Virus record (IMG/VR): IMGVR_UViG_3300014208_000031 | Coordinates: 64,001-128,000 of that record | Origin: a virus | Strand: one strand, 5' to 3' | Length of the DNA stretch: 64,000 nucleotides | Shown here: positions 1-64,000 of the stretch, piece by piece | Position numbering within the stretch: position 1 is the stretch's first letter | Layout: every line of letters starts with the position of its first letter | Made by a program: the position numbers and the translations under genes | The notes under the pieces: model-generated | What the model was told of the DNA's origin: nothing | Databases searched by the model: none | The model's input: the letters and a program-made list of their open reading frames with translations, nothing else

Positions 1-3000
1 GCGAATTCTGGGAACATAATTTTAGGAGTATCAGTAGACGAACAATCTATACGTTCGGCTGAAAATAGAATTCGTGGGTTAATTAAAGGTAATCAAGCAA
101 TTAACCTTAAAGTCAATACAACTGGACTTGGTAGAATTAGTAGTGATGTAGCCCAATTTTCCAAATCGCTAGAAAGTGCGCAGGCAAGAACTTTGGCATT
201 CGTTTCTGCTACTACATTATTATATGGAGTTGGTACTGCCGTAAAATCTATCGCGAGCGCATTTATCGAAACGGAGGCCCGGTTCAAATCAATTCAAATT
301 GTCCTTAATACAACTACACAAAAATTTGACAAATTTAAATCTTCTTTATTTGATATAGCTCGTAACACCGGAAAATCCTTCGAGGAAGCGGCTTCGGCGG
401 CAGAAGAACTGGCGCGCCAAGGTCTAAAAGTAGAAGAAGTTCAAAATAGAGTTAACGCAGCTTTAATATTATCTCGGCAATCAGGATTAGGAACGGCGGA
501 GGCAGTAAAAGCTCTAACTGCTGCAACCAACTCATTTAATAAATCTGCTTTAGATCAAATTGGTATTGTTAATAAGTTAGCAAATGTTGATGCTAACTTT
601 GCTGTATCTTCAAAGGATTTAGTTGAATCACTATCTCGCGCAGGCGCTACCGCACAAGACGCTGGTATTAGTTTTGAGAAATTACTATCTTTAACCGCTT
701 CACTTCAGCAAACAACCGCGCGCGGCGGTGCTGTCATTGGTAACGCTTTAAGATCAATATTTACTAGAATTGAACGGGGTTCTACATTAGATGCACTTCA
801 ACAATTTGGTGTTGCAACAAGAGACTTGCAAGGAAATGTTTTAGCTGTTGACCAAGTATTAAAAAATCTAGCTAATACTTATAAAACATTGAGTCAAGCT
901 GAACAGGCTGCGCTATCCGAAAAAGTCGCAGGCATTCAACAAATTAACCAATTAAAAGCTTTGTTAAGTGATTTAAGTAAGGGTAATTCAATCTATGCAC
1001 AGTCTTTAGCTGTCTCCACCGAAGAAACAAACTCTGCTATCGAAAGAAATAAGGCTTTAAATCAGACTTTACAAACAAACTTAAATGCTATTAAAACAAC
1101 TGCTACTCAATTTAGTTCGGTTTTTGGTAAACTAGTATTTCAACCAACGATTAAAGGCGGCGCGGACTTTGCGCAAAATGTTTTAGGCTCTTTAAACAAT
1201 CAAGATCAAGATAGTAAATCCGCCGGACAGAAACTCGCCGAAGGATTTTTAAGTGGATTTGGAAAAGCGTTAGCTGGCCCCGGCGCGGTTATTGGTATTA
1301 GTGCTATTGTTAATGTAGTAAAACAATTAGGTAAATTTTCTTTTAGTGTTTTAAGTGATTACGCAGCTTTAAATAGTGCTTCTAAATCTCAGGGTTCTAT
1401 TCAAAATGCTATAAATCAAATTTTAGCTACTGGTAATGGTAAATATATTGAAAGATTGGCCCGCGCCCGCTCAATTAAGGAAGAAGAGTTAGCCATTAAA
1501 AGTATAATGTTAGAAATTAACGCTTTGCAAGTTCAGCAAGGAGCGCGAAACTTTAGTGCTGTTCAAAATATTGCTAGAAATAGAGGCGGAGTTACACCTG
1601 AAGGTAGTTTTAAAATACCACGGGCGTCCGGCGGATTTCTTCCTGTGAATCAAGAACAAAATGATATAAATCGGGGTGTCGGCGGGGCATCGCGTTCGGC
1701 CCGGCCTAAAGTTATTCCAAACTTTAATTTCGGCGGAGGCAAAAGAGGAACAGTTGTAGCTAACACTGATGAATATATTGTTCCTAATTTTGGAGGTTCT
1801 GATGGGTCGGCAATATTTAATCAACAAATGGTGGCTAGACATGGATTACCTAGTAATGCTAGAAAAATAAATGCGTCCGGCGGACTTATACCAAATTATA
1901 ATGAATTCAAAGGTTATCCTGAATTTAAAACTCCTAAAATTGGTCGGGGCGGATATTCTGGAATGGTCGGTATTGATTGGAAAAGCGTTTTAAGATATAT
2001 TAGTCCTAATCAATTTTTAGAATCTGCCTTACCATTGGATTCAAGAATTAGAGATGAAAAATCTATTAGTAATATTAGAAATAGAATACAAAAAGGACAA
2101 GAAATTGATCCGGGTTATTTACGTTTAGAAAGAGATAGAAAATCTCGGCGCGGAATCACCGGACACGAAGGGCGACATAGGGCGACAGCCGCGCTTTTGG
2201 AAGGCGTTCAAGACTTTCCAGTAGAATTTGATATTAAAGATTTTGGCCGCGCGCCAAGTTTATATCAGGATGGTAAAATTGAAGAAATATTGGCTCAAAA
2301 ATATTACCCAGAAGCAACAATGACTGGAAATCTTAGTGGATTCGACAACAAAGTAAGACCGGTTCAATTTAATTTTAGACGCGGCGGAAACAGATTATTA
2401 AGTCAATTTTCGCGCGGACTTATTCCCAATTACTTCAACAAATACAACAAACAAGAAGCAAATTATAATGGAGCTTTAATTGATAAAGATTATAAATATA
2501 TTTACGCAGACCAAAACGAAGCAATCAGTAAAAGTAAAAGGTTAGCCGCGCGGGCTAAGGGTTTTGAATTATTGAATCCAGATGACGTTAATTTTCTAGC
2601 TAGAAATGAAGAAATACTAAAAGGCCATAAATTAAAAATAATTGATCCAACTGCTCAACTTACCAAGAATGGAACTGGCAGTTTTCTAAATATTTTATCA
2701 GCTAATTCTTTCAAAGGCGATAAATATAATGAAGCCAGATTATTAAAATTAGGAAAAGTTTCTCCACTGGCGGGGTTTTTGAAATCTAGAGGAATAAGTA
2801 ATCAAAATTTTTTAAAAGCTAAAAAAGCTATTGCACAAAAATTTGGAAATAATTTTTTCATTAAAGCAAAAGAAGGCGGCGGCTCAAATTTTGAAGAAAG
2901 TAATGAAGTATTTTCATCTAATAAAGGTATTTCAAAATTAAAAGATATTGACCCAGAACAATATTATATTCAAGAGGGAATTAAAAATACTACAGGGCTA

Positions 3001-6000
3001 GAATATCGAGTTAATTTAGCTGGCGTGGGTAAAGGTGCTCAAGTATTGGGTCGCGGAGCTTATATTAAAGATGAATATAAAGAAGTCGATCCAAATTTAA
3101 GCGATGCTCCTTCAAGTTTAATTTCAGCGGTTAAATCTGGACGAATTGAAGATTATTTAAAATCTCAAATAGCTATTAGACAAGCGAAACAAGTATTATT
3201 GAATGCCCCGGAAAGAGTCCGGCGCGGCTCAATTACAGGATTTGACGTTTTAGAAACCAACAAAAGTGGATTAGGACTGCTTGGACAGTATTTAGGAATA
3301 GGAAAGGGTGGCGGAGTTGTCGAAGCAAACTTTAGCCAAGACGACCAAGGAAAAGGTCAAGCTGGATATTCTGGATATTTAGACAAATTAGGAGTTTTAA
3401 TTCCGGCGGCTCAAGCTTTGATTAAAAACAATGGAGGATTTGCTGGTGGATTAATTCCCAATTTCAATTTATCTAATAGTCTATTAAATGCCGGAGTAGG
3501 ATTAGATGATAAAGCTAAATTATTAGCACAAATATTGGGCGGATCAAACAGTCCATTAAAAACCGCTATAAACAGAGAGAAAAACGCTGGAATTCCATTA
3601 GATCAGATAAAAGTAGAAAATCATCCAAGTTTAGTGTCCGGCGCGAATCCGGGCGGACTGGCTGTAACTAATAAAATTGATGAACCGGGCGGAATATCTC
3701 AGGGAATATCTCGCGCGATTAAAGAAGGTAGAAATCCTAAAACTTACGGAGCAAGTAAGGGATTGATTCCGAATTATGCTTTACCAAAACCCCCAACTTT
3801 ACTTTCTGGCGCTCCCGCCGCACTACAAGAAGAATTTTTACAAGAATTGTTAAGAGAATTTGCTAAAAAAGCCGCTCTAGAAAATCAAAAAGGATTTTTT
3901 AGTGGAAGAAAATCTGGTAAAATATTAAAAGATTTTGAACAAGAATTAAAGGCGTCGCCGGGATTTGCTAGATTGGGTCAAGCTTCGCAAGATAGATTTG
4001 ATCTAGAAACGTCTAATGTTCAAGCGGCACAGGCAGACAGACGTAGAGGAAAAGTTCAAGGAGCGGCTTTTACAGCGGCTATCGGAGCGCCCATTTTAAC
4101 TAATGCTTTAACATCTTTATCTCCAGCAAATGATAAAACATCCAGACAAATTAACGCGGTTGGAGAATCCGCCGGAACTGGATTAAGTTTGGCTGCAACA
4201 TTCGGATTTAGTCCTTTTGGCATTGCCGTCGGCGCGGCTACTACAGCTTTAGGTTCATTAAGAGGAATAGCTGATGCTAGTAGAAAAAGTTTAGAAGATT
4301 TAACTAAAGAAGTTGATGATACGCGCGGGACATTTGAAGGAAATAAAAATGCCTCGGCTGGTGTGTTTCAAGGCCGTGAACAACTAAAAGATTTAATAAA
4401 TTCTGGAGCTTCAAGTAAAGAAATAGATTTAGTTTCAAGAAACATTCAAGATTTAATTACTTCGATTGATGATCCAAGTTTAAGAAACAAAGTGGTCGGA
4501 GCTAAAACTAACGATGAGCAACTTAATATTTTAGCAGAAATTTCGTCAGCCCAAGCCAAAGCTGTTGCAGAAAAAGGTATAGGAGTGGGTCTAGAATCTA
4601 TAATTGGTAAAAATCGTGATATTTTTAAAGACAAATTTGGCGATACACAAAATATTCTGCTTAATAAACAAGATAGAACAGATGTAACTAGCTTAATTAG
4701 AAGTGCTTTACCCTTAGAGTCAGATGCAACTAAACGCACCGGACAAATTAAGGGTTTAGAAGATTTAAATACCAAGGGAGATTTTGGTTTAGAAAGTTTA
4801 CAACGTGTGCTAGGCACACTAAATATTAGTTCCGACGCCTTAAAACAATTTAATCAATTAGCATTAATCGAACAAGAACTTATTGTTAAAAACGTTGTTC
4901 AACGAAACTTGTCCGCCGATGCGCTCAGAAAAGAAAATGAGAATCTAAAAGTTTATACTCAGTCGGTGGTAAATCTAGGAAGACTACTAGATAAATTACA
5001 AACTTCAACAAATTTTAAATTTGATTTAGGTAATATTAGAGATTCTGGAACTAGAAATCGCGCGTTATCCGGGGCAAATCAAGCTTTAGGGACTTTAGGT
5101 AATTTTATTACTCCTGAATCTCAAAATAGATTTGAAAATAGAAATAAAGAGTTTGAGATTAAAAATGAATTAATAACTAGCACTAACGACATTAGTAAAA
5201 GTTTTATTAACAGTTTTGATTCTTTACCAAGTTTAGTTGAAGAAGCTTTTAAGAAATTCACTACCGGAAACGGAGAAGGCGAAGGTAAAAATATTTCCGG
5301 AAAATCTGAATCATTAAAAAATACTTTACAACAATTAAGAGCAAATGTTTTAGCTGCCGGCGGCAATCCAGTTGACGCAGCAAATTCTGGCGTTGAAAAA
5401 ATAAACGAACAAATTAAATTACTTGGAGGACAAGACGGTAAATTAAATAAACCCTTAATTGACGCTCTAATCAAATTTAGAGACGAGGGGTTGAGCATTC
5501 CTGTGGAGTTAGCCCGCGCTCAAAGTGAGGAAGCAAGACTTTTACAAGCTAATACCAACAAACTTAACGAACTAAACCTTTCTATAACAAAACAATTAAG
5601 TTTCCTCGGCGGACGAAGCTTTAAGGATTTACCGTCCGCGGACTTCAGTGATATTAAAGGTGGTTTAAGTCAAGGAAAAACAATTAGAGATTCAATTAAC
5701 GGACCTTTTAGTAAAAGAATATTTAAATCGCGCGGATCAAGTTTCCAAGATTTCTTCCAAGGTCAACAAATTGATGAAGAAGCGGAAAACTCTCGTCGTG
5801 GAAATGTATTTTCTAAATTGGCGGGCGGAAAACTTCAAGCTTTTAAAGAAGGATTTTTAGATGGAAATCCCGAACAAATTAACCAAGCAAGATTTGAAGT
5901 TGCGAAAGCTTACGAAGCCAGACAAACAGAAACTTTAGATAAATTAATTAAAGATGCTCAAAATTCTGGAGATTTTGAATTCGCAGATCAATTAAGAAGT

Positions 6001-7971
6001 AAAAAAACAGGGGTGTCTGGAAATGCAGCACTTTTAGCGGCGAAAGACATTCCGTTTGATCAAAAAAACTTAAATACTCCCTTCGGCCCGGAAGGCGCGT
6101 TTAAAGAGTTAAGTGCTAGTTTAACCGGATTAAAAACTAGTTTTGACGCTGGGATAACAGGTAATTTTAATTTATTATTTGACAATTCTAAAACGGCGGC
6201 AAGCGCATTACTTGATTTAGCTAAAGCAACTAAAGAAGTAAGTGATATTAATGCTGTTGCTGCAAAAAATATAGAAATGGTAGCATTAAATGAGCAAAAG
6301 AAAGAGTTAGAGGGTAAAAAACTTGGCTTATTACAATCTCAAACAGCAAAAGACGAAGAAAATAAATCATTTTTTCAACAACTAGATAAAACTGCGCCGT
6401 CAAAAAGTTTGTTTGGTAGAAGATTAGATGAAAAAGCTGTTGGGGCAGAATTAGGAATTGATCCACAACAAATTCGTAGGTTTAACGATTTTGGACAACA
6501 ATATGCTAATCAAAAAGATTCTAAATTCACAGATTATTCTAGGAACGTTGGCGGATTAGGATTTAATGAACAACAATTAGGCTCTTTATATGATAAACAA
6601 TTTCAACCGGATCAAAATCATTTTAAAAATCCTGAATTAGAGAAATTACAAAGAGATGCTGTTGACAGAGATAAGAGAAAAACTTTAAATTATGTTTATT
6701 CAACCAATCAGCAATTAGGTAATACTCCAAATAATCAATCAGAAATTAAAAAACTACAAGATCAAATAGATGAATTACAAAGACAATTAGATGAAAAAAA
6801 TAAACCTGAAAATAAAGCCGCCGGATATATTCCTAAATATGCGGGCGGATTAATCAGTTCATTAAAAGCCGAACAAAAAGCTATTAGTTCTGGAGTCGGT
6901 GGTGCGCGAGCGGGCGATAAACCCTATCTAACGCAAATTAAAGGATTAGGCCCGGCGGTTGTTAACACTGGAGAATCTATAATAAGAAACTTTGCAGGTG
7001 GCGGAGATGCAGTATTAAACAGAAAGATGAAAAAATCTTTAGGTATAAATAATTACGCCGACGGAAATATTGATTTATCTAAATTATCTGAAAAAGATAT
7101 AAGATATGGAGATAATATCGTAGCAAATGATGAATTGAGTAGATTAGCCGCTGCCTATAAAAAAGATGGAATTGAAGGGGTCAAAAGATGTATTGCTATT
7201 TTAAATAGTGGTAATGAAAATTTAGTTGCTAATAAAGCTGGAGGGTACTTTGGAGATGAAGAAATTGATAAATTTTATCAAGAATCTTTAAGAATTAAAG
7301 GTGTTAATCGTTTCGATAAAAATCGTTTTCAAAATTATACTAACCGGGAAAGAAAAAATAATTTCGGCGGAAGCAAAATATTTGGAGACGATTTTAATAA
7401 CCAGTCTAATATATTTAATTCTCAATTTGCTGGTAGCTCACAATACAAAGGAATAGATATTCAAGAAAGAATTAGAAACCAAGGCAGCGCATTTAGCCCA
7501 GTCTCAATTCAATCGTCCGGTGGATTACGTTCAGGTAGTCTCCAAGGACCGCAAAGATACGGCTCGCGCGAACTTAATTCTGATGAAATCGAAAGAGATG
7601 CTAGAAGAAATAGCGGAAGAAATCAAAATAGATATGATAGAAATGTTGGCCGCGCGACGAATGAAGTTGATTCTCTTAAAAAGGAATTAGAAGATTTAAG
7701 AAATAAAGTTGGTCAACAAAATAATAATACTACAAATAATTCACAAAATTCTGTTAATAATAGTGAGAAAAATGGACCCATAGATGTTTCCCATACTATT
7801 AAAATCGAAATTAACGGAAATATAACTGCTAAAACTGACGCGCAGACCGCCGTGATAAACGAAGAACTTGCAAATTTTAAAACAAGGGTTGAGGCTCGTT
7901 TGGCTTCCCTTGAGGCCGCAACTCCGGGGGCAAAACCCGTGCCTCCCATTGCAAATCGCGGGGCTAGTTAA
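1..7971 (+). CDS. Tail tape measure protein (TP901 family) with internal cargo domains; 5' end lies outside the window
   Basis: Frame 1 is open from base 1 (ANSGNIILGVSVDEQ...). The N-terminus has TP901/PhageMin_Tail-like sequence (ELARQGL, LANVDANFAVSSKDL, GAVIGNALRSIFTRI). A hydrophobic segment lies at about 4050-4260 and there are long helical regions. It precedes the tail-tip genes. Confidence 0.9.
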   Translation, partial: ANSGNIILGVSVDEQSIRSAENRIRGLIKGNQAINLKVNTTGLGRISSDVAQFSKSLESAQARTLAFVSATTLLYGVGTAVKSIASAFIETEARFKSIQIVLNTTTQKFDKFKSSLFDIARNTGKSFEEAASAAEELARQGLKVEEVQNRVNAALILSRQSGLGTAEAVKALTAATNSFNKSALDQIGIVNKLANVDANFAVSSKDLVESLSRAGATAQDAGISFEKLLSLTASLQQTTARGGAVIGNALRSIFTRIERGSTLDALQQFGVATRDLQGNVLAVDQVLKNLANTYKTLSQAEQAALSEKVAGIQQINQLKALLSDLSKGNSIYAQSLAVSTEETNSAIERNKALNQTLQTNLNAIKTTATQFSSVFGKLVFQPTIKGGADFAQNVLGSLNNQDQDSKSAGQKLAEGFLSGFGKALAGPGAVIGISAIVNVVKQLGKFSFSVLSDYAALNSASKSQGSIQNAINQILATGNGKYIERLARARSIKEEELAIKSIMLEINALQVQQGARNFSAVQNIARNRGGVTPEGSFKIPRASGGFLPVNQEQNDINRGVGGASRSARPKVIPNFNFGGGKRGTVVANTDEYIVPNFGGSDGSAIFNQQMVARHGLPSNARKINASGGLIPNYNEFKGYPEFKTPKIGRGGYSGMVGIDWKSVLRYISPNQFLESALPLDSRIRDEKSISNIRNRIQKGQEIDPGYLRLERDRKSRRGITGHEGRHRATAALLEGVQDFPVEFDIKDFGRAPSLYQDGKIEEILAQKYYPEATMTGNLSGFDNKVRPVQFNFRRGGNRLLSQFSRGLIPNYFNKYNKQEANYNGALIDKDYKYIYADQNEAISKSKRLAARAKGFELLNPDDVNFLARNEEILKGHKLKIIDPTAQLTKNGTGSFLNILSANSFKGDKYNEARLLKLGKVSPLAGFLKSRGISNQNFLKAKKAIAQKFGNNFFIKAKEGGGSNFEESNEVFSSNKGISKLKDIDPEQYYIQEGIKNTTGLEYRVNLAGVGKGAQVLGRGAYIKDEYKEVDPNLSDAPSSLISAVKSGRIEDYLKSQIAIRQAKQVLLNAPERVRRGSITGFDVLETNKSGLGLLGQYLGIGKGGGVVEANFSQDDQGKGQAGYSGYLDKLGVLIPAAQALIKNNGGFAGGLIPNFNLSNSLLNAGVGLDDKAKLLAQILGGSNSPLKTAINREKNAGIPLDQIKVENHPSLVSGANPGGLAVTNKIDEPGGISQGISRAIKEGRNPKTYGASKGLIPNYALPKPPTLLSGAPAALQEEFLQELLREFAKKAALENQKGFFSGRKSGKILKDFEQELKASPGFARLGQASQDRFDLETSNVQAAQADRRRGKVQGAAFTAAIGAPILTNALTSLSPANDKTSRQINAVGESAGTGLSLAATFGFSPFGIAVGAATTALGSLRGIADASRKSLEDLTKEVDDTRGTFEGNKNASAGVFQGREQLKDLINSGASSKEIDLVSRNIQDLITSIDDPSLRNKVVGAKTNDEQLNILAEISSAQAKAVAEKGIGVGLESIIGKNRDIFKDKFGDTQNILLNKQDRTDVTSLIRSALPLESDATKRTGQIKGLEDLNTKGDFGLESLQRVLGTLNISSDALKQFNQLALIEQELIVKNVVQRNLSADALRKENENLKVYTQSVVNLGRLLDKLQTSTNFKFDLGNIRDSGTRNRALSGANQALGTLGNFITPESQNRFENRNKEFEIKNELITSTNDISKSFINSFDSLPSLVEEAFKKFTTGNGEGEGKNISGKSESLKNTLQQLRANVLAAGGNPVDAANSGVEKINEQIKLLGGQDGKLNKPLIDALIKFRDEGLSIPVELARAQSEEARLLQANTNKLNELNLSITKQLSFLGGRSFKDLPSADFSDIKGGLSQGKTIRDSINGPFSKRIFKSRGSSFQDFFQGQQIDEEAENSRRGNVFSKLAGGKLQAFKEGFLDGNPEQINQARFEVAKAYEARQTETLDKLIKDAQNSGDFEFADQLRSKKTGVSGNAALLAAKDIPFDQKNLNTPFGPEGAFKELSASLTGLKTSFDAGITGNFNLLFDNSKTAASALLDLAKATKEVSDINAVAAKNIEMVALNEQKKELEGKKLGLLQSQTAKDEENKSFFQQLDKTAPSKSLFGRRLDEKAVGAELGIDPQQIRRFNDFGQQYANQKDSKFTDYSRNVGGLGFNEQQLGSLYDKQFQPDQNHFKNPELEKLQRDAVDRDKRKTLNYVYSTNQQLGNTPNNQSEIKKLQDQIDELQRQLDEKNKPENKAAGYIPKYAGGLISSLKAEQKAISSGVGGARAGDKPYLTQIKGLGPAVVNTGESIIRNFAGGGDAVLNRKMKKSLGINNYADGNIDLSKLSEKDIRYGDNIVANDELSRLAAAYKKDGIEGVKRCIAILNSGNENLVANKAGGYFGDEEIDKFYQESLRIKGVNRFDKNRFQNYTNRERKNNFGGSKIFGDDFNNQSNIFNSQFAGSSQYKGIDIQERIRNQGSAFSPVSIQSSGGLRSGSLQGPQRYGSRELNSDEIERDARRNSGRNQNRYDRNVGRATNEVDSLKKELEDLRNKVGQQNNNTTNNSQNSVNNSEKNGPIDVSHTIKIEINGNITAKTDAQTAVINEELANFKTRVEARLASLEAATPGAKPVPPIANRGAS

Positions 7972-7973
7972 AT

Positions 7974-7981
7974 AGTGTAAA
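7974..7981 (+). promoter_or_regulatory. AGTGTAAA motif (putative late promoter), followed by AGGAATAAG
   Basis: The same motif recurs upstream of genes at 10762, 12857, 38711 and 55468 (+), and at 10719, 41424, 45755 and 60282 (-). Confidence 0.6.
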
Positions 7982-8014
7982 ATAAAATGTTAATTAAAGG
8001 AATAAGAAAATTTT

Positions 8015-9661
8015 ATGTTAAGCTTTAGCGGGGCTAGTCTACTTTCACAAAATCGTCAAAATCAATTTTTTGGCGACAGTTTTAGATATGCGATCAAAGA
8101 TTCATACACAATAAACGGATATTTATTGGACTTAAAAAACGTTTCTGGGATTTCTGGGATATTAACTCAGTTGAGCGGTATGAGTTTAGAAACGCAAGAT
8201 AACCAAATTATTTTAATTAATGGAACGTACTTTGGCCTTGGCCGGATAAACAGCCTAAATTTTGCAGAAGGGGTAGATGTCAAATTAAAAAATTATACTT
8301 GTAATTTTGATATAATCAACTCTGGAAATACGTTTAATTTGCCGACAGAGCCACTTTATTCTGGCTTAGTATTAAATAATTCTAGTTATAGCGCACATTT
8401 TATTGATGAATTTAGTGAAAATTTTTCGTCTGAAGTCTCGGAAGACGGGTCATATACGGAAAATCAAGTAATTAAACTACGCTTCTATTCGGGTATTGAC
8501 GGGACTACAAAAAATCCAATAACAATGGCGCAAAATTTTGCTTCCAATCTTATCTTAACAAATGCTCCAGTGGGTTTTATAGATAGTTTTTATTCAGGCT
8601 GGCGCAGACAGCCGGGCCGCCGACAAAGACAAGAAAGTATTAATCTTATTACTAACGAAGTTAGTATTACCGAAACATTTAAAATATTAAAAGGGATTAG
8701 TGGAACTTATTCTATTAATTATATTAATAGTTTAAATGTAAATGAAAATTCAATAACCACAGTATCAGAAAAAGGACGAGTTCAAGGATTAATACCGGAT
8801 AGTAGAAATCAATATTTCCCGGCGGCTTATTCCGGCGAACAATATGAAGTAAATAATTTTTCTTATTTGCGCTGTAATAATCTATTTAATTCTTATCAAT
8901 TAGGTAGTAGTTATCCATTAAATTCTCGACGGCTAACTTATGGTCAAAGTTTGAATAAATTTAGTGATACTGTAGATTATGAGGTTTCTTACTCAAATGA
9001 TCCACGAACTAACAATTCTTACTCTTGGGAATATACTCAAAATATTGAAAGAGAAAATGGTGGATGTACTTATAGTATCTCCGAAGACGGTCAAGTAATT
9101 GGACTAAGTACCAATTGTGATCCAGCCGCGCGATATTTAAACGCTTTAACTGCTTACAGCGGAGTAAAAACGGGAGTTTATTTAAGAACTTATAATTTTT
9201 ATACCGGATTTAGTACTTTTGCTAATCCAATTAAATTAATTAATCAAAGTGAAACAAAAAGTAAATTTAATGGAGATATAAAATATCAATTTAACTATTC
9301 CGATAACCTTTTATACTCGACTAGCGGAGTCAAAAAAATGAGTATTAGTTTAACGGACGATCATGCTACGCCCGGTAAAAATCTTTTTGACATACCATCG
9401 GTCAAGCAAATAGCACAGCCAAATAATATACCTAATTTAGCAAAAAGATCATTAGAATTGGAAATTATAGGAAACCGTGGAACCAATCTTACGGGATACT
9501 TAAATTTAGCAAAAAATACTATAAATTTATATCCGCCTACCGGAACAGACGGTTATATTAGTAATTTAAATTACAGTTTCGCGCCTCTCACTAACACGTT
9601 TAATATATCAACGGAATGGGCTTACGAAGAGTCAATTAACTTAAACCAATTTATTTTATAA
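8015..9661 (+). CDS. Putative tail/baseplate structural protein (paralog of 10798..12858)
   Basis: Directly follows the TMP. Beta-rich, S/T/N/Y-rich, with segmental similarity to the 686-aa protein. Confidence 0.6.
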   Translation: MLSFSGASLLSQNRQNQFFGDSFRYAIKDSYTINGYLLDLKNVSGISGILTQLSGMSLETQDNQIILINGTYFGLGRINSLNFAEGVDVKLKNYTCNFDIINSGNTFNLPTEPLYSGLVLNNSSYSAHFIDEFSENFSSEVSEDGSYTENQVIKLRFYSGIDGTTKNPITMAQNFASNLILTNAPVGFIDSFYSGWRRQPGRRQRQESINLITNEVSITETFKILKGISGTYSINYINSLNVNENSITTVSEKGRVQGLIPDSRNQYFPAAYSGEQYEVNNFSYLRCNNLFNSYQLGSSYPLNSRRLTYGQSLNKFSDTVDYEVSYSNDPRTNNSYSWEYTQNIERENGGCTYSISEDGQVIGLSTNCDPAARYLNALTAYSGVKTGVYLRTYNFYTGFSTFANPIKLINQSETKSKFNGDIKYQFNYSDNLLYSTSGVKKMSISLTDDHATPGKNLFDIPSVKQIAQPNNIPNLAKRSLELEIIGNRGTNLTGYLNLAKNTINLYPPTGTDGYISNLNYSFAPLTNTFNISTEWAYEESINLNQFIL

Positions 9662-10537
9662 AACTGGATTTACGTTTATTTCTTTCACCCATTCAAATTC
9701 CGCTGGATTCGGCCAAGTTTGAATTAAATCGAGAAGTTGTTGTTTAGATTTGATTTTAGGAATATTCTGTGCGCGTTGCCCATCTGGTAGAATATCATTC
9801 TTAACAGAATTTTTATTATTGGAAAGTGGTCTTAAATTTTTATAGTAAGTAACCATAAATTGGGGTTCTAAAAATGCAAAATCAAATAAAGTTACTGGAA
9901 TTATATGGTCAAAAACCCATAATTTATCTTTACCATAATTTTCCCAAGTCATATTGTTGTTGAATTGATTTTCGATATAACTTCTACATTCTTTTAATCC
10001 TATTCCTAATAGGTTTTTTGAGTTTTTGTATAATTTTTTATTTTTTCTAATAACAGCAGAAATATGTCTAACGCATTTCATAATTTTAAATTCGGGTTCA
10101 GAAGATTTTATTCTTAGCCTTTTTCGTTCTCTTTCTCTAACTTTTTGTTTATTTTTCTTTTTATATGTTTTAATATCTTCGTTAACACATTTTTTACATT
10201 TAGCTCTATATCTTTTTGTATCTCTAATAATTCTTTTTATATAAAATTCATCAACTAATTTTATTACATTACAACATATGCAAATTTTTTCTGTAGGTTC
10301 AATATAAAATTTTTGGCCTTTAATTGTTGGTAGTGGCAAATTATTTTTAATATATTTATTTTCATAGTATTGTTTACTGCTACAATCTTTACATTTACTT
10401 TTTAGTATATTGTTTCCAGATAGAGAAAAACTGGAAAGCTCTAAAACTTTTTCGCATGTTTTACAAAATTTGTATCCATCTAGACAACAAAATTCATGTT
10501 TATTATAAATAAATTTTTGATGGTTATTCTGGACCAT
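9656..10537 (-). CDS. HNH/EndoVII-like homing endonuclease with N-terminal CxxC zinc-finger repeats
   Basis: CKTC...CKDC and CICC...CKKC pairs. C-terminal YIENQF...MTWENYG...WVFDHIIP...NLRPL...N.VKND. Inverted relative to its neighbours. Confidence 0.8.
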   Translation of the reverse strand: MVQNNHQKFIYNKHEFCCLDGYKFCKTCEKVLELSSFSLSGNNILKSKCKDCSSKQYYENKYIKNNLPLPTIKGQKFYIEPTEKICICCNVIKLVDEFYIKRIIRDTKRYRAKCKKCVNEDIKTYKKKNKQKVRERERKRLRIKSSEPEFKIMKCVRHISAVIRKNKKLYKNSKNLLGIGLKECRSYIENQFNNNMTWENYGKDKLWVFDHIIPVTLFDFAFLEPQFMVTYYKNLRPLSNNKNSVKNDILPDGQRAQNIPKIKSKQQLLDLIQTWPNPAEFEWVKEINVNPVL

Positions 10538-10673
10538 AATTCAATAATTCAATTGCTTTTCTAATTAACTCTGAAATTGTATAGCCCGTTTTCTCACTTA
10601 ATTTCTTTAATTTTTCTTTTTGATGTTCAAATATTTGATAATCCGCGCGGATAAGTTTAGGTTTTTGATTCAT
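10524..10673 (-). CDS. Small ribbon-helix-helix (CopG/Arc-like) DNA-binding protein, not in the ORF track
   Basis: Hand translation: MNQKPKLIRADYQIFEHQKEKLKKLSEKTGYTISELIRKAIELLNYGPE (49 aa). The L..LS..TG.TISELIR.AI pattern is typical of RHH proteins. Overlaps the HNH start. Confidence 0.75.
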   Translation of the reverse strand: MNQKPKLIRADYQIFEHQKEKLKKLSEKTGYTISELIRKAIELLNYGPE

Positions 10674-10797
10674 ACGTTTATTTCTTAGTTAATTTAATTG
10701 TTATCTATTACTATATACTTTACACTAAAAAATAAAGAAAAATGTAAATTTTATTTTAAAAAGTGTAAAATTATAATAAACACAGGAATAAGAACAA

Positions 10798-12858
10798 ATG
10801 ATTGAAATTTATTATGGAGGGAGTGGAATATTGGCGTATCCGACTGGATACCCCAAACCTTTATTTAGTGAAACTGAAAACGCTGTAAGGTACGGGGGAA
10901 AGTGGTGTACTACGACCACAATTACTCTAAACGGCCAATTGTCCGGTTGTACATACGATGCAATCCAAACTGCTAAATCCAGACTAGAGAATATTTATAG
11001 CAAAGATTTTCAAAGCTTATTAATAATTCAAGACGGGCGGACTTATTATGATAGTTATTATAATATCATTAGAGAAATTGATTTTCAACAATCTAGATAT
11101 ATTGGATTGCTTGATTATAGTGTTAGTTTAGAGAGTTATCCGCGCGAACTTTTTAGTGGCTATTTCGGCGTAATAGAGCCGGTTAATGAATGGAATTTTT
11201 CTGAAGATAACAATCAGTTATTAATTGTTAACCATAGAGTATCAGCTAAGGGAATTCAGACATCTAATAGCTATAGTAACTCTTTTGATAATGCAAAAAA
11301 TTATGTATTATCGTTAACGGGTTCTAGCAGTTTTATTTCCCCATATTTTACAAATCACTGCACCGGAGTTTCTCTATGTTTGGATACTTTTAGCGAAAAC
11401 ATAGATAGATTTAATTGCACGTTCGGAATCGAAGAAAAATATTATTTAGACCCATTAGCAGAAGGATCAATTTCTCCAATAATTGAATCTATATCTGGCG
11501 AATATGCATCTGTAAGTATAAGTATTTCACCAGTAGTTGATGGAGATACGTTTCTTGCTTCTTATACGGATAATGGAATAACTACCACAATAAATATAGA
11601 ATTTGATAATAATTCTAGTTTGAATAATCCATCATATACATTACTAGATATTGGTATTGGAGGCGATCCGCTTGATTATGGAGAGAGTCTAGCTAACACT
11701 ATAAACCTAATTCTAACTAATGCTGTTTGTAGTTTTAATTCTTCTAATAGCTTACTAACTCTTATTTCAAATAACCAAAGTAGTTTAATTTCCGTTAATT
11801 TAAATGGAACTAGTGACACTGGAGTAACTGAAGTAATAGGAACTCCAGCTAGTATTGTTTATAATAATAGGCATGGATATATAAGATATACCACAGATTA
11901 TAGTTGTGATGCATTGCGAGGCGCGGCGACTTTATCAATCAATGGTGAAGTTAAATCTTGTAAAAATGTTGATTTAGATACTTTACGGTCTAAGTATCAG
12001 TCTTTTGATGTTTATTCGGCGGCTGTCCGCGCGTATTATGAATCGTGTGGTCGATTAGATTTAAATAGAAATTTTTTATTCAGCGGGATTACCGAGGATC
12101 AATTTAGCAAAAAAATCAATTTTAATGTTAGTTTTGATAATGATTTTAACCCGCGCACATTTTTAGAGTATGAAACTTCAATAAAATTGGACGACCAAGA
12201 TATAACCACGGTTGGCGTAAAAGGAACGATTAAGTCTCGCGGGGACTTAAAAAATAAATATTCTTTAGTAGAAAATTACTACAACACTCAACTTAATTTA
12301 TATTATTTAGCTTATCAAAGCTATAATGAATTTTATAATAACGCGCCGGTCTACCCACTGAGAAATCAGCAGTTAAACTATTCAATAAGTAAAAATCAAT
12401 TTGTTGGAGAAATCAGTGTTTCAACAGAGTACGATAATAAAGATTTAATACCGCCAGAATTTCAAAGTTTAGATTATAATATTTCTGTTACCCCCGCTAT
12501 TCGTCAAATTAGAGCATTGCCACTTGTTAAGTTGGATTCGCCTAGCTTATGTTCTGGGAACTGGTATTGTAGCGATCTAGGATTTAATAATAGGGCTCAA
12601 ATACAAATCGCGGGCCGTGCGGTTGGAACATGCACTGGCAACGCAACGACCACTCTAACTGGAATTCGTAATTTAGGAAATTACTGGTTAACTAATTTAT
12701 ATAATAATGATAGAACATTTCTAGATAAAAATTCTATAGTCCAAACTAACGAAGGAAAAGGGAATTCATTTTCGTTTAATTTCGGATGGTCATTTGACGC
12801 AACGCAGTCTGCAAATACCAGTCCTTGGAATTGGATTGAAACATTAAGTCTAAAATAG
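10798..12858 (+). CDS. Putative tail/baseplate structural protein with an internal insertion
   Basis: In the tail module, preceded by AGTGTAAA and AGGAATAAG. Resembles 8015..9661. Confidence 0.6.
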   Translation: MIEIYYGGSGILAYPTGYPKPLFSETENAVRYGGKWCTTTTITLNGQLSGCTYDAIQTAKSRLENIYSKDFQSLLIIQDGRTYYDSYYNIIREIDFQQSRYIGLLDYSVSLESYPRELFSGYFGVIEPVNEWNFSEDNNQLLIVNHRVSAKGIQTSNSYSNSFDNAKNYVLSLTGSSSFISPYFTNHCTGVSLCLDTFSENIDRFNCTFGIEEKYYLDPLAEGSISPIIESISGEYASVSISISPVVDGDTFLASYTDNGITTTINIEFDNNSSLNNPSYTLLDIGIGGDPLDYGESLANTINLILTNAVCSFNSSNSLLTLISNNQSSLISVNLNGTSDTGVTEVIGTPASIVYNNRHGYIRYTTDYSCDALRGAATLSINGEVKSCKNVDLDTLRSKYQSFDVYSAAVRAYYESCGRLDLNRNFLFSGITEDQFSKKINFNVSFDNDFNPRTFLEYETSIKLDDQDITTVGVKGTIKSRGDLKNKYSLVENYYNTQLNLYYLAYQSYNEFYNNAPVYPLRNQQLNYSISKNQFVGEISVSTEYDNKDLIPPEFQSLDYNISVTPAIRQIRALPLVKLDSPSLCSGNWYCSDLGFNNRAQIQIAGRAVGTCTGNATTTLTGIRNLGNYWLTNLYNNDRTFLDKNSIVQTNEGKGNSFSFNFGWSFDATQSANTSPWNWIETLSLK

Positions 12859-12895
12859 TGTAAAGATAATCCAGGAATAAGAAAATTTTAATTGA

Positions 12896-14638
12896 ATGAA
12901 CCCCACAGGAGTCCAATATTTTACACATAGCGATAAAACGAATACGAGCGGCCAGCTACAAGTATTTTATGCATTTACGGGCGGTTCTGGAACTCATATT
13001 ATCCCCAGTTTACCTTTTGGTAAGTCCGCGTATTCAGGATTTATAGATAATACTGGATCGTTTTATGATGTTTCTGGAAGCGGATTTTTCGGAGGTCAAA
13101 CTAGTATTCGAGTAAATAATGCTTCCGGGCTTTCTAGTCAAACTTGGAGTATGATTATTGATTATAAAATTTCAGGCGGACAGAATAACGTGCTTTTCTC
13201 CAACTATTCGTCTGGAACTATAAATAGCGGATGGATAATAGGTGTTAACGATGCGAATTCAGTATACCTGGAATATTATTCTAATCAAGGTCCGCAAATT
13301 TTAATATCTAACACTACATACGGAACACAAAATACAATAGTTATTACTAAGAATAATTCCGCAATAAATTTAGATTATTTAGATTATAATACAAAATCTT
13401 TAATTTCAGAAAATTTTTCAATTGATCCTGTATATTTTTTACCTAGTGACAATTGGTATATTGGAGCGAGCACGGGAACCCCCGGATATTATTCTGGACA
13501 AAAATATAAGGGGTTTATGGATTACTGGCTTTATTTTGCACCAGCACTTTTACCAAGTCAAAAATTAGGTGTTTTATCAGGATTATATTGTGATATAACT
13601 AATCCAATTCAAACAATTAGTTCTTATACTACTAGTTTGGTTACGGGGCAAACTACTGGATTAGTGAGTATATTTACTGGAACTACTGGGGAAGCAAACG
13701 AATTCTACAATTATATTACGGGTGCATGTAATTCAATTCATGCTGTATACTCGGGTATTAATTTAACCGGTTTCGTGTATGATATTGGAACGGTTCCTCT
13801 AACTCAAACAATTACTACATACATAACTGGAATTACAGGCGGCGGACCGATTGAGAATAGCGGATATTCTATTAGTCATGGATTTAATGCGGTTAGCTAT
13901 CTAAAAGAAATAAATGCGACGGACATCTCAGAGCTATATTATTTTCCTCGATCTACTAATAAAATAAATATCAATAACGAATTATCTTTCGACTTTACAT
14001 TAAATAAATTTATTTTACCATCTCAATATAATATTAATCAAATTAATTTTTATATTAATTCAGTGGGACAATTTGGCAGTGGTTATAACGTAACTGGAGA
14101 TTTTTATAATTTAACGATAGATAAAAGCGGTATGTATTTTGTTTCTGGAAATTATTTATCTGGAGATTATCAAGGTAATGATACTAATATTATTGATATA
14201 ATCAGCGGAAATAGAGTTTTTAACACGGGATTTTGGGTATTAAACAATAACACTGGTATATCTGGGATGGGATTACCAAACTCGTTAGTATTTTTGGGTG
14301 GACAAAAACTTAAAAGTGGACTAGACTATAGAATATCTGGAACGGATTTAATTTTAAATAATTCTTATTGGTATGATACTATAGATAGTGGAAGATATTG
14401 GAGTGCGCCGATTGATACTGAAAGTAGTTTTACTTCTGGAGTTTGGAATAACTTAGATTTAAATTCTGGTTATTTTGCCCGTGGAACCACACAGTTATGG
14501 ATGAATGGCGTGAGAGAGAACTTAAACGATGATTATATTGAAATTAGTCATTTATCTTTACTCAATAACTCTGGACACTATTTAGATAATTTAAATAATA
14601 TTTTTATTAGTGATTTAGGATTTTTAGAAAGTATATAA
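12896..14638 (+). CDS. Virion protein with an N-terminal LamG/concanavalin A-like domain
   Basis: WSMIIDY...VLFSNY...GWIIGVND...WYIG...YKGFMDYW...L is a LamG-like pattern. SG/TG-rich. Confidence 0.6.
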   Translation: MNPTGVQYFTHSDKTNTSGQLQVFYAFTGGSGTHIIPSLPFGKSAYSGFIDNTGSFYDVSGSGFFGGQTSIRVNNASGLSSQTWSMIIDYKISGGQNNVLFSNYSSGTINSGWIIGVNDANSVYLEYYSNQGPQILISNTTYGTQNTIVITKNNSAINLDYLDYNTKSLISENFSIDPVYFLPSDNWYIGASTGTPGYYSGQKYKGFMDYWLYFAPALLPSQKLGVLSGLYCDITNPIQTISSYTTSLVTGQTTGLVSIFTGTTGEANEFYNYITGACNSIHAVYSGINLTGFVYDIGTVPLTQTITTYITGITGGGPIENSGYSISHGFNAVSYLKEINATDISELYYFPRSTNKININNELSFDFTLNKFILPSQYNINQINFYINSVGQFGSGYNVTGDFYNLTIDKSGMYFVSGNYLSGDYQGNDTNIIDIISGNRVFNTGFWVLNNNTGISGMGLPNSLVFLGGQKLKSGLDYRISGTDLILNNSYWYDTIDSGRYWSAPIDTESSFTSGVWNNLDLNSGYFARGTTQLWMNGVRENLNDDYIEISHLSLLNNSGHYLDNLNNIFISDLGFLESI

Positions 14639-14649
14639 ATTAATTTAAT

Positions 14650-17364
14650 ATGGCTATACATTCCGTCCCACAAATTCAGATCAACGGTTCAAACAAAATT
14701 TTTAACTCTTATCCTTATAGTCTTAGGTATCAAATCAGTTATGGTGAATCTCCATCTACATTACAAATTTCAATGGTTTCGGAGGACGGAAAATATGATA
14801 TTAATGCAGGTACTTTGGTTAATACTTACTGCACCCCATATAATATATCCATAGTAGGTAGTCAAATATCCTTGGACATGTATCTAGAAGATATAAACCT
14901 AAGAGTGTCCCCGGCGGGCAATATATTAGATTTAAGTTTTGTGGATACAAGCGTGATTTTAGATACTATTCATGTGGGATTATATAAACGGCATGGCTTA
15001 ACTTCTACAAATAATCTAATTATAGTAGGTAAGGAGATTAGCCCATGTTCAGATGATCCTTATGGTAATCCTTCTCCTTCTACATTTTTTGATCCATGTC
15101 ATCCATGTTTAACGTCTGAACAGCAGAATACGACAGCTAATCTTATTGACTGTATAGAAAAAGCTAAATATGAGATTCTAGATGTTAAATATAATTTTTC
15201 CGATTTGTTATCGAGTGTGAGAAATAAGATTTCACTTATAAACGCTATTGACCCTAATCCTAAATATTTATCACAGTATACAGGTTCTTTACGAGATGTA
15301 TTAAATTCATGGTGTAGAGATTTTGGATGGTTCTTTTATTGGAATAACGGCTCGGTAGTTTTTAAGGATTTAAGAAATACTATTAATGTAAATTCTGATA
15401 TAGAAAATTTCTGTCCTAATGTTTTAGAATATAATGTTAGTTATTCTATGAAAGAGTCCGTGAAAACTGCGACTATTACTAATTTTAGTAGACCTGGCGA
15501 TCCTGCTAAATTATATACTTGTCAAGAAGCTAGATATTTAGTGGCTAGTTCGCTAACTAGTAGTAACGCTTTTTCTATGCCACTAACTATTAGTCCAGAA
15601 ATAGATAGAGTGGCCGCCGGGCTCTCTTATTATAACGAAGATTTAAGAGATTTATATTACTTTTATACAAAATATCAGATGTATAATGAAGGAAACTTCC
15701 GAATTGGGAAAAGATTGGAAAAGTTAGGCTTAACTATTCTATCTAATGTTATTAAAATGGATTCCGGCGGCTCGAATGCTAAACCACTTGATGATGCTAA
15801 TACTCCTAGCGGAGCAACGGAAGCTTCAGATAGTAAAGTCTCTATTGATCCATTTGCGTCAGAAAATGCAGATTTATTAGAAATGAGTTCATTAACTACT
15901 AAGGCTGAATCTATACGAAATAATTCAGATTTTTATGAATGTGTAAGGATGTTAGATTTTGAAACTCAATGGAAAATTATAGAAAATCCTGGTAATTATT
16001 TCTTTTTTTTCGGAGAGCAAAATGAAAGTTTAAATAAATATTATCTAGATGAAGAAAGAGAATTCGCCGGATTTCTACATAAATATGCTGTTTATGTTCC
16101 AGATTCAAATGATACATTTTTTGAAGAGTATGATTTTCAGCTAACTAATTTATGTGGAGTAAATTACTTTGTAAATACCGGAAATGTTTCCTACAACTTT
16201 TTAGGGGATAATATGGGTAATATAACGTTTTATAATACTTCATCGAAAGGCAATTCTGCCGGAGACGGAACCCAGATTGGTGAATTACCCTTTTCAAAAT
16301 TTCTTTCAGTTATAAGAGATTCTAAAAATAGACAGGGTAGTTCTTCCAGTTATCTCATTCCTTTTAAGCTAATAGTAGCAGAAAGGGGAAGAAATACTTT
16401 CGTTCCAGACGGAGCCACACAATCAACTGGCGGATTTTCATCAATACGAGATTATTATTTATTGGATAAGGTAAAAAAATATTTACCATATAAAATTGCT
16501 AATAAAAATAATATACGTGGAGAATATTTATCTAGAAAGCTAGGCGCAGGTGCCAGTTCGGTTAGTAGCGATGTCTCTTTATTTATTGGGCGAGTTACTT
16601 CGGCGGACGATTTTAGATTGACTGAAATTAACGGATTTAATAATTTAGCTAGTCCGGGAACATTATTTGATGGCAAACCTATAAACCAAGAACAAGACCC
16701 ATCAAATCAAACGACAAAAATAGTTTATCAATACCCAGATTTAAAATGTAAAATAGTAGGTAATAATAGCTTCGGAAGTACCTCTGCTTTACATGCAAAA
16801 AAAATAGTCTTTAGGACTCCACTAACTTCTTTTGAGTATACTGAACCCACGGATTCGTTATTCGGAATTATTATAGAAAAAACTACCAAGAAAAAAAGAA
16901 TTATTAAAAAAGTAGAATCATTTAATTCAACTAATTTATCATCAGGAGCTACTTCTTGTAATTTTGCTAAATTAATAGTAAATAATACAAACATTTCGGA
17001 CGATACATTGCGAGTTTTAAAGAAAAGTAATAGTGTGTGCCAGTTTGATACTAAAACTATTCAAAAAATACATGATGATTTTTCTAACAATTTAGCATTA
17101 AATTATACACAACCAACAATTACTAAATCATTCAAGGTCGCCGGGATTGAATTAAATGGATATTACCCTAGTATAGATAACGGTCTAATTAGTTTACAAA
17201 TTGGACTAGATTCTTCTAATGGAGTTTATGCTGAATATGAATTTGGGACTAGACTAATGAGACTGCCTAATAGTAGTGTTTTAGATTATAATAGTATTAA
17301 TATGTCCTTAACTCACGGAAGTTATACAAATACTGTTAATAACTATCCACTAGTTATGAAATAA
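14650..17364 (+). CDS. Putative baseplate hub / tail-tip protein
   Basis: 904 aa in the tail module. Contains a YTGSLRDVLNSWCRDFGWFFYW hub-like segment. Confidence 0.5.
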   Translation: MAIHSVPQIQINGSNKIFNSYPYSLRYQISYGESPSTLQISMVSEDGKYDINAGTLVNTYCTPYNISIVGSQISLDMYLEDINLRVSPAGNILDLSFVDTSVILDTIHVGLYKRHGLTSTNNLIIVGKEISPCSDDPYGNPSPSTFFDPCHPCLTSEQQNTTANLIDCIEKAKYEILDVKYNFSDLLSSVRNKISLINAIDPNPKYLSQYTGSLRDVLNSWCRDFGWFFYWNNGSVVFKDLRNTINVNSDIENFCPNVLEYNVSYSMKESVKTATITNFSRPGDPAKLYTCQEARYLVASSLTSSNAFSMPLTISPEIDRVAAGLSYYNEDLRDLYYFYTKYQMYNEGNFRIGKRLEKLGLTILSNVIKMDSGGSNAKPLDDANTPSGATEASDSKVSIDPFASENADLLEMSSLTTKAESIRNNSDFYECVRMLDFETQWKIIENPGNYFFFFGEQNESLNKYYLDEEREFAGFLHKYAVYVPDSNDTFFEEYDFQLTNLCGVNYFVNTGNVSYNFLGDNMGNITFYNTSSKGNSAGDGTQIGELPFSKFLSVIRDSKNRQGSSSSYLIPFKLIVAERGRNTFVPDGATQSTGGFSSIRDYYLLDKVKKYLPYKIANKNNIRGEYLSRKLGAGASSVSSDVSLFIGRVTSADDFRLTEINGFNNLASPGTLFDGKPINQEQDPSNQTTKIVYQYPDLKCKIVGNNSFGSTSALHAKKIVFRTPLTSFEYTEPTDSLFGIIIEKTTKKKRIIKKVESFNSTNLSSGATSCNFAKLIVNNTNISDDTLRVLKKSNSVCQFDTKTIQKIHDDFSNNLALNYTQPTITKSFKVAGIELNGYYPSIDNGLISLQIGLDSSNGVYAEYEFGTRLMRLPNSSVLDYNSINMSLTHGSYTNTVNNYPLVMK

Positions 17365-17379
17365 ATATAGGTATTAAGT

Positions 17380-19275
17380 ATGCTTACAACCTCTGGAATT
17401 AAATTTTCTTTTTTTAATCAAACTGGTAATTTTCAGTTTGAAACTAATTTAAATTTAGACAGTTTATTGAGTTATGCTAATATAGGCATTTCGGGAGTAT
17501 CACAGTCTGGATTAAATGGAGCTACAACTCTGAATTTTTCATATGTAAGCGGTAAAATACTAGATAGTAGTGGAAGATTTGTAGCCAGTTATAAAAATGG
17601 AGATAATACTAAAATAGCCGGTAATGTTATAAATAATAAATATGATATTTTTATCAATGATATTCCAATCTCTTTTGGAAACTATAGAGCTACGGGAACA
17701 TATAATTATTTTTATATTAATCCTACTAATATATCTATTGATTATAGCTTATCAATTAATGGGACAAAGCCATCGATTTCTCTAATAGATATTAATTGTT
17801 TTAGTGGGGACAGGGAGGGGACCGGATATTTAGTAAATAACAATTTACCTGTAATAATTTATTCCGGCGGATTTAGCAATTTTGCTAATATGCCTTTTAC
17901 TATATCTGGAATTCATACGGGAACGTTGTTTCAAACGGGAAATTACTATGTTTTGCCAACTGACGGAGCTTCAGTAGGAAATTATACTGGTAATTTACAG
18001 TTATTAACTAACGGTGGATTATTAGAATATACTACGGTTATTAACATAACTGGAACACCTATTGTAGAATCTTATTCGTTTAATTTAAATGGAGATAATA
18101 CTATTTATGATGGAATGACTAATTTGTATATGTCAAATGTACAATCAGTCATATCTCCCGTACCGATGTTGGCATCTTTAGAGTATCTTAATGGGAGCGG
18201 AACTTTTTATACAGGTATAGATGTATTGACCGGCTGGGCGGGAAACATAACGGGCGCAGTTACAGGAAGCGGATTAATTATTCAGTGTAAGAGTGAAATT
18301 GGAACGGGGATTGGTGGACAATTAAATAATACGGGTAGCGGATTAGCTACCGGATATATTACGGGAATTTTTACTTATGCAACCGGTAATTTTACTTGGC
18401 CGCTGCCAGTAATTGTAACTGGATATGGAACTGGATTTAATTATTCTGGCATAGGAACTGGAACTTATAACGCTCAAATAACAGGAACTATATTAACTGG
18501 AAGCGGTCTTTATTATCTAAATAATACTTTTACAGGAGATTCAACGTCAATTTATAGTATTGGTCATACTGGATTTATTAGAGGGACAGGACAAATATTT
18601 TATAATACTCCATCGAATTTTGATAAATTATATATTTATAATACTAATTTTGCAATAGTCAATAATTTTCATTATACCTCACTATCGACTTTAACCTCCT
18701 ATTTAAATTCTAATACTGGCACTCACTATGTAACAGCTATAGATGATACTGTTAATACGGTTACTTTAAGTGGACTATATAGCCCTAGTCTGAACTCAAC
18801 TAATATTAATATATCTTTAGATGATACGAATTTGGGGGATATGAGTTTATCCGGTCCTAATTTAAGCGGTGGACAACTTATAGGGGTAGGAAGAGACTTA
18901 ATTACAACGGGGCAAATTACCGGATTCATTAATCATACTTTTACTGGAAGCGGCAATTATGTATGCACTGGCGCAGGGTATTTATTTGGAACAGGCGTAA
19001 TTATAGATCATATAAAAACTTTTACTGGAACGTGGAATTTATTAACTGGTGATGTTTTTGCGCCACTAGATTATAGACATAATAGCTATTATAACGCCGA
19101 AAAAGATAAATATTCTAATAATTACCCAGAGTATTTCATGAATTCTACTATGATTACTCAATTACAATATATAAATAGTGTGGATACATTAATAGATACA
19201 GTTAAATTAACTATTTCAGGGTTAAATACTAATAGTGGTATAAGTATATTAGTCACTGGAAATTTTATAAACTAA
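17380..19275 (+). CDS. Putative tail fibre/spike protein, TG/SG-rich
   Basis: Gly/Thr-rich beta repeats; located in the tail module. Confidence 0.5.
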   Translation: MLTTSGIKFSFFNQTGNFQFETNLNLDSLLSYANIGISGVSQSGLNGATTLNFSYVSGKILDSSGRFVASYKNGDNTKIAGNVINNKYDIFINDIPISFGNYRATGTYNYFYINPTNISIDYSLSINGTKPSISLIDINCFSGDREGTGYLVNNNLPVIIYSGGFSNFANMPFTISGIHTGTLFQTGNYYVLPTDGASVGNYTGNLQLLTNGGLLEYTTVINITGTPIVESYSFNLNGDNTIYDGMTNLYMSNVQSVISPVPMLASLEYLNGSGTFYTGIDVLTGWAGNITGAVTGSGLIIQCKSEIGTGIGGQLNNTGSGLATGYITGIFTYATGNFTWPLPVIVTGYGTGFNYSGIGTGTYNAQITGTILTGSGLYYLNNTFTGDSTSIYSIGHTGFIRGTGQIFYNTPSNFDKLYIYNTNFAIVNNFHYTSLSTLTSYLNSNTGTHYVTAIDDTVNTVTLSGLYSPSLNSTNINISLDDTNLGDMSLSGPNLSGGQLIGVGRDLITTGQITGFINHTFTGSGNYVCTGAGYLFGTGVIIDHIKTFTGTWNLLTGDVFAPLDYRHNSYYNAEKDKYSNNYPEYFMNSTMITQLQYINSVDTLIDTVKLTISGLNTNSGISILVTGNFIN

Positions 19276-19301
19276 TAATTAAAATATAATAAAAAACTAA
19301 T

Positions 19302-19847
19302 ATGTTTAGAACTTTACCAATTAGAGTTGGCGGCGACCCAATAACTACAGACCACCCATTTAAAGTTTCTACTATTAAAGTGGGAAAAATATGGAAACGA
19401 GGTGTAACCTTTAACTCTAAATTATTTAATTCATTGTCTTATATGGATACTAAAACGATAACTGGTCTACTAACTGAGAGTTCGCCTTCTTCCGATGACG
19501 CGGGATGGGCTACTACTAGAGATGGAGATTCTATTTGGTTAGAATTAGAATTTACTACTGCCGGATGGCCAACTATTAGTACTGCGAAAATTAAATCTAA
19601 AAAAGTAGATAACGATTTTGCGGCAGGAGAGGTTGAACATGATGGTGGCGTTGGGACTCCCAAGGTTTATACGCAAAAAAAAGCAAGAATAGTCTTAGCC
19701 ACTATTGCTATTACCGATGGTGCTATTACGGTAAACCAAATAGTTACATCTAATCTTAGAATGGCTTTGTCTGCTATTGGCGGTAAAGCAAGTGAATCTG
19801 ACACTAATCCTGTTGTTATCGCGGCTAGTTATCCATACGCCGTATAA
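19302..19847 (+). CDS. Hypothetical virion-associated protein
   Basis: Co-oriented with the tail genes, near the end of the module. Confidence 0.5.
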   Translation: MFRTLPIRVGGDPITTDHPFKVSTIKVGKIWKRGVTFNSKLFNSLSYMDTKTITGLLTESSPSSDDAGWATTRDGDSIWLELEFTTAGWPTISTAKIKSKKVDNDFAAGEVEHDGGVGTPKVYTQKKARIVLATIAITDGAITVNQIVTSNLRMALSAIGGKASESDTNPVVIAASYPYAV

Positions 19848-19858
19848 TAAATAATATT

Positions 19859-20593
19859 ATGATTATACAGTCATATAATTTATCATATAATCCAAATAAG
19901 TTTTTTAATAATCCTCCTATTCAATCTACTAATTTTGGTCTTGGAGTTGGTTGGTCATTTGTAGATTTAGATGATCCTATTGCTGCGCAGGCATTATTAG
20001 ACTTTTACGGGTATCCAACGTCGATAACAGATTTTCTTGTTTTTTTTGCGCCGCTTGAAGTCACAATTCCCGAACTAATGACCATGTTTTATCAGATTAA
20101 AAAATTTACAATAACTACATCATTGCCTGCAAAATTCTCATATGATGAGTCTGGCGAAACTACAACTAATACACGAATAGTTCCATTCTATGGAACAGAA
20201 GATTATTTTCCGAGAATTCAAAATATTTATAGATATATTGGAGGAATTGGTGGCAATCCTCTACACCACGCCGAATCACCATTTGGTTATTCAGATAATT
20301 TTATTAATAATACTATTAATTTCTTTATAAGGCCCGAAATATATATTTATAATAAAAAATATTATATACATATGAGCTATCTACAAAATAGTGTAGCTGG
20401 AAGTCCAGCAGAAGAATCATACTCAGTGCAAATATCTACAGATTCACATCACTCTTTTCCATCCCAACAAGGAGTTGGGAGCTTAACTATTTTGGGAAAA
20501 AATATTCCATTATACGCACTTTCAGTACCGGAAGGCGAATCACCACCATCTTGTAACGTAAGTATTGAACCGATAGAATATTGGGTATTATAA
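19859..20593 (+). CDS. Hypothetical protein (last gene of the tail module)
   Basis: Co-oriented ORF; converges on the minus-strand arm. Confidence 0.5.
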   Translation: MIIQSYNLSYNPNKFFNNPPIQSTNFGLGVGWSFVDLDDPIAAQALLDFYGYPTSITDFLVFFAPLEVTIPELMTMFYQIKKFTITTSLPAKFSYDESGETTTNTRIVPFYGTEDYFPRIQNIYRYIGGIGGNPLHHAESPFGYSDNFINNTINFFIRPEIYIYNKKYYIHMSYLQNSVAGSPAEESYSVQISTDSHHSFPSQQGVGSLTILGKNIPLYALSVPEGESPPSCNVSIEPIEYWVL

Positions 20594-20672
20594 TTTATCC
20601 CCAATATAAGACCATTCAGTAATATGCGATGTTACTGTAGAGCCATTAGAATAATGGACTATACAAGGCTAA

Positions 20673-21548
20673 CTATTTTTCCTTAGATTCTTTTTCTTTA
20701 ATCTGATCCAAAATCTGAACGATTTGCGCGGGTTTAATATCCATTATTGAATTCCAGTTTTCAGCATTTTCGTACTGTTTTTTAATAGACGTTTCTTTAA
20801 GTTTTTCAAAAGAGATGTTTTTCTCGTCCATTTTTTTCTGAAGGCTAGCGTGTGGCCCGGCGGCTGACATTTTAGGGTCTTGAGTTTCTTCATCTTTCAT
20901 GTCCGCGCCCGTTTCTTCTTTAGAACAAATATGAATATTAAGAAAATTACGGATATTTCTCGCTAAGGCTCTATTCTCGGCGGCTGTCGTTAAATACTTG
21001 GAATACCATGAGAAAACATTTTCTCTAGTGGCGTCCGCGCAGGATTCAAAAACCTGATCATTGTGTCGTCCGCCGGACTCATAGTTTCCAATATAAGTAA
21101 TTGAACATGTTTTAGATACTAAATCATAAGAAATATAATCATTTTTAAAAGTAACTGATTTATAGCCGCGAAGTCTTAAAAGCTCTTTAAGCCCGGCCAA
21201 GCCAATTAAAAGATCAACATCCTGAACCTTATCTTCAATAATATTTATTTCATAAAACTTTTTACCATATTTTTTTTCCATTTTATCTTTAGTTTTTTGG
21301 TCCTGTCCATTTAAAAATAAATATTCAGGCTTAATCATCGCGCGCCAGTCAATAAACCCGTCTTCACGGTATTTATATTCGATTCCTTCGATTAAGCCAC
21401 AGTTGTTACGTTTGAGTGGACAAACCGGGTGGACTTCTTCTACGGCTTTATAATCTTCTGAAATTTTATTTACAATATCATCATATCTAACGTCTTTCGT
21501 ATAGGGGTCTGGGGACACATTTTTTAATTCTTCTTTATTTTTTTTCAT
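20673..21548 (-). CDS. Sak/Rad52-like single-strand annealing protein
   Basis: LAGLKEL...RGY...ADAT..N...AAENRALARNIRNFLNI resembles the Rad52/Sak AETRA.GRAL helix. Confidence 0.55.
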   Translation of the reverse strand: MKKNKEELKNVSPDPYTKDVRYDDIVNKISEDYKAVEEVHPVCPLKRNNCGLIEGIEYKYREDGFIDWRAMIKPEYLFLNGQDQKTKDKMEKKYGKKFYEINIIEDKVQDVDLLIGLAGLKELLRLRGYKSVTFKNDYISYDLVSKTCSITYIGNYESGGRHNDQVFESCADATRENVFSWYSKYLTTAAENRALARNIRNFLNIHICSKEETGADMKDEETQDPKMSAAGPHASLQKKMDEKNISFEKLKETSIKKQYENAENWNSIMDIKPAQIVQILDQIKEKESKEK

Positions 21549-21553
21549 ATTAT

Positions 21554-21898
21554 TTATTTATTTTTCTGACTTATATTTAAATCTTCTGGTAGTGGAAGAC
21601 GCGCGAATCCTTCTTTTGCTGGAGCTAAAACATTCAAACTACTAAAATGAATTGGTGAGAAATTCTTATAATCAACTTTTTTATTTTCTAAGTCTATATC
21701 ACATTTATAAAAACTTAACCTCCAGCCGTCTTCATCTAATTTAGAAATATCAACCAACATTTTAATTCCCCAAGCGAATAATTCGGTGTGGTCACGAATT
21801 TCATATTTTTGTGATAAATAATCCATTTCGTCCGCGCGAATATTTAAAACTTTCATGTTTCTAAGTGTTTCGGGAGTGACTTCTTCGTTGTTTTCCAT
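21554..21898 (-). CDS. Hypothetical protein
   Basis: Tightly packed co-oriented ORF. Confidence 0.6.
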   Translation of the reverse strand: MENNEEVTPETLRNMKVLNIRADEMDYLSQKYEIRDHTELFAWGIKMLVDISKLDEDGWRLSFYKCDIDLENKKVDYKNFSPIHFSSLNVLAPAKEGFARLPLPEDLNISQKNK

Positions 21899-21907
21899 AA
21901 ATTTAAC

Positions 21908-22174
21908 TTAACAAATTTCACTAAATACAACCTGGCCCGACTCAAATTCATCAATAGTATATCCATTAACACAATTAACCATATTATCTACTTTAGAATT
22001 TTGATAATGTGCGTCCCAAATAAGAGAATTTAACATTCCGTTTTCATCACGTTCTGGGCCGGGCGGAATTTCTTTTTTAGTTTTAATTAGAGCGTTTTTA
22101 GCTTCTTCAAGAGATTCCGCGCAGACAAATGCCTCTTCTCCGTAATCATTGGGATTAAAATGGTATAACTTCAT
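21908..22174 (-). CDS. Hypothetical protein
   Basis: Tightly packed co-oriented ORF. Confidence 0.6.
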   Translation of the reverse strand: MKLYHFNPNDYGEEAFVCAESLEEAKNALIKTKKEIPPGPERDENGMLNSLIWDAHYQNSKVDNMVNCVNGYTIDEFESGQVVFSEIC

Positions 22175-22176
22175 TT

Positions 22177-22449
22177 TTATTCTTCTTTTTCCTTAAAATC
22201 TGATTCCGTCATTACATCAATATACCCTTGAGTTCTTTTTATAACTTCTTGAATCTGCGCTTTTTCCATTTCTAATTCCCATTCTTTAAATTGTAATTCG
22301 TCAATCTCTTTTAGTTTAGAAAATTCGCACGGCATTGCAAAATAAATATATTCTCCGTTTTCATCTTTGCCCGGATATAAGGTTGTTCCAACTGGGATTT
22401 TGCTCATGTCTATTTTAGACTGGATAAGGTTTTCTGCGTTTATTTTCAT
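22177..22449 (-). CDS. Hypothetical protein
   Basis: ORF with an AAAGGATATA motif just upstream. Confidence 0.6.
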   Translation of the reverse strand: MKINAENLIQSKIDMSKIPVGTTLYPGKDENGEYIYFAMPCEFSKLKEIDELQFKEWELEMEKAQIQEVIKRTQGYIDVMTESDFKEKEE

Positions 22450-22457
22450 GAATAACT

Positions 22458-22467
22458 TATATCCTTT
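22458..22467 (-). promoter_or_regulatory. AAAGGATATA motif (putative extended -10 early/middle promoter)
   Basis: Exact copies also at 27300, 34800, 38303, 44753, 51797, 52131, 55390, 60274 and 61272, all at or near gene boundaries. Confidence 0.65.
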
Positions 22468-22488
22468 TCCGCCAGACTATTGATTAAG

Positions 22489-23700
22489 CTAATCTGAATG
22501 AATCCAGAAAAAATCTTGGTTTGAAATCCACTCTTTATTATCCAACTTAACTTTTCCAACAGGATTTTGTGGATCGCAAGGGTTTTGCGCCCGCCATTCT
22601 GAAATATCTGAATACCACTGACCTTTACTTAGGATTAGTTTTGAGCTTTTATAATTACAATTTTTATAATCTTCAACATTTACTGATTCCGCCGGGACAT
22701 TTAAATATTTAACTATTTTATTTTTCAAATCTTCCAAAGTCGGGCGGCCTTGTTGTTGAATTAAAGGTAAATCCATATAGTCGAGAAGCACGTTAGCTTT
22801 TAGCCATTCTCTGTCTTCGTAGCTTATTAAGACTAGTGGAATTCCAAGTTTTATTACTTTTTGGCACCATTCTTTATTATGTTGGTCGTCAATTTGATAA
22901 ATTATACTATTTATGTTTTGTTTTAATTGTTTTAAATATTCTAGGTTTAAAGGACGATCAGTTACAACATTATATTTTCGGGCAGCTAAGTTATTAAAAA
23001 TTAGATTTTCGTCAAAATATAAGTCAGCGCGCATGTTTAATACTTGACCCGGTAAAAAATTAGGATCGTTGATTATAAAATCTGGTATTACCTCGGCGGA
23101 CTGATTTGGATATATTTGTCCAACCAAAACAGTTTTACCTTTAATTTCGTGTTTGATTTCTAAAGTGTCAAGAATCGCGCGGGCTACATCGTAAACACAA
23201 ATCAGATTTATACTCTTGGGATTTTCCCCCGGATTAAAACTGCAATTTCTGCCCCAACGATGACTTTCTATGAATTTTGACCGTGAATTAAAATAGAATG
23301 GAGAATGGACCGATACGCTAGTTGACCCATACAAACTAATTATAGGCACCTCTACGGCGGCGTGACAAGCCCAAGAATCATTACCAACGTGAGCCAAGGC
23401 ATTTCTAAGGATATAAACCGATTGAGCAAAATTTGTTTGATTAACTAAGCCAATCACATTATTTAAGGGCTTTATTTCTCCTTGTCCTAATTGAATTATT
23501 TTGATATTTTCTTTTTCTAAATGAGGGAGTATTAAGTCAATTACGTTTTGCCACAAATCATAATCTTTTGCAGGCTGTCCAGAACTATTTTGAATAGTAA
23601 TATATTTGTCTGCTGGAGTTGGAAAATATTGAGACGGTAAAACAGGCTTGTGTTTAATTTCAACGCTCGATGATAAACTATAAGATTCCAGTAATTTCAT
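22489..23700 (-). CDS. Glycosyltransferase family 9 (heptosyltransferase-like)
   Basis: AKDYDLW..VI, IIQLG, HVGNDSWACHAA, ISLYGST motifs. Confidence 0.75.
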   Translation of the reverse strand: MKLLESYSLSSSVEIKHKPVLPSQYFPTPADKYITIQNSSGQPAKDYDLWQNVIDLILPHLEKENIKIIQLGQGEIKPLNNVIGLVNQTNFAQSVYILRNALAHVGNDSWACHAAVEVPIISLYGSTSVSVHSPFYFNSRSKFIESHRWGRNCSFNPGENPKSINLICVYDVARAILDTLEIKHEIKGKTVLVGQIYPNQSAEVIPDFIINDPNFLPGQVLNMRADLYFDENLIFNNLAARKYNVVTDRPLNLEYLKQLKQNINSIIYQIDDQHNKEWCQKVIKLGIPLVLISYEDREWLKANVLLDYMDLPLIQQQGRPTLEDLKNKIVKYLNVPAESVNVEDYKNCNYKSSKLILSKGQWYSDISEWRAQNPCDPQNPVGKVKLDNKEWISNQDFFWIHSD

Positions 23701-25592
23701 TAGTATTTATTAGTAAGATAATTTAGAATTTTTTGTGTTGCTATTGGAACCAATATATAAACATTAACGATTCCTTTATCTTGGCCCGCCCCAGTCATAA
23801 TCATTTCATTGTCCATTATTGGAGCATATGGAATTAATTTAATATCATTATTGCCTGAATAAACTTCCCAATACTTTTGCTCTGCGGCTAAATAAATGGC
23901 ATATTCTTCGCGTGGATATTTTTCAATTATACTCGGAACTAAAGAAGTGAAAATTACATGATCGCCATAAGACTGCGGTAAAACTAATAACACTCTTTTG
24001 CGCGGATCATTTTTGTCAAATAAATCTTCTAAGTTTATTTGATTTTGCTGTCCAGATTCAGAATTCTGTTTCCGAGCCGTCTCGATAAAAAAACTATACA
24101 CCTGTTCCCTTGTTCTGCCATGAAGTAAACCTTGAGTCCAATTACTAATTCCTTCTTGGTCGCCATCACAGAGTAACACATTTTTATATAAATCAACCAC
24201 AAACTCTGTGTCACTTAAATTATTTTTTTGAAATGGATAATTTTCGTTTTTTCTTTGTTCTTCATAAGAATAATCCCAATTCACTTCTGGTAAATTATCT
24301 AGTATATTTTCCCAATCTTTAGCTACTTTATTTACGTCAAAATTATCAATAATCCATTGTCGGCTTTTTTTGCCTAATTCTGCACGCTTAGAAACTGGTA
24401 ATTCATATATTTTCTTAATAAATTTCATTATACTCCACGCTGAGGGAGTCATTTTTTCAAACTGTGTTCCAAACTCTATACTTTTAGAAGCGTCAAGGGT
24501 ATAAACAAAATCATTTTTGCAGAAATCATGACCGTAAGAATAATCAATCGTAGCAAGAGGGACAGCGCACGACATTGATTCTACGCCGGGAAGCTCTGTC
24601 GCTCCGCTATTGGCTACCAAAGTAAAACAATCGGCAATTCCATACAATTGATACATTTCATTAGAATCCGCGCCGAACATCACGTTTGGAGTGGTTAATG
24701 ATTTTTCCGCTCCACAACATTTACAATTTTTATCATCGTCATCAATTTTAATTGAAATATTTTTACATTGCTGACATAACCAAGTAAAAAGAATTTTGTG
24801 GTAATCTACATTATATCTTTTGCAAAATCTCTTGTGATCCCATCCTTCTGAAAGGCTGGTATGAAAATATAAATAGGTATTTTTGGCGATTTCTGGACTG
24901 TTTTTTTCTAGTAATCCATAAGCCTCAATAATACTATGGCTTTGTTTTCTTAACTGTGATCTAAAAAAATATGAATCAATAAAAGAATCTTTAGGAACTC
25001 CAAATTTTTCTCTTAGTTCTCGTTTTTCTGTAGATGTTATTGGTTTATATTTTTCTGTATCGACTGGAGGAAAAATTGTTTTGACCGTATGGCCTAATTT
25101 AGCAAATTCTTCCGTAGCAAATGAACTCCAAACATATAGATTTTTTAATTTATCAATATTATCGAGACATGGTTGATATAAAGGAGTACTGTCCAAGGTG
25201 ACCCATGCTATAGAATTTATTTTATTATTGAATTTTTTATTAGCAAGTAAATCGCTTGATCCCCACGGATCATTAACCCATATTAATGTTTTTGGTTTAA
25301 ATTCTCTTACCCATCTGTCCGCTGCGCTATTTGCATAACTTTCTTGCCTAGCTAAAAATTGGTCCTGATTAAGTCTATTTATTTCATTTTGATCGTTAGG
25401 AAGCGCCCCGACACATTGCCACGGAAACTTTTGAAAATCAGGGTGTCCGTCAACCATCCCCTGACAGATGTGCAGGATTTGAAAACGTCCAGTTTTATAT
25501 AATTTACTAAGTAGTTGAAGCGAAACATTTCCGAATCCCGTTTTAGCGGAAGCGCAGTCTGAAATATAAATTAGTTTATGTAAATCTTTCAT
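23700..25592 (-). CDS. GT-B (GT4-like) glycosyltransferase with DUF4214-like and GT9-N-like C-terminal extensions
   Basis: TGFGNV N-terminus, VDTEKY, YGIADCF..ANSGATELPGVESMSC; FVVDLYKNVL..D..G...W; PQSYGDHV. Confidence 0.75.
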   Translation of the reverse strand: MKDLHKLIYISDCASAKTGFGNVSLQLLSKLYKTGRFQILHICQGMVDGHPDFQKFPWQCVGALPNDQNEINRLNQDQFLARQESYANSAADRWVREFKPKTLIWVNDPWGSSDLLANKKFNNKINSIAWVTLDSTPLYQPCLDNIDKLKNLYVWSSFATEEFAKLGHTVKTIFPPVDTEKYKPITSTEKRELREKFGVPKDSFIDSYFFRSQLRKQSHSIIEAYGLLEKNSPEIAKNTYLYFHTSLSEGWDHKRFCKRYNVDYHKILFTWLCQQCKNISIKIDDDDKNCKCCGAEKSLTTPNVMFGADSNEMYQLYGIADCFTLVANSGATELPGVESMSCAVPLATIDYSYGHDFCKNDFVYTLDASKSIEFGTQFEKMTPSAWSIMKFIKKIYELPVSKRAELGKKSRQWIIDNFDVNKVAKDWENILDNLPEVNWDYSYEEQRKNENYPFQKNNLSDTEFVVDLYKNVLLCDGDQEGISNWTQGLLHGRTREQVYSFFIETARKQNSESGQQNQINLEDLFDKNDPRKRVLLVLPQSYGDHVIFTSLVPSIIEKYPREEYAIYLAAEQKYWEVYSGNNDIKLIPYAPIMDNEMIMTGAGQDKGIVNVYILVPIATQKILNYLTNKY

Positions 25593-27295
25593 AGTAAATA
25601 ACCTAATCTATTTCTAATATCTTTTATTATTAATTTAGCGTCTTCTAAAACTGCCTTGCCAGATGAATATCGAGCTTTCCCAACAACCATTTCAACTATT
25701 TTCTCATATAATTCAAATTTTCTTTTCATTATAAATGGAGTATCTCGAAAAAGATAGTTACATATTTTTATAATTGGCTGCCAATATTGAACCCATATTG
25801 TATATGTATTTTCTCCTTGTTGTCTAAGATAGATATTAATACCCAGCTCTGTAGAAAGTTTGTCTCTAATTTTTGAAACTAAATCTAACGTTCCCGTTAT
25901 ACATAATCCTAATGTTTTACCAAAAGTTATACCACCATCTCCCATAAAAATTCCATGAATAAAATGAGATTCTAGTTCAGAACTGACCCATTTTGGATAT
26001 TCTATGATCAGGCTTTTATTCGGAACAATACCTAATTCTATTAGACGATTCCCTAATACCTTATTTTTAATGCTTAAAATAACCGAATTCTTTTGTTTTT
26101 GATCAAAAAGGCGTCCTTCGTATTTTAATTCAGATTTTATAAATTTAACTGTATCTAAATCTATGTTATTTAATTCTATAGAAAATGTATTATTTTGTCC
26201 ATGCTTATTTCCATCAGAATATAATAATCCCATAACTATATTTTTGCTGGCCGTGTCTATTTCATTAAAATAGTCTTTATCCACAAAATATTTTTGGCCA
26301 GATTCAGAATAATCTCTAATTGGAATTTTGTATTCTCTAAAGATTCTGTCTATAACCGGACGACTAACTAAATACTCGGCGGCTAGTTTTTCAATACTAA
26401 TTTTATTTTGTAGATATTTATTAATTATTTCTTTCTTAATTTCGGGATTAGTGAGTTTTTGTGGTTTAAAACCAGAAATACCAGACTTCATTTTCCTAAT
26501 ACCAGCCTTATCTAAGGCTCTACTTACTGTTAGTATTGCCAGTTTTAGCTCTTTGGCTATAAAAGATAGCGTATTACCAGCGTTAAATAACTCAATAATT
26601 AACTGAATATCATATTCTTTTTTTATATTAGCTTCTGAAATTGTTCGTAATTTTATATCATTTCTAGTTAAAATCCCCTGAATTACGGTGCGATCACAAT
26701 TATATTCTCTTGTTAAAGATCTTTCTGATTGATTTGTATATTTTTCACAAATTTCTTTTTCAGTCTCTACTGAGAATCTACGTTTAAGTTTTCCAGGGTG
26801 TCTTAGTACGTGCCCATTTTTTACAATAATAGCCGCAACGTCTGGATTATTTTTAATTCCAAAGAGTTTTCCAATGTTTCTTTGTGTCCAATTTTCTTCT
26901 GTGTATAATTTGCAAATAATCAATTCATCTTCTTTGGATAAATTTAAATTTTTACGTTGGATATTATCATAATGTTTAGGGATTTTATTATTTTCAATAA
27001 AAGCTCTTATAATTAAGTATTCGTGTAGCCCGGTTTGATTATGGATAGAAGATATATTAATTCCACTTTCGTTTAGAGAAAAAACTAAATCAATTTCATC
27101 TTTAGTTAAAGATTTTCTATCTACTGTGGAAAAATGAGTCTTTTTTAGGAGACTTTTACTAGATAGGAACTCAGCAATTTTTGCATGTCCAATATTAATT
27201 TGTTTTGCAATATTAGTATATCCAACATTTTGATTTACATACAAATCAATTATTTTTTCTTGCTGTTTTTCTGTTAATCCTAAAATCTCCATCAA
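25589..27295 (-). CDS. Free-standing LAGLIDADG homing endonuclease with tandem N-terminal HTH repeats
   Basis: IVMGLLYSDG and FIHGIFMGDG motifs, GIVPNKSL, and several IIxLY...IAK HTH units. Confidence 0.85.
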   Translation of the reverse strand: MMEILGLTEKQQEKIIDLYVNQNVGYTNIAKQINIGHAKIAEFLSSKSLLKKTHFSTVDRKSLTKDEIDLVFSLNESGINISSIHNQTGLHEYLIIRAFIENNKIPKHYDNIQRKNLNLSKEDELIICKLYTEENWTQRNIGKLFGIKNNPDVAAIIVKNGHVLRHPGKLKRRFSVETEKEICEKYTNQSERSLTREYNCDRTVIQGILTRNDIKLRTISEANIKKEYDIQLIIELFNAGNTLSFIAKELKLAILTVSRALDKAGIRKMKSGISGFKPQKLTNPEIKKEIINKYLQNKISIEKLAAEYLVSRPVIDRIFREYKIPIRDYSESGQKYFVDKDYFNEIDTASKNIVMGLLYSDGNKHGQNNTFSIELNNIDLDTVKFIKSELKYEGRLFDQKQKNSVILSIKNKVLGNRLIELGIVPNKSLIIEYPKWVSSELESHFIHGIFMGDGGITFGKTLGLCITGTLDLVSKIRDKLSTELGINIYLRQQGENTYTIWVQYWQPIIKICNYLFRDTPFIMKRKFELYEKIVEMVVGKARYSSGKAVLEDAKLIIKDIRNRLGYLL

Positions 27296-27337
27296 AAATT
27301 ATATCCTTTATTTTTCAAATTACTTATAAATAAAAAC

Positions 27338-27367
27338 AAAAAATCTACAGTCGATTAAAACTGTAGA
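27338..27367 (-). terminator. Intrinsic terminator
   Basis: TCTACAGT/ACTGTAGA stem followed by a T-run on the minus strand. Confidence 0.6.
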
Positions 27368-27419
27368 AATTTTGATTTACCTCAATGAACAACACACCTA
27401 ACACTAACAGCTTTTAAAT

Positions 27420-27881
27420 TTATTGATTGGCTTTTTCTTCTATCAGTTCTGCCAATTCATCATCTCCAGTGATAACTTCATAAGAACCAAATCTAAAATC
27501 CCCATTTTCAACTTCTAAAATTGAATCTTCTTTTAATTCAACTATTTTTAGTATATCGTCTTTTCTAGATAGCATTTTTTCTGAGTCTGGCCAAGATTTT
27601 GCTAATTTTAGTGGAATAATAGAAAGTAGTCCTGAATCGACTCCTACTATTGCGATAGTCCGCCCGGCTTTCGTTACAGCATATCCGCCGTCCCCAAAAG
27701 CTGTTCCAATAACCACGAACTTAGTTTCATTGTAATCCATTTCGATTCCGTTGCTATCATCTTTTAATTTATCACATAAACTACCCCATTCTTCATCTGG
27801 ATAGACATAACATGGATCGGTTATTACATATTTTCCTTTAGCCAATTTGAATATTTCTGCGTTTTTATATTTATGTTTCAT
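27420..27881 (-). CDS. Hypothetical protein (DUF4241-like)
   Basis: YVITDPCYV...TAFGDGGY...VDSGL motif. Confidence 0.6.
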   Translation of the reverse strand: MKHKYKNAEIFKLAKGKYVITDPCYVYPDEEWGSLCDKLKDDSNGIEMDYNETKFVVIGTAFGDGGYAVTKAGRTIAIVGVDSGLLSIIPLKLAKSWPDSEKMLSRKDDILKIVELKEDSILEVENGDFRFGSYEVITGDDELAELIEEKANQ

Positions 27882-27883
27882 GT

Positions 27884-28600
27884 TTAAATGATGTTTAGTT
27901 TTGCTTTATCTCCATGATATTTAATTGCGGCTTCGTTGTAAGCTCGGGCGGCTTCTTTTTCAGAGTTAAAAAGACCCAAATGAATTCCTTTGTAATTAAA
28001 TCCTATTTTAGCGCACCAAGCTTTATCTCTTGAAGAGAAACTCACTCCACGATATTTAGATGTGTATTCTCCAGAATTTTTGATTTCTGTCCCTGAGAGA
28101 AGTTTAGATATTCTTAGAGTGTCATCTTTACTCGCTTCGGGTAAATTTATTAAAGCAAATTCTCCCCAAATCTCTTTAGCTTTTATATCGTAAGCAATCG
28201 CGGCGTCTTTAGCATTATCAAAACGACCAAGATTAATTCTTTTTCTATTTAACATTATATAGGCATGATAATTTTGACTTTTTTTATCGAAAGATACTCC
28301 TTTATATCCGGTAGTATTATTCTTACTCATAATAGAATTTCCGCCATTTTGCGACTGGCTACAAACTCTCAAATTTTCCCTTCTATTGTCTAATTTGTTA
28401 TGATTAATATGATCGACAAATTGACCTTTTTGAGCATTCGTAATTAATCTGTGCATAAGAACACAAATTTTATTTCCTAAGATAGATTGATTATAAGCGT
28501 AACCTTGAGCATGAAAGGTCCACTTATATTGATTTAGATTCTCGTAATCCTCATCATCTACCAGAGCAAATTTGTCTCGCGTTAACTTAATTTCTTTCAA
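27884..28600 (-). CDS. HNH endonuclease with two AP2 domains
   Basis: ALVDDED, MHRLI..VDHINHNKLDNRRENLR; two YKGV/YRGV...LG.F...AA.AY AP2 repeats. Confidence 0.9.
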   Translation of the reverse strand: MKEIKLTRDKFALVDDEDYENLNQYKWTFHAQGYAYNQSILGNKICVLMHRLITNAQKGQFVDHINHNKLDNRRENLRVCSQSQNGGNSIMSKNNTTGYKGVSFDKKSQNYHAYIMLNRKRINLGRFDNAKDAAIAYDIKAKEIWGEFALINLPEASKDDTLRISKLLSGTEIKNSGEYTSKYRGVSFSSRDKAWCAKIGFNYKGIHLGLFNSEKEAARAYNEAAIKYHGDKAKLNII

Positions 28601-29274
28601 AATAAGTCGTCGGAACTACTATCATCAATATTTACGTCCCCATCAACATCTTCTTTTTCTTTAATTACTTCCTTTTTCTTGGGCGCGGACTTAGCTTTTG
28701 GCGCGGCAGGCTTACTTGCTGGTTCTGCTCCGGTAACAGTTAGCTTTACAGATAACTCGCGGAGTTTCTCAATAAAGAAATCATCGGTAGGGGTGAAGTC
28801 CCTCTGTATTTTGTTTTTAAAACTAACTTCGATTGGAGCCGGGATTTCTGAAAGAGAAAATTTCCAATTTACCATATTTCCTTTTTGGCGTAATGCTACC
28901 GAAGCAAAGTCTTTCTTACTTGTATATAATCCAATTTTTAAATCGGTATATTCTTCAAGATTAAGTAAGGAATTGTATAATGACCGTGATAGCATGTTTA
29001 ATTTTGTATCCACAAGGTATGTTTCCCCAAGGACTGAATCTTTAAGGGTCAGAGAAACCGTATGATATACATTCCCTTCCCAATTATTTTCTTTAATTTC
29101 AATTCGAGTCAGGTCGCCGGACACACTAGCATTGGTTCCTGTAACCACCCATTTACCTTCAATTTTCTCTCTAATTTCAAAGGTCGGATCAATTTTGTGC
29201 TTTTGAGCATCCTGTACTATGAGCTTGAGGATTAAGAGTTTGTTATTGTCGTTTTGGTTATCGTTGCCTAACAT
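28597..29274 (-). CDS. Putative single-stranded DNA-binding protein
   Basis: OB-like beta-rich core, Pro/Ala/Lys linker and acidic tail ending DDSSSDDLF. Confidence 0.5.
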   Translation of the reverse strand: MLGNDNQNDNNKLLILKLIVQDAQKHKIDPTFEIREKIEGKWVVTGTNASVSGDLTRIEIKENNWEGNVYHTVSLTLKDSVLGETYLVDTKLNMLSRSLYNSLLNLEEYTDLKIGLYTSKKDFASVALRQKGNMVNWKFSLSEIPAPIEVSFKNKIQRDFTPTDDFFIEKLRELSVKLTVTGAEPASKPAAPKAKSAPKKKEVIKEKEDVDGDVNIDDSSSDDLF

Positions 29275-29346
29275 ATTTTATCTTTTCTATTTGGTTTGTT
29301 TTAACTTACTTGTCTTTATATACTTTAGTATTGAGAATTTTCTAGT

Positions 29347-29583
29347 TTATTTTACCACTTCTAAATCATGAATATCGGCAACATTGGAAATCGTTTCCAT
29401 TGTGGTCATTTCTCCGTTAAGAATATCTTCTCTTTCTTTTTCGGCGCGTTTTATTTCTTCTCGAAAAGACTGTTTAACGGCTTTAAATTTCTTATTCATA
29501 TCTTGAATATATTCTGAGATTTCTAGCACTTTTTCTGCTTTATTATTATCGTTTTTCATCGTTTCTTTTATTTGTGGCATCAT
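29347..29583 (-). CDS. Hypothetical coiled-coil protein
   Basis: Co-oriented ORF. Confidence 0.55.
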   Translation of the reverse strand: MMPQIKETMKNDNNKAEKVLEISEYIQDMNKKFKAVKQSFREEIKRAEKEREDILNGEMTTMETISNVADIHDLEVVK

Positions 29584-29590
29584 GGTTTTA

Positions 29591-29974
29591 TTATTTTAAA
29601 TTTTGACCTTCGACTCCTCTTAAAATTCTATCCTTAGTTCGTTTTTGTAGCCATTCAAGACAGCTTTCCGCGTGCAGTAAAGATTCTTTATTATCTTCGC
29701 AAGTATATTCCCCGGACTGAAATCCGCGCAGCCTATCAATTATGATAGCTAATAAGGCTTCATTAGATATTCCATTTACTCCAAATTCTTTAATTGGACC
29801 GTTTTGGAAACTAATATTTTGATAAACTACTGGAGTTCCCGATTTTTCGTATGGATCATTATATGCTTCAATACGATATTCGTGATTGGCATTGCCTTGG
29901 CCGGGCGCATCTAATACTAGAATATCTAGTAAATCATTTAATCCGTTTAGTTTATGGTCTGTTAGTTGTCTCAT
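29591..29974 (-). CDS. tad1: Tad1-family anti-defence nucleotide sponge
   Basis: PGQGNANHEY, ISFQNGP, G.SNEALLAIIIDRLRGFQSG...EDN...LEWLQKRTKDRILRGVEG parallels Tad1 as I recall it (GPGGAYHEY, IKFQKG, LLEIVRDRLKSFQAG, REN, WMNRRVEDRIERNVLG). Confidence 0.85.
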   Translation of the reverse strand: MRQLTDHKLNGLNDLLDILVLDAPGQGNANHEYRIEAYNDPYEKSGTPVVYQNISFQNGPIKEFGVNGISNEALLAIIIDRLRGFQSGEYTCEDNKESLLHAESCLEWLQKRTKDRILRGVEGQNLK

Positions 29975-30050
29975 ATTTTTACTTTATTTAGTTTGTTTGA
30001 AATTTTGACAGGATATTTACCACGAGTAACTGTCATGCTCGTCTCTTCAA

Positions 30051-30272
30051 TTAGACCCCAGTAACTACAGAGATAGTTTTTAGTGCTACCTTAACTTGAC
30101 GTTTTTGGTTGCGGTCGAAAAGCGTGACAAAATTCGGCGTGACTGACCGGATTTGGCCGTTGTAGCTTGCCTCTCCGCGAGAAGTTACTGTATGAACTCC
30201 TACCATGCGTCCGCGCGAATTGGATAACCGAGCGGATAGACTTGACTGACTTACTTTATTTGACTTACTCAT
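30051..30272 (-). CDS. Small basic protein, possible SH3/Sm-like fold
   Basis: Alternating beta pattern (MVGVHT..YNGQIRSV..FVTLFD..VKVAL..ISVV). Confidence 0.55.
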   Translation of the reverse strand: MSKSNKVSQSSLSARLSNSRGRMVGVHTVTSRGEASYNGQIRSVTPNFVTLFDRNQKRQVKVALKTISVVTGV

Positions 30273-30325
30273 TATTTTATTTTTCTTATTCCTTTGTTAA
30301 TTACGAGCGTTATTGCTCTGTAAAA

Positions 30326-30535
30326 TTATATACTTTGGTCGCCGGTTTGTATTAAACTTTCTAATTCTTTATTTACTCTCTCAAATTGTTCCAATACATT
30401 ACAATATTTAATATAAAAAGATTTATCTAGGATAATATTTCCGTCGAGTTTTTCTACTAAATTAATAATTTTTATTTGTGAAGTCCGCGCGGCTAAATTG
30501 ATTTTTTGGGCCATTATTTTTGGGGTAGCAACCAA
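30326..30535 (-). CDS. Hypothetical protein
   Basis: Co-oriented ORF. Confidence 0.45.
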   Translation of the reverse strand: MVATPKIMAQKINLAARTSQIKIINLVEKLDGNIILDKSFYIKYCNVLEQFERVNKELESLIQTGDQSI

Positions 30536-30939
30536 AGTTTAGAACTTGAGTTAACATTATATGCTTTTTGCCAGATTTGTGTCATGAATTTTAATAATCG
30601 CGGTGTGATTTTACATTTAATCATATAATTTTGAAGAGTATCCGGGCAGAAATTTGCGCTTCCAATCCACGAATTAGAATTTATACACCAAATCTTAGCA
30701 TGAAAGCTTGGTAAAACCTTAATACTCCACCCCATTTTAGCGTATTCCAAGACCTTAGCCTTTAATTCGTTGCAATCATGGGACTGTTTACTAAAACCAA
30801 CAACACCGCGAATCTTGGCAGCGCGATTTATATTTTTAACCACACTTTTAATTTCGTCCGGCGCGGCTATATTCCAACTAGTTATAAAAACGTCGCTTTT
30901 GGAATTTACCGATTCAAATGGCTTAAATATTTTAAACAT
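30514..30939 (-). CDS. Single-domain phospholipase D-family (HKD-like) nuclease
   Basis: FHAKIW...WIGSANF motif. Confidence 0.75.
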   Translation of the reverse strand: MFKIFKPFESVNSKSDVFITSWNIAAPDEIKSVVKNINRAAKIRGVVGFSKQSHDCNELKAKVLEYAKMGWSIKVLPSFHAKIWCINSNSWIGSANFCPDTLQNYMIKCKITPRLLKFMTQIWQKAYNVNSSSKLWLLPQK

Positions 30940-31151
30940 TAAATTTTATATAACTTTTTACCAAATCTTTTTAACCAAACTTTATTCATGTTTTCCGCTT
31001 GTTCTAATTGAGTTAATGCTTGAGATTCTGAAATTTCCCAAATACCTACGGTAAATTGTCCGCCGCCAACAAACACGGGTGGCTCAGAGCCGGGAAGCTT
31101 TTGATAGCCTAAAATACTAAGTTTTTGGATTTGAGAATGAGTTATTTTCAT
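30939..31151 (-). CDS. Hypothetical protein
   Basis: Overlapping start/stop packing. Confidence 0.5.
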   Translation of the reverse strand: MKITHSQIQKLSILGYQKLPGSEPPVFVGGGQFTVGIWEISESQALTQLEQAENMNKVWLKRFGKKLYKI

Positions 31152-31153
31152 AA

Positions 31154-32215
31154 CTATACTGCCATTTTAGCTTTAATTGGAGGGTGCGGATTATAATCCT
31201 CCAGATGAATATCATCAAATTTAAAATCAAAAATATTTTGAACTTGTGACCTTAAATACAAATCAGGTAATTCGCGCGGTTCTCTTTTTAACTGCTCTTT
31301 AACCTGATCTAAATGGTTTTCATATAGATGTAAGTCACCAAAAGTATGAATAAATTCTCCGGGAATCATATTGGTTACATGGGCTATCATACAAGTTAAT
31401 AGACTATAAGAAGCGATATTAAATGGAACACCAAGGAATAAATCTGCGCTTCTTTGATAAAGTTGACAGTTAAGACGGCGTTTAGGAATTCCCAATTTAT
31501 CTAATGCCATATTCCAATCTTTGAAAGTATGATAATCGGGATGATAATCTTTATTTAAGGATTTTCTTTCTTCTAAGGTTAATTCTTCCGTGTGGAATTG
31601 AAACATAACATGGCACGGAGGAAGCGCACAATTGTCAACCCAATAGGGATGCCAAGCGGACACAATATGGCGGCGACTATCGGGATTATTTTTAAGACTT
31701 TCTATTACTTTAGATATTTGGTCAACGTATCTAATCTCTTCTCCATCTGGAGAATCGTAGCCGTAAGGAAATTCTCTCCACATTCCCCCGTAAGTTCCTT
31801 CTCCTAAACTCGCTTCTTTTAAAGCCGCTGGATCATTACTCTTAATCGCTGCTATAAACCATTCTTTACTAAAAGGTTGACCGTTATGTTGAATCCATTT
31901 TAAACCTTTCTTTTTTAAATATTTATCGTAACAATTATCATCCCAAATATGAACATTATTATCAACTAGATATTTAATGTTTGCGGAGCCACTTAAAAAC
32001 CATAATAATTCATGAGCAACGCTATTAAAATATAGTTTTTTAGTTGTAATCGCAGGAAATCCATCGGATAGATCAAAACGCGCCTGCGCGCCAAAAACAC
32101 CAAATGTATCAATTTCAGTTCTGTTCTTTTTAAGCTTTCCGTTTTCTAAAACTAGATTTAGAAGTCTAAAATATTCGCTATCTGTATTATTCATTTTATT
32201 TTTTGTATTATTCAT
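31154..32215 (-). CDS. thyA: Thymidylate synthase
   Basis: [49 protein letters not shown]. The start is more likely 32215 or 32194 than 32275. Confidence 0.95.
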
Positions 32216-32228
32216 TTTATTTTTTGTA
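32183..32228. repeat. 21-bp tandem duplication at the DHFR stop / ThyA start
   Basis: TGTATTATTCATTTTATTTTT twice, plus TGTA. Confidence 0.9.
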
Positions 32229-32702
32229 ATATCTAAATACTCTGTGACCGCCCGGAAACCCTCTAACAAATTCATTCAATGGAAACATTTTGTTTATTTC
32301 GTCTTCGCTAAAAGGAAAGAACGTGTCAGAAGAATAAACTCCTTCGACATGAGTAACATATACTTCCAAGCATTTAGGAATCAAAAGTTTGTAGATTTGC
32401 GCGCCACCGCAAACAATAGAATCTTCTGGTATATATTTAATATCGTTTATATTATGAATTACTCGATCAATTCTGTTATCTCTAGAAAAAGTTTGAGTAG
32501 AGCAAACCTGGTGTTTACTTAAACAGTAAATAATACGCTTTTTTAAAGGAGGAAGAGTTAAAAACGTTTTATTTCCTACTACTATATTTTTTTCGAGAGT
32601 AAATTCTTTGAACCACTGAAAATCTTCTTTAATTTTAGGCCACGGAAGATCGTTTTTATAACCAATCCCGCCGGATTCGTCAATCGCTACAATTGCTTTC
32701 AT
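32217..32702 (-). CDS. folA: Dihydrofolate reductase
   Basis: [47 protein letters not shown]. Confidence 0.95.
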
Positions 32703-32713
32703 TATTTTAAATA

Positions 32714-33091
32714 TTAATCTAATTTACTATAATGTTTTCCACCGTTGCATTTAGCCCCAGCGCAGTCGCAAACATCATAACTGTAATCCCTGTGATTACC
32801 AACACTAATATATTTTCTTCTAATTGGGGTTTTACAATATTTACAAACCCAAATACTTACGTTTTTTAAAGTCATGTCACTTATTGTTCCAGTGTCCCAC
32901 CATTCAATTTTGGTTTCGTAGGCTTGGCTTATGTTTAAGTCTTTGTCTTTAAAATCTTTATAATTGTAAATTGGCCGCCCGGATTTTTTAATTGCAGTTT
33001 TTACTTTTTGTTGGTAAATTTCACGTTCCAACCGCGCAGCTTCACTTTTATGAAAATCTAATTGAGTTTTTAGCGTATTTGTTTTTATCAT
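32714..33091 (-). CDS. Hypothetical Cys-containing protein
   Basis: CKYC and CDC..C motifs. Confidence 0.55.
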   Translation of the reverse strand: MIKTNTLKTQLDFHKSEAARLEREIYQQKVKTAIKKSGRPIYNYKDFKDKDLNISQAYETKIEWWDTGTISDMTLKNVSIWVCKYCKTPIRRKYISVGNHRDYSYDVCDCAGAKCNGGKHYSKLD

Positions 33092-33108
33092 ATTTTTATT
33101 TAAAACTT

Positions 33109-33993
33109 TTAATCTGCCATAGGATTTCCATAATACCCATCCATAAAATTACCTTCTATATCTAAATACATTCTTCGATTTCCACAGCTACAACGATGAT
33201 TACCCACTGTCCAACTAGAACATTCTTGACAGCACGAAATATCAACTTCTTTGCCGTCGGGATATTCTTTGTTTCTGAAATTTTCTCTTTCTATTTCTTC
33301 AATTGATTTGAATAATTCTTCGTTGGTTGAATAACTAATTTGATATTTTTTGGCTAATTCGACGGCTAGAGCTAATTTTCTTAATTCTTTATCAGATTTT
33401 ACTTTTTCTTGTTCTATTTTAGCTATTTCTTTTAGATTGTCGGAAAGCCATTTATCAATTCTTGCTTCGTAATTTTTTAAACTTGCAAGATTGGTTTCAT
33501 ATCCGTCAGAAGTTTTAATATTTCTTTTTAAATCTTCAATATATCCAGCCGTATGAGTTGTTTCGGTTTTGCTTGAAGAACGGCTTGTTTTATAATCCCA
33601 AGTAGAATAAGTTTCACTAATTCCCAAATTTTTGAATATATTTTTAATTTTGCTTACCAATTTAATATTATTTTCAATCGCTGGGATATTCTTTTTATGA
33701 ATTTCTTCTGCATTAAGCCGGGCGACTTCTGCTTCTTTTTTAGCATTTTGCGCGGCCTCTTCTATATGTTCTCTTTTAAGTTTATCAAAAGACGGTCTAT
33801 AATAAGAATGTGAATTATTATAATAACTTTGAAAATCACTATACAATTTTCCGCAAGAATTTATAGATTCTACTTGAGAAATAACTCCAATATCTTGTCT
33901 CCATTTAGAAATTTCTTGGAGGGAAATATTTAAATTTTCTATAGATTCAAAAATTTTATATTCGGGTGTTCCGTATTTATAAGGGTTGGGCAT
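33109..33993 (-). CDS. Hypothetical coiled-coil protein with C-terminal zinc ribbon
   Basis: CCQEC..W....RCSCGNRR. Confidence 0.65.
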   Translation of the reverse strand: MPNPYKYGTPEYKIFESIENLNISLQEISKWRQDIGVISQVESINSCGKLYSDFQSYYNNSHSYYRPSFDKLKREHIEEAAQNAKKEAEVARLNAEEIHKKNIPAIENNIKLVSKIKNIFKNLGISETYSTWDYKTSRSSSKTETTHTAGYIEDLKRNIKTSDGYETNLASLKNYEARIDKWLSDNLKEIAKIEQEKVKSDKELRKLALAVELAKKYQISYSTNEELFKSIEEIERENFRNKEYPDGKEVDISCCQECSSWTVGNHRCSCGNRRMYLDIEGNFMDGYYGNPMAD

Positions 33994-33997
33994 AATT

Positions 33998-34276
33998 TTA
34001 ATTATTCTTCTCCATTATTAAGTGACTTATACAATTTACTTTACTTATTTTTATATCTTCGGCAGACAATTCGCACCAGAGGTCTAATCCTTTATTTGTT
34101 AAAAGTAACATGCATCCGGGCGCGGGCGGATCAATCGTTTTAGTATGCTCGAATTTTTTAATAGAATATGTAGGAGTTGATTCTTTGTATCCTAAACTTT
34201 CTAATTCTTTTTTAGTTGTATAAACTATATTGGAGTTTGTATTACGTTTCATCCTTATAATCCAATCCCATTTCAT
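33998..34276 (-). CDS. Hypothetical protein
   Basis: Co-oriented ORF; start uncertain. Confidence 0.45.
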   Translation of the reverse strand: MKWDWIIRMKRNTNSNIVYTTKKELESLGYKESTPTYSIKKFEHTKTIDPPAPGCMLLLTNKGLDLWCELSAEDIKISKVNCISHLIMEKNN

Positions 34277-34484
34277 CTACAAAACCTAAGTTTTGGCGCG
34301 CAATTAAAATTTCATATAATTCTCGTGCGTCCGCGCCGAATAAATTTTTCTGTCCACCCCACATTTGTAATTCTAAAGTTTCTAATCTATCGGGTGGCCT
34401 GCCCGGTTCTTCCGGCGTAAATCTATAAAACTCAATAGAGTTAGTTTCCACCATTATTGTTTTGTTTTTATTATAGTATTTCAT
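34242..34484 (-). CDS. Hypothetical protein
   Basis: Co-oriented ORF. Confidence 0.55.
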   Translation of the reverse strand: MKYYNKNKTIMVETNSIEFYRFTPEEPGRPPDRLETLELQMWGGQKNLFGADARELYEILIARQNLGFVDEMGLDYKDET

Positions 34485-34792
34485 TATTTAGTTCCAATAT
34501 ACCCATTTAATCCACCGTCAAAACCATCGGCGATTTTATTTTGTGAAAAAGTTGAATTTGTTTGAGTTACTATAGGTTTGATTTGTTCGGTAGCTTCATT
34601 CCACTTAAAATAACACCTACGACATTCAAATTCAAAATTTATTAAATCTGGAATTGGTTTTGATATACATTCCGTAAAAATCGCACGAATACTTGGTTCG
34701 TTAGAATTTAAATAGTGGAATTCAACTCGACACGCCGGACAATGAGAATATTTAGATTTAATGGGCTGGACGCCCTGTTGAATTTTTTTCAT
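34484..34792 (-). CDS. Hypothetical zinc-ribbon protein
   Basis: CPAC...CRRC; AAAGGATATA upstream. Confidence 0.6.
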   Translation of the reverse strand: MKKIQQGVQPIKSKYSHCPACRVEFHYLNSNEPSIRAIFTECISKPIPDLINFEFECRRCYFKWNEATEQIKPIVTQTNSTFSQNKIADGFDGGLNGYIGTK

Positions 34793-34844
34793 ACAAAATT
34801 ATATCCTTTTAACCGGGCGGACAATTAAACGTGTTTAAGAATGA

Positions 34845-37800
34845 TTAAACTAAGTTTAGTTCAGTTTGGGGATTTTCTACTGTAGTTTCGATTGTTTTTG
34901 GTAGTAAATCTTCTGAGTCCGCCGAGGGTAAATCTTTTAACTCCGATAAACGCCAATACACTTTTTCGCTTTGGACTGATAAATCAGATACGAAAATCGT
35001 ATCACCTTTCTTTTGTCCGCGAAATGCTATTATTTCCCCCTCTTCTGGTAATTTCTTTTCTTCATCTATATGATTCATCAATGATTTTCCACAAAATAAT
35101 AATCTACACGAAGAAGTATTGTCAGAAATATTCATTTTATAATACATATTTCCTTTTTTCGACTTACTTTTGTAAATTTCTTTGATTGTAGCCACGCAGG
35201 TTGCAGTTTCACCTTCTAACATTGATTGGAATTCTAAAATGTTAATCAAATCATTTCTTTCTTCTCCAAATACACTTTTTAATGTATGAGAATAACTGTA
35301 TCCAAGAAGTTTTTCCTCTAGAATTAAACTGGTTAGGTTTTCATGTTGTGAATTCATTTTGAAAATCTTGGAATAGCCAATGCTTTTCTTTCTTAGCGTT
35401 CCCAATCTTGTCTTGCGCGCAACTTTTTTTCCCAACGAATCTGTCCAATTATCTAAATTTTTAAGAGAATCAAGTAAATTAAAATTATTATTTTTACCAT
35501 TATTGATTAAGTATAGTTTCTCTTTGTCTGTTAAAAGATTCCAAATTTGCGCTTCCAATACCGTCTTGGTTCTAGTTTCAGTAATAAATTCATCAATACA
35601 ACCCGATTGGATCAACGCGCTAACAATTCCGATTCCTAATTTACTTTGACGAAAACATTGGAATAATTCATATTTTGTCGAATAATCAGATTTGAAGGAT
35701 TTTAACTTTTCTAAAGCAGATGAAGCAATTCCTTTGATTGAACATAATCCAAATCTTATATCGTTTCCCACAATTTCAAAGTCTAAATTACCATGTTTAA
35801 TTGATGGCGGCAATAGTTTAATATTGTATAATTGAAGTTCTTTCTGAATTGAAGCAATATATTCTTGAGAATCTGCTTCATTTTTAGACATTCTTAATAA
35901 AGCAAGAAAAAATTCTTTTGGATGATTTTCTTTAACCCATATTGTCATTGCTGTAAGCATCCCATAAAGGGCGCTGTGTGAAAAATTAAATTGGTACCCG
36001 GCGGAATCCTCAACAATTTTCCAAACTACATCGGCAATTTCCAATGGATGATTATTATCTTTACATGCTTTATAAATCTTGTCTTTAGATTCTTTAATTT
36101 TTAATTCATCTTTTTTACCAATGGCCCGGCGGACAAGTTCACAATTCTCTAAATCCATGCCTAATTTGTTAAGCATGAGTAAAACTTGCTCTTGAAACAA
36201 ACAAACGCCGCCAGTAGGCTTTAAAACATCATCAATAACATGATATGTTTCTTTATAGATTCCTTTATGTATATAATCACAGTATTTTTCTAAATAATCC
36301 ATCGCCCCCGGCCTAGATATTGCAAGACAACACGTTAATTCAAAGAAATTTTTACATTTAATTTTTTTAGCACAACTACCCTGAGCAAATGTTTCTAATT
36401 GAAAAATACCAAAAGTGCGCTCGAAATTTTGAAGTGAATCGTAAATTGATTGATCGTGAATATTTATACTAAATGGATCAATTCCAATGAGTTTAGCAGC
36501 TTCAAAAAGGGTTGAGCTTGTCTTGAGCCCCAAAATGTCAAATTTTACTGATAGGTCTTGTGCTTCATACATTGAAAAAGATGTAATTATTTCTTTAGTA
36601 GAAGATAATTCTAAAGGCATTACATCATCCATATTTTCAAATGTGATTGCTATCGCGCTGGCATGAACTGACTTACATTTTATTAACTGGTAAAGCGTTC
36701 TAGAAATCGAATATATTTCAGGATAACTATCACAAAACTTTTTAAACTCTGGAACTTCTTTATAGACTTTATCTATTGGTTCTGGTTTTCCGTAAATTGT
36801 TGGGATTAGCTCTGCAATTGGATGAACGTCTGATTCTTCTAGTTCATATAAAACTTTTCCAACCTCTTTGATTAAATTCTTAGATTGAAGTTCTTGCAAA
36901 GAAACTATTTTAGCTGTTTTACCATTAAATTTATCCCGAATGTAAGATTGAATTTCTCCCTTGCGATAGAAGCAAAAATCCTGATCCACATCACAAATTA
37001 AAGAACCTAGCAAATAAGTAATTCCGTCAACTTCTTTCTTTTTAGCTCTTACTTTACTAATAAAACGCTGAAAAAACAATTGCATCGGTAATTCTTTTCC
37101 AATTGGGTCAAGATGAATGCAACCAATCATATAAAACACCAAACTTCCACCAACTGATCCGCGTCCTGGCCCGCGCGGAATCTCGTTTTTTACAGCATAC
37201 TGATAAATATCCCAAATCGCCAAGACATAATCTACGAAACCTAAATCTTTAAATGTTTCTAACTCATATTTTAAACGTTCTGTATATTCTTTATATCGTT
37301 CTTTATCTATTTTACCATTTTCTAATTTTTCTTTAAAACCATTATAACAAACTTGTCTCAAAAAGTCATAATTTGAACAGTTTTTTCGCGCGCCAACAGC
37401 TTTCTTTTCTTCTTCACTAATTTTAATTTCAGGTAGTCTAACCCATTCATATAAAGGAAAATCATAAGTAGAAAATTTAGACTCAAAAATATTATCTTCT
37501 TTATTTTCTTGTTTTATCTCGTTCCATTTTAAAAAATTAAAGGAGTCGTCTGAGTTGTGTTCTAGATTTGGCTTGTTAATATTCGTTCTTTTAGAGATAC
37601 AACAAAGTGTTTGATAGGATTTGTATAAACTTGGAGAATAATAGTAAATTGAATGAGTTTTAACTATTGGATAATTATACTCTTTACAATATTTGTATAA
37701 CGCATCTTTAATTAGAAATGAAAATGGTAAATCATGGGTTTCGGATTCATCAAAAAATATGGGATTTGTAAAATTTAAATCTGGTAAACAGGTGTTAAAT

Positions 37801-38294
37801 TTAAGTAAATTATTTGCTATAAACGAATCAAAGAAATTAACTGTTAATGTTAAATTATTCGACCAGAGAGATTTTAGAGATTTTGAGTCAATCCGCGCAA
37901 AGTAATAAAATCCTTCGCAATGCGCGCGACTACTTATCTTGATTAAATCTTTATATCCAGCACTAGAATTACACCAAACAGTTATAGCCGATTCGGTTTT
38001 TAAAGAGCTTTCAGATTTATCATCAATATCATTGCACAGAATTAGTTTTAATCCAAATCTAAATGGAATATTATAGTATTTTGAAGTTTTATAACACTTG
38101 AAAAAGCCTGACATTGATCGGTCAGAAATATAGATATATGGCAACTTATTTTTATAAGCCGCGTGGAATACAGAAATAGGGGATTCTAAATCAATTTCAT
38201 TATCTTTTTCACATTCTTTTTCTGGTTGCTCGGCTGTAAAAAGCGCGGACCCGATAGAATAAGTTGTAGAAAAAAGAGGTATTACATTATACAT
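34845..38294 (-). CDS. dnaE: DNA polymerase III alpha subunit (family C)
   Basis: PHP-like N-terminus; RLKYEL, GPGRGSVGGSLV, DVDQDF, SVHASA, KFDILGL, GIFQLE, FQEQV, YQFNFSHS, IRFGL..IKGI; C-terminal OB fold. Confidence 0.95.
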   Translation of the reverse strand: MYNVIPLFSTTYSIGSALFTAEQPEKECEKDNEIDLESPISVFHAAYKNKLPYIYISDRSMSGFFKCYKTSKYYNIPFRFGLKLILCNDIDDKSESSLKTESAITVWCNSSAGYKDLIKISSRAHCEGFYYFARIDSKSLKSLWSNNLTLTVNFFDSFIANNLLKFNTCLPDLNFTNPIFFDESETHDLPFSFLIKDALYKYCKEYNYPIVKTHSIYYYSPSLYKSYQTLCCISKRTNINKPNLEHNSDDSFNFLKWNEIKQENKEDNIFESKFSTYDFPLYEWVRLPEIKISEEEKKAVGARKNCSNYDFLRQVCYNGFKEKLENGKIDKERYKEYTERLKYELETFKDLGFVDYVLAIWDIYQYAVKNEIPRGPGRGSVGGSLVFYMIGCIHLDPIGKELPMQLFFQRFISKVRAKKKEVDGITYLLGSLICDVDQDFCFYRKGEIQSYIRDKFNGKTAKIVSLQELQSKNLIKEVGKVLYELEESDVHPIAELIPTIYGKPEPIDKVYKEVPEFKKFCDSYPEIYSISRTLYQLIKCKSVHASAIAITFENMDDVMPLELSSTKEIITSFSMYEAQDLSVKFDILGLKTSSTLFEAAKLIGIDPFSINIHDQSIYDSLQNFERTFGIFQLETFAQGSCAKKIKCKNFFELTCCLAISRPGAMDYLEKYCDYIHKGIYKETYHVIDDVLKPTGGVCLFQEQVLLMLNKLGMDLENCELVRRAIGKKDELKIKESKDKIYKACKDNNHPLEIADVVWKIVEDSAGYQFNFSHSALYGMLTAMTIWVKENHPKEFFLALLRMSKNEADSQEYIASIQKELQLYNIKLLPPSIKHGNLDFEIVGNDIRFGLCSIKGIASSALEKLKSFKSDYSTKYELFQCFRQSKLGIGIVSALIQSGCIDEFITETRTKTVLEAQIWNLLTDKEKLYLINNGKNNNFNLLDSLKNLDNWTDSLGKKVARKTRLGTLRKKSIGYSKIFKMNSQHENLTSLILEEKLLGYSYSHTLKSVFGEERNDLINILEFQSMLEGETATCVATIKEIYKSKSKKGNMYYKMNISDNTSSCRLLFCGKSLMNHIDEEKKLPEEGEIIAFRGQKKGDTIFVSDLSVQSEKVYWRLSELKDLPSADSEDLLPKTIETTVENPQTELNLV

Positions 38295-38320
38295 CCCAAA
38301 TTTATATCCTTTATTTTTAC

Positions 38321-38659
38321 CTAAAATCCACTTCTATCTTTGCAAATTAAATCAATTTTACTATTACTTTTAGCTTTTGCTAGAACAACTTCTTTAATTA
38401 TCCGCGCGTGGCAATCGTCCCCGCAACCAGCACACCAACACTCCAAAAATACGTCTCCAGTCAGCGCGGCCTTATAAATTTCGTTCAAACAATAACAAAC
38501 TCCGGCATTTTTATTTTCAATTTGTTCGTCCAGCCAGATTTTGTATTTTGCAATTACTTCGGTTCTATCGCCATGTTTGCCTATAATAAATGGATTACCT
38601 AATCTACTTGGCCGCGCGACTGAAAACGTTCGTTTTTTATTCGTAATTATAATAGCCAT
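38321..38659 (-). CDS. DUF4326-family protein
   Basis: RPSRLGNPF.IG..GDR..VI..Y...L.CWCA...CHA. Confidence 0.8.
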   Translation of the reverse strand: MAIIITNKKRTFSVARPSRLGNPFIIGKHGDRTEVIAKYKIWLDEQIENKNAGVCYCLNEIYKAALTGDVFLECWCAGCGDDCHARIIKEVVLAKAKSNSKIDLICKDRSGF

Positions 38660-38741
38660 AATTTTTATTTTAAGGATTTAAAAGATTTTTCTTCATTTTG
38701 TTAATTATTTAGTGTAAATAGATTTTAGAAAGAATAAAAAC

Positions 38742-38921
38742 ATGATAATTATAAATAATAAAAACTATTTGGAAGTAAAAGATGTAATGGAATTGCTAAA
38801 AATAACTCATTCAAGAGTCGCTGGATTAATTTCAGAAGGTAAATTAAAAGCATTTAAACCTAGCCCGCGCAAAACTTATTTTAGTGAAGAAATGATTGAG
38901 AAATATTTAAAAGGAGAATAA
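38742..38921 (+). CDS. Small excisionase/MerR-like HTH (HTH_17) protein, not in the ORF track
   Basis: Hand translation: MIIINNKNYLEVKDVMELLKITHSRVAGLISEGKLKAFKPSPRKTYFSEEMIEKYLKGE (59 aa). AGTGTAAA at 38711. Confidence 0.8.
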   Translation: MIIINNKNYLEVKDVMELLKITHSRVAGLISEGKLKAFKPSPRKTYFSEEMIEKYLKGE

Positions 38922-38925
38922 AAAC

Positions 38926-39912
38926 ATGGCATCTAGAATTATATTTGTAGAAGAACAGATTCAAGAAATTATTTTAAAATATCAAAACGGTGAATCCTAT
39001 ACTAAAATAGCTAAATGTTTTAAATGTAACGAAGGGGTTATTTTAAGATTATTAAAAAGATATAATATCAAGGCTCGAAAATTTACAGAGTGTAGAAAAT
39101 ATAAATTAGATGAATCTTATTTTGAGAAAATTAATACCCCAAATAAAGCTTATTTCTTGGGGTTAATGTATGCGGATGGGAACGTAAGGTTTCGATCTAG
39201 AAGGAAAAATAATGTAGAGTGTGGTCAATTTCGTATTTCTCTCCAAATTGAAGATTCTCATATTATCGAAAATTTTAAAAAAGAGCTAGAGTATTCTGGG
39301 AATTTAACATCTAAAAAACAAAAAGGATGCAAAGATCAGGTTGGATTAGAAATATGTTCAACCAAAATGGCTAGAGATTTAGAAAAATTAGGTTGTATTC
39401 CGACTAAATCGTTGGTTTTAGAATTTCCTAAAGAAGAACAAGTCCCATCCAAATTACTTCACCATTTTATCCGCGGCTATTTTGACGGGGATGGGTGTAT
39501 AACCTCTCAGATAACCAAAACGGGTCATAAACAAATGAATTTTAGTATAGTTGGAACTAAAACCATTTGTGAAAACATAAACATAATATTTCATAAAAAT
39601 ATAGATACTAGTATAACTAAATTAGGAGATTTTAAAACCTATTTTGTTTATAATGTAAGCGGAAACAATAATATTCGTAAAATATACGATTATCTTTACA
39701 AGGATGCTATCGTATTTTTAATCAGAAAACATAAAAAATTTAAGGAAGTTTTTAATATACCGCATAAAAAGAAAACTTCAAAGTATAAAAATATTTATTT
39801 CGACAACACAACAAAAAGATGGGTTTTATTTTACAAGGGTAAATATATAAAATCTTTTAATACAGAAGGCGAGGCAAAGTTAGCAAAAGACATTTTTTTC
39901 AATCTCTCTTAA
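38926..39912 (+). CDS. LAGLIDADG homing endonuclease with N-terminal HTH and C-terminal AP2-like domain
   Basis: AYFLGLMYADG and FIRGYFDGDG; tail TSKYKNIYF...W...Y..SFNTEGEA. Inverted relative to its neighbours. Confidence 0.9.
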   Translation: MASRIIFVEEQIQEIILKYQNGESYTKIAKCFKCNEGVILRLLKRYNIKARKFTECRKYKLDESYFEKINTPNKAYFLGLMYADGNVRFRSRRKNNVECGQFRISLQIEDSHIIENFKKELEYSGNLTSKKQKGCKDQVGLEICSTKMARDLEKLGCIPTKSLVLEFPKEEQVPSKLLHHFIRGYFDGDGCITSQITKTGHKQMNFSIVGTKTICENINIIFHKNIDTSITKLGDFKTYFVYNVSGNNNIRKIYDYLYKDAIVFLIRKHKKFKEVFNIPHKKKTSKYKNIYFDNTTKRWVLFYKGKYIKSFNTEGEAKLAKDIFFNLS

Positions 39913-40810
39913 ATTGGTTAGTCAACGGATGTCCAGTTTTGCGTCTTTCCGGCGGCTTACTCCAATAACTTTTATTTTGTTTTTTAAATTCTTGTTCTAC
40001 TTTTTTATACATTTCAGCGCATTCTTCATCACTAAGACTCGGCATGAAACTTTTTACTTCATCATAATAATATGTATTTAAATTAACTCTACAAATTGAG
40101 CCGACCGATCCATTGCTGTAACATACTCCTATTTTCTTTTTTATTTGAACGTCAGCATTTTCATTCCAAACTTCTAAATAATTGTTTATATTATCTTGCC
40201 CCTCTAAAACTTGAAATTTTAAATGTTGTTGATTTTTTGGTTTTGGGTAATGACATGGAATATATTCTTTCAGTATATAGGTTTTAATAACTTGTCCGTC
40301 GGGCCAAAAATCACTTAAAACATCTATAATTATTGCCCCAAACTCAAACATATTGGGCAGAATATTATAAGTATTTCTTAGATGTTGTTTAAGATTAACT
40401 CGATCGCTCGGATAAAACTCTTTGCTTTTTACTTTTCTATTTTCTGTATATTTTACCTTGCTTAAAGGTATTTGTTCATAAAATTCATCTAAAGTCGGAG
40501 CGGATAATTTCCCAATATTACCAATTTTTTCTACTACTTTATCAATTAGTGGCATTTTAAACTTAAAATTTTCAGAATTCTCAGCTATCGGCGCGGATAA
40601 TTCTTCTATACTTTCACCTAATGTATCTGTTTCTTTAGAATTTTTCCACATATATTTATCATAATCTAAATCTAAAATTCCTCTAGCTGTTAATTTTCGG
40701 CCCGGCCCGGTTTTAGTCTTATTCATTTCTTCAATATGTTGGTCTAACGCAAGAATTTCTTCTGGAGTTATAGGCGCGGGCGGCTGTGTTGGATCGTTAT
40801 TGTTTTTCAT
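39899..40810 (-). CDS. Hypothetical protein
   Basis: Long ORF; likely start MKNNND at 40810. Confidence 0.6.
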   Translation of the reverse strand: MKNNNDPTQPPAPITPEEILALDQHIEEMNKTKTGPGRKLTARGILDLDYDKYMWKNSKETDTLGESIEELSAPIAENSENFKFKMPLIDKVVEKIGNIGKLSAPTLDEFYEQIPLSKVKYTENRKVKSKEFYPSDRVNLKQHLRNTYNILPNMFEFGAIIIDVLSDFWPDGQVIKTYILKEYIPCHYPKPKNQQHLKFQVLEGQDNINNYLEVWNENADVQIKKKIGVCYSNGSVGSICRVNLNTYYYDEVKSFMPSLSDEECAEMYKKVEQEFKKQNKSYWSKPPERRKTGHPLTNQFKRD

Positions 40811-40812
40811 AA

Positions 40813-40956
40813 TTATTTTTTCTTTTTCTTGTCGGCGAATCTTCCACAAACGGAGCAACGACCAATATCACCAACTATATTTCTATCGCAAACGCAATAC
40901 CATTTAGATTTGTCGGGGGCTTGGCGTTTTTCTCTGTTTGTTGGCTGATATTCCAA
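40813..40956 (-). CDS. Small zinc-ribbon protein, not in the ORF track
   Basis: TTG start: (M)EYQPTNREKRQAPDKSKWYCVCDRNIVGDIGRCSVCGRFADKKKKK. Confidence 0.5.
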   Translation of the reverse strand: MEYQPTNREKRQAPDKSKWYCVCDRNIVGDIGRCSVCGRFADKKKKK

Positions 40957-40958
40957 AA

Positions 40959-41417
40959 TTAGTTTAGTATTAAAGCTTCTACTATTTCTGGATTATTTAA
41001 TCGGAATTTTTTAGCGTCGGATTCACGGTCAAAGTAGAGATCGAGAATAGGCTCATTTCTTCCGTTTCTTCGACTGGCCAATCTTGATTTAACCGCTCCG
41101 CCAGTATCGCAAACGAATAAATTCAGTTTGATTTCTGGTATAAAAACCTTACTAAAATAAGGAATAATTTTAGGGTCAACAGCCGCCGAAACTTTATCTT
41201 TTAGTTTAATTCCGGTGGACGATTTACCTTTTTTAGTCCATTTGTCGCAACCTTTTTCCGTCCGAGAATAGGTCGTTAGACGAACCATAATTGCACGGGA
41301 TTTTGGATGTTTTGATAAATTTGTAAAATGTTTTGTATGTGGGTCGGCGGATGCACAACCGAAATTTAAACAAATTATTATCGAACTTAATATGATTTTT
41401 AATAGTGTAGTTTTCAT
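40959..41417 (-). CDS. 3D-domain (MltA-like) cell-wall hydrolase with signal peptide
   Basis: LTTYS, AAVDPKIIP, CDTGGAVK, LDLYF; hydrophobic N-terminus ending in FGC. Confidence 0.8.
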   Translation of the reverse strand: MKTTLLKIILSSIIICLNFGCASADPHTKHFTNLSKHPKSRAIMVRLTTYSRTEKGCDKWTKKGKSSTGIKLKDKVSAAVDPKIIPYFSKVFIPEIKLNLFVCDTGGAVKSRLASRRNGRNEPILDLYFDRESDAKKFRLNNPEIVEALILN

Positions 41418-41431
41418 CTTGAATTTACACT

Positions 41432-41460
41432 ATTCTAGCATGTTTGGAACCCAAAGTCAA
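41432..41460 (-). promoter_or_regulatory. Sigma70-like promoter TTGACT-N17-TAGAAT
   Basis: Near-consensus -35 and -10 with a TG extension. Similar TTGACT boxes at 47929 and 55410. Confidence 0.6.
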
Positions 41461-41494
41461 GATTTTACAGATGAAATGATTAAAAAGTTTAACT

Positions 41495-42142
41495 CTAGAT
41501 TTCTATCGAATAAAACTGTTTCCAGAGTATTTTAAAACACAATTCAATGTCTTTTAGGCTGTCATGTAAGTCTTCTTCTTTAAATTCTATGTTAAAGTGT
41601 CGGGCGCAAGCAGTTTGAGATGTTTTTAACCCGCGTTTAATGATAGTGGAAAGTTTATATTGCCAAGCTAGAAAATTAGACAAATCCGGTTGAAGACCTA
41701 AAAGGATCGCTTTTTGTATTAAATTTGTGTCGATAATTCGGTCAATATATGAATAATCTGGTTTTTTATTCAACGTTCTTCTCAAATTATTTAATTGATA
41801 AATATCAAATCCAAGAAAATTGGCTCCTACGATTCTATAATCCTTGTTGTAGAGATATGATTCAAAATGATTTAAAATTGGTTCTGGCGGCTGTTTTAAC
41901 TCATTATAGCGGTTTTGGTCAAACTTTGTAATCCGCGCGGCGTCCTTGCTTATTTGAAAATTCGGTATATCCAAATAATAATTATGTTTTTCTAAAATGT
42001 TTTTACCTTCACAAATTAAATAAGATAATTGAAATGGTCTAGAAAAATAGAGGTTGAGACTTTCTGTCTCAGTGTCGGCGACCAGATACTTCTGTTTGTC
42101 TTTGAACCTCAATAAATTTTGACCTAAATCGGATAAACTCAT
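41495..42142 (-). CDS. DEDDh 3'-5' exonuclease (DnaQ/epsilon-like)
   Basis: VADTETE, GANFLGFD, IIDT, LHDSLKDI. Confidence 0.85.
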   Translation of the reverse strand: MSLSDLGQNLLRFKDKQKYLVADTETESLNLYFSRPFQLSYLICEGKNILEKHNYYLDIPNFQISKDAARITKFDQNRYNELKQPPEPILNHFESYLYNKDYRIVGANFLGFDIYQLNNLRRTLNKKPDYSYIDRIIDTNLIQKAILLGLQPDLSNFLAWQYKLSTIIKRGLKTSQTACARHFNIEFKEEDLHDSLKDIELCFKILWKQFYSIEI

Positions 42143-44975
42143 TGCCAGTAAATATCTAAATAGTAAACCAAATCTACAAAAGGAATATCTTGTTCATATT
42201 TCGGCCCGTCTCCATTGATTCGGTTTGACCATTTTTGAGTTTTAGAATCGTAAGCCAATCCGTCCCCAACATCTTCATTTCTTACCAATAATTTATGTTT
42301 GTAAATTTTCTTATTAGGATTTTCTTTGGACCATTCAACTAATTTATCTAAAACTTCCGATAAATTATCTGGATTACTAGATTCGTATTTGTTAAATAAT
42401 AACCCGTAGCCTTTCCAATGTTTTTTAAATCTTTCTAATTCTATAGTATCTTTATTCATATTTTTTTAAAACAAACAATCAACATCTTCCTTGTCTGCCG
42501 GGTTTTCAATTTTTGGCTCTTCTACCTTAAAATAACTAATATCGTATTTTATTACCCCGCAATCCCCGCCGTGTTCATATAAATCATGTTTAGCTCCAGT
42601 AATAAAAAGCATGAAATCTAACTCTTCTTCTTTAAAGAACGTTCCATCCTCTCCATTCCCGGCGGACCATTCCCATTTATCGAATCCTTTATAGATAACC
42701 CGGCGGCCAGATTTCATATTTTCTATTTGAAAAAGTGTTTTATTCATAATTTTTAATATAATCCTTGTTTTCTCATTTTGTCAGAATAATCTATTGATTC
42801 ATTATAGTGTTTCCGCCATTTTTCTCCATCAACCCCCTTGTCCGCGCGGCCTTTTCTAATATCTCGTTCTATTTCAAACTGAACTAATTCTAAGTCTCCG
42901 CCGTGATAACTGTTTATTTGATAAATTTTAGATGGTTTTTCACCTTCAATTTTATAGATTAAACCCTGACACCCGCTTGGTAAAATACAAAACATAAATT
43001 CATAGGTTTTGCCGTTAATTATTCTTTTCATTAATTTTTGTTTCCATTTAAGTAAAACTCTTCTTCGTTTTTAGCGCAGCGTGGGCAAATCCAACCAGAA
43101 TATTCGCAGGTAAATTCAGTATCGGGAGTAAAATCTAATCGGGCGCGGCCACCTTCTTCTAGTTCCTTGTGGGCTATAAATCTACCGCAAAAATCACATT
43201 TTATTAGATTATTATTAGTTTTCACAGCTTCTCTACAAATTGGTTAAATTTATCGCCCACTTGTTTTAATTTCTTTTTTAGTAAAACTTTGAGCGCATCC
43301 GCCGAAATACTTGATTCTAAATCCGCCGGATTTTGTCCGTCTTTAGTGATTTTGATGTTATAATTATTAACTTTTATTTCCATATTAAACTTCTTTCTCT
43401 AATCAATTCTTGTTTTTTGTTTGAATAATATTGGTTATATCTTTCTGATTTGTCGGGAAATTTGAGAACGGGCGGCGAAGTATAAAAAGTCATATACCCG
43501 GAACATATTCCAGTGGCATAAAATGGTTGTGGCGTTTCATTATATCTTTTTTCTTCGGACTCTGCCCAATCTTTTGATTCATTTTCTATAACCCACATTT
43601 CGGGTTCAGTTAATTCACGGTTTTTAGTATATTTGCTAAAATCTGTAATTTTTACAAATGTATCATTATCTAAGTGTTTAAAAACTGTGGCGTCACGAGG
43701 CTTTATATTAGTTATTTTAAAATCATTGTCAATTAAGCTTTCAAAAGATGGATACATATTCAAAAAACTAAATTGAGTTGCGGAATAACCAACCACCATA
43801 GGCGGTTTTGGATGTTTTCTTTCGTAAGCAGAAATCCGCGCGGCCTTCCATGATTCTAATAGTCTTTGTAACATAATTTAATCTTGAATTTCATATTCAT
43901 TATCCCAATCAGAAGCTAGCCGGGCGAACTCTTTCCAAATTTCTTTATTATTAGTCTTTTCGGCTATAAACATAATTAAATCTTCTAATTTATTTACTTG
44001 AGAATTTAAATCCCCAATTCCAGATTCGTCATTATAATCAGAATAAACGCGCGGACGCAATTCATTAAATTCTACATATTTAGAATCTTGAACTTTATTT
44101 TTTACTAATTTAAAAATTTTCATCTATTATTAATTCTTTTTTATCTTTTCTAACAACAGAAACCGAAATTTTCCTATCTTTAATAAATAAATCCACGTAT
44201 AGGTCCGTAGGATTCGTATTAGTTAGTGCGGCTGTATTATTTTTAATTAAGTTTATTAAGTCCGCGTGGTTGTATAAAACCTTATTTAGTTTTAAGGACA
44301 CAGAATAATTACCTTTTCTCCGACTTTATCCGCGTGAATATCGTAAAATTCATCATACCCATGTTCTGTTACTTTTAACCAATCAGCGGCTACACGTAAT
44401 GGTAAATAACTATTTCCTTCCTCATCGCTTGATAACCAAATTTCTATATCATCGGGAAACTGTTTTAGATATTCAATTAGTTTTTGTTTAGTCATTTTAA
44501 CAAACTTCTTTAACTACTTTTAAATTCGTATTACTAATTATCTTGAAAAATTCTTCACCATGAGAGTTTCTATCAAATAAAATATCCGCGGACTTAATCG
44601 TTACTGTATTTTTCGTGTATTGTAAAAGTGTGCCATAATGTTCGACGGTACAACTTTCTAGCCACTGTGTTACATCAAGCTTTTTGGGATTAAAAGTAAC
44701 AGAAATTAGGAGTGGCACGTTATTTTTCTTTTGTTTATCGGTCATTCTAAGTTATATCCTTTTGCTTGAGCCGTAGGGTCGTTCAAATTACTGAATTCAT
44801 TCTTTAGTTTATTCAAAGTTTTTAAGTCCGCGCGGCTTTCATCTGGATTGATATACAAAAAATGCTGAATATTTTCTGATAACCATCCTTCTAAAAATTC
44901 TTCTTGATCTTTATTTCTAGATAAATTGTTGCAAGATTGCCAAATGTCTATTAAGTTAGATAATTTATCTGTCAT
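42139..44975 (-). other. Array of about 11 small hypothetical ORFs (42139, 42466, 42753, 43031, 43222..43383, 43374, 43878, 44110, 44292, 44497, 44742)
   Basis: Densely packed, co-oriented, with overlapping starts and stops; typical phage accessory region. Confidence 0.6.
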
Positions 44976-44979
44976 AGAT

Positions 44980-45747
44980 TTATTTTTTCTTATATACTTT
45001 TACAAAATCGACAATTAAACATTCTTCTGTTAAGACATCTGCCGGATTTCTTACCCAATCTTCTGTCGGGCCAACTTCAACTGAGATTATTAGAAACATT
45101 TTAGCTTTAGTATTTAAATTATTCACTTTCCAAGTTTTTTTACCGTCTACCATGAATTGAAAACCATTTTGATCCCAAAATAAAGAAAACGTATGAAATT
45201 GTTCGTCATCTAATTTAATTCCTAAGTTTGTAGTATCAATGGCCAAACATTTATGATAATTGTTATATCCGCCGTAATGAATTGTGGAATTTACTATATC
45301 TCCGATATATTTATTATTATAATCAAATTTTCTTGATTCTATCAAATCTATCTCCATTGCTTGGGAGCCGTTAAATTCTTCGTTGAGTCCGGCGGACTTA
45401 TTCCACAACCATAAATTTAACCAGACGCCCTCCACGGGTTTTAACTTTGCTCTAAACTCTATATACGAATTAACTCCTACTTCAAATTTATTTTCTGTTG
45501 TTACAATTGAACTAAAATGCCGGTTATTTTTAGTATAAGGTTGAATTATTAGTTTTCCATCTTTAATTTTAATAGCGTTTGGGGTATTAAAGGCTCCGAC
45601 ACGAAAACCGATTTCTGTAGTCCACTTAGACTTGTCAAAAAACTCAAAATTGTCTTCAAAAACTAATTTGTATTGACCACTACTACTTTCACAGATATTA
45701 TTCTGTAAAGCTAAAAAAACCAAAAGGATTATAATTGGCAGTTTCAC
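44980..45747 (-). CDS. Glycoside hydrolase family 16 with signal peptide
   Basis: Catalytic EIDLIE (ExDxxE); LVFEDNF, FHTFSLFW, FMVDG, VDFVKVY; hydrophobic N-terminus. Confidence 0.85.
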   Translation of the reverse strand: MKLPIIILLVFLALQNNICESSSGQYKLVFEDNFEFFDKSKWTTEIGFRVGAFNTPNAIKIKDGKLIIQPYTKNNRHFSSIVTTENKFEVGVNSYIEFRAKLKPVEGVWLNLWLWNKSAGLNEEFNGSQAMEIDLIESRKFDYNNKYIGDIVNSTIHYGGYNNYHKCLAIDTTNLGIKLDDEQFHTFSLFWDQNGFQFMVDGKKTWKVNNLNTKAKMFLIISVEVGPTEDWVRNPADVLTEECLIVDFVKVYKKK

Positions 45748-45762
45748 TCATAACTTTACACT

Positions 45763-47887
45763 TTAAGATTTATATTTTCCCAAGGTTCCATTATTACTTG
45801 CTTGTAACGCCTCGATTGAGGCTTGACGTGGACTTATAAATTTAATTTTAGACGGTTTTTCTGTTTCTATTATAATTTCCCCGACTTCTATCATTTTTTG
45901 AACTAAATGGTTTGCATATTGAGAAGGGAATTGGTCCGGCATATTATGAATTATATAATTTTTAGCTTCCTCAAAGTTTTTAAATATTAGTTGTTTTTTC
46001 ATAATTTTATTTAATAGACGTTTTGATTTGTGTTTTATTACAAATTTTACATTGTCTGGATTGAGATAATCTCCAATACGTATATCCAAATTCTTTACTT
46101 TCTAAAATTTTCCATTTATCCCAAGAATGTCCGAAAAAACATCCAAATAAATCAGTAAATAGATTGTTAGAATGACAGGTTGGAGTTTTGCCGTCTGTCC
46201 GGCGAATTGTCGGATGTTGGGTCGGTGGATTATCGTTGTGTTTATTCATATATTATTTTCCTGTGACTAAAAATTTAATAAAAAATAGTAATCCTAAAGA
46301 AAACCACCCGATTACAAACAATGGATAATCTCTGTATAAATCTGTAAAAATTTGAATCATAATTTTATTTCTACTAAAGTTCCTTCTTTTATAGCCGCCG
46401 AGATATAACTTAAAAACATAATTGCCTTATCTTGAAATTTAAGAGTGGAGTCGCCCAAATTTTCTAAGGGAACCGGGAATTTATATGTTTTATAACTTTT
46501 AGTTGTGTGATCGTCCCGCCCGATAGTATAATAAAAATATCCCTTTCTATATTCATGGAAAGTAACGGTATTATTTTTAACTAAATCTTTTAAGTTTGGT
46601 TTATTCATTATTTAGCTCTTTCTTTAAAACTATAGCCAAAGTTCGTCTAGTTTGAGCCACGGCGTCCCAAGCATTTGACGTAGTAGAAACAGATACTCTT
46701 AAAGATTCTGGGACTATTTCCCATCCTTCAGTTACTAATCTATTAACACGCTTTTCAAAATTTTCGCAATCAATATCGGATATTAACCAAGTTTTCATAA
46801 TATTTTCTTAAACTTTTCAATTTTATTAACTAACAACTCTACAATCTCACGAATTCCGGGGACTCCATAAGAGTCACCGTTCACTTCAAATTCAGTTAAA
46901 ACTTTTGAAGCTAATCGGCGGATTTCTGTATCGTCCGACGCCCAATCGCGCAGACTTTTGCAATAAAACTTTCTTAAATCATCAATAGGTATTTTTTCTA
47001 CCGATTCTTCTAGACTAAATAGATTATTTTGTTTAAAAAAGTTATTCATTTTAATTCTAATTCTAGCTGTTCTGGTATAACGTAAAATTCTCCGTCTACA
47101 ACTTGAGGATTTGGTATTTTGTTTATTATACTTTCAATAATCTTCTTTTTTAAGGGTCGCGCAGTCCAATTATTAAAACAAAACTGAATAACTCCGGGTT
47201 TGAGACTGTTTAAAGTGTCCGGCGAAACATTTAATTCGGGGGAAATCTTGCGGACAAGCGAAACCAAATAGATTTTATGTTTGTAACTTAGCTCTTGAAT
47301 ATTTATCATTCTACTACTTTCCAAGTTTCATTCTTTATTAAACCTTCTTCTTTTTTATTTTGATCAATAACCCATTGTCGGGCCGCGGCCAAACTATCAA
47401 AAACCATTCTATGTTTATTAAATCCATTAAGTGAATCCCCGGAATATTGATGCAGTGGACACCAAACTTCTTTTTCTATCTTTTTATTGTCTTTTACACA
47501 TACCCAATCCCAAAAACCTAGAGTTTCATACTCAATTTCTTTTTTTAAATATTCTATACCGAATTTAGTTCCGTTGGTTATAAATCTGATTGGATAGGAT
47601 TTATTCATAATTATTTAAGCTAAAACAGGCTCACCCAATTCTTTAATTTCAATACTATTGGCTAATTGAGTTAATTTATCCGCCAAATTTAGCAAATCTT
47701 CTTTAGTTACAGTATTTAAAACAATTTTAGTAGAAAAAGTTTCGTCCGTTCGTTGCCGCGCGGATATTTCCAGCGAGTTATAATTATAAGGAACAGTTTT
47801 CTTGCCAACCTTAAAAGAGCCTTGTGAGTTATTTAACGTTAAATCAATTATTGTGTCGTATTTGTTTATTGTGGTTTGTGTTTTCAT
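45763..47887 (-). other. Array of about 8 small hypothetical ORFs (45763, 46007, 46357, 46601, 46795, 47046, 47306, 47615)
   Basis: Packed co-oriented ORFs. 46601 is DUF1737-like (VNRLVTEGW). Confidence 0.6.
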
Positions 47888-47952
47888 AGTTTTAATTTTC
47901 TCTTTACTCTGCCATACTACTAGATGAAAGTCAAGGGGTTTGTTGAGAGTGA

Positions 47953-48822
47953 TTAAACTTTTTTATCTTTCTCCAAAAACGGAGAAACGGCATTGGGATA
48001 TTTTTCAATAATCTCGGCGGCTTTTTTATTCATTTCTTTTACCCATCCTTGTTTTACTTTCGGCGGGCGATCATCTACCCAATTTTCCAATAACATAGAA
48101 TCTCTTAATACTACTAAACATGCTATTGCTTTTGTTACGTGACTTAACCCTGAATCTTCATCAATATCCTCTCCTTCAAACCAACTTGTTATATGTCTGA
48201 AAATTGCGTCATAGTACACACTGGCTCTTACTCCACATGATCTATAGTTATGACGACCATATTTTCGCGCTCCTTCTAATAGAGCTAAACCAACTTCGGC
48301 GATAACAGGCGCGGGGACTGTGGAAAATGGAACTTTTTTTACGCCCACGGCATCTTTTGGATTTGTTTGTTTAGTTTTGTCGTTTAAAATTTCAAACTTT
48401 TCAGTTTCGTCTTCGTATTTAGTAGTTTTAGTATCTAAAGTGTGAGAGATTGAATTTATTACTCCTGATATATTTTCTTTACAATTATTGCAATAAAAAT
48501 AACCATCTCCAATAAAATCATCTATAAAAAATCCTTGTTTGCAAAGATGACAATAAATTTCTTTATCATATTTTGGCGGCGGAGGCGGCGGTAAAGTATT
48601 TCTCGGCGGAACATAGCTTCCTTTTGAAAGACAATTTTCTAGTCCATTTGAATTATAACATTTATAACAAATAAAAATTCCATCTTTAGTAATTCCTAAT
48701 CCAGATTTATCCCCGCATTTACATGTTTGGTATGGTTCCATATTTTTCTTAATATTTTCTATTTGTAATATTCTTGTTAAAGTTTTACCAAGTTGCCGCG
48801 CAGCTAAGATTATTTTATTCAT
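47953..48822 (-). CDS. dATP/dGTP diphosphohydrolase-domain (DUF5664) protein with N-terminal zinc ribbons
   Basis: NPKDAVG..K, GARKYGRHNYR, YYDAIFRH..W.EGED.D.DSGL.H, DDRP. Confidence 0.85.
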   Translation of the reverse strand: MNKIILAARQLGKTLTRILQIENIKKNMEPYQTCKCGDKSGLGITKDGIFICYKCYNSNGLENCLSKGSYVPPRNTLPPPPPPKYDKEIYCHLCKQGFFIDDFIGDGYFYCNNCKENISGVINSISHTLDTKTTKYEDETEKFEILNDKTKQTNPKDAVGVKKVPFSTVPAPVIAEVGLALLEGARKYGRHNYRSCGVRASVYYDAIFRHITSWFEGEDIDEDSGLSHVTKAIACLVVLRDSMLLENWVDDRPPKVKQGWVKEMNKKAAEIIEKYPNAVSPFLEKDKKV

Positions 48823-48963
48823 TTATATCTTTTTTATTCCACAATTATGACAAATATATCCATCCCACGCTTCTTCTCCGCATTGTTCGCAAGTGTCGAA
48901 AAATTCATTTAGGGAATCTTCGTCGTTTATAATATCGTTTTCTTCTTTTTCTTTATCGTTCAT
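48823..48963 (-). CDS. Small zinc-ribbon protein, not in the ORF track
   Basis: MNDKEKEEND...CEQCGEEAWDGYICHNCGIKKI. Confidence 0.55.
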   Translation of the reverse strand: MNDKEKEENDIINDEDSLNEFFDTCEQCGEEAWDGYICHNCGIKKI

Positions 48964-48966
48964 AAT

Positions 48967-49344
48967 TTATTTTTCACAATCACATTTAGTATGTCCGCAA
49001 GTTTCACATAATTTACCATAACTAGCCTGATATTGACTAATTGAATTACCGTTAAATCCGTGGCGTTGGGCCGCGCGGACTTCTAATAAATACAAACTGT
49101 TGTGAATATTATTTATAATACTTATATTCTCAGGACAAGGTATTTGATTTTGTAAATAAACAATTCGGTCTAGAACTGCGCGGAGAACACTTTGAATTGT
49201 AGTTCCGGGATAACTATTTTTATTTCCGGGGAATCGTTCTGGATTCTTTTCGTCGTGTCGTTTAACAAAAGTTAATGTTTGATCTAAATCTCCATCTAGA
49301 GTTAAAAGTTTATATTTGTGGCCGGGATCAATTATTTTTATCAT
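48967..49344 (-). CDS. Divergent Tad1-like protein
   Basis: PGHKY...L.FVKR...GTTIQSVL..VLDRI.YLQ...C.EN.....SL..L..R..QR; same layout as 29591..29974. Confidence 0.5.
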   Translation of the reverse strand: MIKIIDPGHKYKLLTLDGDLDQTLTFVKRHDEKNPERFPGNKNSYPGTTIQSVLRAVLDRIVYLQNQIPCPENISIINNIHNSLYLLEVRAAQRHGFNGNSISQYQASYGKLCETCGHTKCDCEK

Positions 49345-49346
49345 AT

Positions 49347-50039
49347 TTAAATACTTATACTTTTATATTTTTCTAGAACTTCTTTGAATCCTAACCGATG
49401 ACATTTTTCAGATAATGTTTCTTTCCATCCGTCATTTCCTTTTATAATATTTTTTACTAATCCGGGAACTTCTTTCCAAGATTCAAACCTTATGACATTA
49501 TTGGAGTTTTTAATGTTTTTATTCCAAGGCGCATTTGCCAATAAAATTTGTTTGTCGGGATGTTTAACCGCTTCGATAGCCAAATGTGGTGAATCATCTA
49601 TGTAAATAGAATAATCGAGATTTAATTTATCTGTAGCCGAAACTCTACCAAGACAATTTACTGAAGAAATTGGGCAATAAAATGGTTCATTTTTCCCTAC
49701 TCCATAATTATATATTACCCAATCCCAAATTGATTTTTCGGCGGATTTGCTATTAGCCGTGACTACATGAACTTGACAGTTCAAATTTCTAATTTTCCAC
49801 AACGAAGTAAAAATATGTTCGTCGTAGGGTTTTATCATTAAACGCCCTTCTCTGTCAAAATAATCTAAAATTCTATTAAATTGATCGTTATGGCCTAAGT
49901 CTTGCCAATAATCCCAAGTAATAATATGTTTATGGGTGTGATTTCCACCTGTTAAAATATTCATTATATCACAAACCGTTGACATTGTTCGACCTAAAAC
50001 GCCGTCAAAATCAAGTGAGATTTTTAATTGTTTATTCAT
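49347..50039 (-). CDS. HAD-family 5'(3')-deoxyribonucleotidase (NT5C-like)
   Basis: LDFDGVL, VVTA, K....YIDDSP, PWN. Confidence 0.85.
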   Translation of the reverse strand: MNKQLKISLDFDGVLGRTMSTVCDIMNILTGGNHTHKHIITWDYWQDLGHNDQFNRILDYFDREGRLMIKPYDEHIFTSLWKIRNLNCQVHVVTANSKSAEKSIWDWVIYNYGVGKNEPFYCPISSVNCLGRVSATDKLNLDYSIYIDDSPHLAIEAVKHPDKQILLANAPWNKNIKNSNNVIRFESWKEVPGLVKNIIKGNDGWKETLSEKCHRLGFKEVLEKYKSISI

Positions 50040-50409
50040 GTTTTATTATATTCTTTTTGGTTAAGGGATTTGTTAATCTTTTTACCATCCCATTTATCAC
50101 TTCTCGATTTTCGTCTCCGTCAACATCGTCATAATGGTCTTCGTATTCTACAATATATTTATATTTACCATTAGCTAATTGACTTACTTTTTTAATTACT
50201 CCATCCCATAATAACCAATCATTCGGCCACTTAAATTTAACTTTTTCACCGATATTAAATTCTTGTTTTTCGTTTTGATATTTATTAAATGCTTTATCAT
50301 ATTGTTTTCTTAAACTTTCAATAATATTATCTATTGGCATGGTATCAGGAGATTCATCTAGAAATTCAAATAATTGTTTGAAATCAGTATTTTTAAGTTC
50401 TATTTTCAT
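50032..50409 (-). CDS. Hypothetical protein with Tudor/SH3-like segment
   Basis: FNIGEKVKFKW...WDGVI...YIVEYED. Confidence 0.55.
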   Translation of the reverse strand: MKIELKNTDFKQLFEFLDESPDTMPIDNIIESLRKQYDKAFNKYQNEKQEFNIGEKVKFKWPNDWLLWDGVIKKVSQLANGKYKYIVEYEDHYDDVDGDENREVINGMVKRLTNPLTKKNIIKHE

Positions 50410-50867
50410 TGTTCACAAAGTATCAAATTTATTTCATTGCAGTCTTCAAAAACATACTTGAAAATATCTAAAACCGTTTTAGGATTCCCGCCCGCATTTA
50501 CGCAACCGAAAAGTCGGGGCGCGGCTACTGGTTTATCGTTTATTCCCATTTTTAGTATAAACTCTTTAATGTTTTCCATAGAAGTATTCATGGCTGAATA
50601 ATCTAAATGTTGTTTTTCTCGCCCGTACCTAAACTGAGAATAACTATTTATGATATTGTGAAACTGGTCTTCGTTGGCGAGGGCGAATGAGAATAACCCA
50701 AGCTTTTTGAAATCTGCGCGTTTTGTAAGCATGTCTGAACTAGCAGCGCGAGGATAACGTTTTTTAATTTTTAAAGCCAATCCTCGACCCATTGTATTTT
50801 GACAATTACAGCATTGAATTATAGTTCCAATACTTTTGTCAAAAATATCTATTTTTTTTAATTTCAA
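50406..50867 (-). CDS. Macro domain (ADP-ribose-processing) protein
   Basis: IIQCCNC..TMGRGLA..IK..YP, IINSYSQ..YG, PRLFGC..AGG. Confidence 0.85.
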   Translation of the reverse strand: MKLKKIDIFDKSIGTIIQCCNCQNTMGRGLALKIKKRYPRAASSDMLTKRADFKKLGLFSFALANEDQFHNIINSYSQFRYGREKQHLDYSAMNTSMENIKEFILKMGINDKPVAAPRLFGCVNAGGNPKTVLDIFKYVFEDCNEINLILCEQ

Positions 50868-51004
50868 TCATTTAGATAAAATCATTCATATAAGCCGCGC
50901 GGATATTTTTCTCGGTTGGCTCGATTCCAATGTTTTTGCAAATTTTAATACAGATTTTTTTGTCGTGATCTGAAATTTTACAATTACCATAAATATTTTT
51001 TGAT

Positions 51005-51274
51005 TTAATCTTTTTCATCTTTTAATAACTCTTCTTCATCTAAACATCCACAACTAATCAATTGGCCGTCGCATCGCGGGCAACGCTCTACATCGCAGCC
51101 CGGATGATGTCTATTACCATGTTTTATATTACAATCATGGCAACGACCATCAGGTTCATCGAAATGATAATTAGACGAAGGAAGCTTTTCACCGTCAGGA
51201 AATTCTACAAACAAATTCCACAAGCATTCATCAACTTTTAACATATCGTTTTCACAAAATTTACAATTAGCCAT
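51005..51274 (-). CDS. Cys/His-rich zinc-binding phage protein
   Basis: CHDC...G..HHPGCD.ERCP.C.GQLISCGC. Confidence 0.7.
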   Translation of the reverse strand: MANCKFCENDMLKVDECLWNLFVEFPDGEKLPSSNYHFDEPDGRCHDCNIKHGNRHHPGCDVERCPRCDGQLISCGCLDEEELLKDEKD

Positions 51275-51289
51275 AATTTTAATTTTAAT

Positions 51290-51751
51290 TTACTTTAAAG
51301 GGTCTATTCCGTTATCTTTTAATTTTTTATATTCTTTTAGTTTTTTAAACGCTACTTTATCCGCCCATTGTTCGCAAATTTTTAAATTATGATATAATTG
51401 CTGCCTTTTAATTGGGTCATTATATTGCTGGATATGGGCAAGTTCATGCCGAGTTGTAAAAACTGCCATACTCCAGAAGTCGCTAAAGGAATATTCACCG
51501 TGGTATCCCGTCCTAAGTTTTTTATCAGAACGAAGAGAAAATTCCAATGGATAGTGTTTTTTATTATAATCAAACCTTAGAATAACGTAAGGAATTGCGT
51601 AGTTACCATAATGAAAATCGCAACTCCAGAAAGTTTTACAATTTTTAACTATTATATCTGTATTATCTAAATTAAGGCTTTTTGGACGGCAAAATTCTAT
51701 AAGTTTTTCTAGCTTTTTGGTGGGAATTCGTGATTTATTGATTAAGGCCAT
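51290..51751 (-). CDS. Zincin-like metallopeptidase
   Basis: RHELAHIQQ followed by CEQWAD. Confidence 0.7.
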   Translation of the reverse strand: MALINKSRIPTKKLEKLIEFCRPKSLNLDNTDIIVKNCKTFWSCDFHYGNYAIPYVILRFDYNKKHYPLEFSLRSDKKLRTGYHGEYSFSDFWSMAVFTTRHELAHIQQYNDPIKRQQLYHNLKICEQWADKVAFKKLKEYKKLKDNGIDPLK

Positions 51752-51845
51752 GAAATTGAGGTTTAAAAGATTTAAGGTGTTGAAGTCTCTAAAACTTATA
51801 TCCTTTTGGATTGACCACTGAAAAAACTTTTAAATTGAGCCGCGT

Positions 51846-51882
51846 AAAAAAATAAAAGCCGGGTTAATTACTCCCGGCCTTT
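51846..51882 (-). terminator. Intrinsic terminator
   Basis: GCCGGG/CCCGGC stem followed by TTTTATTTTTTT on the minus strand. Confidence 0.85.
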
Positions 51883-51885
51883 AAC

Positions 51886-52100
51886 ATAAAACAGGTTGAT
51901 TTCTCAACTAATATGAGTCCCCTTGGATTAGCTCAAATTGGCTAGTCTCAGGCCAAGACACACCTACTCATAACTCTCTTGGTCATGTACGTCTATCCGT
52001 ACTGCTGTTTTATTTTTGCGCAAATCTAACTAATTAAGGATAAAAATCCTGCAACTGTTATAAATTTTGATTTATAAAACATTATTTTATTTAATCTTGC
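51886..52100 (-). ncRNA. Candidate structured ncRNA (unknown family)
   Basis: No ORF longer than about 18 codons; nested multi-stem fold with a GAAA tetraloop; two promoter motifs upstream and a terminator downstream. Confidence 0.6.
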
Positions 52101-52149
52101 ATATTTAATTTACACGTTATCTACAAAATCTATATCCTTTTCCAAAAAA

Positions 52150-52440
52150 TTAAAGACGATATTCTGGTTTTTTAGGAGTATTTTCTTCTTGTCCGGGCGG
52201 CTGCGGAACTCCAAATCTAAACATTTGTTGAAATTGCTGTTGAAGTAACTGCTCTTGAGAAACTTCCTGCTGAATTATCTCAGGTTGATTGGAAGATTTG
52301 ATAAATTGAATTGTGATATTTTCAATTGACCAAAACAATGCAACAAGTATTATTGTTAAACTAATATAAAAAGCTGATTTATTTATTGATTGTTCAGTCA
52401 TATTATTTTGTTTTCTCTGGTTCTTTAGGTTGAATTTCAC
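52150..52440 (-). CDS. Single-TM membrane protein with Gln/Pro-rich tail
   Basis: FYISLTIILVALFW transmembrane segment; QQ and PQPP tail. Confidence 0.6.
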   Translation of the reverse strand: MKFNLKNQRKQNNMTEQSINKSAFYISLTIILVALFWSIENITIQFIKSSNQPEIIQQEVSQEQLLQQQFQQMFRFGVPQPPGQEENTPKKPEYRL

Positions 52441-53011
52441 CCGGCGTTAAATTATAAAACATATATTCTTGTTCTAGACTTTCTGAGCCGCCGCCCTTTT
52501 GACCACTTTCTTTGTCTCCCGGCTGGCCTTTTCCTTTGCCTTTGCCTTTTCCGCCCGATTTACCATTTTTAGTTAATTTTCCAGTAACTTTTTGACCTTT
52601 TTGTAATTTTTCCATTACTTTTTGAAGTTGCTCATGTAAATTTCTAGAATAAGGTAATCTAAACATTCTAGGTTCGTTTTTGTCGCTTTCGTATTTTAAC
52701 ATTTTAAAAAATTGATTGTCGTAATTACTTTTTACACTATCTAATGTAAGATAAATTGCGCCTTTTTGACCTAAATTTTTATTTGGTTCTTTGATATTAG
52801 CGGCGACAATCGTTACAACTTCTGGCATACCACTATCGTCCGCCGCCCAGCCGAGGAAACTGTCTAGGCCGGAAAATACTCCAACCGTGAACAAGCAAAA
52901 GAGTGAAGTCATTAAAATCTTAAAAATCGCGTGGACTTTTGACTCAACTAATAACCAAAAAATTATTCCGCCGAGAAAAAGAAGGCTGAAATAGATTGAA
53001 AAAGGTATCAT
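52403..53011 (-). CDS. Two-TM membrane protein with soluble domain and Gly/Lys linker
   Basis: Two N-terminal hydrophobic helices; EPR.FRLPY; GKGKGKG. Confidence 0.7.
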   Translation of the reverse strand: MIPFSIYFSLLFLGGIIFWLLVESKVHAIFKILMTSLFCLFTVGVFSGLDSFLGWAADDSGMPEVVTIVAANIKEPNKNLGQKGAIYLTLDSVKSNYDNQFFKMLKYESDKNEPRMFRLPYSRNLHEQLQKVMEKLQKGQKVTGKLTKNGKSGGKGKGKGKGQPGDKESGQKGGGSESLEQEYMFYNLTPGEIQPKEPEKTK

Positions 53012-53012
53012 A

Positions 53013-53252
53013 TTAATCTAATCCATCTAAATAATTATTATGAATATGAACTCTTTCTCGAAAATTTTTAATCAATCTTAAAAAATCTTCTTGACCGCTT
53101 GTAAACATAAAGTTTAAAATTAGTTCTAAGCCAAATCTATTTTCCCAAACTTGACTAAATCTAAACATTTCTTGACCATCATATTCAATAATATAAAATC
53201 TATCAAAATATTTAATTAGGAATTTCCCTATTTTACAATTTGGCGCTCTCAT
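53013..53252 (-). CDS. Hypothetical protein
   Basis: Packed ORF inside the membrane operon. Confidence 0.5.
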   Translation of the reverse strand: MRAPNCKIGKFLIKYFDRFYIIEYDGQEMFRFSQVWENRFGLELILNFMFTSGQEDFLRLIKNFRERVHIHNNYLDGLD

Positions 53253-53256
53253 ATTT

Positions 53257-53871
53257 TTATTGTTCGGCGGATTCTGCCCCGCTAATTACTGCAATTTTCG
53301 CGGGTAATTCATTTGTCTCGGTAACTTCTCCATTTTTATCAAATTTAAATCTAAAAAATGTTTCTTCGTCTCCAGAATGATTAAATACTCTTTCTTTAAC
53401 AATTATTTCTTTAAATGGTTTGATTTTGACTAATTTAACTTTTACCGTTAATGGCCCGGTTTCGCCCGGATACTTTCTGTAGCAATGTCCATTAACTATA
53501 TATTCACCTTCTTTAGTTCCTCTAATTGATATAATTTCTTCGTTAATTTTAACTATTGTTCCGTCAGCGCGCCGATCTGAACTAGCGCCCAAGTCATCCC
53601 TCTTTAAAGCAAATAAACTTCCTTGCCCTCCTTCGCGTCGATTGAACCCGACAATATTCCCGGCGCTGTCTTGCGACCAGAGATCGACATCAGAGGAACT
53701 TTCTGGATTCCACGTCATAACAATTTCATATAATTCAGTTAACTGAATTGAACTATCATTTTTTTTAGTAATAGAGCTAAATGCAAGAATAAGGATAAAA
53801 ACAAGTAAAATATTTGTATGGTAATCAACAAAGGGAATAAGATTAGGTCTAACCTGTCTATAAGTTCTCAT
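53257..53871 (-). CDS. ExbD/TolR-like TM helix fused to a YfaP/DUF2135-like domain
   Basis: NLIPFVD followed by a TM helix; W...DVDLW...RDDLG...NEE.I...GEY.VN.H.Y. Confidence 0.65.
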   Translation of the reverse strand: MRTYRQVRPNLIPFVDYHTNILLVFILILAFSSITKKNDSSIQLTELYEIVMTWNPESSSDVDLWSQDSAGNIVGFNRREGGQGSLFALKRDDLGASSDRRADGTIVKINEEIISIRGTKEGEYIVNGHCYRKYPGETGPLTVKVKLVKIKPFKEIIVKERVFNHSGDEETFFRFKFDKNGEVTETNELPAKIAVISGAESAEQ

Positions 53872-53882
53872 GTTTTATTTAA

Positions 53883-54356
53883 TTAACGGCTTTCATCATT
53901 TTTTAAATTTCTACTAACAATAAATAATTGAGATGAAAGTAAAATAGTACATATTAGTGCAAAAATCGTAGTTATTAACGTTCTTCCAGTTCCCGCCATT
54001 AGCTGTTTCAAAAACTCTGCCGTGTCTCCGCCCTGCGCGAGTGGCAAGGCTTTAACGATTGTGAAGCAAAGTCCCCCGGTCGTTCCGAGCAAACCGAGCA
54101 GCAGGAAGGTTTCTGACATGAAATAAGCTGGTTGTAATCTATGAATATGGCTTTCTGTATCTAGAGGATTTTTGTCAATTAACCAAGATATTCTTCCTAG
54201 CTGAAATGAAAATATTACATATAAAATTAAACAAACTAAGGCTATATATGAGGCGTCGTGTTCTAACATGTATTGAAAAACGCCCTGATAAAAGCCTCCT
54301 ACCGAGGCGGTGAAAATAATAGCGTTAATCACAAACCAGCGAGTAAATGTTTTCAT
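53883..54356 (-). CDS. MotA/TolQ/ExbB proton-channel family protein
   Basis: Four hydrophobic segments; LGLLGTTGGL and LITTIFAL. Confidence 0.7.
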   Translation of the reverse strand: MKTFTRWFVINAIIFTASVGGFYQGVFQYMLEHDASYIALVCLILYVIFSFQLGRISWLIDKNPLDTESHIHRLQPAYFMSETFLLLGLLGTTGGLCFTIVKALPLAQGGDTAEFLKQLMAGTGRTLITTIFALICTILLSSQLFIVSRNLKNDESR

Positions 54357-54357
54357 A

Positions 54358-55359
54358 TTAAGTATTCTTGCTTTTTCTTGTTTCTAGTGGTAATCCCAGT
54401 CTTATTTTAATTTTTTTGGTTAAATAAGAATTAAGATTGACGATTCGCGCAGATTCTTTAAAAGACTTTCCAGAGTCCAAAAGTTCTTTTACTTTTTCAA
54501 ATTTCATTTCTGCTTTTTCATAATATGTTATATGGTTAACATTAATGTTGTCCCATTTCCTCTTCATAATAGGAAGATTGAGTTTTATCGCACATTTCTT
54601 TAGCTCCCTAAGAATCGGGAACTTATGCATAATCAAAATTATACAATTGTCTTTTCGATTGGGTGGAGAAACGCGAACAGTTAAATTAAATATTGATTCT
54701 ATCTTTTCTTTTAGAGCTGCAAAAAAATCGCCCCAATTTTTATGACAACAAACCTGTATTACTACAGTGTTATTTTTTTTCTTATGAATGCATCCGTCGC
54801 CATCTATCAAACCAATTAAAAAAGATAAAAATAAGTCATTGGGTAAACTTTTATAAAACTGGAAGTTTTGTGGTGGATATAGTGTTTTATTCTGCTGTAA
54901 GTCAAATTTATCCTGAATTTTAAAATAGTTTTTATTATCGTTTCCCTGTAATGAAGACTGCACCGAATATTTTATTTCATTTTTATATTCATGCGAATGT
55001 TTGTGTGAATAAAAATTAAACTTAACATTTTCAAAAGCATTCTTTAACCATTCGGTATCTTTTTCATTTACCGAAATACAAATTCCGCCAGACTTAGTAA
55101 AACATCCATCAGCCGCGATAAAACCCATTTGATAATAAGCTAACGGGGTTTCTAGTAAAAGGTTACTTAATTCACATGTTCTATTATATGCTTCGGTGAT
55201 TTCGGGATTCTTTTTTAAGCCTAAACGACGTGCTCTTTTATGAATTGCAACTACAGATCGGTCGGGGAATAATTTAGTTAATTCTTGATGTGTGGCATCA
55301 AAATAGAATTTTCTTAATGTGTTGTCTTCTTCTGTTGTATAGTCTGGATTTTTTGCCAT
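54358..55359 (-). CDS. LAGLIDADG homing endonuclease with N-terminal Myb/HTH-like domain
   Basis: YYQMGFIAADG and FLIGLIDGDG; YT.EED..LR...RS..AI..RA.RLGL. Confidence 0.9.
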   Translation of the reverse strand: MAKNPDYTTEEDNTLRKFYFDATHQELTKLFPDRSVVAIHKRARRLGLKKNPEITEAYNRTCELSNLLLETPLAYYQMGFIAADGCFTKSGGICISVNEKDTEWLKNAFENVKFNFYSHKHSHEYKNEIKYSVQSSLQGNDNKNYFKIQDKFDLQQNKTLYPPQNFQFYKSLPNDLFLSFLIGLIDGDGCIHKKKNNTVVIQVCCHKNWGDFFAALKEKIESIFNLTVRVSPPNRKDNCIILIMHKFPILRELKKCAIKLNLPIMKRKWDNINVNHITYYEKAEMKFEKVKELLDSGKSFKESARIVNLNSYLTKKIKIRLGLPLETRKSKNT

Positions 55360-55483
55360 TTCGTTTTAAAACTTAAACCGTCTAAACACTATATCCTTTT
55401 GTTTTGGAAAGTCAAGGGTTTTGGGAAATTAGTTTAATGGCGGGTAAAACGCTCGGATTCATGGAAAAGTGTAAATAAAATAC

Positions 55484-55807
55484 GTGAACTTTATTGTCCG
55501 CGCAGAAATTTTAAATCCTCCTACACGACTTTTGTGTTTTAGAGATTTATGCTTCTGGCTGCATTATGATTTTAGGCAATTTGAAAATATTTTAATTGAA
55601 GTGGCGCGACCAGAAATAGATATTTATTATAAATATTTAAAGAATTCACCCGGTTCGATGGATTTTGTTGCCGATTTTATCGAAGAAGATTATAAAGAAA
55701 AGGGTTTAAGGTTGGCGGACGAACCAGTAATTAGTCCTACTATTCAGGCGGTTTACATTAACGAAAAAAATGTTTATTCAATTTTAAGGGCTGTAGGATA
55801 CAACTAA
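55484..55807 (+). CDS. Hypothetical protein (lone plus-strand gene with AGTGTAAA upstream)
   Basis: Fills the gap between minus-strand genes; motif at 55468. Confidence 0.65.
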   Translation: MNFIVRAEILNPPTRLLCFRDLCFWLHYDFRQFENILIEVARPEIDIYYKYLKNSPGSMDFVADFIEEDYKEKGLRLADEPVISPTIQAVYINEKNVYSILRAVGYN

Positions 55808-56532
55808 AAAGCGTCCGCCGAATAGTGTTCCAGCATCGTCATAATATCTTTTTTCATATAATCGACTTTGATAATTTCTATTTTCTTGTCCGCCGGATTC
55901 ACCCAAAAGATATTTAGATTTTTATTAACGTTATAGCCCTGTAAAGACAAAAGATAGGAATATAAGCTTAACTGAAGAGAGTATCTTGTGATCGCATCGT
56001 TTTTCAGATGATTTAACGGATATAAAAGTTTATTGTAGGCTTTTTTTGTCAAAGACTCATTTGTTTTGAGGTCGCAAATTCTTATTTCATTTTTATCTTT
56101 ATTATACTCCACAAAATCACTCAAACCAGACACGAGTAAATCTTTAGAATAGACAAGAACTTCCGAAAAAACCGGATATTCAAATGTTGGATAAATATCA
56201 TTTTTGAAATTTTCTACTATTTCTTTATTCGCGGATTTCCTTATTTTTTTAGTGTTAATAAAATGTTCTATTTCTGCGTGTACTGCCGAGCCGTATAGAC
56301 AACTTAGATCGCGCTTATCGTTCCAGCGCTTTCTTAAAACTTCTTTATCTATTCCTTCACGTTTTGCACACATCGTAAGAATAATCCCAGATTCGTCGAA
56401 GGGAATTTCATATAAATGTATAAGTTGCGAGACTGAGATATATTTATTATTTTCTTTGTCTATGTAGCTGTGATCGTCCGCGTGAAACGTGACAAAATCT
56501 TGCTCAAATGGATTTTTAGGTTTTCTTCCCAT
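55804..56532 (-). CDS. PD-(D/E)XK exonuclease
   Basis: H.Y..SVS, GSAVH..IE, SEVLV, SG.SD, DLKTN, YSLQLSLY. Confidence 0.85.
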   Translation of the reverse strand: MGRKPKNPFEQDFVTFHADDHSYIDKENNKYISVSQLIHLYEIPFDESGIILTMCAKREGIDKEVLRKRWNDKRDLSCLYGSAVHAEIEHFINTKKIRKSANKEIVENFKNDIYPTFEYPVFSEVLVYSKDLLVSGLSDFVEYNKDKNEIRICDLKTNESLTKKAYNKLLYPLNHLKNDAITRYSLQLSLYSYLLSLQGYNVNKNLNIFWVNPADKKIEIIKVDYMKKDIMTMLEHYSADAF

Positions 56533-57788
56533 TATAGTAATATTTCTTGGATTCTATTTTTTGCTATTTCGCAATATTCTGGATTAAGATCAAATAAAAT
56601 GTAATCTCTTCCTAGTTGTTTGACTACTAAACCCACGCTGCCCGCGCCGCCAAATGGATCAATTACAACACAAGGCTTAATTTCGTCAGTCTCGCATTTG
56701 CAATCTTTTTTCCAACCAACTGTTTTCTTTTCTACCATTCCGGCGAGAATCCGGGCTTTGACTTCACTAGCATTTTGAACATTATTTTTTTTAAATTCTT
56801 TAGTTGCTTCGCAGAGATATTCACCGTTTGAATCCGCGCCACAAAGTCTTTTATGTTCTTCGTCCGCGCGACCTTTTTCTATTATTCTTGTATATGGTTT
56901 ACCGCAATTAAAACAGCAACCATATTCACTTGTTCCGGCTAAAATACATGGTTCAATAAGTTTGGTGGCCATTACAGCAAAATGTGCTCCCCTAAAACTT
57001 TCGGGATTTATTGTCCAAACCGATCTAATATTTCTTTTAGAAGACATTAAGGCTCCCATTTCGGCGCGGCTAATTCCCTTTTTACCTTTTCCGTGGCGAT
57101 CTTCTTTAGAAAATATATTTAAATCTGATCTTGTAGATTTTTGTTCTTTTGCTTTTTTTATACAATCCAAAGTATAAGGATTTGTAGTTTCTTCTGCAAC
57201 TGCTTCATTATCATAATAATACTTAGTTCCTTTAGTTAACATAAAAACAGTTTCATGAGATTTAGTCGGGCGGTCTTTGCAGCTTTCTGGCATACAACTT
57301 CCTGAATATTTGTTGTTAAAACTAATTCCTTTAGCCCAAATAATTTCACTTCTAACTGTCCAGCCCCAATCTTGGAGTGCAAATGCTACTCTCCAAGGAA
57401 CACCTATTAAATCTTTAGGTTTTAAACCGGCGGGGACTTTTGATCCTTTTCCCTCAACTGACTGAGCTACTCCCTTGTTTGCTCCCTTGTTACTGGCAAC
57501 TTGATAAGTTCTATTAGCTGCATAACTATCTCCTAAATTCAAATATAAAATTCCATCGTCTCGTAAAACTCTATAAACTTCCGAAAAGATTTTTACTAAA
57601 TTGTCAATATATTCTTGTAAGGATTCTTCTGCTCCAATTTCTAAATGTTTATTAGGATCATCTTTGGATAAATAAGAGCGTAAAGAAAAGTATGGAGGAC
57701 TCGTCACGCAAAGTTGTATGGATTTATCATCTAACTGTTTGAGTAAGTCTAAATTATTTCCACAGTAAATCTTATTTAATTCAAGCAT
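56532..57788 (-). CDS. Beta-class amino DNA methyltransferase (SPPY, likely N4-cytosine)
   Basis: VTSPPY...NLGDSY...IIWAK...DPFGGAG. The real start is probably MLELNK at 57788. Confidence 0.9.
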   Translation of the reverse strand: MLELNKIYCGNNLDLLKQLDDKSIQLCVTSPPYFSLRSYLSKDDPNKHLEIGAEESLQEYIDNLVKIFSEVYRVLRDDGILYLNLGDSYAANRTYQVASNKGANKGVAQSVEGKGSKVPAGLKPKDLIGVPWRVAFALQDWGWTVRSEIIWAKGISFNNKYSGSCMPESCKDRPTKSHETVFMLTKGTKYYYDNEAVAEETTNPYTLDCIKKAKEQKSTRSDLNIFSKEDRHGKGKKGISRAEMGALMSSKRNIRSVWTINPESFRGAHFAVMATKLIEPCILAGTSEYGCCFNCGKPYTRIIEKGRADEEHKRLCGADSNGEYLCEATKEFKKNNVQNASEVKARILAGMVEKKTVGWKKDCKCETDEIKPCVVIDPFGGAGSVGLVVKQLGRDYILFDLNPEYCEIAKNRIQEILL

Positions 57789-57804
57789 GTTGTAATATAT
57801 ATTT

Positions 57805-58398
57805 TTATTGGTTGGATTCGTAGAATGCGCGACAAAACCCCATCGGGGTAATCGAACGAAGCATTTTGGTCTTCTCTGACTTCCCGCCGAGTCTTTGCAA
57901 ATGTGAGCCTTGAGGACAGCTACGAATGGGTTCAACCATATTTGTTGGTTCTGGAAAATTAAATCGGCCCCAAAGTCCAGTTTTTTTACTATAAAAATCT
58001 CCGTAAAAATAAGGCTGGAAATATCTCGGCCCCAACTCTTTCATTTCTGGAATTAATCTATTTATCCGCCCGACGGGATTTTCAATAGCATAAAATTTAG
58101 GGTTTAGTTTTTTAATTATTTCTAAAGTTCTTTTAATTAATTTAATACTATATTCTGTTCTGCCGTCCAAATCCTTGTCTTTGAACCATCGCGCGCCGCT
58201 AACGGCAAAATTATCGCAAGGCGGCGCGGCCAATATTCCATAAACATCATCAGGGTCTAAATCATTTAACCAAGAATCATCAAAAACATCATGACCATAT
58301 TTTATATTAATTTGAATACACGGATAACCGTTTTGACGATATGGTAATACCCAATTTCCGCTGTAATCAAACAGCGATAAAATTACTTTATTTAACAC
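57805..58398 (-). CDS. Short C5-cytosine methyltransferase-like protein
   Basis: LSLFDYSG (degenerate motif I), AAPPCDNF (motif IV), IENPV (motif VI); 197 aa. Confidence 0.75.
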   Translation of the reverse strand: MLNKVILSLFDYSGNWVLPYRQNGYPCIQINIKYGHDVFDDSWLNDLDPDDVYGILAAPPCDNFAVSGARWFKDKDLDGRTEYSIKLIKRTLEIIKKLNPKFYAIENPVGRINRLIPEMKELGPRYFQPYFYGDFYSKKTGLWGRFNFPEPTNMVEPIRSCPQGSHLQRLGGKSEKTKMLRSITPMGFCRAFYESNQ

Positions 58399-58404
58399 GG
58401 GAAT

Positions 58405-59886
58405 TTAAAAAGTTAAATGCCAAGTTTCGTAATCTTTATTGTCAGAAATAACTAAAGCATTTTGAGTTGGCGTTCCTTCTAAATTAAGGGCATTAGCAAA
58501 TTCATCTCCTTTAGGTAAAGCCCCGAAAGTAAAGAAAGTAAATTGTCCTAAGTCCGCCGATTCAAACGCATGAGTATCACCTTTAATAAAGAAAATACGT
58601 TCAGGTTCATAAAACTTTAATTCCTTACTTGCAATTCTAATAAGTTTTTGGACAAAGGCCACGCGGCCTTTTTTATCTTGAGGAACTTTAAAGTCGTATT
58701 CCGCGGCGGCCCCATGATGCGCGATAATCATAGAATTATTAACTCTGAAAAACATAGAGTCTTTTAATGACAAATGAAATTTAACAAAATCATAATCTCT
58801 AAAAATTTCCTGAATTAGTTTAAAGGTAGGATAAAACGTCCAGCCTTCGTGATTACCCGTTCCAACATAACAATTAATTTCATTAAAGTGATCCGCGCAA
58901 TTCGATATTAAAATACTAATAGCTTTGATTGTAGCGTCAAATTGTTCATATTTAAAAGTATCACATTTTAACACTGTGCCCTTTGTTGTGCGGCCTTCAA
59001 ACCCATGATTAATATCACCATTAAAAAGAAGGGTTAGTTTGTCGATATTTCTTGATTTGGCGCGATTAACAACCTTATTCGCTACTGTTTCAATAGCGTT
59101 AAAACATTTTTCGGTATTCCATTCCTCACCGAATACTAAGAATCTACCATCAGCTTTATTTCCAATCTGCCAATCGTTAGCAGATAAAAGAATTACATCA
59201 TTAGAATAGTCATAATTGACAATTTTTTGCTTTACGTTATTTAATTTAAAGTCAAATTTAGAAATATATTGCTCAAAAGGGTCAAGCACTCCTACCTGAA
59301 ATTCTCTCCATTTATTTGCTAAATGGGCGGATTCACGCCAGTCTTTTTTATTAAACTCTTGGACTATTTTAAATTTCTTTAATTCTAATAAATCCGCCGA
59401 AATATCTTCTACGCTTTTATCTTTAATTTCTTCTTCAGTTAGGGGAAGTTCGGAGTGTGTTAGCCCAAGCTTTTTAATAATTTCCGTAAGAAAATGTCGA
59501 GGGATTCCGTGGGCGCGGGCCAATTCGTTAATTGTTGCTGGCTCACCGAGTAAATCACTAAAGCTACGCTGAATATCGCGGACAACTTCACCCTTTAAGG
59601 TAATATTTTTATTTAATTTATTAAGAAAAAGAATATAAACATCTAAATCTTTATTATATGTTACTTCTCCATTAAAATCTAATTCTTGGCCCCAGTTAGA
59701 AGTTTCGTTTATTAAGGTATCTTGATTTAGAATTTCACGTTTGGTCTGATTAAAGACTTCGTTTGACTGTGATTTCGATAGTTTTGTAGTATGTTTAAAC
59801 CATCGACGCATATTACATTCCAGTTCTCCGGTGGATAATCTTTCTTTAAACTCTTTTAATATTTCCGACGTAACATTTTTATTCAT
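58405..59886 (-). CDS. Calcineurin-like metallophosphoesterase with helical N-terminus
   Basis: DWQIG, GDINHG, GNHE, AHHG, GDTH. Confidence 0.8.
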   Translation of the reverse strand: MNKNVTSEILKEFKERLSTGELECNMRRWFKHTTKLSKSQSNEVFNQTKREILNQDTLINETSNWGQELDFNGEVTYNKDLDVYILFLNKLNKNITLKGEVVRDIQRSFSDLLGEPATINELARAHGIPRHFLTEIIKKLGLTHSELPLTEEEIKDKSVEDISADLLELKKFKIVQEFNKKDWRESAHLANKWREFQVGVLDPFEQYISKFDFKLNNVKQKIVNYDYSNDVILLSANDWQIGNKADGRFLVFGEEWNTEKCFNAIETVANKVVNRAKSRNIDKLTLLFNGDINHGFEGRTTKGTVLKCDTFKYEQFDATIKAISILISNCADHFNEINCYVGTGNHEGWTFYPTFKLIQEIFRDYDFVKFHLSLKDSMFFRVNNSMIIAHHGAAAEYDFKVPQDKKGRVAFVQKLIRIASKELKFYEPERIFFIKGDTHAFESADLGQFTFFTFGALPKGDEFANALNLEGTPTQNALVISDNKDYETWHLTF

Positions 59887-59898
59887 ATTTTTAATCTT

Positions 59899-60260
59899 TT
59901 ATTTATTATATCCTAGTTCTCTTGTCAATTTAAGAAATTTTTCTGTATTGATAATTGTAAAAGTATATTCTTTTTCTCCCCAATTACATTCCCATTCTCC
60001 AAGATTTAATCTATGAAGGGCTGCCCACCAAATATTTTGCTGTTCTTTTGTTTCTGTTTTCATGGTTTTTGCTTTCTCTTTAAGAAGCCGCATGAATTTA
60101 AATCAAGATTTATTTCTCCATATTGATTAATAAATTCAAATTGTTCAGCTTCTACATAACCAATTTGTCCGCCGATTTCTCCGGCCAAAATATCAGGTTC
60201 TGGCGGCTGTTCATCTAAAAATGGAAAAACTAGTTGAGTTTCAGAATTTAATTCATTCAT
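59899..60260 (-). other. Two small hypothetical ORFs (59899..60093 and 60060..60260)
   Basis: Co-oriented; promoter motifs at 60274-60289. Confidence 0.5.
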
Positions 60261-60299
60261 TTTGTCTTTATCTTATATCCTTTTACACTATTTGGCCGG

Positions 60300-60731
60300 T
60301 CAATATCGTTCTTGGACGATAAAACTATCGGCGGAATCACTATCAATATTTAAAGCCATACTAATTAGCCAATTTACATTTGGAACAACATCTGGCAATA
60401 ATTTAACTTGAAAAATAGATATTTCTTCGTTTTCCATCTGTTTAGCTTCGGTAATTTTATTACTAAATGTTCTAAAAAAATGAACTTTCCAGTCACATTG
60501 AATATTTTGGCCGGTTAAAATTGCAAATTTATGCCAGTTTTCCTCAGAAATATCTATTCCTAGTTCTTCTTTGGTTTCCCTGACCATGCAAGTTTCAATA
60601 GTTTCATCAACTTCCAATCTTCCGCCGATCCCATTCCATAAATTGGGTGTTGGAGAATTTGGTTTCTTTTTAATTAGTAAAACTCGATTACCGGAAATAT
60701 CGAAAATAAATCCACAAGAATATTCTTTCAT
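60300..60731 (-). CDS. NUDIX hydrolase
   Basis: GGRLEVDETIETCMVRETKEELGI Nudix box. Confidence 0.9.
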   Translation of the reverse strand: MKEYSCGFIFDISGNRVLLIKKKPNSPTPNLWNGIGGRLEVDETIETCMVRETKEELGIDISEENWHKFAILTGQNIQCDWKVHFFRTFSNKITEAKQMENEEISIFQVKLLPDVVPNVNWLISMALNIDSDSADSFIVQERY

Positions 60732-60790
60732 AAGAAAATTTATATACTTTTTAGTCTAGAAATTAACTTTCTAAAAACTCTACTACTTCA

Positions 60791-61264
60791 TCAAAAGATT
60801 TGTTGTTTTAAGTCTAAAACCGGTATTTTTAATGATTCTGCAATACGAACACCTTGCCCAGTGCCTCCCCCTCCTTGCTTTTTATGATTTAAAAATACAA
60901 TAACTTTGTCCGCTCGGTGGACGATACCATAATTTCTCGCCATCAGTCTTTTAACACCCTGGCTTAAATTATTCCAACCTCCATGAAACGGAGCGGTCAA
61001 TTCAAACCATTCTTTTTTAGGTTCGTAACAAATTTTGTTTTTAGGATTTAGATGATAAGTTTCATATGTTTTCCAAGGAAGATAAATTATTACGTTTTCC
61101 GGTTTAATAGAATTCCCTCCTTTTGCAAATGCTTGGTCAGAACCTAATGCGTTACCAGATGATATATAGTCCCCGCCCGAAACAATAAATCGACCAATCT
61201 GAAAAAACAACTCTTCTTGATCCAAATTTATAGTTCTAGACCCGATACATGCAATACGTTTCAT
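60791..61264 (-). CDS. SLOG/DprA-like protein
   Basis: IACIGSR, SGNALGSD, ARN, GGTGQ..RIA...IPV. Confidence 0.8.
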   Translation of the reverse strand: MKRIACIGSRTINLDQEELFFQIGRFIVSGGDYISSGNALGSDQAFAKGGNSIKPENVIIYLPWKTYETYHLNPKNKICYEPKKEWFELTAPFHGGWNNLSQGVKRLMARNYGIVHRADKVIVFLNHKKQGGGGTGQGVRIAESLKIPVLDLKQQIF

Positions 61265-61280
61265 CTAAATTTATATCCTT

Positions 61281-62162
61281 TTATCCGAGTAAATCCACAA
61301 TACTTTGTCCGCCGAGTTTAACTAAACGATCATTCCAGTCGTTTTCGGGCGGAAATATGATTTTTACAACATTTTCATCAAAGAAATTACTTAATTTAAC
61401 TTTAATCTTTTCGGCGGCTTCATTTCCTACATTATTCTTTAAGCTATCATTATCTAGACAAATTTTGATACTTTTAAGATTTAAGCTGAGAAGAGAGGTC
61501 AAAACTTTACCGTGTAGTCTAGTTCCGAAAATACAAATTACGTTTTTAATCCCGGCGGACCAAAGAGAGAAAAGATTACCTAATGATTCCACTAAAATAA
61601 CTTCTTGTTTTTGTTTTATAATTTCTAAATTTAAGTAAAGAGGAAAACAAACTTCTGAAACTTTAAATAAATGTTTCCACTTCGGCTTCATCCAATTTTC
61701 TAAAGCTCGCCCGGATATACCCACAATCTCTTTATTTTGACCGTAGATAATAGTACAGGCTCTTTTAGCCATTTTACCGTCATTAAATATTCCACAAGTA
61801 AATTCGTCAAATATGGATTCATTAATGTCGCGAGATTTCCAATACGAATTATCTTTTATTAGAGAATCTAAAATAGAATTATCAAATTTTTTAGGAAGTT
61901 TTAACTCATCAATAAAATCAGTGTTGGAAAAAGCAAACTGAGATTCTTCCAGTTTATTTCCGGCAATAATTTCGGCTAGTTTAGAAAACGGCCCGCCGGA
62001 TGCTTGAACGAAATCAAACCAAAAACCAGTTTTTTTATTAATAGATAAATTCCAGTTTGAGCCGCCGCGATACAAACATTTTGACGACCATTCATTTCCA
62101 GCGTCTCTAACTGGATAACCATGTTCTTCTAAAAAAGATTTAATGTCTAGTTCTTGCTCCAT
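61281..62162 (-). CDS. DNA primase (Toprim)
   Basis: IVGISGR, PKWKH, VILVES, CLDND, NDWND; degenerate N-terminal zinc-binding domain. Confidence 0.85.
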   Translation of the reverse strand: MEQELDIKSFLEEHGYPVRDAGNEWSSKCLYRGGSNWNLSINKKTGFWFDFVQASGGPFSKLAEIIAGNKLEESQFAFSNTDFIDELKLPKKFDNSILDSLIKDNSYWKSRDINESIFDEFTCGIFNDGKMAKRACTIIYGQNKEIVGISGRALENWMKPKWKHLFKVSEVCFPLYLNLEIIKQKQEVILVESLGNLFSLWSAGIKNVICIFGTRLHGKVLTSLLSLNLKSIKICLDNDSLKNNVGNEAAEKIKVKLSNFFDENVVKIIFPPENDWNDRLVKLGGQSIVDLLG

Positions 62163-62470
62163 TATAATTTACTTATTCTAGTTCCACTAAAAGGATGCCA
62201 CGCAAATTTAACCATTGGTTTAGTTAAAATCCAACCTAATTCGTCCGGCCAAACATCAATTTCTTTGTTTTCGCTAATACATTTCCAGCCGCCGAAAGTA
62301 TTTCTTTTTGAATCTTTAGGTATCAATGCAGCGGCTTCACGCCATTTATTAAAAGGAATAACAATATCATAATCGCGCGGACTTTTATTTTCAGGATCGG
62401 CGGCGGAACCAACAATCCATCCGTCACAAACATGAGTTAATTTGGCGGCTAATTCGGGTAAAACTCTCAT
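62162..62470 (-). CDS. Minimal Pol-beta-family nucleotidyltransferase
   Basis: IVGSAA...PRDYDIV...IDVW (GS, DxD and a third Asp). Confidence 0.65.
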   Translation of the reverse strand: MRVLPELAAKLTHVCDGWIVGSAADPENKSPRDYDIVIPFNKWREAAALIPKDSKRNTFGGWKCISENKEIDVWPDELGWILTKPMVKFAWHPFSGTRISKL

Positions 62471-63904
62471 TTAAAATAAATCCCCGGATTCACTTTTAGG
62501 TTTTTTAGGTAACATTTGTAAGCTTAACTGTTCTTGTAATGTGTTCATTTCAGTAACAACAAAGCTATCTATTCTAAAATTGATATGATTTGGAATATAC
62601 ATGTCTTTTTTATCTTTAGTAATTTTAACCGTATCAATACTATCATACTCTAACCCAACATCTCTTGTAAACATCGGGACTAGTTTATGGGTCGATTTAC
62701 CACCTTCTAATGCTATATCATCTAATGTTTTCTTTTTGAATAAAAATACAGATGACGCAAATTTATTAACTTCTTTACTTAATCCTGTCTCGTCTGCTGC
62801 GTTAGCTTGGGCGGCTGCTAAAATTGGACATTGTAACTCAGATGCTAATTTTTTTGTGGCATCTACAGCGTACCCCATTTTCATTGAACCAGCATAGGCA
62901 TTATCAACCCCATCATTTAATGTTAATTTAAAATAATCTAAAGCCACAATAGCTTTTTTACCAGTTGTATTAATATTTTTCCAGTGCCACCGTCTTATAA
63001 TGGAATGTTGTTCTTCTGTTGTTGCATTTGCAACATAAATATGGTCTATTTTTGAAAAATATTTTTTAATTAACGGCCAAATTTCACGAACTTTTTTAAG
63101 AGTAATGGAATTATTTCTCCAAGTTCCGTCTTTTAATAACTTTTCATGGACTCCAGTTAAATTAGATAATAATCTTCTTTGAACCCTATAAGTTTCCAAT
63201 TCGGTATCTATCATCAACGCCCTAACATTACTGTCTGATTGCGTGGTCTTGATTAAGATGTCTAATAAGATTGTACTTTTACCTGACTTGGGAGGACTAA
63301 CAAAAACTACTAAATCACCCGGATACCATCCTCCATAATTATTTTGATATTTTTGATATGGCGCAACAATTTCATGTTTTTTATCGTCGTCAGCGATACC
63401 TTCAATATACTCTTCTAGCCCGGCGAATAAGTCTTGAGGTTCATTATTTAAGTTAAAATTATTTATTACCTCCCCGTAAAGGGCGTCGGATTTAGCTATT
63501 ACTTGATCAAAAGAATCATTAGCTGAATTATTTAAATATTTTTGAATTTCTTCTGTTTGCTTAAAAATCTGTTCTTTTCCCCAAATTTTAGCCAAGTCTT
63601 TAAAATACCCTAAACTAGCTTCTTTATTTATTTGGATTAATTCTAAAGCTTCTAAATACGAATAAACATCAATTTCAAAAGTTAAATTAAGATTAGATAT
63701 TTTGTTACTAATCGTAAACTTGTCAATTGGCTCTTTATTGAGTAAAGCCGCGCGAATTACACTAAAAATTATCTGATTTAATTTGTTTGAATAGAAATTT
63801 TCTTTTACTACGTTATCTATATCGGCAAAAATGTCAGGATTTTGGACTAACGCGGCTAAAGAATGGCGTTCTAGCTCTAATTTATTTGGGGATTTAAGTG
63901 GCAT
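62471..63904 (-). CDS. dnaB: Replicative DnaB-like helicase
   Basis: DnaB_N-like start (ELERHSLAAL), Walker A SPPKSGKS, IDTE, LDYFK, AAAQ. Confidence 0.9.
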   Translation of the reverse strand: MPLKSPNKLELERHSLAALVQNPDIFADIDNVVKENFYSNKLNQIIFSVIRAALLNKEPIDKFTISNKISNLNLTFEIDVYSYLEALELIQINKEASLGYFKDLAKIWGKEQIFKQTEEIQKYLNNSANDSFDQVIAKSDALYGEVINNFNLNNEPQDLFAGLEEYIEGIADDDKKHEIVAPYQKYQNNYGGWYPGDLVVFVSPPKSGKSTILLDILIKTTQSDSNVRALMIDTELETYRVQRRLLSNLTGVHEKLLKDGTWRNNSITLKKVREIWPLIKKYFSKIDHIYVANATTEEQHSIIRRWHWKNINTTGKKAIVALDYFKLTLNDGVDNAYAGSMKMGYAVDATKKLASELQCPILAAAQANAADETGLSKEVNKFASSVFLFKKKTLDDIALEGGKSTHKLVPMFTRDVGLEYDSIDTVKITKDKKDMYIPNHINFRIDSFVVTEMNTLQEQLSLQMLPKKPKSESGDLF

Positions 63905-64000
63905 TTTAAGAATTTAAGAAAGACTTTAAGTTTTTTGGTTTAGTAATTATTTGTGAATCCGCGCCGATTTTCACCGGTGTTAATTCAACAATCTCGGCGG

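Follow-up and report, generated by a model that had tools for sequence, protein, structure and literature searches.

In cyanobacteria, the HIP1 word (GCGATCGC) is dominant, reaches more than one copy per gene at 15-300-fold over expectation, is conserved at orthologous sites, is periodic and is matched by orphan methylases (PMC5861425, PMC4390886). A different kind of compositional signature is found in angiosperm and gymnosperm chloroplast DNA, which is AT-rich and in which the composition of four-fold and non-coding sites depends on context (Morton; PMC8821512, PMC9339276, PMC10378972). Across chloroplast tetranucleotide contexts, equilibrium G+C ranges from 10.2% to 48.5%, with A/T contexts drifting to higher A+T (PMC8821512). 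We compared these systems with an iterated octamer, CCGCGCGG, in a 64-kb stretch of phage DNA (hereafter the window; 32.7% G+C, with C at 16.9% and G at 15.8%) and in the whole 167,664-bp record to which it belongs. Two independent assemblies match this record at 99.99-100%, and the sequence is therefore no assembly artefact.

The window contains 11 copies of the octamer and the whole record 25 (0.15 per kb over 167.7 kb), compared to three in the record for its reversed control word. Six of the window copies lie in coding sequence at 2546..2553, 41933..41940, 42842..42849, 43836..43843, 47756..47763 and 49071..49078, and another within DnaE at 37171..37178; the remainder are found in a divergent intergenic region (10643..10650), in an intergenic run GCCGCGCGG (50895..50902), and at 30485..30492 and 44828..44835. 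The preliminary description of this DNA had located these sites, as well as a 10-nt all-G/C island, CCGCGCGCGG, in a giant tail/tape-measure ORF (716..725), and every coordinate proved exact. It had also counted roughly 30 instances of CCGGCGG/CCGCCGG, which correspond to 18 and 10 copies, respectively, and several other words, namely CCGGGCGG and CCGCCCGG, with five and three copies in the window. Like HIP1, CCGCGCGG is a G/C-rich palindromic octamer that far exceeds low-order expectation and occurs in all frames and in intergenic DNA.

Base and dinucleotide models predict 0.1-0.4 copies of CCGCGCGG in the genome, and dinucleotide-preserving shuffles of the window yielded 0.17, with none of 100 shuffles reaching 11, in agreement with the initial estimate of well under one copy. 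Synonymous-codon shuffling (n=200) produced 1.5±1.2 copies, with a maximum of 5, compared to 22 real coding copies, and 16.5±3.5 members of the CCG-S(1-2)-CGG family, compared to 108. The coding copies are split 10/9/3 among the reading frames, as the proposed occurrence in differing frames implied, and the excess reflects a DNA-level effect beyond amino-acid or codon needs. The related suggestion that the word draws on otherwise rare codons holds only in part, given that CCG accounts for 21% of Pro codons, GCG for 23% of Ala codons, and CGC and CGG for 15% and 7% of Arg codons. The excess persists under the synonymous-codon and dinucleotide models and is explained by a hexamer model: genome expectations for Markov orders 0 to 6 are 0.1, 0.4, 2.7, 6.5, 10.3, 25.5 and 26.9 (25 observed), and order-5 simulations of the window give 9.65±3.0 copies (11 observed) and 46.5 members of the CCG-S(1-2)-CGG family (47 observed). 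The excess vanishes only at the hexamer level, beyond which the octamer adds no information.

Several non-palindromic all-G/C words are at least as frequent, and the peers of CCGCGCGG (25 copies) include CGCGCGGC/GCCGCGCG (40), GCCGCGCC (25), CCGCGCCG (24) and CCCGGCGG (24). These words belong to a population of approximately 940 short all-G/C islands of 6-15 nt, about one per 178 bp, that fill an AT-rich genome because G/C is strongly favoured beside other G/C at the DNA level. Genome-wide, G/C-only runs exceed expectation 7-fold (at least 6 nt) to 23-fold (at least 8 nt); there are 161 maximal runs of length 8 (9.6 expected), 90 of at least 10 nt (about 1.5 expected) and 706 all-G/C octamer sites (about 24 expected). 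Within the window (1..64000), 338 runs of at least 6 nt, 124 of at least 8 nt and 39 of at least 10 nt were counted, compared to 137, 23 and 3.4 under a dinucleotide (order-1) model. The start frames of the runs are even (312/312/273), and the 13 kb of DNA outside ORFs of at least 50 codons, which may hide some small genes, contains 46 runs of at least 6 nt (3.3 expected), of which only nine have a hairpin partner. Homing-endonuclease-like genes are island-poor (0-2.3 per kb, compared to 5.8 per kb overall). The genome signature is unusually extreme, and we conclude that CCGCGCGG is probably the most frequent survivor among these genome-wide G/C-only islands and no dedicated signal word. Mobile GC clusters of yeast mitochondria, which are palindromic, G/C-rich elements of 30-60 bp that are inserted whole, were also considered and rejected, the islands being 6-15 nt long, frame-preserving and devoid of complementary partners.

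The excess of the palindrome withstands codon shuffling, and its inner transition derivatives are scarce (CCGTGCGG/CCGCACGG, 3; CCACGCGG/CCGCGTGG, 7; the word itself, 25), as might be expected if it were a HIP1-like methyltransferase target, in which N4-methylcytosine would resist deamination, or were restored by very-short-patch-type repair. In very-short-patch repair (Dcm/Vsr, acting on CCWGG in E. coli), the word is likewise enriched and its C-to-T derivatives are scarce. The phage does encode a candidate enzyme: on profile and motif evidence, the gene at 56532..57935 (minus strand) is a genuine N6/N4-family DNA methyltransferase with an N4-cytosine-type motif IV (TSPPY). Of the two methyltransferases initially proposed, this one stands, while the other is only a C5-methylase-like ORF: the 197-aa product of 57805..58398 (minus strand) has motifs of that type (LFDYSG, PPCDNF, ENPVG), but its score of 19.6 bits is below the cut-off (22) of the Pfam C5-methylase profile and its length is insufficient for an entire enzyme. 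A bona fide C5 methylase was not detected in the phage (PF00145 matches of 18-20 bits, cut-off 22), nor was Vsr (PF03852, 17.1 bits, cut-off 27, with the match inside a DUF7487/DUF559 homing-endonuclease-like protein). Unlike the Dcm/Vsr case, no such enzyme pair is detectable, the effect is not confined to a single motif and CCWGG itself is depleted (35 vs 101 expected).

The comparison with HIP1 itself is equally unfavourable. At 0.15 per kb, CCGCGCGG falls far below the approximately one copy per gene of HIP1 (PMC5861425), it has many equals and is fully predicted from hexamers, and the distances between islands are exponential (CV 1.03), that is, Poisson-spaced; the 25 copies of the octamer are too few to test for a 10-90 kb periodicity. 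Conservation of CCGCGCGG could be assessed at two sites, one in this genome and one in its 84%-identical relative L007, both in DnaE: the copy at 37171, the sole comparable window site, reads CCGCGTGG at the aligned L007 position, and L007's own copy reads TTGCGCGG here. Neither dominance, nor orthologous conservation (at two sites), nor periodicity (of islands) is thus observed, and conservation in related phages, as envisaged in the preliminary description, fails at the one window site available. In addition, CpG as such is without preference where its flanks are A/T, and a single methylase motif would not generate the graded and symmetric effect of G/C neighbours to ±5 nt described below. 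A discrete HIP1-like signal is therefore very unlikely.

The G/C share of four-fold degenerate sites grows from 16% to 67-87% the more G/C flanks them: it amounts to 17, 25, 39 and 67% for one, two, three and four G/C among the four nearest bases, and to 75-87% beside longer G/C tracts. The trend is the same when the window is analysed by itself, when only genes below 32% GC are considered and when a GC-rich 6-24 kb region is removed. Logistic coefficients are symmetric (0.82 at ±1, 0.36-0.51 at ±2, 0.41 at ±3, 0.24 at ±4 and 0.1 at ±5), whereas those of T4 are all close to 0. CGN makes up 82% of arginine codons where two G/C bases precede and 33% where the two preceding bases are A/T. The order of amino acids is likewise shifted, with a ratio of synonymous-shuffle to whole-codon-shuffle counts of 1.27-1.30 (0.93-1.04 in controls), a shift that strong mutation pressure and selection can both produce. 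The chance that a site is G/C thus climbs with the number of G/C bases within approximately ±5 nt, irrespective of strand and frame. The rule holds for synonymous third and first positions (Arg CGN vs AGR) as well as for non-coding DNA and, in weaker form, for the order of amino acids.

Codons whose first two bases are G/C have a G/C third base in 33-48% of cases, compared to 12-23% for codons whose first two bases are A/T, and the putative host clade, Verrucomicrobiales, is GC-rich (55-62% GC), which would suit translational selection for G/C-ending codons or codon pairs fitted to the host's tRNA pool. However, bases of the preceding and following codons exert a symmetric influence up to ±5 nt away, first positions are affected across codon boundaries, and A/T-built codons are not adapted towards G/C-ending forms. 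Frame independence and the presence of the effect in non-coding DNA largely refute this explanation, and we regard it as hardly credible.

Comparison with other phages indicates that the island effect belongs to one lineage and was inherited within it, being present in this genome and L007 only and absent from T4 and from 74 related AT-rich phages. The ratio of observed runs of at least 8 nt to a geometric expectation is 23 in this genome, 46 in L007 and 0.3 in T4; among 74 DnaE-related viral loci, its median is 1.07 and its maximum 5.9. Context log-odds are 2.28 in this genome and about 2.9 in L007, against a median of 0.45 and a maximum of 1.61 in the comparison set, and observed counts relative to those of synonymous shuffles come to 2.0 and 2.27 (controls, 0.88 and 0.84). 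All-G/C hexamer usage correlates at 0.93 with L007 and, purged palindromes apart, at 0.6-0.7 with unrelated GC-rich bacteria. In DnaE, divergence from L007 at four-fold sites is approximately 50%; both genomes retain G/C in G/C contexts, and the individual words differ. As read from this comparison of one 3.4-kb gene with one relative and no outgroup, at synonymous sites near saturation, islands turn over between the two phages.

These data also bear on whether all or most of the phage's genes came from a GC-rich pool and are decaying to A/T, with the islands as the undecayed remainder. A GDSL lipase gene (genome coordinates 17419-18840) has 60.8% GC, neighbours of 52% and 47% GC, and a 69%-identical homologue on a contig of 61.5% GC; the excess of G/C runs grows as gene GC drops (1.35, 1.6, 2.2, then about 7 for the whole genome), and the DnaE data (21 sites) are compatible with decay from an ancestor that was nearly all G/C in G/C contexts. 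Nevertheless, context-independent decay would leave four-fold sites independent of their neighbours within genes, whereas the dependence is undiminished in 96 genes below 32% GC, and in L007 the effect is the same or stronger despite near-saturated synonymous divergence. Such amelioration also needs a context-dependent process and is therefore a non-equilibrium version of the substitution bias proposed below; as an explanation in its own right we judge it decidedly improbable.

Which words the islands contain is set by a second process. Among 6-bp palindromes, 14 of 64 are absent and nearly all fall below 1.0 of Markov expectation, as illustrated by GATATC (0 vs 46 expected), CCCGGG (0 vs 21), GCCGGC (2 vs 31) and CGGCCG (1 vs 20). 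Shorter and degenerate sites follow suit, with observed/expected ratios of 0.60 for GATC, 0.38 for GTAC, 0.67 for GGCC and 0.35 for CCWGG, and GGWCC is also strongly depleted. This pattern is shared with phage restriction-site avoidance (review PMC12602166; local codon usage PMC8410138), and contigs of the putative host clade show no avoidance of GCCGGC, CGGCCG or CCCGGG. Of the eight all-G/C 6-bp palindromes, seven are depleted and only CGCGCG is retained (93 vs 90 expected), and it is for this reason that CCGCGCGG ranks first. With the other palindromes purged, the islands are left with words that contain CGCGCG or are of the CCG/CGC type, and these are common in ordinary GC-rich DNA too. 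Avoidance picks among words; the excess of G/C runs lies outside its scope.

Taken together, these analyses suggest that a context-dependent substitution bias resembling that of chloroplasts, combined with palindrome avoidance, is the best reading of the data, and one that we hold to be more probable than otherwise. As in chloroplast DNA, four-fold sites depend symmetrically on their flanks, with higher G+C in G/C contexts and higher A+T in A/T contexts, the same dependence is found in non-coding DNA, and codon usage tracks context and not translation. The chloroplast context comprises the nearest two or three bases to either side, while that of the phage reaches approximately ±5 nt; the phage amplitude (16% to 67-87% G/C) exceeds the chloroplast equilibrium range (10-48.5%); and only the phage presents visible all-G/C islands of 6-15 nt, with the effect absent from 74 related phages. 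Furthermore, chloroplast substitution matrices have been measured directly, while the phage process is known from the resulting composition alone. Under such a bias, neutral sites in G/C-rich contexts would tend to a high equilibrium G+C and those in A/T contexts to a high A+T, and the octamer itself would be functionless. G/C-to-A/T damage, such as cytosine deamination, might be suppressed at locally stable duplex, or repair or polymerase errors might be context-biased, against a strong A/T pressure that would be consistent with the dCMP deaminase, ThyA and DHFR carried by the phage. In vertebrates, too, G/C neighbours reduce cytosine loss by deamination with positive feedback, but that effect concerns methylated CpG and local or regional GC, while that of the phage spans about 10 bp and is not CpG-specific (PMC3169530, PMC5054122). 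Because T4 and the 74 related phages lack the effect, some factor particular to this lineage, be it polymerase, repair, lifestyle or host, must be assumed; duplex breathing or a similar purely physical cause should operate in all AT-rich genomes, which counts against it. In the single, near-saturated 3.4-kb DnaE alignment, neighbouring G/C-A/T differences showed no significant coupling of direction (at distance 1, 31 vs 20; p=0.16).

One feature counts against context-dependent substitution and is unexplained by it: 5'-T|C is far commoner at the ends of long runs than at those of short runs, and T precedes 84% of long CCG-starting runs, in all frames and in non-coding DNA. Such non-random ends would fit DNA-level selection for G/C clamps, with restriction avoidance selecting the permitted words, as would the lineage-specificity of the trait, the joint movement of amino-acid order and synonymous sites, and the fact that G/C versus A/T counts and particular words do not. 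C-G exchanges, which preserve G/C, also point this way, occurring at 4/21 four-fold sites in G/C contexts and 5/265 elsewhere, albeit in small numbers. Clamps might serve duplex stability, annealing in recombination-dependent replication or a protein reading G/C clusters without sequence specificity, but we deem selection for clamps unlikely overall. The Poisson spacing follows no regular pattern, A/T-only runs of at least 20 nt are in excess (42 vs 15.7 expected) instead of being avoided, neighbouring islands are not complementary (68 vs 84.6±7.8 expected) and show no hairpin pairing, single islands turn over between relatives, and neither a binding protein nor a function could be proposed from what was found.

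Finally, the islands may reflect no passive mutational equilibrium and instead be micro-isochores, each spanning about one turn of the helix, that an activity particular to this lineage builds and keeps up, an idea that we rate as rather improbable. The SPPY-type N4-cytosine methylase or a repair enzyme preferring cytosines in G/C clusters could be responsible, or, alternatively, the error spectrum of the unusual PHP-fused DnaE replicase that the phage carries; the record yielded no DnaQ-type proofreader. If true, such active maintenance would represent a new way for a virus to shape its local base composition.

The preliminary description had singled out the octamer CCGCGCGG, a palindrome made only of G and C, and its coordinates are all correct: copies start at window positions 2546, 10643, 30485, 37171, 41933, 42842, 43836, 44828, 47756, 49071 and 50895, with CCGCGCGCGG at 716. 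The window (32.7% G+C) also contains 18 CCGGCGG, 10 CCGCCGG, five CCGGGCGG and three CCGCCCGG. Dinucleotide-preserving shuffles predict 0.17 copies of CCGCGCGG in the window, and the complete 167,664-bp viral record, in which the window occupies positions 64001-128000, carries 25 copies versus three of the reversed control word. Since two independent assemblies from other samples match the record at 99.99-100% identity over 17 kb and 8 kb, the octamer excess is not an assembly artefact. As the description had anticipated in arguing that amino-acid needs do not explain the word, the excess outlives a synonymous-codon shuffle within each of 244 ORF-based genes, which leaves 1.5±1.2 of the 22 coding copies of CCGCGCGG and 16.5±3.5 of the 108 observed CCG-S(1-2)-CGG family words. 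It also outlives a dinucleotide (order-1 Markov) model of the window, under which 0.08 octamers and 1.85 family words are expected. Expected genome copies rise with Markov order (0.1, 0.4, 2.7, 6.5, 10.3, 25.5 and 26.9 for orders 0-6; 25 observed), and order-5 simulations of the window yield 9.65±3.0 octamers (11 observed) and 46.5±7.3 family words (47 observed). The excess of CCGCGCGG is gone at the hexamer level, and nothing about it is specific to the octamer. Because the octamer holds no information beyond its hexamers, there is no reason to seek a factor binding CCGCGCGG; a full-text literature search for the octamer matched primer sequences only.

Stretches composed only of G and C (islands, at least 6 nt) are in vast excess across the genome. 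Maximal runs of lengths 6 to 10 occur 361, 246, 161, 83 and 36 times, compared to geometric expectations of 87, 29, 9.6, 3.2 and 1.1, and the longest reach 15 nt. In total, there are 941 runs of at least 6 nt (a 7.2-fold excess) and 334 of at least 8 nt (23-fold), and 706 all-G/C octamer sites versus about 24 expected. CCGCGCGG is the top single all-G/C octamer (25 sites), with CGCGCGGC/GCCGCGCG (40 sites as a pair), GCCGCGCC (25), CCGCGCCG (24), CCCGGCGG (24) and many others similarly common. A CCG start and a CGG end coincide in only 57 of the 941 runs. A role of the islands in hairpins or RNA structure was rejected, as islands no more than 60 nt apart are complementary in 68 cases, compared to 84.6±7.8 for random island pairs.

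The underlying rule operates at the level of DNA rather than of codons. Each codon phase has a similar number of run starts (312, 312 and 273), and non-coding DNA holds 46 runs versus 3.3 expected, only nine of which have a nearby complementary partner. At four-fold third positions, G/C occupancy is 17, 25, 39 and 67% with one, two, three and four G/C among the four nearest bases, and climbs to 75-87% with longer flanking G/C tracts, G/C at synonymous sites ranging from 16% to more than 75% by neighbours alone. The logistic coefficients are symmetric and fade with distance (0.82 at ±1, 0.36-0.51 at ±2, 0.41 at ±3, 0.24 at ±4, 0.1 at ±5, and about zero thereafter). The rule spans codon boundaries, the CGN share of arginine codons (as opposed to AGR) being 82% following two G/C and 33% following two A/T, and amino-acid order is also shifted, the ratio of counts under synonymous and whole-codon shuffles being 1.27 versus 0.93-1.04 in controls. 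GC-rich genes or heterogeneity between genes do not explain the effect, which is undiminished when the analysis is restricted to the window or to the 96 genes of less than 32% GC, or when the 6-24 kb region is left out. CpG-specific protection was likewise rejected, since four-fold sites show no preference for TCG or CGA; the dinucleotide odds of CG, GC and CC/GG are all about 1.2-1.26. Context tables also speak against signatures of UV dimers and of a TC-specific deaminase, as the distinction between G/C and A/T neighbours outweighs that of pyrimidine neighbours and C is the most frequent first base of a run.

The prominence of this particular word is associated with a purge of palindromes. 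Fourteen of the 64 six-bp palindromes are absent, including GATATC (46 expected), CTTAAG (26), CCCGGG (21), TTCGAA (20) and GGATCC, and nearly all others are depleted, as are GATC, GTAC, GGCC, CCWGG and GGWCC. Seven of the eight all-G/C six-bp palindromes are depleted: CCCGGG (0), GGGCCC (0), CGGCCG (1), GCCGGC (2), GGCGCC (4), CCGCGG (27 versus 61 expected) and GCGCGC (37 versus 75). The only one spared is CGCGCG (93 versus 90 expected), and CCGCGCGG is CGCGCG extended by one C and one G. The purge indicates heavy exposure to type II restriction with little protective modification. Purged palindromes aside, the choice of all-G/C hexamers is that of ordinary GC-rich DNA, their usage correlating (Spearman) at 0.93 with that of L007, a relative with an 84%-identical DnaE gene, and at 0.6-0.7 with that of unrelated GC-rich bacteria.

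Within long runs CCC/GGG is avoided, and 5'-T|C is found at 40-48% of long-run ends versus 27% of short-run ends. Of the long runs starting with CCG, 84% follow a T, in every frame, in both orientations and in non-coding DNA. As the two ends of a run are mutually independent (C...G in 333 runs versus 344 expected), the palindromic look reflects one end rule acting on both strands. Long runs are bounded as 5'-T|C ... G|A-3' (e.g. at window 1628, 1877, 42842 and 44828), a pattern absent from short runs; G is enriched at their position -2, and no pentamer is more over-represented than GTCCG/CGGAC (239 versus 139 expected). Some intergenic islands (CCGGGCGG, CCGCGCGG), at window 34813 and record 128342 (just beyond the window end), lie 2-10 nt upstream of AAAGGATATA, a putative promoter motif, a placement that may be coincidence. 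A strand-symmetric preference for G/C near G/C, extending to about ±5 nt, and the palindrome purge together account for the octamer.

To place this trait among other genomes, we examined several sets of controls. The AT-rich phage T4 (50 kb, 34% GC) is flat, with 19, 19, 21 and 18% G/C at four-fold sites and a run ratio of 0.3 for runs of at least 8 nt, and 18 other bacterial and phage loci give ratios of 0.3-5.2 for such runs. Across 74 DnaE-related viral loci (each 10 kb or longer, with 27-49% GC; 50 loci have less than 36%), run ratios have a median of 1.0 and a maximum of 2.9 for runs of at least 6 nt, and of 1.07 and 5.9 for runs of at least 8 nt; the context log-odds, the dependence of G/C at four-fold sites on flanking G/C, has a median of 0.45 and a maximum of 1.61. 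Measured in the same manner, this genome yields 7.2, 23 and 2.28. In L007, the sole close relative found, which has only DnaE in common with this phage (84% nucleotide and 92% protein identity), the trait is stronger, with run ratios of 9.7 and 46 and four-fold G/C going from 16% to 77%. Since L007 shares the trait and the controls lack it, the trait is real, rare and inherited in the lineage of this phage and L007.

L007 is an 11.9-kb Logan contig (SRR18749960). Its DnaE is flanked by other genes than in this phage, namely ThyX instead of ThyA, an IMPDH-like gene and an I-HmuI-like endonuclease; mosaicism in this lineage is strong. Aligning the two DnaE genes places CCGCGTGG of L007 opposite the CCGCGCGG copy at window position 37171, and TTGCGCGG of this phage opposite the copy in L007. 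Four-fold sites in DnaE are about 50% diverged between the two, with G/C kept in G/C contexts in both. Judging from this alignment, the G/C preference appears to be maintained and individual words turn over. Among 50,697 phage records, there was no nucleotide-level match and all DnaE protein matches were at most 27% identical; no close relative was found in IMG/VR, and ten further proteins had no cluster mates at 90% identity except near-identical strains. A 224,142-bp contig carries proteins identical to those of this record. It may be, then, that the 167,664-bp record lacks part of the genome although estimated as 100% complete, or that the phage also exists in a larger version.

These properties do not support the proposed likeness to HIP1, the highly iterated palindrome of cyanobacteria. 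In HIP1, one octamer dominates: it is over-represented 15-300-fold, its orthologous sites are conserved, and it has a 10-90 kb periodicity and associated orphan methylases (PMC5861425; PMC4390886). In contrast, CCGCGCGG occurs here at 0.15 per kb, the islands are exponentially rather than regularly spaced (CV 1.03), and the DnaE copies differ between this phage and L007.

Homing-endonuclease-like genes (HNH, LAGLIDADG, DUF7487/DUF559; window 38926-39912, plus strand, and 54358-55359, minus strand; record 46565-48286 and 49059-49976) are poor in islands, with 0-2.3 per kb versus 5.8 per kb genome-wide. Such low density is expected if islands build up slowly in resident DNA, and fits a recent arrival of these genes from phages without the trait.

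The window encodes a genuine member of the N6/N4 methylase family (56532-57935, minus strand, 467 aa), with a motif IV, TSPPY, of the form typical of N4-cytosine enzymes and a C-terminal stretch resembling the corresponding regions of CcrM and M.PvuII. A C5-methylase-like ORF (57805-58398, minus strand, 197 aa) that scores below the Pfam cut-off is located upstream of the methylase and overlaps it; this ORF presents motifs I, IV (PCD for PCQ) and VI and no target-recognition domain. The record contains no convincing Vsr, the one weak match sitting in a DUF7487/DUF559 homing-endonuclease-like protein, and searches of it for UDG, HhH-GPD glycosylase, PurZ, TGT/DpdA and a DnaQ-like (DnaQ/RNase_T-type) proofreading exonuclease found none. 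The replicase is a PHP-fused DnaE-type Pol III alpha (window 34845-38294, minus strand), and RNase_T genes adjoin DnaE in the more distant relatives L009 and L010. Nucleotide-pool genes encode ThyA (window 31154-32275; 373 aa, with an insertion of about 30 aa), DHFR (32217-32702), a dATP/dGTP diphosphohydrolase-like protein (PF18909; 47953-48822) and dCMP deaminase (record 160058-160378), a complement that would be consistent with a dTTP-rich pool and A/T pressure.

A 129-aa ORF (record 4049-4438; L003:1684-2073) resembles an internal RpoB segment of a Verrucomicrobiales MAG (45% identity, E 9.5e-10) and, on this similarity, provides a possible lead to the host; three RpoB-bearing contigs have 55-62% GC and no excess of G/C runs. 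Host searches against genome contigs gave no match for the RpoB-insert-like ORF, and for ThyA only uninformative 42-47% matches in many phyla. Outside the window, three adjacent genes (record 13917-20297; L030:1917-8297) have 52, 60.8 and 47% GC. The middle one encodes a GDSL lipase/acylhydrolase whose closest homologue, 69% identical, lies on a phage-like contig of 61.5% GC that also encodes Mom and an N6/N4 methylase. This region appears to have been acquired recently from a GC-rich gene pool. Based on the RpoB-like ORF and the GC-rich GDSL gene, the phage, at 33% GC, appears to inhabit a GC-rich, Verrucomicrobiales-like gene pool, with a putative host therein.

The G/C preference would be the outcome of context-dependent substitution dynamics. 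Such dynamics would require an asymmetric process, either damage or biased repair, because context effects lowering both mutation directions equally leave the equilibrium unmoved. Among documented cases, chloroplast DNA comes closest: depending on the tetranucleotide context, its neutral sites have an equilibrium G+C between 10.2% and 48.5%, and those in A/T contexts evolve towards higher A+T (PMC8821512; see also PMC9339276, PMC10378972); in vertebrates, cytosine loss depends on local G+C (PMC3169530, PMC5054122). DNA-level selection for G/C clusters may operate in place of mutation bias; between the two DnaE genes, in one short and near-saturated alignment, the coupled direction of neighbouring G/C-A/T differences is not significant. 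Since related phages lack the effect, a lineage-specific factor must be involved.

In sum, this genome bears a real signature of unusual strength: its composition depends on sequence context and is further shaped by restriction avoidance. The finding parts the conspicuous word count from the reason behind it. A mutational cause would make this an extreme natural example of context-dependent substitution beyond organelles, and a warning for methods of codon-usage analysis, host prediction and motif enrichment that assume a uniform neutral composition; with selection or a dedicated enzyme as the cause, it would be a new DNA-level trait. Given its apparent GC-rich gene pool and its own 33% GC, this phage is a good system for the uncoupling of phage and host base composition.

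Follow-up and report, generated by a model that had tools for sequence, protein, structure and literature searches.

INTRODUCTION

To our knowledge, the tape measure proteins (TMPs) of phage tails are regarded as rulers and channel formers, and their only known cargo is wall-degrading. TMPs with embedded muralytic motifs include those of mycobacteriophage TM4 (Mt3) and T5 (pb2) and TMPs with SLT or lysozyme domains. The TMP of lambda, gpH, matures to gpH*. Polymorphic toxins have demarcation motifs, VENN of CdiA and DPxGL of Rhs, and the Rhs motif is also a self-cleavage site. The Asn-dependent self-cleavage of viral coat proteins requires a folded catalytic environment.

Muralytic motifs are also embedded in the TMPs of enterococcal phages (PMC10194240), and in lambda, injection brings the TMP to the inner membrane and ManZ (PMC13190303). 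A study of phage protein mosaicism confirmed not one genuine recent mosaic TMP (PMC10684548). Polymorphic toxins have been described by Zhang et al. 2012 (PMC3482391), and the coat protein of Nudaurelia capensis omega virus is cut between Asn570 and Phe571 (PMC8144610). The polyvalent proteins of phages and conjugative elements (Iyer, Burroughs, Anand, de Souza and Aravind 2017; PMC5512222) carry several unrelated enzyme domains on one polypeptide and, by prediction, accompany the DNA into the host. Among them, a ParB/sulfiredoxin (Srx)-type domain recurs, their domain repertoire includes the ART-PolyVal, GNAT, NUDIX and SprT types, and in a DdrB-like ParB clade, strand 2 ends in Asp or Asn and an additional helix bears a conserved Tyr; the word 'tape' is absent from that paper (PMC5512222). 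We found no description of a peptide-fenced enzyme cassette in TMPs in the literature searched.

Here, we describe a giant TMP from an uncultured phage that very probably carries a modular cassette fenced by a short peptide.

RESULTS

The window analysed is a 64,000-nt stretch of a 167.6-kb uncultured phage genome. It opens with a plus-strand ORF (nt 1–7971; 2657 aa) whose ATG lies 3 nt upstream of the window. Residues 2–2657 of its product make up protein P0001, and residue positions are given in P0001 numbering. Judged by its sequence matches, the ORF is a tail TMP of the TP901/PF10145 type. A PhageMin_Tail domain (PF10145) lies at aa 120–311 (nt 358–933, plus strand; E 7.4e-30) and scores 104.8 bits against a curated cut-off of 33.2, and 12 PHROG TMP families match the ORF with a best E of 1.5e-53. 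In the adjoining ORFs, only homing endonucleases were recognised, and there were no PHROG or Pfam structural matches among the TMP's neighbours. Upstream of the cassette is a hydrophobic Gly-rich stretch at aa 415–451 (nt 1243–1353, plus strand; Kyte-Doolittle 19-residue window up to 1.59). Hydrophobic Gly/Ala-rich stretches downstream of it, at aa 1352–1424 (nt 4054–4272, plus strand), are a candidate for the membrane-inserting part of the TMP.

We compared 120 homologous giant TMPs, every one metagenomic, a few of which also have PF01464 or PF00959. The flanks of the cassette had been expected to be conserved, and this was true of one side only: conservation among the homologs covers the first 640 residues and both junction modules, whereas the C-terminal flank is not conserved, residues beyond 1300 being covered by only 4–17 of 124 homologs.

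The original prediction had reported six copies of a short motif in this TMP, and all were recovered, at nt 1624, 1873, 2407, 3439, 3751 and 6817. Four are full boundary peptides: ASGGLIPNY (nt 1873–1899) at the end of junction module A, FSRGLIPNY (nt 2407–2433), FAGGLIPNF (nt 3439–3465) and ASKGLIPNY (nt 3751–3777). The copies at nt 1624 and 6817 are degenerate, as are two extra motif-like elements, VIPNF (nt 1711) and IVPNF (nt 1777); all copies lie in frame 1 of the plus strand. The consensus is a decapeptide, A-[AS]-x-G-[FYL]-[IV]-P-N-[FY]-A. Its recurrence extends to the whole family, where the strict pattern G[LIVFYM][LIV]P[NK][FY] matches 487 times in 120 TMPs, compared to a mean of 0.55 in shuffled sequences; over these copies, G and P are present in 100% and N in 99%. 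The pentapeptide [LIVFYM][LIV]PN[FY] occurs six times in the window TMP and nowhere else in the 167.6-kb genome when ORFs of at least 80 aa are searched in any frame. The window's own peptide copies differ at synonymous codon positions; therefore, selection acts on the peptide as protein, and not on the DNA.

Two conserved junction modules, A and Z, enclose both cargo modules of the window. Module A (aa 542–633; nt 1624–1899, plus strand) opens with the degenerate ASGGFLP, contains VIPNF and IVPNF, and closes with ASGGLIPNY. It is 54–78% identical to the first-junction copies of other aligned TMPs, compared to 33–38% for their C-terminal copies. Module Z (aa 1156–1250; nt 3466–3750, plus strand) is, by hhalign, a homolog of module A (probability 88%, E 2.9e-6), and it is nearly universally the last cassette module among the TMPs. 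A third, degenerate junction copy near the C-terminus (aa 2266–2372; nt 6796–7116, plus strand) has AAGYIPKY at nt 6817 and fences no cargo. The junction modules keep an invariant Asn, Glu and Asp and have no conserved Ser, Cys or His. The two internal IPNF-like elements of module A would fit a structural strand and a cleavage site equally well. A kinship between module A and the processing module of lambda gpH was considered and rejected (hhalign (A6) probability 0.1%, E 0.47).

The segments between peptides had been predicted to vary in identity and number and to be swappable, and the family bears out both expectations. The 120 TMPs contain 366 inter-peptide segments, one to ten per protein, that fall into 71 families and are arranged in 72 distinct architectures (for example, 9-2-3-11-0, 7-2-8-0 and 10-1-0). 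Of the BLAST HSPs that end inside the cassette, 64–74% of the internal ends fall within −12 to +15 of a peptide, compared to 17% at random. TMP pairs that are 97–99.4% identical over aa 1 to ~636 bear different first modules, so that near-identical proteins differ by clean swaps bounded by two peptides. In P0098 and P0099, a DNA identity of 98.5% over nt 1–1910 stops at the last codon of GF[IV]PNF, the 540–670 nt after this peptide are unrelated, and identity is back (96.4%) three codons before the G of the next peptide. At the level of sequence, these alignments show that the peptide marks the exact limits of exchangeable units, with modules gained, lost or replaced between two peptides. The recombination joint that had been proposed thus stands as a module boundary, at which breakpoints pile up, but not as a DNA-level site, given the synonymous differences between copies.

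A module with an HExxH motif is present in only two of the 120 TMPs (P0008 and P0009), and we found no protease common to the family among them. The window TMP has no zincin-like processing peptidase or other polyvalent signature domain, and none of 24 representative module sequences scanned reached a Pfam gathering score.

The intervals between peptides had been described as globular, with a ParB/Srx-like and an ATP-grasp domain among them. Both window modules folded with confident cores, and structure matches confirmed the two assignments at the fold level; the peptide segments themselves have low pLDDT (35–56) in both monomer models. Cargo module 1, a ParB/Srx-fold domain, spans aa 634–802 (nt 1900–2406, plus strand) with a confident core at aa 659–749 (pLDDT 82–95). 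[quoted passage not shown] The element GHEGRHR(A), with GHEGRHR at nt 2161–2181, is a putative Arg-bearing nucleotide-binding motif of the G-x-x-R-x-x-A type; across 56 sequences, its G, R, H and R are invariant and the other H and the E are conserved to at least 90%. No Pfam model matches the window's module at E ≤ 10, and PF02195 (ParB_N) matches only four of 54 homologs, weakly (best E 8.7e-4). Elsewhere, relatives of module 1 occur in fusions with ART-PolyVal, GNAT, NUDIX, SprT and a cell wall hydrolase. Stand-alone homologs are devoid of the peptide, and the four homologs with TMP-type flanks have it in intact or degenerate form. We predict that module 1 is an NTP-binding or nuclease-type domain.

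Cargo module 2, an ATP-grasp-fold domain, spans aa 812–1146 (nt 2434–3438, plus strand; model pTM 0.76) and has conserved K955, Q991, E1001, R1003, D1082, E1108 and N1110. Its model has 89 PDB matches at E ≤ 1e-3, and the 40-odd matches listed are all ATP-grasp enzymes, including biotin carboxylase, PurK, Ddl, LysX/ArgX and TTLL6 (probability 0.99–1.0). Across 11 sequences, conservation is at least 90% at K955, E1001-x-R1003, D1082 and E1108-x-N1110, which appear in the expected order; by their pattern, these residues are candidates for the Lys that binds ATP and for the metal-ligating Asp and Glu-x-Asn. The module has no Pfam or NCBIfam match at E ≤ 10, and it is predicted to be a ligase-type ATP-grasp domain. 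As neither window module matches Pfam or NCBIfam, the activities are read from fold and conserved residues only.

DISCUSSION

We propose a mechanism in which a slot would lie downstream of a conserved N-terminal ruler part (aa 1–540), with junction module A at its start and module Z, a diverged paralogue of A, at its end. This slot would receive enzyme-type modules that fold independently, here the ParB/Srx and ATP-grasp domains, with the decapeptide at every module boundary. Because the TMP exits the tail before the DNA does and gets as far as the inner membrane, it would carry the modules into the next host, and they may enter it as ready-made enzymes, like polyvalent-protein domains. That related phages swap modules exactly at the peptide suggests that the tail may well also deliver ready-made enzymes. 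Folded modules of 19–38 kDa, in three copies, would be too big for a normal tube lumen, so they would either transit unfolded or be located elsewhere. On balance, we give the delivery of functional enzymes to the host an even chance, and the complete statement of a cargo-carrying TMP, cassette plus delivery, is equally poised.

A single constant partner would recognise the peptide, which would allow any module to be plugged in. The most likely role of the peptide would be that of a release or processing mark, cut at or beside the invariant P-N-[FY] after ejection, and we hold cleavage at the boundary peptide to be possible, if tentative. Alternatively, the peptide could be a structural or docking element rather than a cut site: a short strand would bind a constant partner (the junction modules, a tail assembly chaperone or the tube lumen) and would hold or insulate the modules during assembly, leaving them tethered on an intact TMP, where they would act, if at all, while attached. 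The IPNF-like elements are integral to junction module A and conserved there, four per module, DSSP calls short, low-confidence strands at the peptide in both models, and the family has no common protease; a constant docking partner would also explain equally well why every module bears the peptide and why it occurs only in the TMP. However, the peptide is limited to cassette boundaries and not spread along the ruler, and the cargo-free C-terminal junction copy retains the module core but only a decayed peptide (N to K, P to R). Together, these observations link the peptide with the handling of cargo and not with assembly in general, and we consider pure docking somewhat doubtful.

The homology breakpoints exactly at the peptide are also what one would see if it had no function as protein and were a recombination scar, or microhomology for in-frame cassette exchange. 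A joint of 18–30 nt would nevertheless give little homology, long conserved flanks can provide it instead in the clean P0098/P0099 swap, and G, P and N remain 99–100% invariant over 487 copies whose codons differ synonymously even within one gene; a scar is therefore highly improbable. The modules might, instead, not be delivered effectors at all, serving as length padding of the ruler, as decayed relics or as enzymes of the producing cell, for example in tail assembly. Embedded TMP motifs are known to contribute to tail length in TM4, and the modules scanned all fall short of Pfam gathering scores. Catalytic-type residues are nonetheless kept (GHEGRHR in 56 sequences; the K, E-x-R, D and E-x-N columns of ATP-grasp), module turnover between near-identical phages is fast, a pattern of conflict genes and not of spacers, and the other fusion partners of the ParB family are polyvalent-protein effector domains. 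These points make modules that are not delivered effectors improbable.

A more far-reaching version of the delivery mechanism is that, in this uncultured phage group, the giant TMPs would be true injected polyproteins, cut after ejection at the P-N-[FY] of each boundary peptide to release into the cytoplasm a mix of nucleases, NTP-dependent enzymes and ligases that is specific to each phage. It would amount to polymorphic effector injection from a tail ruler, with cassette exchange as its mode of evolution, as in polymorphic toxins. One feature of viral polyproteins, a conserved short motif at every domain boundary, is present, and self-cleavage helped by the conserved junction modules might be possible; even so, we regard this version as unlikely.

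In this TMP family, enzyme modules within the ruler have been swapped cleanly and recently at a dedicated peptide, with the exchanges resolved to the nucleotide, and the modules are of the types seen in injected polyvalent proteins. If delivery takes place, the tail lumen would join the capsid as a second route by which pre-made enzymes for takeover or anti-defence are brought into the cell, and the cassette would be a large uncatalogued enzyme reservoir of 71 segment families. The conserved peptide is a simple handle for locating module limits in metagenomes, and it allows processing to be probed by single-residue mutation.

Among known systems, lambda gpH, a TMP processed near a conserved module, offers a parallel to the processing proposed for the window TMP. 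The coat protein of Nudaurelia capensis omega virus resembles the boundary peptide in having an aromatic residue directly after the Asn, as in P-N-[FY], the candidate cut site, a likeness of two residues only. Polymorphic toxins likewise use a short peptide, which is also the exchange site, to join a constant delivery scaffold to variable enzyme domains. They have one terminal toxin and an adjacent immunity gene, whereas the TMP is a virion protein with several internal modules fenced on both sides and no evident immunity gene. Muralytic TMPs share with the window TMP a globular enzyme embedded in the ruler and carried to the envelope at infection; in contrast to their single motif, there are one to ten exchangeable segments here, fenced by a dedicated peptide, and the window's cargo has cytoplasmic-type folds (ParB/Srx and ATP-grasp). 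Polyvalent proteins, like the window TMP, bring at least two unrelated domains of effector type together in a single virion-associated chain. Their typical processing metallopeptidase is absent from the window TMP, the carrier is the tape measure protein itself, and the domains lie in a defined slot between paralogous junction modules with a decapeptide at each boundary. We regard the phenomenon as real, and as a variant of cargo-carrying TMPs and polyvalent proteins.

The tape measure protein carries an exchangeable cassette

The tape measure protein (TMP) is encoded by an ORF at window nt 1–7971 (plus strand, frame 1) that is open from the first base; in the 167,664-bp source record, of which the window is bases 64001–128000, an ATG precedes the window start by 3 nt, yielding a protein of 2657 residues. 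It matches PF10145 at aa 120–311 (104.8 bits) and twelve PHROG TMP families (best E 1.5e-53). Hydrophobic Gly-rich stretches are found ~90 residues before and ~90 after its cassette, the stretch of modules between copies of a short conserved peptide. Every copy of the recurring motif listed in the original prediction is present at its nucleotide, and two extra IPNF-like elements occur at nt 1711 and 1777.

We characterized this peptide across the family. A word-indexed search with TMP residues 535–1300 (E ≤ 0.001) found 208 giant TMPs of 1900–4600 aa, all metagenomic, from which 120 sequences were fetched. The strict peptide pattern occurs 487 times in these 120 TMPs, compared to 0.55 times in shuffles, with a logo of A-[AS]-x-G-[FYL]-[IV]-P-N-[FY]-A in which G and P are conserved at 100% and N at 99%. 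Each TMP carries 0 to 12 copies at variable spacing, and in the whole phage genome the pentapeptide is found in the TMP only. Stand-alone homologs of the ParB-like module do not have the peptide, and therefore it belongs to the TMP scaffold. Some family members, the large TMPs P0107, P0110, P0103 and P0007 (4400–4600 and 3490 aa), have up to 12 boundary peptides, with extra copies located far downstream (e.g. aa 2527–2764 or 3657), which suggests a second cassette slot in their C-terminal half.

The segments between peptides are highly diverse. Grouped by similarity, the 366 inter-peptide segments form 71 clusters, of which 23 have at least two members, and the 120 TMPs have 72 distinct module architectures. 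Some families prefer certain slots: several only ever take the first position, and one of 67 residues nearly always takes the last. When 124 homologs were mapped along the window's TMP, about 122 covered residues 51–640 and 111 covered residues 1201–1250, compared to only 4–13 for residues 651–1150 and 4–17 beyond residue 1300. Consequently, the N-terminal part and two junction modules are conserved, while the cassette and the long C-terminal half are variable. The expectation that segments would vary between constant flanks thus holds for the segments, the N-terminal part and the junction modules, but not for the C-terminal half.

Homology between relatives breaks at the peptide. Within the cassette, 64–74% of internal BLAST HSP ends lie at −12 to +15 residues of a peptide (17% at random); HSP starts are most frequent immediately ahead of the conserved G, and HSP ends immediately past the aromatic residue. 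TMP pairs that are 97–99.4% identical over residues 1 to ~636 differ in their first module, pointing to recent module exchange. In particular, the genes of the related TMPs P0098 and P0099 are 98.5% identical over nt 1–1910, up to the last codon of GF[IV]PNF, are unrelated for the following 540–670 nt, and return to 96.4% identity from three codons before the next peptide's G. The difference between the two genes is a clean replacement of one cassette, with the two peptides as its limits. The copies might have been recombination joints, as originally proposed, and the homology breaks agree with that reading in the sense of module boundaries. The codons of the window's peptide copies differ at synonymous sites, however, indicating that selection on the protein maintains the peptide, rather than a role as a DNA recombination site.

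Paralogous junction modules open and close the cassette

Junction module A (aa 542–633) opens the cassette and junction module Z (aa 1156–1259) closes it, each with the peptide on both sides. Copies of A in other family members are 54–78% identical to the window's, and copies of Z 42–71%. A and Z are themselves homologs (hhalign probability 88%, E 2.9e-6). A third junction copy near the C-terminus (aa 2266–2372) fences no cargo; its module core is kept, while the peptide in it has degenerated (N to K, P to R). A three-copy complex prediction for junction module A scored 0.00, the partner fold itself being uncertain, and counts neither for nor against such a complex. The module shows no similarity to lambda gpH. 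Farther toward the C-terminus (aa ~2400–2560, window 7200–7700) comes a long N-, Q-, S-, R- and G-rich stretch of low complexity, and after it a short tail that resembles a coiled coil; only 4–5 homologs have the same part.

Two cargo modules have recognizable folds

Pfam and NCBIfam searches gave no significant match to any junction or cargo segment of the window, both cargo modules included. We predicted folds from alignments of single modules. The AlphaFold model of the first cargo module has a confident core (pLDDT 82–95), and its best structural matches all belong to the ParB/sulfiredoxin superfamily: sulfiredoxin at Z 5.9–6.4 (92–99 residues aligned at 4.1–4.6 Å), and ParB, Noc, KorB, PadC, Osa and SbnI at Z 3.4–5. 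A library-wide phmmer search with residues 632–1150 found about 55 stand-alone or fused homologs that share an invariant or nearly invariant GHEGRHR motif; their fusion partners are ART-PolyVal, GNAT, NUDIX, SprT-like and cell wall hydrolase domains, and four have weak ParB_N matches.

Homologs of the second cargo module are all but restricted to related TMPs. For its model (pTM 0.76), 89 PDB matches reach E ≤ 1e-3, and all among the matches listed are ATP-grasp enzymes. The alignment keeps K955, Q991, E1001-x-R1003, D1082 and E1108-x-N1110, which appear to follow the order typical of nucleotide and metal ligands in ATP-grasp enzymes. The structural matches therefore bear out both fold guesses, ParB/Srx-like and ATP-grasp, that had been made from the sequence. 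Both models place the peptide segments with low confidence.

Cargo elsewhere in the family is less readily classified. Twenty representative modules of other family members had no significant Pfam match, and PDB-sequence profile searches with junction module A and cargo clusters 1, 2 and 3 returned nothing. Clusters 1 and 2, the two commonest families, are mutually homologous (hhalign 95.7%) and share a G-IFE...DF...[ED]AK pattern, by which they may be PD-(D/E)xK-like. Cluster 3 was first guessed to be a kinase, a guess left unsupported by its weak P-loop matches. SLT or lysozyme domains occur in a few family members. Cluster 21 (P0008:2245–2439 and P0009), with a zincin-like HELGHH (HExxH) motif, is the only module seen that looks like a protease; it lies between two junction module Z copies in each of these two TMPs.

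Genome setting and relatives

The only annotated ORFs adjoining the TMP are homing endonucleases. Upstream of the TMP, the structural region (52.9–63.7 kb of the whole genome record) has at least four homing-endonuclease-type genes, located at 2883–3812 (+), 7086–8294 (+), 8659–9537 (+) and 12732–13718 (−) of L002, the region just upstream of the window. They comprise one GIY-YIG, two phrog_4645 'endonuclease' paralogues and one HNH, the HNH gene being immediately before the TMP start on the opposite strand. Downstream, a 293-aa minus-strand ORF (window 9656–10537) lies between 548-aa and 686-aa ORFs in a tail block whose other genes are on the plus strand. At window ~20.6 kb, both the gene orientation and the GC skew change: ORFs before this position are mostly on the plus strand, and those at 20600–64000 are nearly all on the minus strand, with a 1149-aa ORF at 34845–38294 in this mostly minus-strand part. 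An identical TMP (P0002) is found on a 224,142-bp contig, although the window's record of 167,664 bp has a completeness rating of 100%; the real genome may exceed that record in size, or the gene may be common to two related phages.

A tblastn search with the conserved region had no match in 50,697 GenBank phage records, and thus it has no cultured relative among them. A single-protein scan of the contigs of 185,579 species genomes found two MAG contigs only (L004 and L005); both are short, one assigned to the MAG of a Flavobacterium sp. and the other to that of a Herpetosiphonaceae member, and they are too little to name a host. The window's GC content of ~32% would fit a Flavobacterium-type host.

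Function of the peptide and delivery of the modules

Of the original interpretation, a polyprotein that delivers swappable effector enzymes at injection, the modular, exchangeable cargo (through the swaps at the peptide) and the two folds stand. We infer module delivery into the host from TMP biology, from the affinities of the ParB family with polyvalent proteins (PMC5512222) and from the rapid turnover of modules in near-identical phages. During lambda injection, gpH was the only phage protein robustly labelled from ManZ in the inner membrane (PMC13190303). Folded modules would not fit the tail-tube lumen, and therefore unfolded transport has to be assumed.

The data fit a peptide that is recognized as a signal by a single constant partner, which would make any module compatible with the scaffold. 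This partner could be a cutting activity, for which the peptide would be a putative release mark, or an assembly partner at which the peptide docks. We slightly favour the release mark over docking because the peptide is restricted to the borders of cargo and has decayed where no cargo is fenced. No protease common to the family was found among the 120 TMPs, only two of which have the HExxH module, and a general prohead-protease site was set aside since no other ORF of the genome has the peptide.

The paper on polyvalent proteins does not mention tape measure proteins (PMC5512222), an analysis of mosaic proteins in phages was unable to confirm that any TMP is a genuine recent mosaic (PMC10684548), and no description of a peptide-fenced TMP cargo architecture was found in the literature searched. 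As a putative release mark, the peptide would follow the same pattern as viral polyproteins and the demarcation motifs of Rhs and CdiA. As a lead only, its P-N-[FY] resembles the Asn-Phe at which the coat protein of an insect virus cleaves itself (PMC8144610).

Follow-up and report, generated by a model that had tools for sequence, protein, structure and literature searches.

The tape measure gene and its modules

The window, a 64-kb (64,000-nucleotide) stretch of DNA from a 168-kb phage, begins inside a tape measure protein gene (Table 1), the start codon of which, an ATG (L002:11998), precedes the window by 3 nt. Residue numbers given here are those of the window translation (P0001, 2656 aa); numbers in the full-length protein are higher by one. 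By sequence comparison, the N-terminus of the open reading frame is that of a bona fide tape measure protein. In addition to carrying the PhageMin_Tail core, it is matched by phrog_4211 at 1.5e-53 (the best of the PHROG tape-measure families), and in tblastn searches residues 1-540 match genes of Lactococcus and Faecalibacterium phages that are annotated as tape measures. The gene order of this neighbourhood is common to relatives of 208 kb and 221 kb, though the genes adjoining the tape measure gene matched no Pfam or PHROG structural family and belong to no recognisable family. No AGTGTAAA late-promoter motif occurs within the tape measure reading frame.

A block of modules follows the N-terminal core and includes a predicted ATP-grasp module. 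Preceding it is a 170-aa insertion (aa 636-806) containing HEGRH, which is also found in the fragment P0009 and is absent from P0003-P0006 and L007; this insertion has no Pfam or NCBIfam match and its AF2 model reaches a pLDDT of only 36. The ATP-grasp module is bordered on both sides by motifs of the form GxIPN[YF], which are the conserved ends of a ~90-aa module present as three repeats. Downstream lies a ~115-aa module without a match in the Pfam search; with 61% identity to P0004, it is better conserved than any other part of the cargo block.

Table 1. Features of the tape measure gene, with positions in the window and residue numbers of its translation.
Feature	Residues (aa)	Position (nt)	Strand	Remarks
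Tape measure protein gene		1..7971	+	Single open frame 1, uninterrupted; encodes 2657 aa
PhageMin_Tail (PF10145) core	120-311	358..933	+	Pfam E 7.4e-30
Lineage-specific inserted module with GHEGRHR	636-806	1906..2418	+	BLAST segment map, alignment
GLIPNY motif	806-811	2416..2433	+	Directly 5' of ATP-grasp module; motif family also in relatives
ATP-grasp module (model residues 18-338)	829-1149	2485..3447	+	Pre-ATP-grasp, RAGNYA/central and kinase-like subdomains; AF2, Foldseek, VIA
K908 (GDK)	908	2722..2724	+	Linker Lys, pre-ATP-grasp/RAGNYA; invariant; start of model helix 97-104
FFIKAKEGGGS	from 952	from 2854	+	Frame 1
K955 (FFIK, strand end), then glycine-rich flexible loop AKEGGGS	from 955	2863..2886	+	Invariant K; model strand 141-145
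YYIQEGI	from 988	from 2962	+	Frame 1
Q991 of YYIQE	991	2971..2973	+	Hinge strand (adenine side); invariant; aligns with RimK LVQEYI
EYRVN	from 1001	from 3001	+	Frame 1
E1001-Y-R1003	1001-1003	3001..3009	+	First kinase-like-domain strand; E, R invariant; model strand 190-198
GFDVL	from 1080	from 3238	+	Frame 1
D1082 of GFDVLET	1082	3244..3246	+	Acidic metal ligand, fourth kinase-like strand; invariant; model strand 267-273
KGGGVVEAN		3304..3330	+	Family-specific KGGG, then metal ligands E1108-x-N1110; model strand 295-299
VVEAN	from 1106	from 3316	+	Frame 1
GGLIPNF motif	1149-1155	3445..3465	+	Directly after ATP-grasp module
Conserved ~115-aa module	1150-1265	3448..3795	+	Invariant RE, DEP, QGI-R, NP..PN[FY]A

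Evidence for an ATP-grasp fold

Standard profile searches do not recognize the module. Pfam, NCBIfam, PHROG and PDB-sequence searches matched nothing in it or in any family member, and the ATP-grasp models of Pfam and NCBIfam matched none of the seven aligned members even at E<=10. Because the sequence evidence is weak, the case for an ATP-grasp fold rests on a medium-confidence predicted structure from seven sequences (AF2; pLDDT 71, pTM 0.72). The model was searched by Foldseek against the PDB, as the earlier note had suggested, and gave 368 matches at E<=1e-3; those listed, the 50 best, are all ATP-grasp proteins. VIA aligned ~240 residues of the model, covering model residues 18-338, with solved ATP-grasp enzymes at Z 10-11.7, and in a VIA search independent of Foldseek the top 50 of 48,161 representative chains are likewise all ATP-grasp proteins. 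The highest scores were to BacD (11.7), LysX (10.9-11.3), PurK (11.0), Ddl (about 10-11) and RimK (10.0-10.2), with the kinase ITPK1 (9.4-9.5) and the RiPP/graspetide ligases PsnB, MdnC and AMdnB (7.8-8.2) below them. Structure matches in BFVD and the ESM Atlas are also ATP-grasp, the Atlas neighbours comprising Ddl-like, CPSase-like and Ter-operon ATP-grasp proteins as well as an R2K cluster, and language-model neighbours fall in viral RimK/Ddl/TTL/R2K clusters. Taken as a predicted structure, aa 829-1149 are shown by these matches to form a complete ATP-grasp module. The same fold also houses kinases (ITPK1) and carboxylases (PurK), so the fold alone does not fix the chemistry.

The motifs that first drew attention to this locus, reported in the earlier note as five in canonical order inside the tape measure protein, are all present in one open reading frame, within 6 nt of the positions given there. 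Searched as a loose regular expression that keeps their canonical order and spacing, the five motifs occur together once in the window translated in all six frames, and 5000 shuffled versions of the 2656-aa protein gave no match. Another invariant catalytic position, the linker lysine K908, was missing from that motif list. In hhalign, RimK motifs are in register with the module over its whole length, pre-ATP-grasp domain included (E 0.007, probability 5%): K908 falls on the DK of E. coli RimK (RDKLRS), K955 on the K of LVVK, the D1082 segment on GVDIL, and the E1108-x-N1110 segment on VMEVN. Each template position (K908, K955, D1082, E1108-x-N1110, R1003) lies on the predicted secondary-structure element required by the published superfamily template (PMC4431377), with E1108-x-N1110 placed where the last conserved strand ends. 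An arginine such as R1003 is typical of amide-bond-forming ATP-grasp ligases (PMC4431377).

Conservation and distribution

Eight residues (K908, K955, Q991, E1001, R1003, D1082, E1108 and N1110) are invariant in seven distinct sequences that share 33-45% identity, which agrees with the conservation that the earlier note had expected among homologues. All eight template positions fall within the 39 invariant columns of the 339-column alignment (hypergeometric 1.5e-8), and the K, GGG, E and N of KGGGVVEAN are likewise unchanged. As far as can be judged from alignment, the module is thus shown to keep every ATP-Mg-binding residue of the superfamily together with the arginine of the carboxylate-amine (amide-bond) ligases.

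The description of the domain as apparently intact holds for these catalytic positions and needs qualifying for two loops. In the superfamily, RAGNYA strands 2 and 3 are separated by a loop of ~9 residues with the pattern ssxGbGl; after K955, this copy reads EGGGSNF where its relatives have GAQGxxV. The loop at aa 1024-1035 carries K and Y in place of an R and G that are kept in five relatives, and both loops are modelled at pLDDT <50. On aligned residues, the glycine loop and the substrate-side loop of this copy are more diverged than those of its relatives.

The seven module-bearing sequences all place the module at one site in giant tape measures of about 168-220-kb phage contigs; in P0003-P0007 and L007, as here, it follows the tape measure N-terminal core. 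Identity is 42-43% over the ATP-grasp segment, compared to 36-38% over the C-terminal helical part of the tape measure. The homologous module of P0004, a protein of a 208-kb soil phage, occupies the same tape measure position with the same conserved residues (43-45% identity), but the phage described here differs in having the extra 170-aa module before the ATP-grasp module and more diverged active-site loops. A phmmer search of 1.84 billion representatives found relatives only embedded in tape measures, and a profile search returned no stand-alone relatives of 186-667 aa. On this sequence comparison, the giant tape measures of these uncultured phages of about 168-220 kb form a small family, of which the module is shown to be a fixed and ancestral component.

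Relationship to known ATP-grasp enzymes and delivered effectors

RimK and LysX/ArgX, which are ATP-grasp ligases extending protein C-termini by amino acids, share the three-part fold of the module (4iwx, 5zct, 5k2m, 3vpd; Z 10-11.3, 230-243 residues aligned) and the collinear motifs GH.L.I.DP, DK, hhhK plus glycine loop, hQE, [DE]xR, GhDh and hhExN. Sequence identity is also highest to RimK (16-18%, compared to 9-14% for other structural matches). However, the module differs from these enzymes in that a glycine-rich insert of 20-25 residues (ETGN..GQ..KGGG) separates its Asp from its ExN, that it lacks the RimK-type R-x-N...GG loop, and that it is embedded in a 2657-aa structural protein rather than standing alone. 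The RimK family models PF08443 and PF18030 gave no match above the curated cut-off in any member, and the structural scores of RimK, LysX, Ddl, PurK and BacD are tied, lying within about 1.5 Z units of one another; the label RimK-like is therefore not supported as a family assignment. BacD/YwfE L-amino-acid ligase, the D-Ala-D-Ala ligases and PurK, which have the top or tied scores, share 9-14% identity with the module and are metabolic enzymes of the cell with small-molecule products. The module has no Ddl-type arginine two residues ahead of the Asp (TGFD).

Members of the R2K clade have, by definition, lost both the linker lysine and the glycine-loop motif, and a K/R of the strand 2-3 loop takes the place of that lysine (Burroughs et al. 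2015; PMC4431377). Membership of this clade is ruled out for the module by K908, which is present and invariant; a K/R occurs two residues after K955 in six of the seven sequences. CDC123-like effectors delivered by type VI secretion systems (T6SS) and phage R2K.2 proteins have been predicted to be ATP-grasp ligases that act as injected effectors or modifiers of host proteins (PMC4431377). Their likeness to the present module would lie in being ATP-grasp peptide ligases with predicted injection through a phage-tail-like machine or predicted modification of host proteins.

Enzyme domains in tape measures that are ejected into the envelope during infection have been described for T5 pb2, mycobacteriophage TM4 and phiIPLA35 (PMC6116005). 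These likewise hold a catalytic domain within the tape measure; however, the known examples are cofactor-free peptidoglycan hydrolases that act in the wall, whereas the domain described here is a predicted ATP-dependent ligase, confined to sites that contain ATP. Polyvalent proteins similarly combine several unrelated effector-like modules in a single giant polypeptide, which is thought to reach the cell with the DNA and to be cut into its individual domains (Iyer et al. 2017; PMC5512222). Neither an ATP-grasp amidoligase nor a tape measure as carrier appears in that survey (PMC5512222), and, in contrast to the polyvalent proteins, no processing metallopeptidase was detected in the tape measure here. 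Literature searches found no paper in which an ATP-grasp amidoligase is connected with a tape measure, in keeping with the earlier note, which knew of no ligase domain in such a protein. The best viral structural matches are ATP-grasp proteins of Agrobacterium phage Atu_ph07, Pseudomonas phage Bjorn, Tenacibaculum phage pT24 and Cellulophaga phage phi14:2 (Foldseek E 2e-6 to 8e-3), but these are free proteins of 240-320 aa without a sequence-level relationship to the module.

Possible roles of the module

A working, tail-delivered ATP-dependent amide ligase that acts in the newly infected cell is tentatively the best explanation, held at somewhat less than even confidence. On the modelled structure, the module would be a functional ATP-dependent ligase that converts a carboxyl group to an acyl-phosphate and then joins it to an amine, the most probable outcome being the attachment of an amino acid to a protein or peptide; the putative target may be a host or a phage molecule. 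The domain is translated within the tape measure and lacks a late-promoter motif of its own, and for these reasons it probably becomes part of the tail and is expelled ahead of the DNA, after which it would be active in the cytoplasm of the new host, where ATP exists. The placement of the module in the tape measure suggests the delivery of a ready-made modifying enzyme together with phage DNA. Weighing against delivery, the periplasm contains no ATP, and a folded domain of ~37 kDa is too large for a tail-tube lumen of ~4 nm and would have to travel unfolded or sit elsewhere. The earlier note went further and proposed action before phage genes are expressed, for example a RimK-like glutamylation of ribosomal proteins (RimK adds glutamates to the C-terminus of S6), which is a speculative reading.

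Alternatively, the enzyme might act during assembly, with ATP certainly present in the producing cell, and take its own tape measure or adjacent tail proteins as substrate, adding residues or side-chain cross-links in the manner of graspetide macrocyclases before being passively carried or trimmed. The tethering of the module at a fixed tape measure position in every relative, the constant presence of the highly conserved ~115-aa module in the same protein and the graspetide ligases among the structural matches are all consistent with this, but it is rather unlikely: the RiPP ligases score below the amino-acid ligases, P0007 keeps its ~115-aa module (aa 2757-2835) ~1700 residues from the ATP-grasp module, and a stand-alone gene would do as well, leaving the fusion unexplained. 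The exact bracketing of the ATP-grasp module by GLIPNY and GGLIPNF, and the recurrence of GxIPN[YF] at module borders in all relatives, could instead mark a polyprotein from which a protease excises the modules, the free ligase working in the producing cell and never entering the virion. Processing of polyvalent proteins offers a parallel (PMC5512222). This is very unlikely, given that no protease or peptidase domain was detected in the tape measure protein and that the motifs, as ends of a thrice-repeated module, are not obviously cleavage sites.

The poorly conserved and poorly modelled substrate-side loops of this copy would fit a non-catalytic ATP-grasp fold with a role in the tape measure as spacer, plug or nucleotide-binding switch, as would the lack of a recognisable substrate or partner gene; acidic C-termini occur in only three open reading frames of the genome, none of them near the tape measure gene. 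It is nevertheless quite improbable that catalysis has been lost, as every catalytic position, including both ExN metal ligands and the ligase arginine, is invariant at the identities given above, a pattern predicted by purifying selection on catalysis and unneeded for a spacer. A last possibility, itself unlikely, is that the module is an active enzyme of another kind, namely a kinase, a carboxylase or a small-molecule ligase (dipeptide or D-Ala-D-Ala-like) rather than a modifier of proteins. The best Z scores, those of the L-amino-acid dipeptide ligase BacD and of PurK, point in this direction, as do Ddl and ITPK1 within 1-2 Z units and the composition of the Atlas neighbours. Conversely, the invariant arginine of the amide-ligase clade, the higher identity to RimK and the continuation of the RimK register through the pre-ATP-grasp domain argue against other chemistry, and this alternative overlaps the tail-delivered amide ligase preferred here, differing from it in substrate only.

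A predicted ATP-grasp module in the tape measure protein

Structure prediction and residue conservation show that one family of tape measure proteins has a fixed module with a predicted ATP-grasp fold, whose ATP-Mg site and ligase arginine are conserved. The window covers bases 64001-128000 of its phage's IMG/VR record, which is 167,664 bp long and rated complete (CheckV). Window positions 1-7971 form an uninterrupted frame 1 and, with an ATG 3 nt upstream, encode a 2657-aa protein; residues are numbered by the window translation (P0001), the full protein being +1. At its N-terminus this is a tape measure protein (PF10145, 7.4e-30; PHROG tape-measure families, down to 1.5e-53), and aa 1-540 match genes annotated as tape measures in Lactococcus and Faecalibacterium phages (tblastn).

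The earlier note had described five ATP-grasp motifs inside the tape measure protein, and all five occur inside the tape measure ORF in the order it gave, at most 6 nt from its figures. A loose five-motif pattern that keeps the canonical order has one match in the window's six-frame translation and matches 0 of 5000 shuffles of the protein; together with the fold evidence, this rules out chance coincidence of motifs. GLIPNY (aa 806) precedes the segment and GGLIPNF (aa 1149) follows it.

An AlphaFold2 model built from a seven-row alignment (pLDDT 71.3, pTM 0.72) was compared with the PDB by Foldseek, one of the checks that the earlier note had proposed, yielding 368 matches at E<=1e-3; the best 50 of these 368 are all ATP-grasp proteins, among them biotin carboxylase, tubulin tyrosine ligase, Ddl, LysX/ArgX and ITPK1. 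In a Foldseek-independent search of 48,161 representative chains, the 50 highest places also all went to ATP-grasp enzymes, and the matches listed from BFVD (viral) and the ESM Atlas comprise ATP-grasp proteins only, stand-alone phage ones included. VIA-align superimposed 230-257 residues spanning model residues 18-338, and therefore all three subdomains. Its Z scores (BacD 11.7; PurK, LysX and Ddl about 11; RimK 10.0-10.2) are tied, so the fold leaves the ATP-grasp subfamily undecided. The description 'RimK-like ATP-grasp' is thus borne out for the fold and the catalytic positions, but not for RimK specifically.

Catalytic positions and diverged loops

ATP-grasp enzymes are defined by a linker lysine that separates the pre-ATP-grasp domain from RAGNYA, a lysine ending RAGNYA strand 2, an acidic residue on the kinase-like domain's fourth strand and an ExN motif ending the last strand; an arginine is typical of the amide-bond ligases among them (Burroughs et al. 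2015, PMC4431377). The corresponding template positions in the window's protein, K908, K955, D1082, E1108/N1110 and R1003, each lie on the secondary-structure element that the template calls for, as judged from the model, and are invariant in seven distinct sequences (33-45% identity), confirming that the motifs are conserved among homologues. Of the 339 alignment columns 39 are invariant, and with Q991 and E1001 added, 8/8 positions are among them (1.5e-8). Membership of the R2K clade is ruled out by the presence of the linker lysine.

Alignment to E. coli RimK by hhalign has little statistical weight (E 0.007, probability 5%), the probability staying at 5% with a RimK profile because all 116 homologues in it are at least 87% identical and the profile is shallow. 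Its register places GHKLKIIDP on GHLVEILDP, GDK on RDK, FFIK on LVVK, YIQE on LVQE, EYRV on DIRC, GFDVL on GVDIL and VVEAN on VMEVN. The domain had been called apparently intact, which applies to the catalytic positions, all of them kept, and needs qualifying for two poorly modelled loops that are more diverged than in relatives: the glycine loop after K955 reads EGGGSNF in the window's copy against GAQGxxV in relatives, and the loop at aa 1024-1035 has K and Y where five relatives share R and G. Between the Asp and ExN lies a family-specific glycine-rich insert of 20-25 residues that ends in an invariant KGGG.

Distribution of the family

Exhaustive phmmer searching of 1.84 billion representative proteins recovered eight relatives of the segment, six of them giant tape-measure-like proteins (1959-2938 aa) and two short fragments; scans of IMG/VR and metagenomes added only L007, a divergent member on a 183-kb contig. 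Gene order around the tape measure is shared among the relatives, whose contigs measure 183-221 kb, and the family so far numbers about seven sequences, all from uncultured phages of 168-220 kb. Searches of Pfam, NCBIfam, PHROGs and PDB sequences, taken up to E 10 and repeated with the family profile, gave the segment no match beyond chance-level ones such as HIV gp120 at E 0.3, and the ATP-grasp Pfam models match no family member. Likewise, there was no match to the segment in 50,697 deposited phage genomes (tblastn), no stand-alone relative of 186-667 aa by profile search, no prophage copy in 185,579 prokaryotic species genomes and no second ATP-grasp gene in the 168-kb genome (PF08443, PF13535). 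The finding defines an ATP-grasp family that escapes sequence models, being invisible to them and detectable by fold prediction and residue conservation only.

Module architecture

The N-terminal core is joined straight to the ATP-grasp module in five relatives (P0003-P0006 and L007), and the module inserted at this junction occurs only in the window's phage and the fragment P0009; the ATP-grasp module is therefore the family's conserved cargo. An intein or mobile insertion is ruled out, since the ATP-grasp module keeps its place across divergent relatives. P0004, from a 208-kb soil phage, carries a homologous domain 43-45% identical to the window's copy, the window's phage differing in its extra inserted module. 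The pattern of that insertion (a strand, helices and G-x-x-R where a helix begins) would be in keeping with ParB/Srx, and its HEGRH also fits HExxH, with HEGFH in the same slot of the relative P0007; because the AlphaFold2 model of aa 636-812 has a pLDDT of 36, it favours neither a ParB/Srx-like domain nor an HExxH peptidase.

Conservation within the cargo block is highest in the ~115-aa module directly after ATP-grasp (61% identity to P0004, above ATP-grasp itself). This module accompanies ATP-grasp in every relative, lying far downstream in P0007, and might serve the ligase as partner or substrate. The repeated ~90-aa module, which carries E..AI..GVGGA, G.AVVNT.E.IV.NF.GG and AIFN..M, matches no known family and is arranged identically in P0004 and P0007. 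As G-x-IPN-[YF] starts or ends it, the GxIPN[YF] 'linkers' are conserved module ends. The two hydrophobic glycine-rich stretches may be where the tape measure inserts into membranes.

Features of the tape measure gene and its genome
Feature	Location	Strand	Remark
Hydrophobic glycine-rich stretch 1	window 1243-1353, aa 415-451	+	one side of cargo block
~90-aa module, three copies	window 1642-1920, 3538-3795, 6823-7056	+	G-x-IPN-[YF] at start or end
Inserted 170-aa module with GHEGRHR	window 1906-2418, aa 636-806	+	core/ATP-grasp junction
ATP-grasp module	window 2485-3447, aa 829-1149	+	
~115-aa module after ATP-grasp	window 3448-3795, aa 1150-1265	+	invariant RE, DEP, QGI-R, NP..PN[FY]A
Hydrophobic glycine-rich stretch 2	window 4054-4272, aa 1352-1424	+	other side of cargo block
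AGTGTAAA	window 7974-7981	+	3 nt past tape measure stop codon, ahead of next gene (8015)
Acidic C-terminus ORFs (n=3)	genome 86177-86449, 128389-128688, 161901-162392	all -	candidate-substrate search
Homing-endonuclease-like genes	L002 (same phage, around window start) 883-1812, 5086-6294, 6659-7537	+	GIY-YIG x1, phrog_4645 'endonuclease' paralogues x2
HNH gene	L002 10732-11718	-	directly before tape measure, opposite strand

Possible roles of the ligase module

With its conserved site, the ATP-grasp module would be an active carboxylate-amine ligase, and might further travel along with the tape measure and act inside the infected cell. The fullest form of this proposal, which we regard as doubtful, is that the family serves as an enzyme-injection device, the tail passing a pre-made, ATP-powered peptide ligase (in the window's phage also a second, nucleotide-binding module) into the cytoplasm before the genome. 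There, ahead of any phage gene expression, the ligase would covalently modify a host component, for example a defence protein or the translation apparatus. Delivery meets two physical objections: a folded 37-kDa domain is too big for the tail-tube lumen, and the periplasm is without ATP. An ATP-dependent ligase in a tape measure is sensible only if part of it works in a cytoplasm, be it the producer's or the victim's. The module may instead act in cis during assembly, or may be freed by proteolysis in the producer cell; its product may be a small molecule, or it may be non-catalytic.

There are precedents for such a mechanism. Ejected tape measures carry peptidoglycan hydrolase domains (PMC6116005), and the R2K clade has predicted T6SS-injected and phage-borne ATP-grasp ligases (PMC4431377). 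Polyvalent proteins are a further precedent and include neither an ATP-grasp amidoligase nor a tape measure (PMC5512222). In full-text literature searches, no paper connected tape measures with ATP-grasp amidoligases, with RimK or with glutamylation and related terms. To our knowledge, the enzyme domains known from tape measures are cofactor-free wall hydrolases; enzyme-bearing tape measures as such are thus known already, and the window's case joins one to a divergent ATP-grasp family. Were the ligase active in the victim, tape measures would count among the carriers of pre-made effectors, next to T4 Alt, N4 vRNAP and polyvalent proteins, and the phage take-over repertoire would gain post-translational amino acid addition; if injection does occur, no ATP-dependent ligase effector would be known from a phage tail before this one.

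Genomic surroundings

The late-promoter-like AGTGTAAA does not occur within the tape measure ORF, so that this motif gives no signal of separate expression of the ATP-grasp module; it has 11 copies in the window against 5.5 expected, a weak enrichment at the stringency used. A whole-genome search for acidic C-termini found 0/3 ORFs near the tape measure and is uninformative on substrate. Five large genes (548, 686, 580, 904 and 631 aa) follow the tape measure at window 8015-19275 (+) and are presumably baseplate or fibre genes. Four of them matched no family in Pfam, nor did three of those four in PHROGs, which leaves this phage lineage with a structurally unannotated tail. Homing-endonuclease-like genes are strewn through the tail region, 0.3-11 kb upstream of the window.

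Follow-up and report, generated by a model that had tools for sequence, protein, structure and literature searches.

Stable RNAs of unknown function have long been recognized in phage tRNA clusters; examples are RNAs C and D of phage T4 (species 1 and 2; rnaC and rnaD), which are 120 to 140 nt long, lie in the phage tRNA cluster, and have T-arm-like 3′ parts; to our knowledge, neither has been assigned a function. Theta ribozymes are minimal HDV-like RNAs in which, as in HDV, the catalytic C is the first position of J4/2 (PMC10879173). YrlA Y RNAs act through the proteins that they bind (PMC4201824). The element described here is a genuine gene encoding a small folded RNA and occurs in many unrelated uncultured phages, and we place it in the context of these systems and of class II tRNAs.

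The window copy and its candidate transcription signals

The window, the 64,000-nt stretch of DNA that was analyzed, comprises bases 64001–128000 of a 167,664-nt virus record rated complete, and the genome (167.7 kb) encodes a phage DNA polymerase, a DnaB helicase, and an exonuclease. The element sits in a 398-nt gap (51752–52149) flanked by minus-strand genes, one ending at 52150 and one starting at 51751. A preliminary description had placed here a stand-alone structured RNA of about 230 nt with two promoters, no sizeable ORF, and a strong terminator. Both upstream motifs are present (at 52131 and 52109), the longest minus-strand reading frame in 51752–52149 is 19 codons, and the terminator is strong; the structured RNA, however, is shorter, a 128-nt core on the minus strand (51886–52013). 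Its parts, in the order of transcription, are as follows.

52131–52140, minus strand: AAAG(G/T)ATATA motif, a candidate −10-type promoter or, alternatively, a ribosome-binding-like site (genome-wide enrichment)
52109–52115, minus strand: GTGTAAA motif, a candidate second phage promoter (intergenic bias)
52014–52108, minus strand: putative 5′ leader, A/U-rich and unstructured (z −1.1 for 52014–52149)
52005–52013, minus strand: 5′ strand of P1, the acceptor-like closing helix, 9 bp with 51886–51894 (position-aware swap test)
51987–52002, minus strand: P2, a D-arm-like hairpin with G.A closure as in class II tRNAs (P1-to-core spacing of 18 nt, as in L114 and L175)
51974–51985, minus strand: shrunken anticodon-position arm, lone pair 51985–51974 and 10-nt loop (covariation)
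51982–51977, minus strand: pseudoknot 5′ strand, within the 10-nt loop (covariation)
51966–51973, minus strand: 5′ strand of P3 at the variable-arm position, 8 bp with 51911–51918 (7 of 8 pairs change on both sides)
51959–51965, minus strand: near-invariant linker AGGUGUG (identical in 40 of 41 cores)
51953–51958, minus strand: pseudoknot 3′ strand, pairing with 51982–51977 (covariation)
51921–51952, minus strand: P4, whose CCU/AGG base is invariant and is followed by a lone pair flanked by two bulged A, then by a variable arm
51911–51920, minus strand: invariant GG junction and 3′ strand of P3 (conservation)
51895–51908, minus strand: P5, a 5-bp hairpin at the T-arm position, with GAAA instead of a T-loop in the window copy
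51886–51894, minus strand: 3′ strand of P1, with no encoded CCA after it
51846–51882, minus strand: intrinsic terminator (−16.5 kcal/mol, z −3.9)
51797–51806, minus strand: second copy of the promoter-like AAAG(G/T)ATATA motif, 45 nt before the next gene (51290–51751)

The core folds better than its shuffles (z −2.8), as does the core with its terminator (z −4.3); the 136 nt on the 5′ side (52014–52149) fold no better than shuffles (z −1.1), BLAST of the leader returned chance matches only, and no homolog was found. An imperfect inverted repeat that spans the leader (window 52037–52139) is likewise not better than shuffles. The terminator consists of a hairpin (51882–51854) followed by a U tract to 51846, and was missed by one terminator-listing tool, whose limit its 9-nt loop exceeds. 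The two flanking window proteins belong to no Pfam or PHROG family. Just upstream, window 52150–54356 holds a run of membrane-protein genes with no Pfam or PHROG match at 1e-3, and beyond it a 333-aa ORF (window 54358–55359) has two LAGLIDADG-like motifs seen by eye and is probably a homing endonuclease.

It is plausible from motif statistics that both motifs upstream of the RNA are promoters, and they may mark its starts. With one mismatch allowed, AAAGGATATA occurs 38 times in the window versus 17 expected, and its ten exact copies there are all on the minus strand; across the genome, the AAAGGATATA-type motif has 25 exact copies, 16 of them intergenic, and all 16 are co-oriented with the next gene. 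Examples of AAAG(G/T)ATATA lie at window 22458, 27300, 34800, 38303, and 44753. An ATG follows 7 to 9 nt downstream in 14 of 25 G-type genome copies and in 5 of 15 T-type copies; the copy at 52131–52140 has none at this distance. The motif may thus serve in ribosome binding, or as the −10 element of leaderless messages; we favor the promoter reading because the T variant, which lacks a Shine–Dalgarno sequence, behaves alike (5/15 copies), and this hints that T-type copies are promoters for leaderless mRNAs. As for GTGTAAA, 29 of its 49 genome copies are intergenic in a genome that is ≈89% coding, and 27 of these 29 are co-oriented, but an 8-mer containing it is not enriched when one mismatch is allowed (51 versus 58 expected). 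GTGTAAA is seemingly denser in the plus-strand arm of the genome and is a candidate late promoter.

A family of single-copy RNAs in uncultured phages

Pattern scans of IMG/VR and metagenomes, carried out with successive search patterns that each left another part of the motif unspecified, yielded 42 distinct cores, the window copy included, from ≈21 lineages as grouped by our own judgment. The first true relative, in a 307-kb phage (L006), came from an exact scan for the D-like hairpin and has a closing stem of different sequence in which pairing is retained. A covariance model (R1) scores nearly all cores at 52 to 80 bits (window, 67) and chance loci at no more than 26; the identity of the window core to the others is 42 to 68%. 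The complete carriers are 57 to 315 kb in size, and the GC content of the loci lies between 0.33 and 0.65. Each of 24 records searched holds one copy, and no paralog was found in the window's own genome. Flanks of the members gave no MAFFT alignment.

Searches for described relatives were negative. Neither Rfam nor ARAGORN matches the window element, and when the window and 12 homolog loci were compared with Rfam 15 at gathering and weak thresholds, all hits were due to chance and fell on the terminator. No genuine BLAST match to the element or to four of its homologs turned up in cultured phages or plasmids, and a GTDB pattern scan gave six matches, none with the structure; that pattern covers the CCAAG subtype only, and cellular or prophage copies outside this subtype are possible. 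The family is also undescribed in the literature that we searched, which reached few subscription papers; it may overlap the 10,006 unannotated candidate viral RNA models of PMC10690425. Likenesses to SAM-I, guanidine, glycine, and glmS RNAs, to pistol, twister, and hairpin RNAs, and to group I/II introns, RNase P, type III antitoxins, and 23S rRNA did not hold up: either the words in common are variable among family members or the invariant helix is a different one.

Some copies show evident decay: at L230:1730–1797, L235:3745–3812, and L248:6815–6882, P3 is broken and invariant bases are changed, and L213 is a further decaying copy. The 5′ core segment is repeated in short tandem duplications at L207:2886–2910, L209:478–500, and L213:5230–5260, and in L207 the duplicate forms the P2 hairpin.

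A covarying fold with an invariant pseudoknotted core

The family fold runs, from 5′ to 3′, through P1, P2, a lone pair closing a 10-nt loop, the 8-bp P3, the AGGUGUG linker, a pseudoknot strand, P4, GG, the return strand of P3, an optional 5-bp P5, and the return strand of P1. In 27 aligned cores, 94.1% of the cells are paired and 19 of 24 pairs change on both sides, a count inflated by the kinship of the sequences; none of 500 shuffles does as well, slid controls reach 36 to 47%, and 15 held-out cores agree with the fold. Double-sided change affects seven of the eight P3 pairs. The 6-bp pseudoknot, a pairing used neither by model R1 nor by most search patterns, is paired in 99.4% of cells with double-sided change in five of its six pairs (27 cores), occurs in more than ten sequence versions, and forms all six pairs in 13 of the 15 held-out cores. 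The lone pair at the anticodon position is UA in 14, CG in 11, and UG in 1 of 27 cores, and is paired in all 15 held-out cores. For P1, a free duplex-energy test proved too noisy (5/26) and was replaced by a position-aware swap test, in which 19 of 25 representatives formed a longer closing helix with their own upstream flank than with each of 24 others. These results bear out the earlier proposal of a novel stand-alone structured phage RNA, now a covarying family with no Rfam match, a single copy per genome, and no shared neighboring gene.

The earlier secondary structure holds in part. Its closing stem, GAUAGA hairpin, UAUGAGU/ACUCAUA stem, and GAAA hairpin are all present in the fold. The nested pairing of CUUGG with the second CCAAG, however, is available in 1 of 42 cores (the window only) and costs, as rendered, 17 kcal/mol relative to the nested portion of the fold common to the family, which instead pairs CUUGG with the first CCAAG, in the pseudoknot. 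A UUGGC/GCCAA alternative hairpin would break this pseudoknot and lies outside the family fold. The GAAA hairpin read as a GNRA loop does exist in the window copy but is not conserved, and replaces a 7–8-nt T-loop.

Around the pseudoknot, ≈20 core positions are ≥95% invariant, a figure set partly by the search patterns, of which three blind to different parts were used. A linker-blind scan recovered AGGUGUG intact in 34 loci, with L266 showing a single change, so that linker conservation is not only a search artifact. In P4, the lone pair is G-C in the window copy and C-G or U-A elsewhere, and two invariant AGG triplets, one in P4 and one in the linker, are alternative partners for the CCU, with a triple helix also possible. 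P4 also carries large inserts and therefore works as an expansion site; these contain several hairpins and reach ≈130 nt, the length seen in L170 (L170:659–858, L223:8472–8609, and L245:4959–5061).

A layout probably derived from class II tRNA

The fold maps onto a class II tRNA, with P1 as acceptor, P2 as D arm, the lone pair and its loop as anticodon arm, P3 as variable arm, and P5 as T arm; a D arm and a long variable arm are present in tRNA spacing, and the variable-arm position is capped by a domain with ≈20 near-invariant bases. The P2 loops of the T-arm-bearing members close with G.A and resemble tRNA-Leu D-loops. A T-position arm is kept in seven lineages, and roughly two-thirds of lineages lack P5. 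In L114, L175, L197, L200, and L208, a 5-bp hairpin with a 7–8-nt loop stands 2 nt after P3 and is stacked on P1; the T-arm of L114 is canonical and aligns base for base with Rfam tRNA positions 47–63, with a score that is not significant alone. The window copy shares its P1-to-core spacing with L114 and L175, with the GAAA loop where the T-loop would be. The earlier description did not note the pseudoknot, the invariant core, or the probably tRNA-derived layout, and it stated that the RNA matches no tRNA, although homologs exist with a canonical T-arm.

The RNA also departs from tRNA. The anticodon-position arm is a single pair with a 10-nt loop, the center of which varies and is paired in the pseudoknot, rather than a 5-bp stem with a 7-nt loop; the closing helix is 6 to 20 bp across the family, versus the 7-bp acceptor stem of tRNA; and no CCA is encoded in the window copy or the T-arm-bearing homologs, with CCA addition after trimming possible. 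We infer that the RNA is tRNA-derived but is not a tRNA. Since most lineages lack a T-arm and the window copy lacks a T-loop, tRNA mimicry proper cannot be the conserved function.

Decay of a tRNA would account for this ancestry and for the few visibly decaying copies (L230, L235, and L213), and the element might also be read as a tRNA with an intron, as a mobile repeat, or as a packaging RNA. We regard this whole group as scarcely credible and already largely refuted: the core is under purifying selection across ≈21 lineages, removal of the insert would not rebuild an anticodon arm, and each genome holds a single copy. A packaging role, suggested in the preliminary description, finds no support, with no terminase or portal gene recognized adjacent to the RNA in the contexts inspected.

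The anticodon-position loop, paired in cis much like a codon–anticodon helix, raises the distinctly unlikely prospect that the RNA binds the ribosome directly, as a self-paired tRNA–mRNA mimic or through two purine strands, each like half of a Shine–Dalgarno sequence, and tunes host translation. The invariant AGGUG and AAGG(G/A)G strands are complementary to the 3′ end of 16S rRNA, and AAGGAG is read in two cores. Both purine strands, however, are probably buried in the fold, and the missing CCA, the absence of a T-arm from most lineages, and the one-pair anticodon-position arm further weaken this case.

Genomic context

A tRNA lies within 600 nt of the RNA in 8 of 21 lineages versus 3 of 200 control loci, several copies are found inside arrays of at least 30 tRNAs, and all eight other complete carriers have at least one tRNA-family match. 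ARAGORN found no tRNA near the window copy; the only tRNA that it finds in the window phage is a tRNA-Leu(CAA) at G000:C1:3397–3480. In the tRNA arrays of L224 (2370–2450), L226 (7091–7170), and L238 (6576–6650), the RNA is followed by a further folded element with a T-loop-like hairpin, which neither ARAGORN nor Rfam calls. Within one phage clade (L213 and L215, with L193, L195, and L206 at the same place), the position 30 to 70 nt upstream of the core is occupied in some genomes by a tRNA or T-arm remnant and in others by a plain GC-rich hairpin. In one lineage, a σ70 promoter lies upstream of the core, perfect in L056 (52 nt upstream) and with 10 of 12 matches in L181 and L184. Neighboring proteins, a ParB-like gene product and two unknown ones, are common only within one phage clade; outside it neighbors are unrelated, so that no neighboring gene is common to the family, and 23 other carriers lack the gene that follows the RNA in the window.

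This proximity to tRNA genes recalls theta ribozymes (PMC10879173), and the core could be a new small ribozyme, self-cleaving or ligating, that sits in a tRNA-derived frame and processes phage tRNA arrays or transcripts; we consider this unlikely but well short of negligible. By this account, a new natural ribozyme class would have arisen inside a class II tRNA, the anticodon loop having become paired to an outgrown variable arm, a step that we likewise judge improbable though conceivable, and, with similar doubt, the members might still show the stages from a full tRNA frame to a stripped three-way junction. The ≈65-nt pseudoknotted core with its ≈20 near-invariant junction bases and freely extendable P4 speaks for catalysis, as does a strand order like that of an HDV fold without P3/L3. 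Against it, the fold lacks P3/L3 as well as a conserved single-stranded C that could serve HDV chemistry; P1 encloses the core, so that a cut would not free a neighboring tRNA; the core starts at least 33 nt from any upstream tRNA end, not within 5 nt; and pattern scans gave no circularly permuted forms. The invariant compact core as such fits a ribozyme or a small-molecule aptamer equally well.

An aptamer could act in cis, as a riboswitch-like control of the downstream gene with the adjacent terminator as expression platform in the window, which we hold to be very unlikely. The RNA is always co-oriented with its flanking genes, the next ORF often starts 20 to 60 nt after the core, and in the window a terminator follows the conserved, pocket-like core. 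Yet downstream genes are unrelated across lineages, several copies lie between tRNAs with no gene to control, and the RNA has no consistent position upstream of related genes with an expression platform. The terminator is not a family feature, a terminator-like site being found in 3 of 33 loci, and the next gene of the window has its own promoter-like motif.

The tRNA-like domain, together with TROVE genes in 5 of 16 carrier records, also brings to mind a Y-RNA-like adaptor for Ro60/Rsr, a reading to which we give hardly any weight. TROVE genes are not clearly enriched in carriers (4 of 29 controls have one), never adjoin the RNA (at least 7 kb away), and are absent from six of nine complete carriers, the window genome included; on these grounds Ro60 was rejected as the partner. 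The GNCGAA motif is absent from the minus strand of 51846–52149, and the acceptor is made by the two ends of the RNA, whereas YrlA uses an internal stem-loop (PMC4201824). Ro60/TROVE genes are fairly common in large uncultured phages (carriers G001, G002, G013, G014, and G016; controls G025, G034, G035, and G041).

A proposed function in trans

We tentatively favor, at somewhat less than an even chance, an RNA that acts in trans and whose core, serving as decoy or adaptor, binds a conserved host protein involved in RNA handling. Binding to a host protein is preferred because no phage partner travels with the RNA and the enclosing helix disfavors a processing ribozyme, and a conserved host partner is suggested because the core is fixed across loci of 0.33 to 0.65 GC. 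In the proposed mechanism, a single-copy phage gene would give rise to a stable, nondecoding RNA derived from a class II tRNA and acting in trans, placed in tRNA arrays, behind its own σ70 promoter, or, as in the window, before a terminator, as the genomic contexts indicate. The tRNA-like outer frame, in which the T-arm would be dispensable, may let host tRNA-processing enzymes mature the transcript, release it, and protect it. Covariation shows an anticodon arm cut to one pair, with the 10-nt loop pairing over 6 bp with the domain that caps the variable arm, and a knot whose ≈20 junction bases are nearly invariant while all helices vary freely; this knot would be the putative binding surface for a host tRNA-surveillance, translation, or defense factor during infection. 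A decoy or anti-defense role, raised in the preliminary description, is possible on this analysis.

The family offers a small, easily synthesized test object with a solved secondary structure, ≈20 near-invariant bases, and 42 natural variants, which include minimal forms such as L195 and decaying copies that serve as natural negative controls. Should the RNA prove to be a decoy, its partner would point to a host pathway that widely different phages need to neutralize; should it prove catalytic, it would represent a further class of ribozyme.

Comparison with known systems

RNAs C and D of T4 invite comparison by size and setting, but the T4 region (L192) gave no match to model R1 and lacks the core motif, and homology to rnaC/rnaD was therefore rejected. 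Theta ribozymes share a compact pseudoknot, a place beside phage tRNA genes, and a similar strand order (PMC10879173); the family RNA differs in having no nested double pseudoknot with P1.1, a fixed 7-nt linker where P3/L3 would stand, a J4/2-equivalent junction that reads GG then A with no catalytic C first, and a core that is enclosed by a closing helix rather than flush with a tRNA 3′ end. The YrlA Y RNAs are likewise nondecoding, tRNA-derived, and found in phages too (PMC4201824), whereas the family RNA has no adjacent Ro60 gene or Rsr motif, a different connectivity, and a pseudoknot core. In tmRNA (RF00023), a tRNA-like top half is similarly joined via a variable-arm-like helix to a pseudoknot; the family RNA has a D stem, no tag frame, and no alanine acceptor or CCA, is far shorter, and in the window copy is not matched as tmRNA by ARAGORN or Rfam. 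Finally, class II tRNAs (Leu, Ser, Tyr, and Sec; RF00005) share with the family the order and spacing of the closing stem and D-like arm, the G.A closure, a one-base spacer, a long variable arm, a 2-nt linker, and, where it is kept, a 5-bp T-arm (with a canonical loop in L114). They differ from the family RNA, which has no anticodon stem-loop or encoded CCA, a closing helix of 6 to 20 bp, a T-arm lost in about two-thirds of lineages, and an invariant pseudoknot domain. The family looks like a case of a tRNA converted into a functional RNA of another kind.
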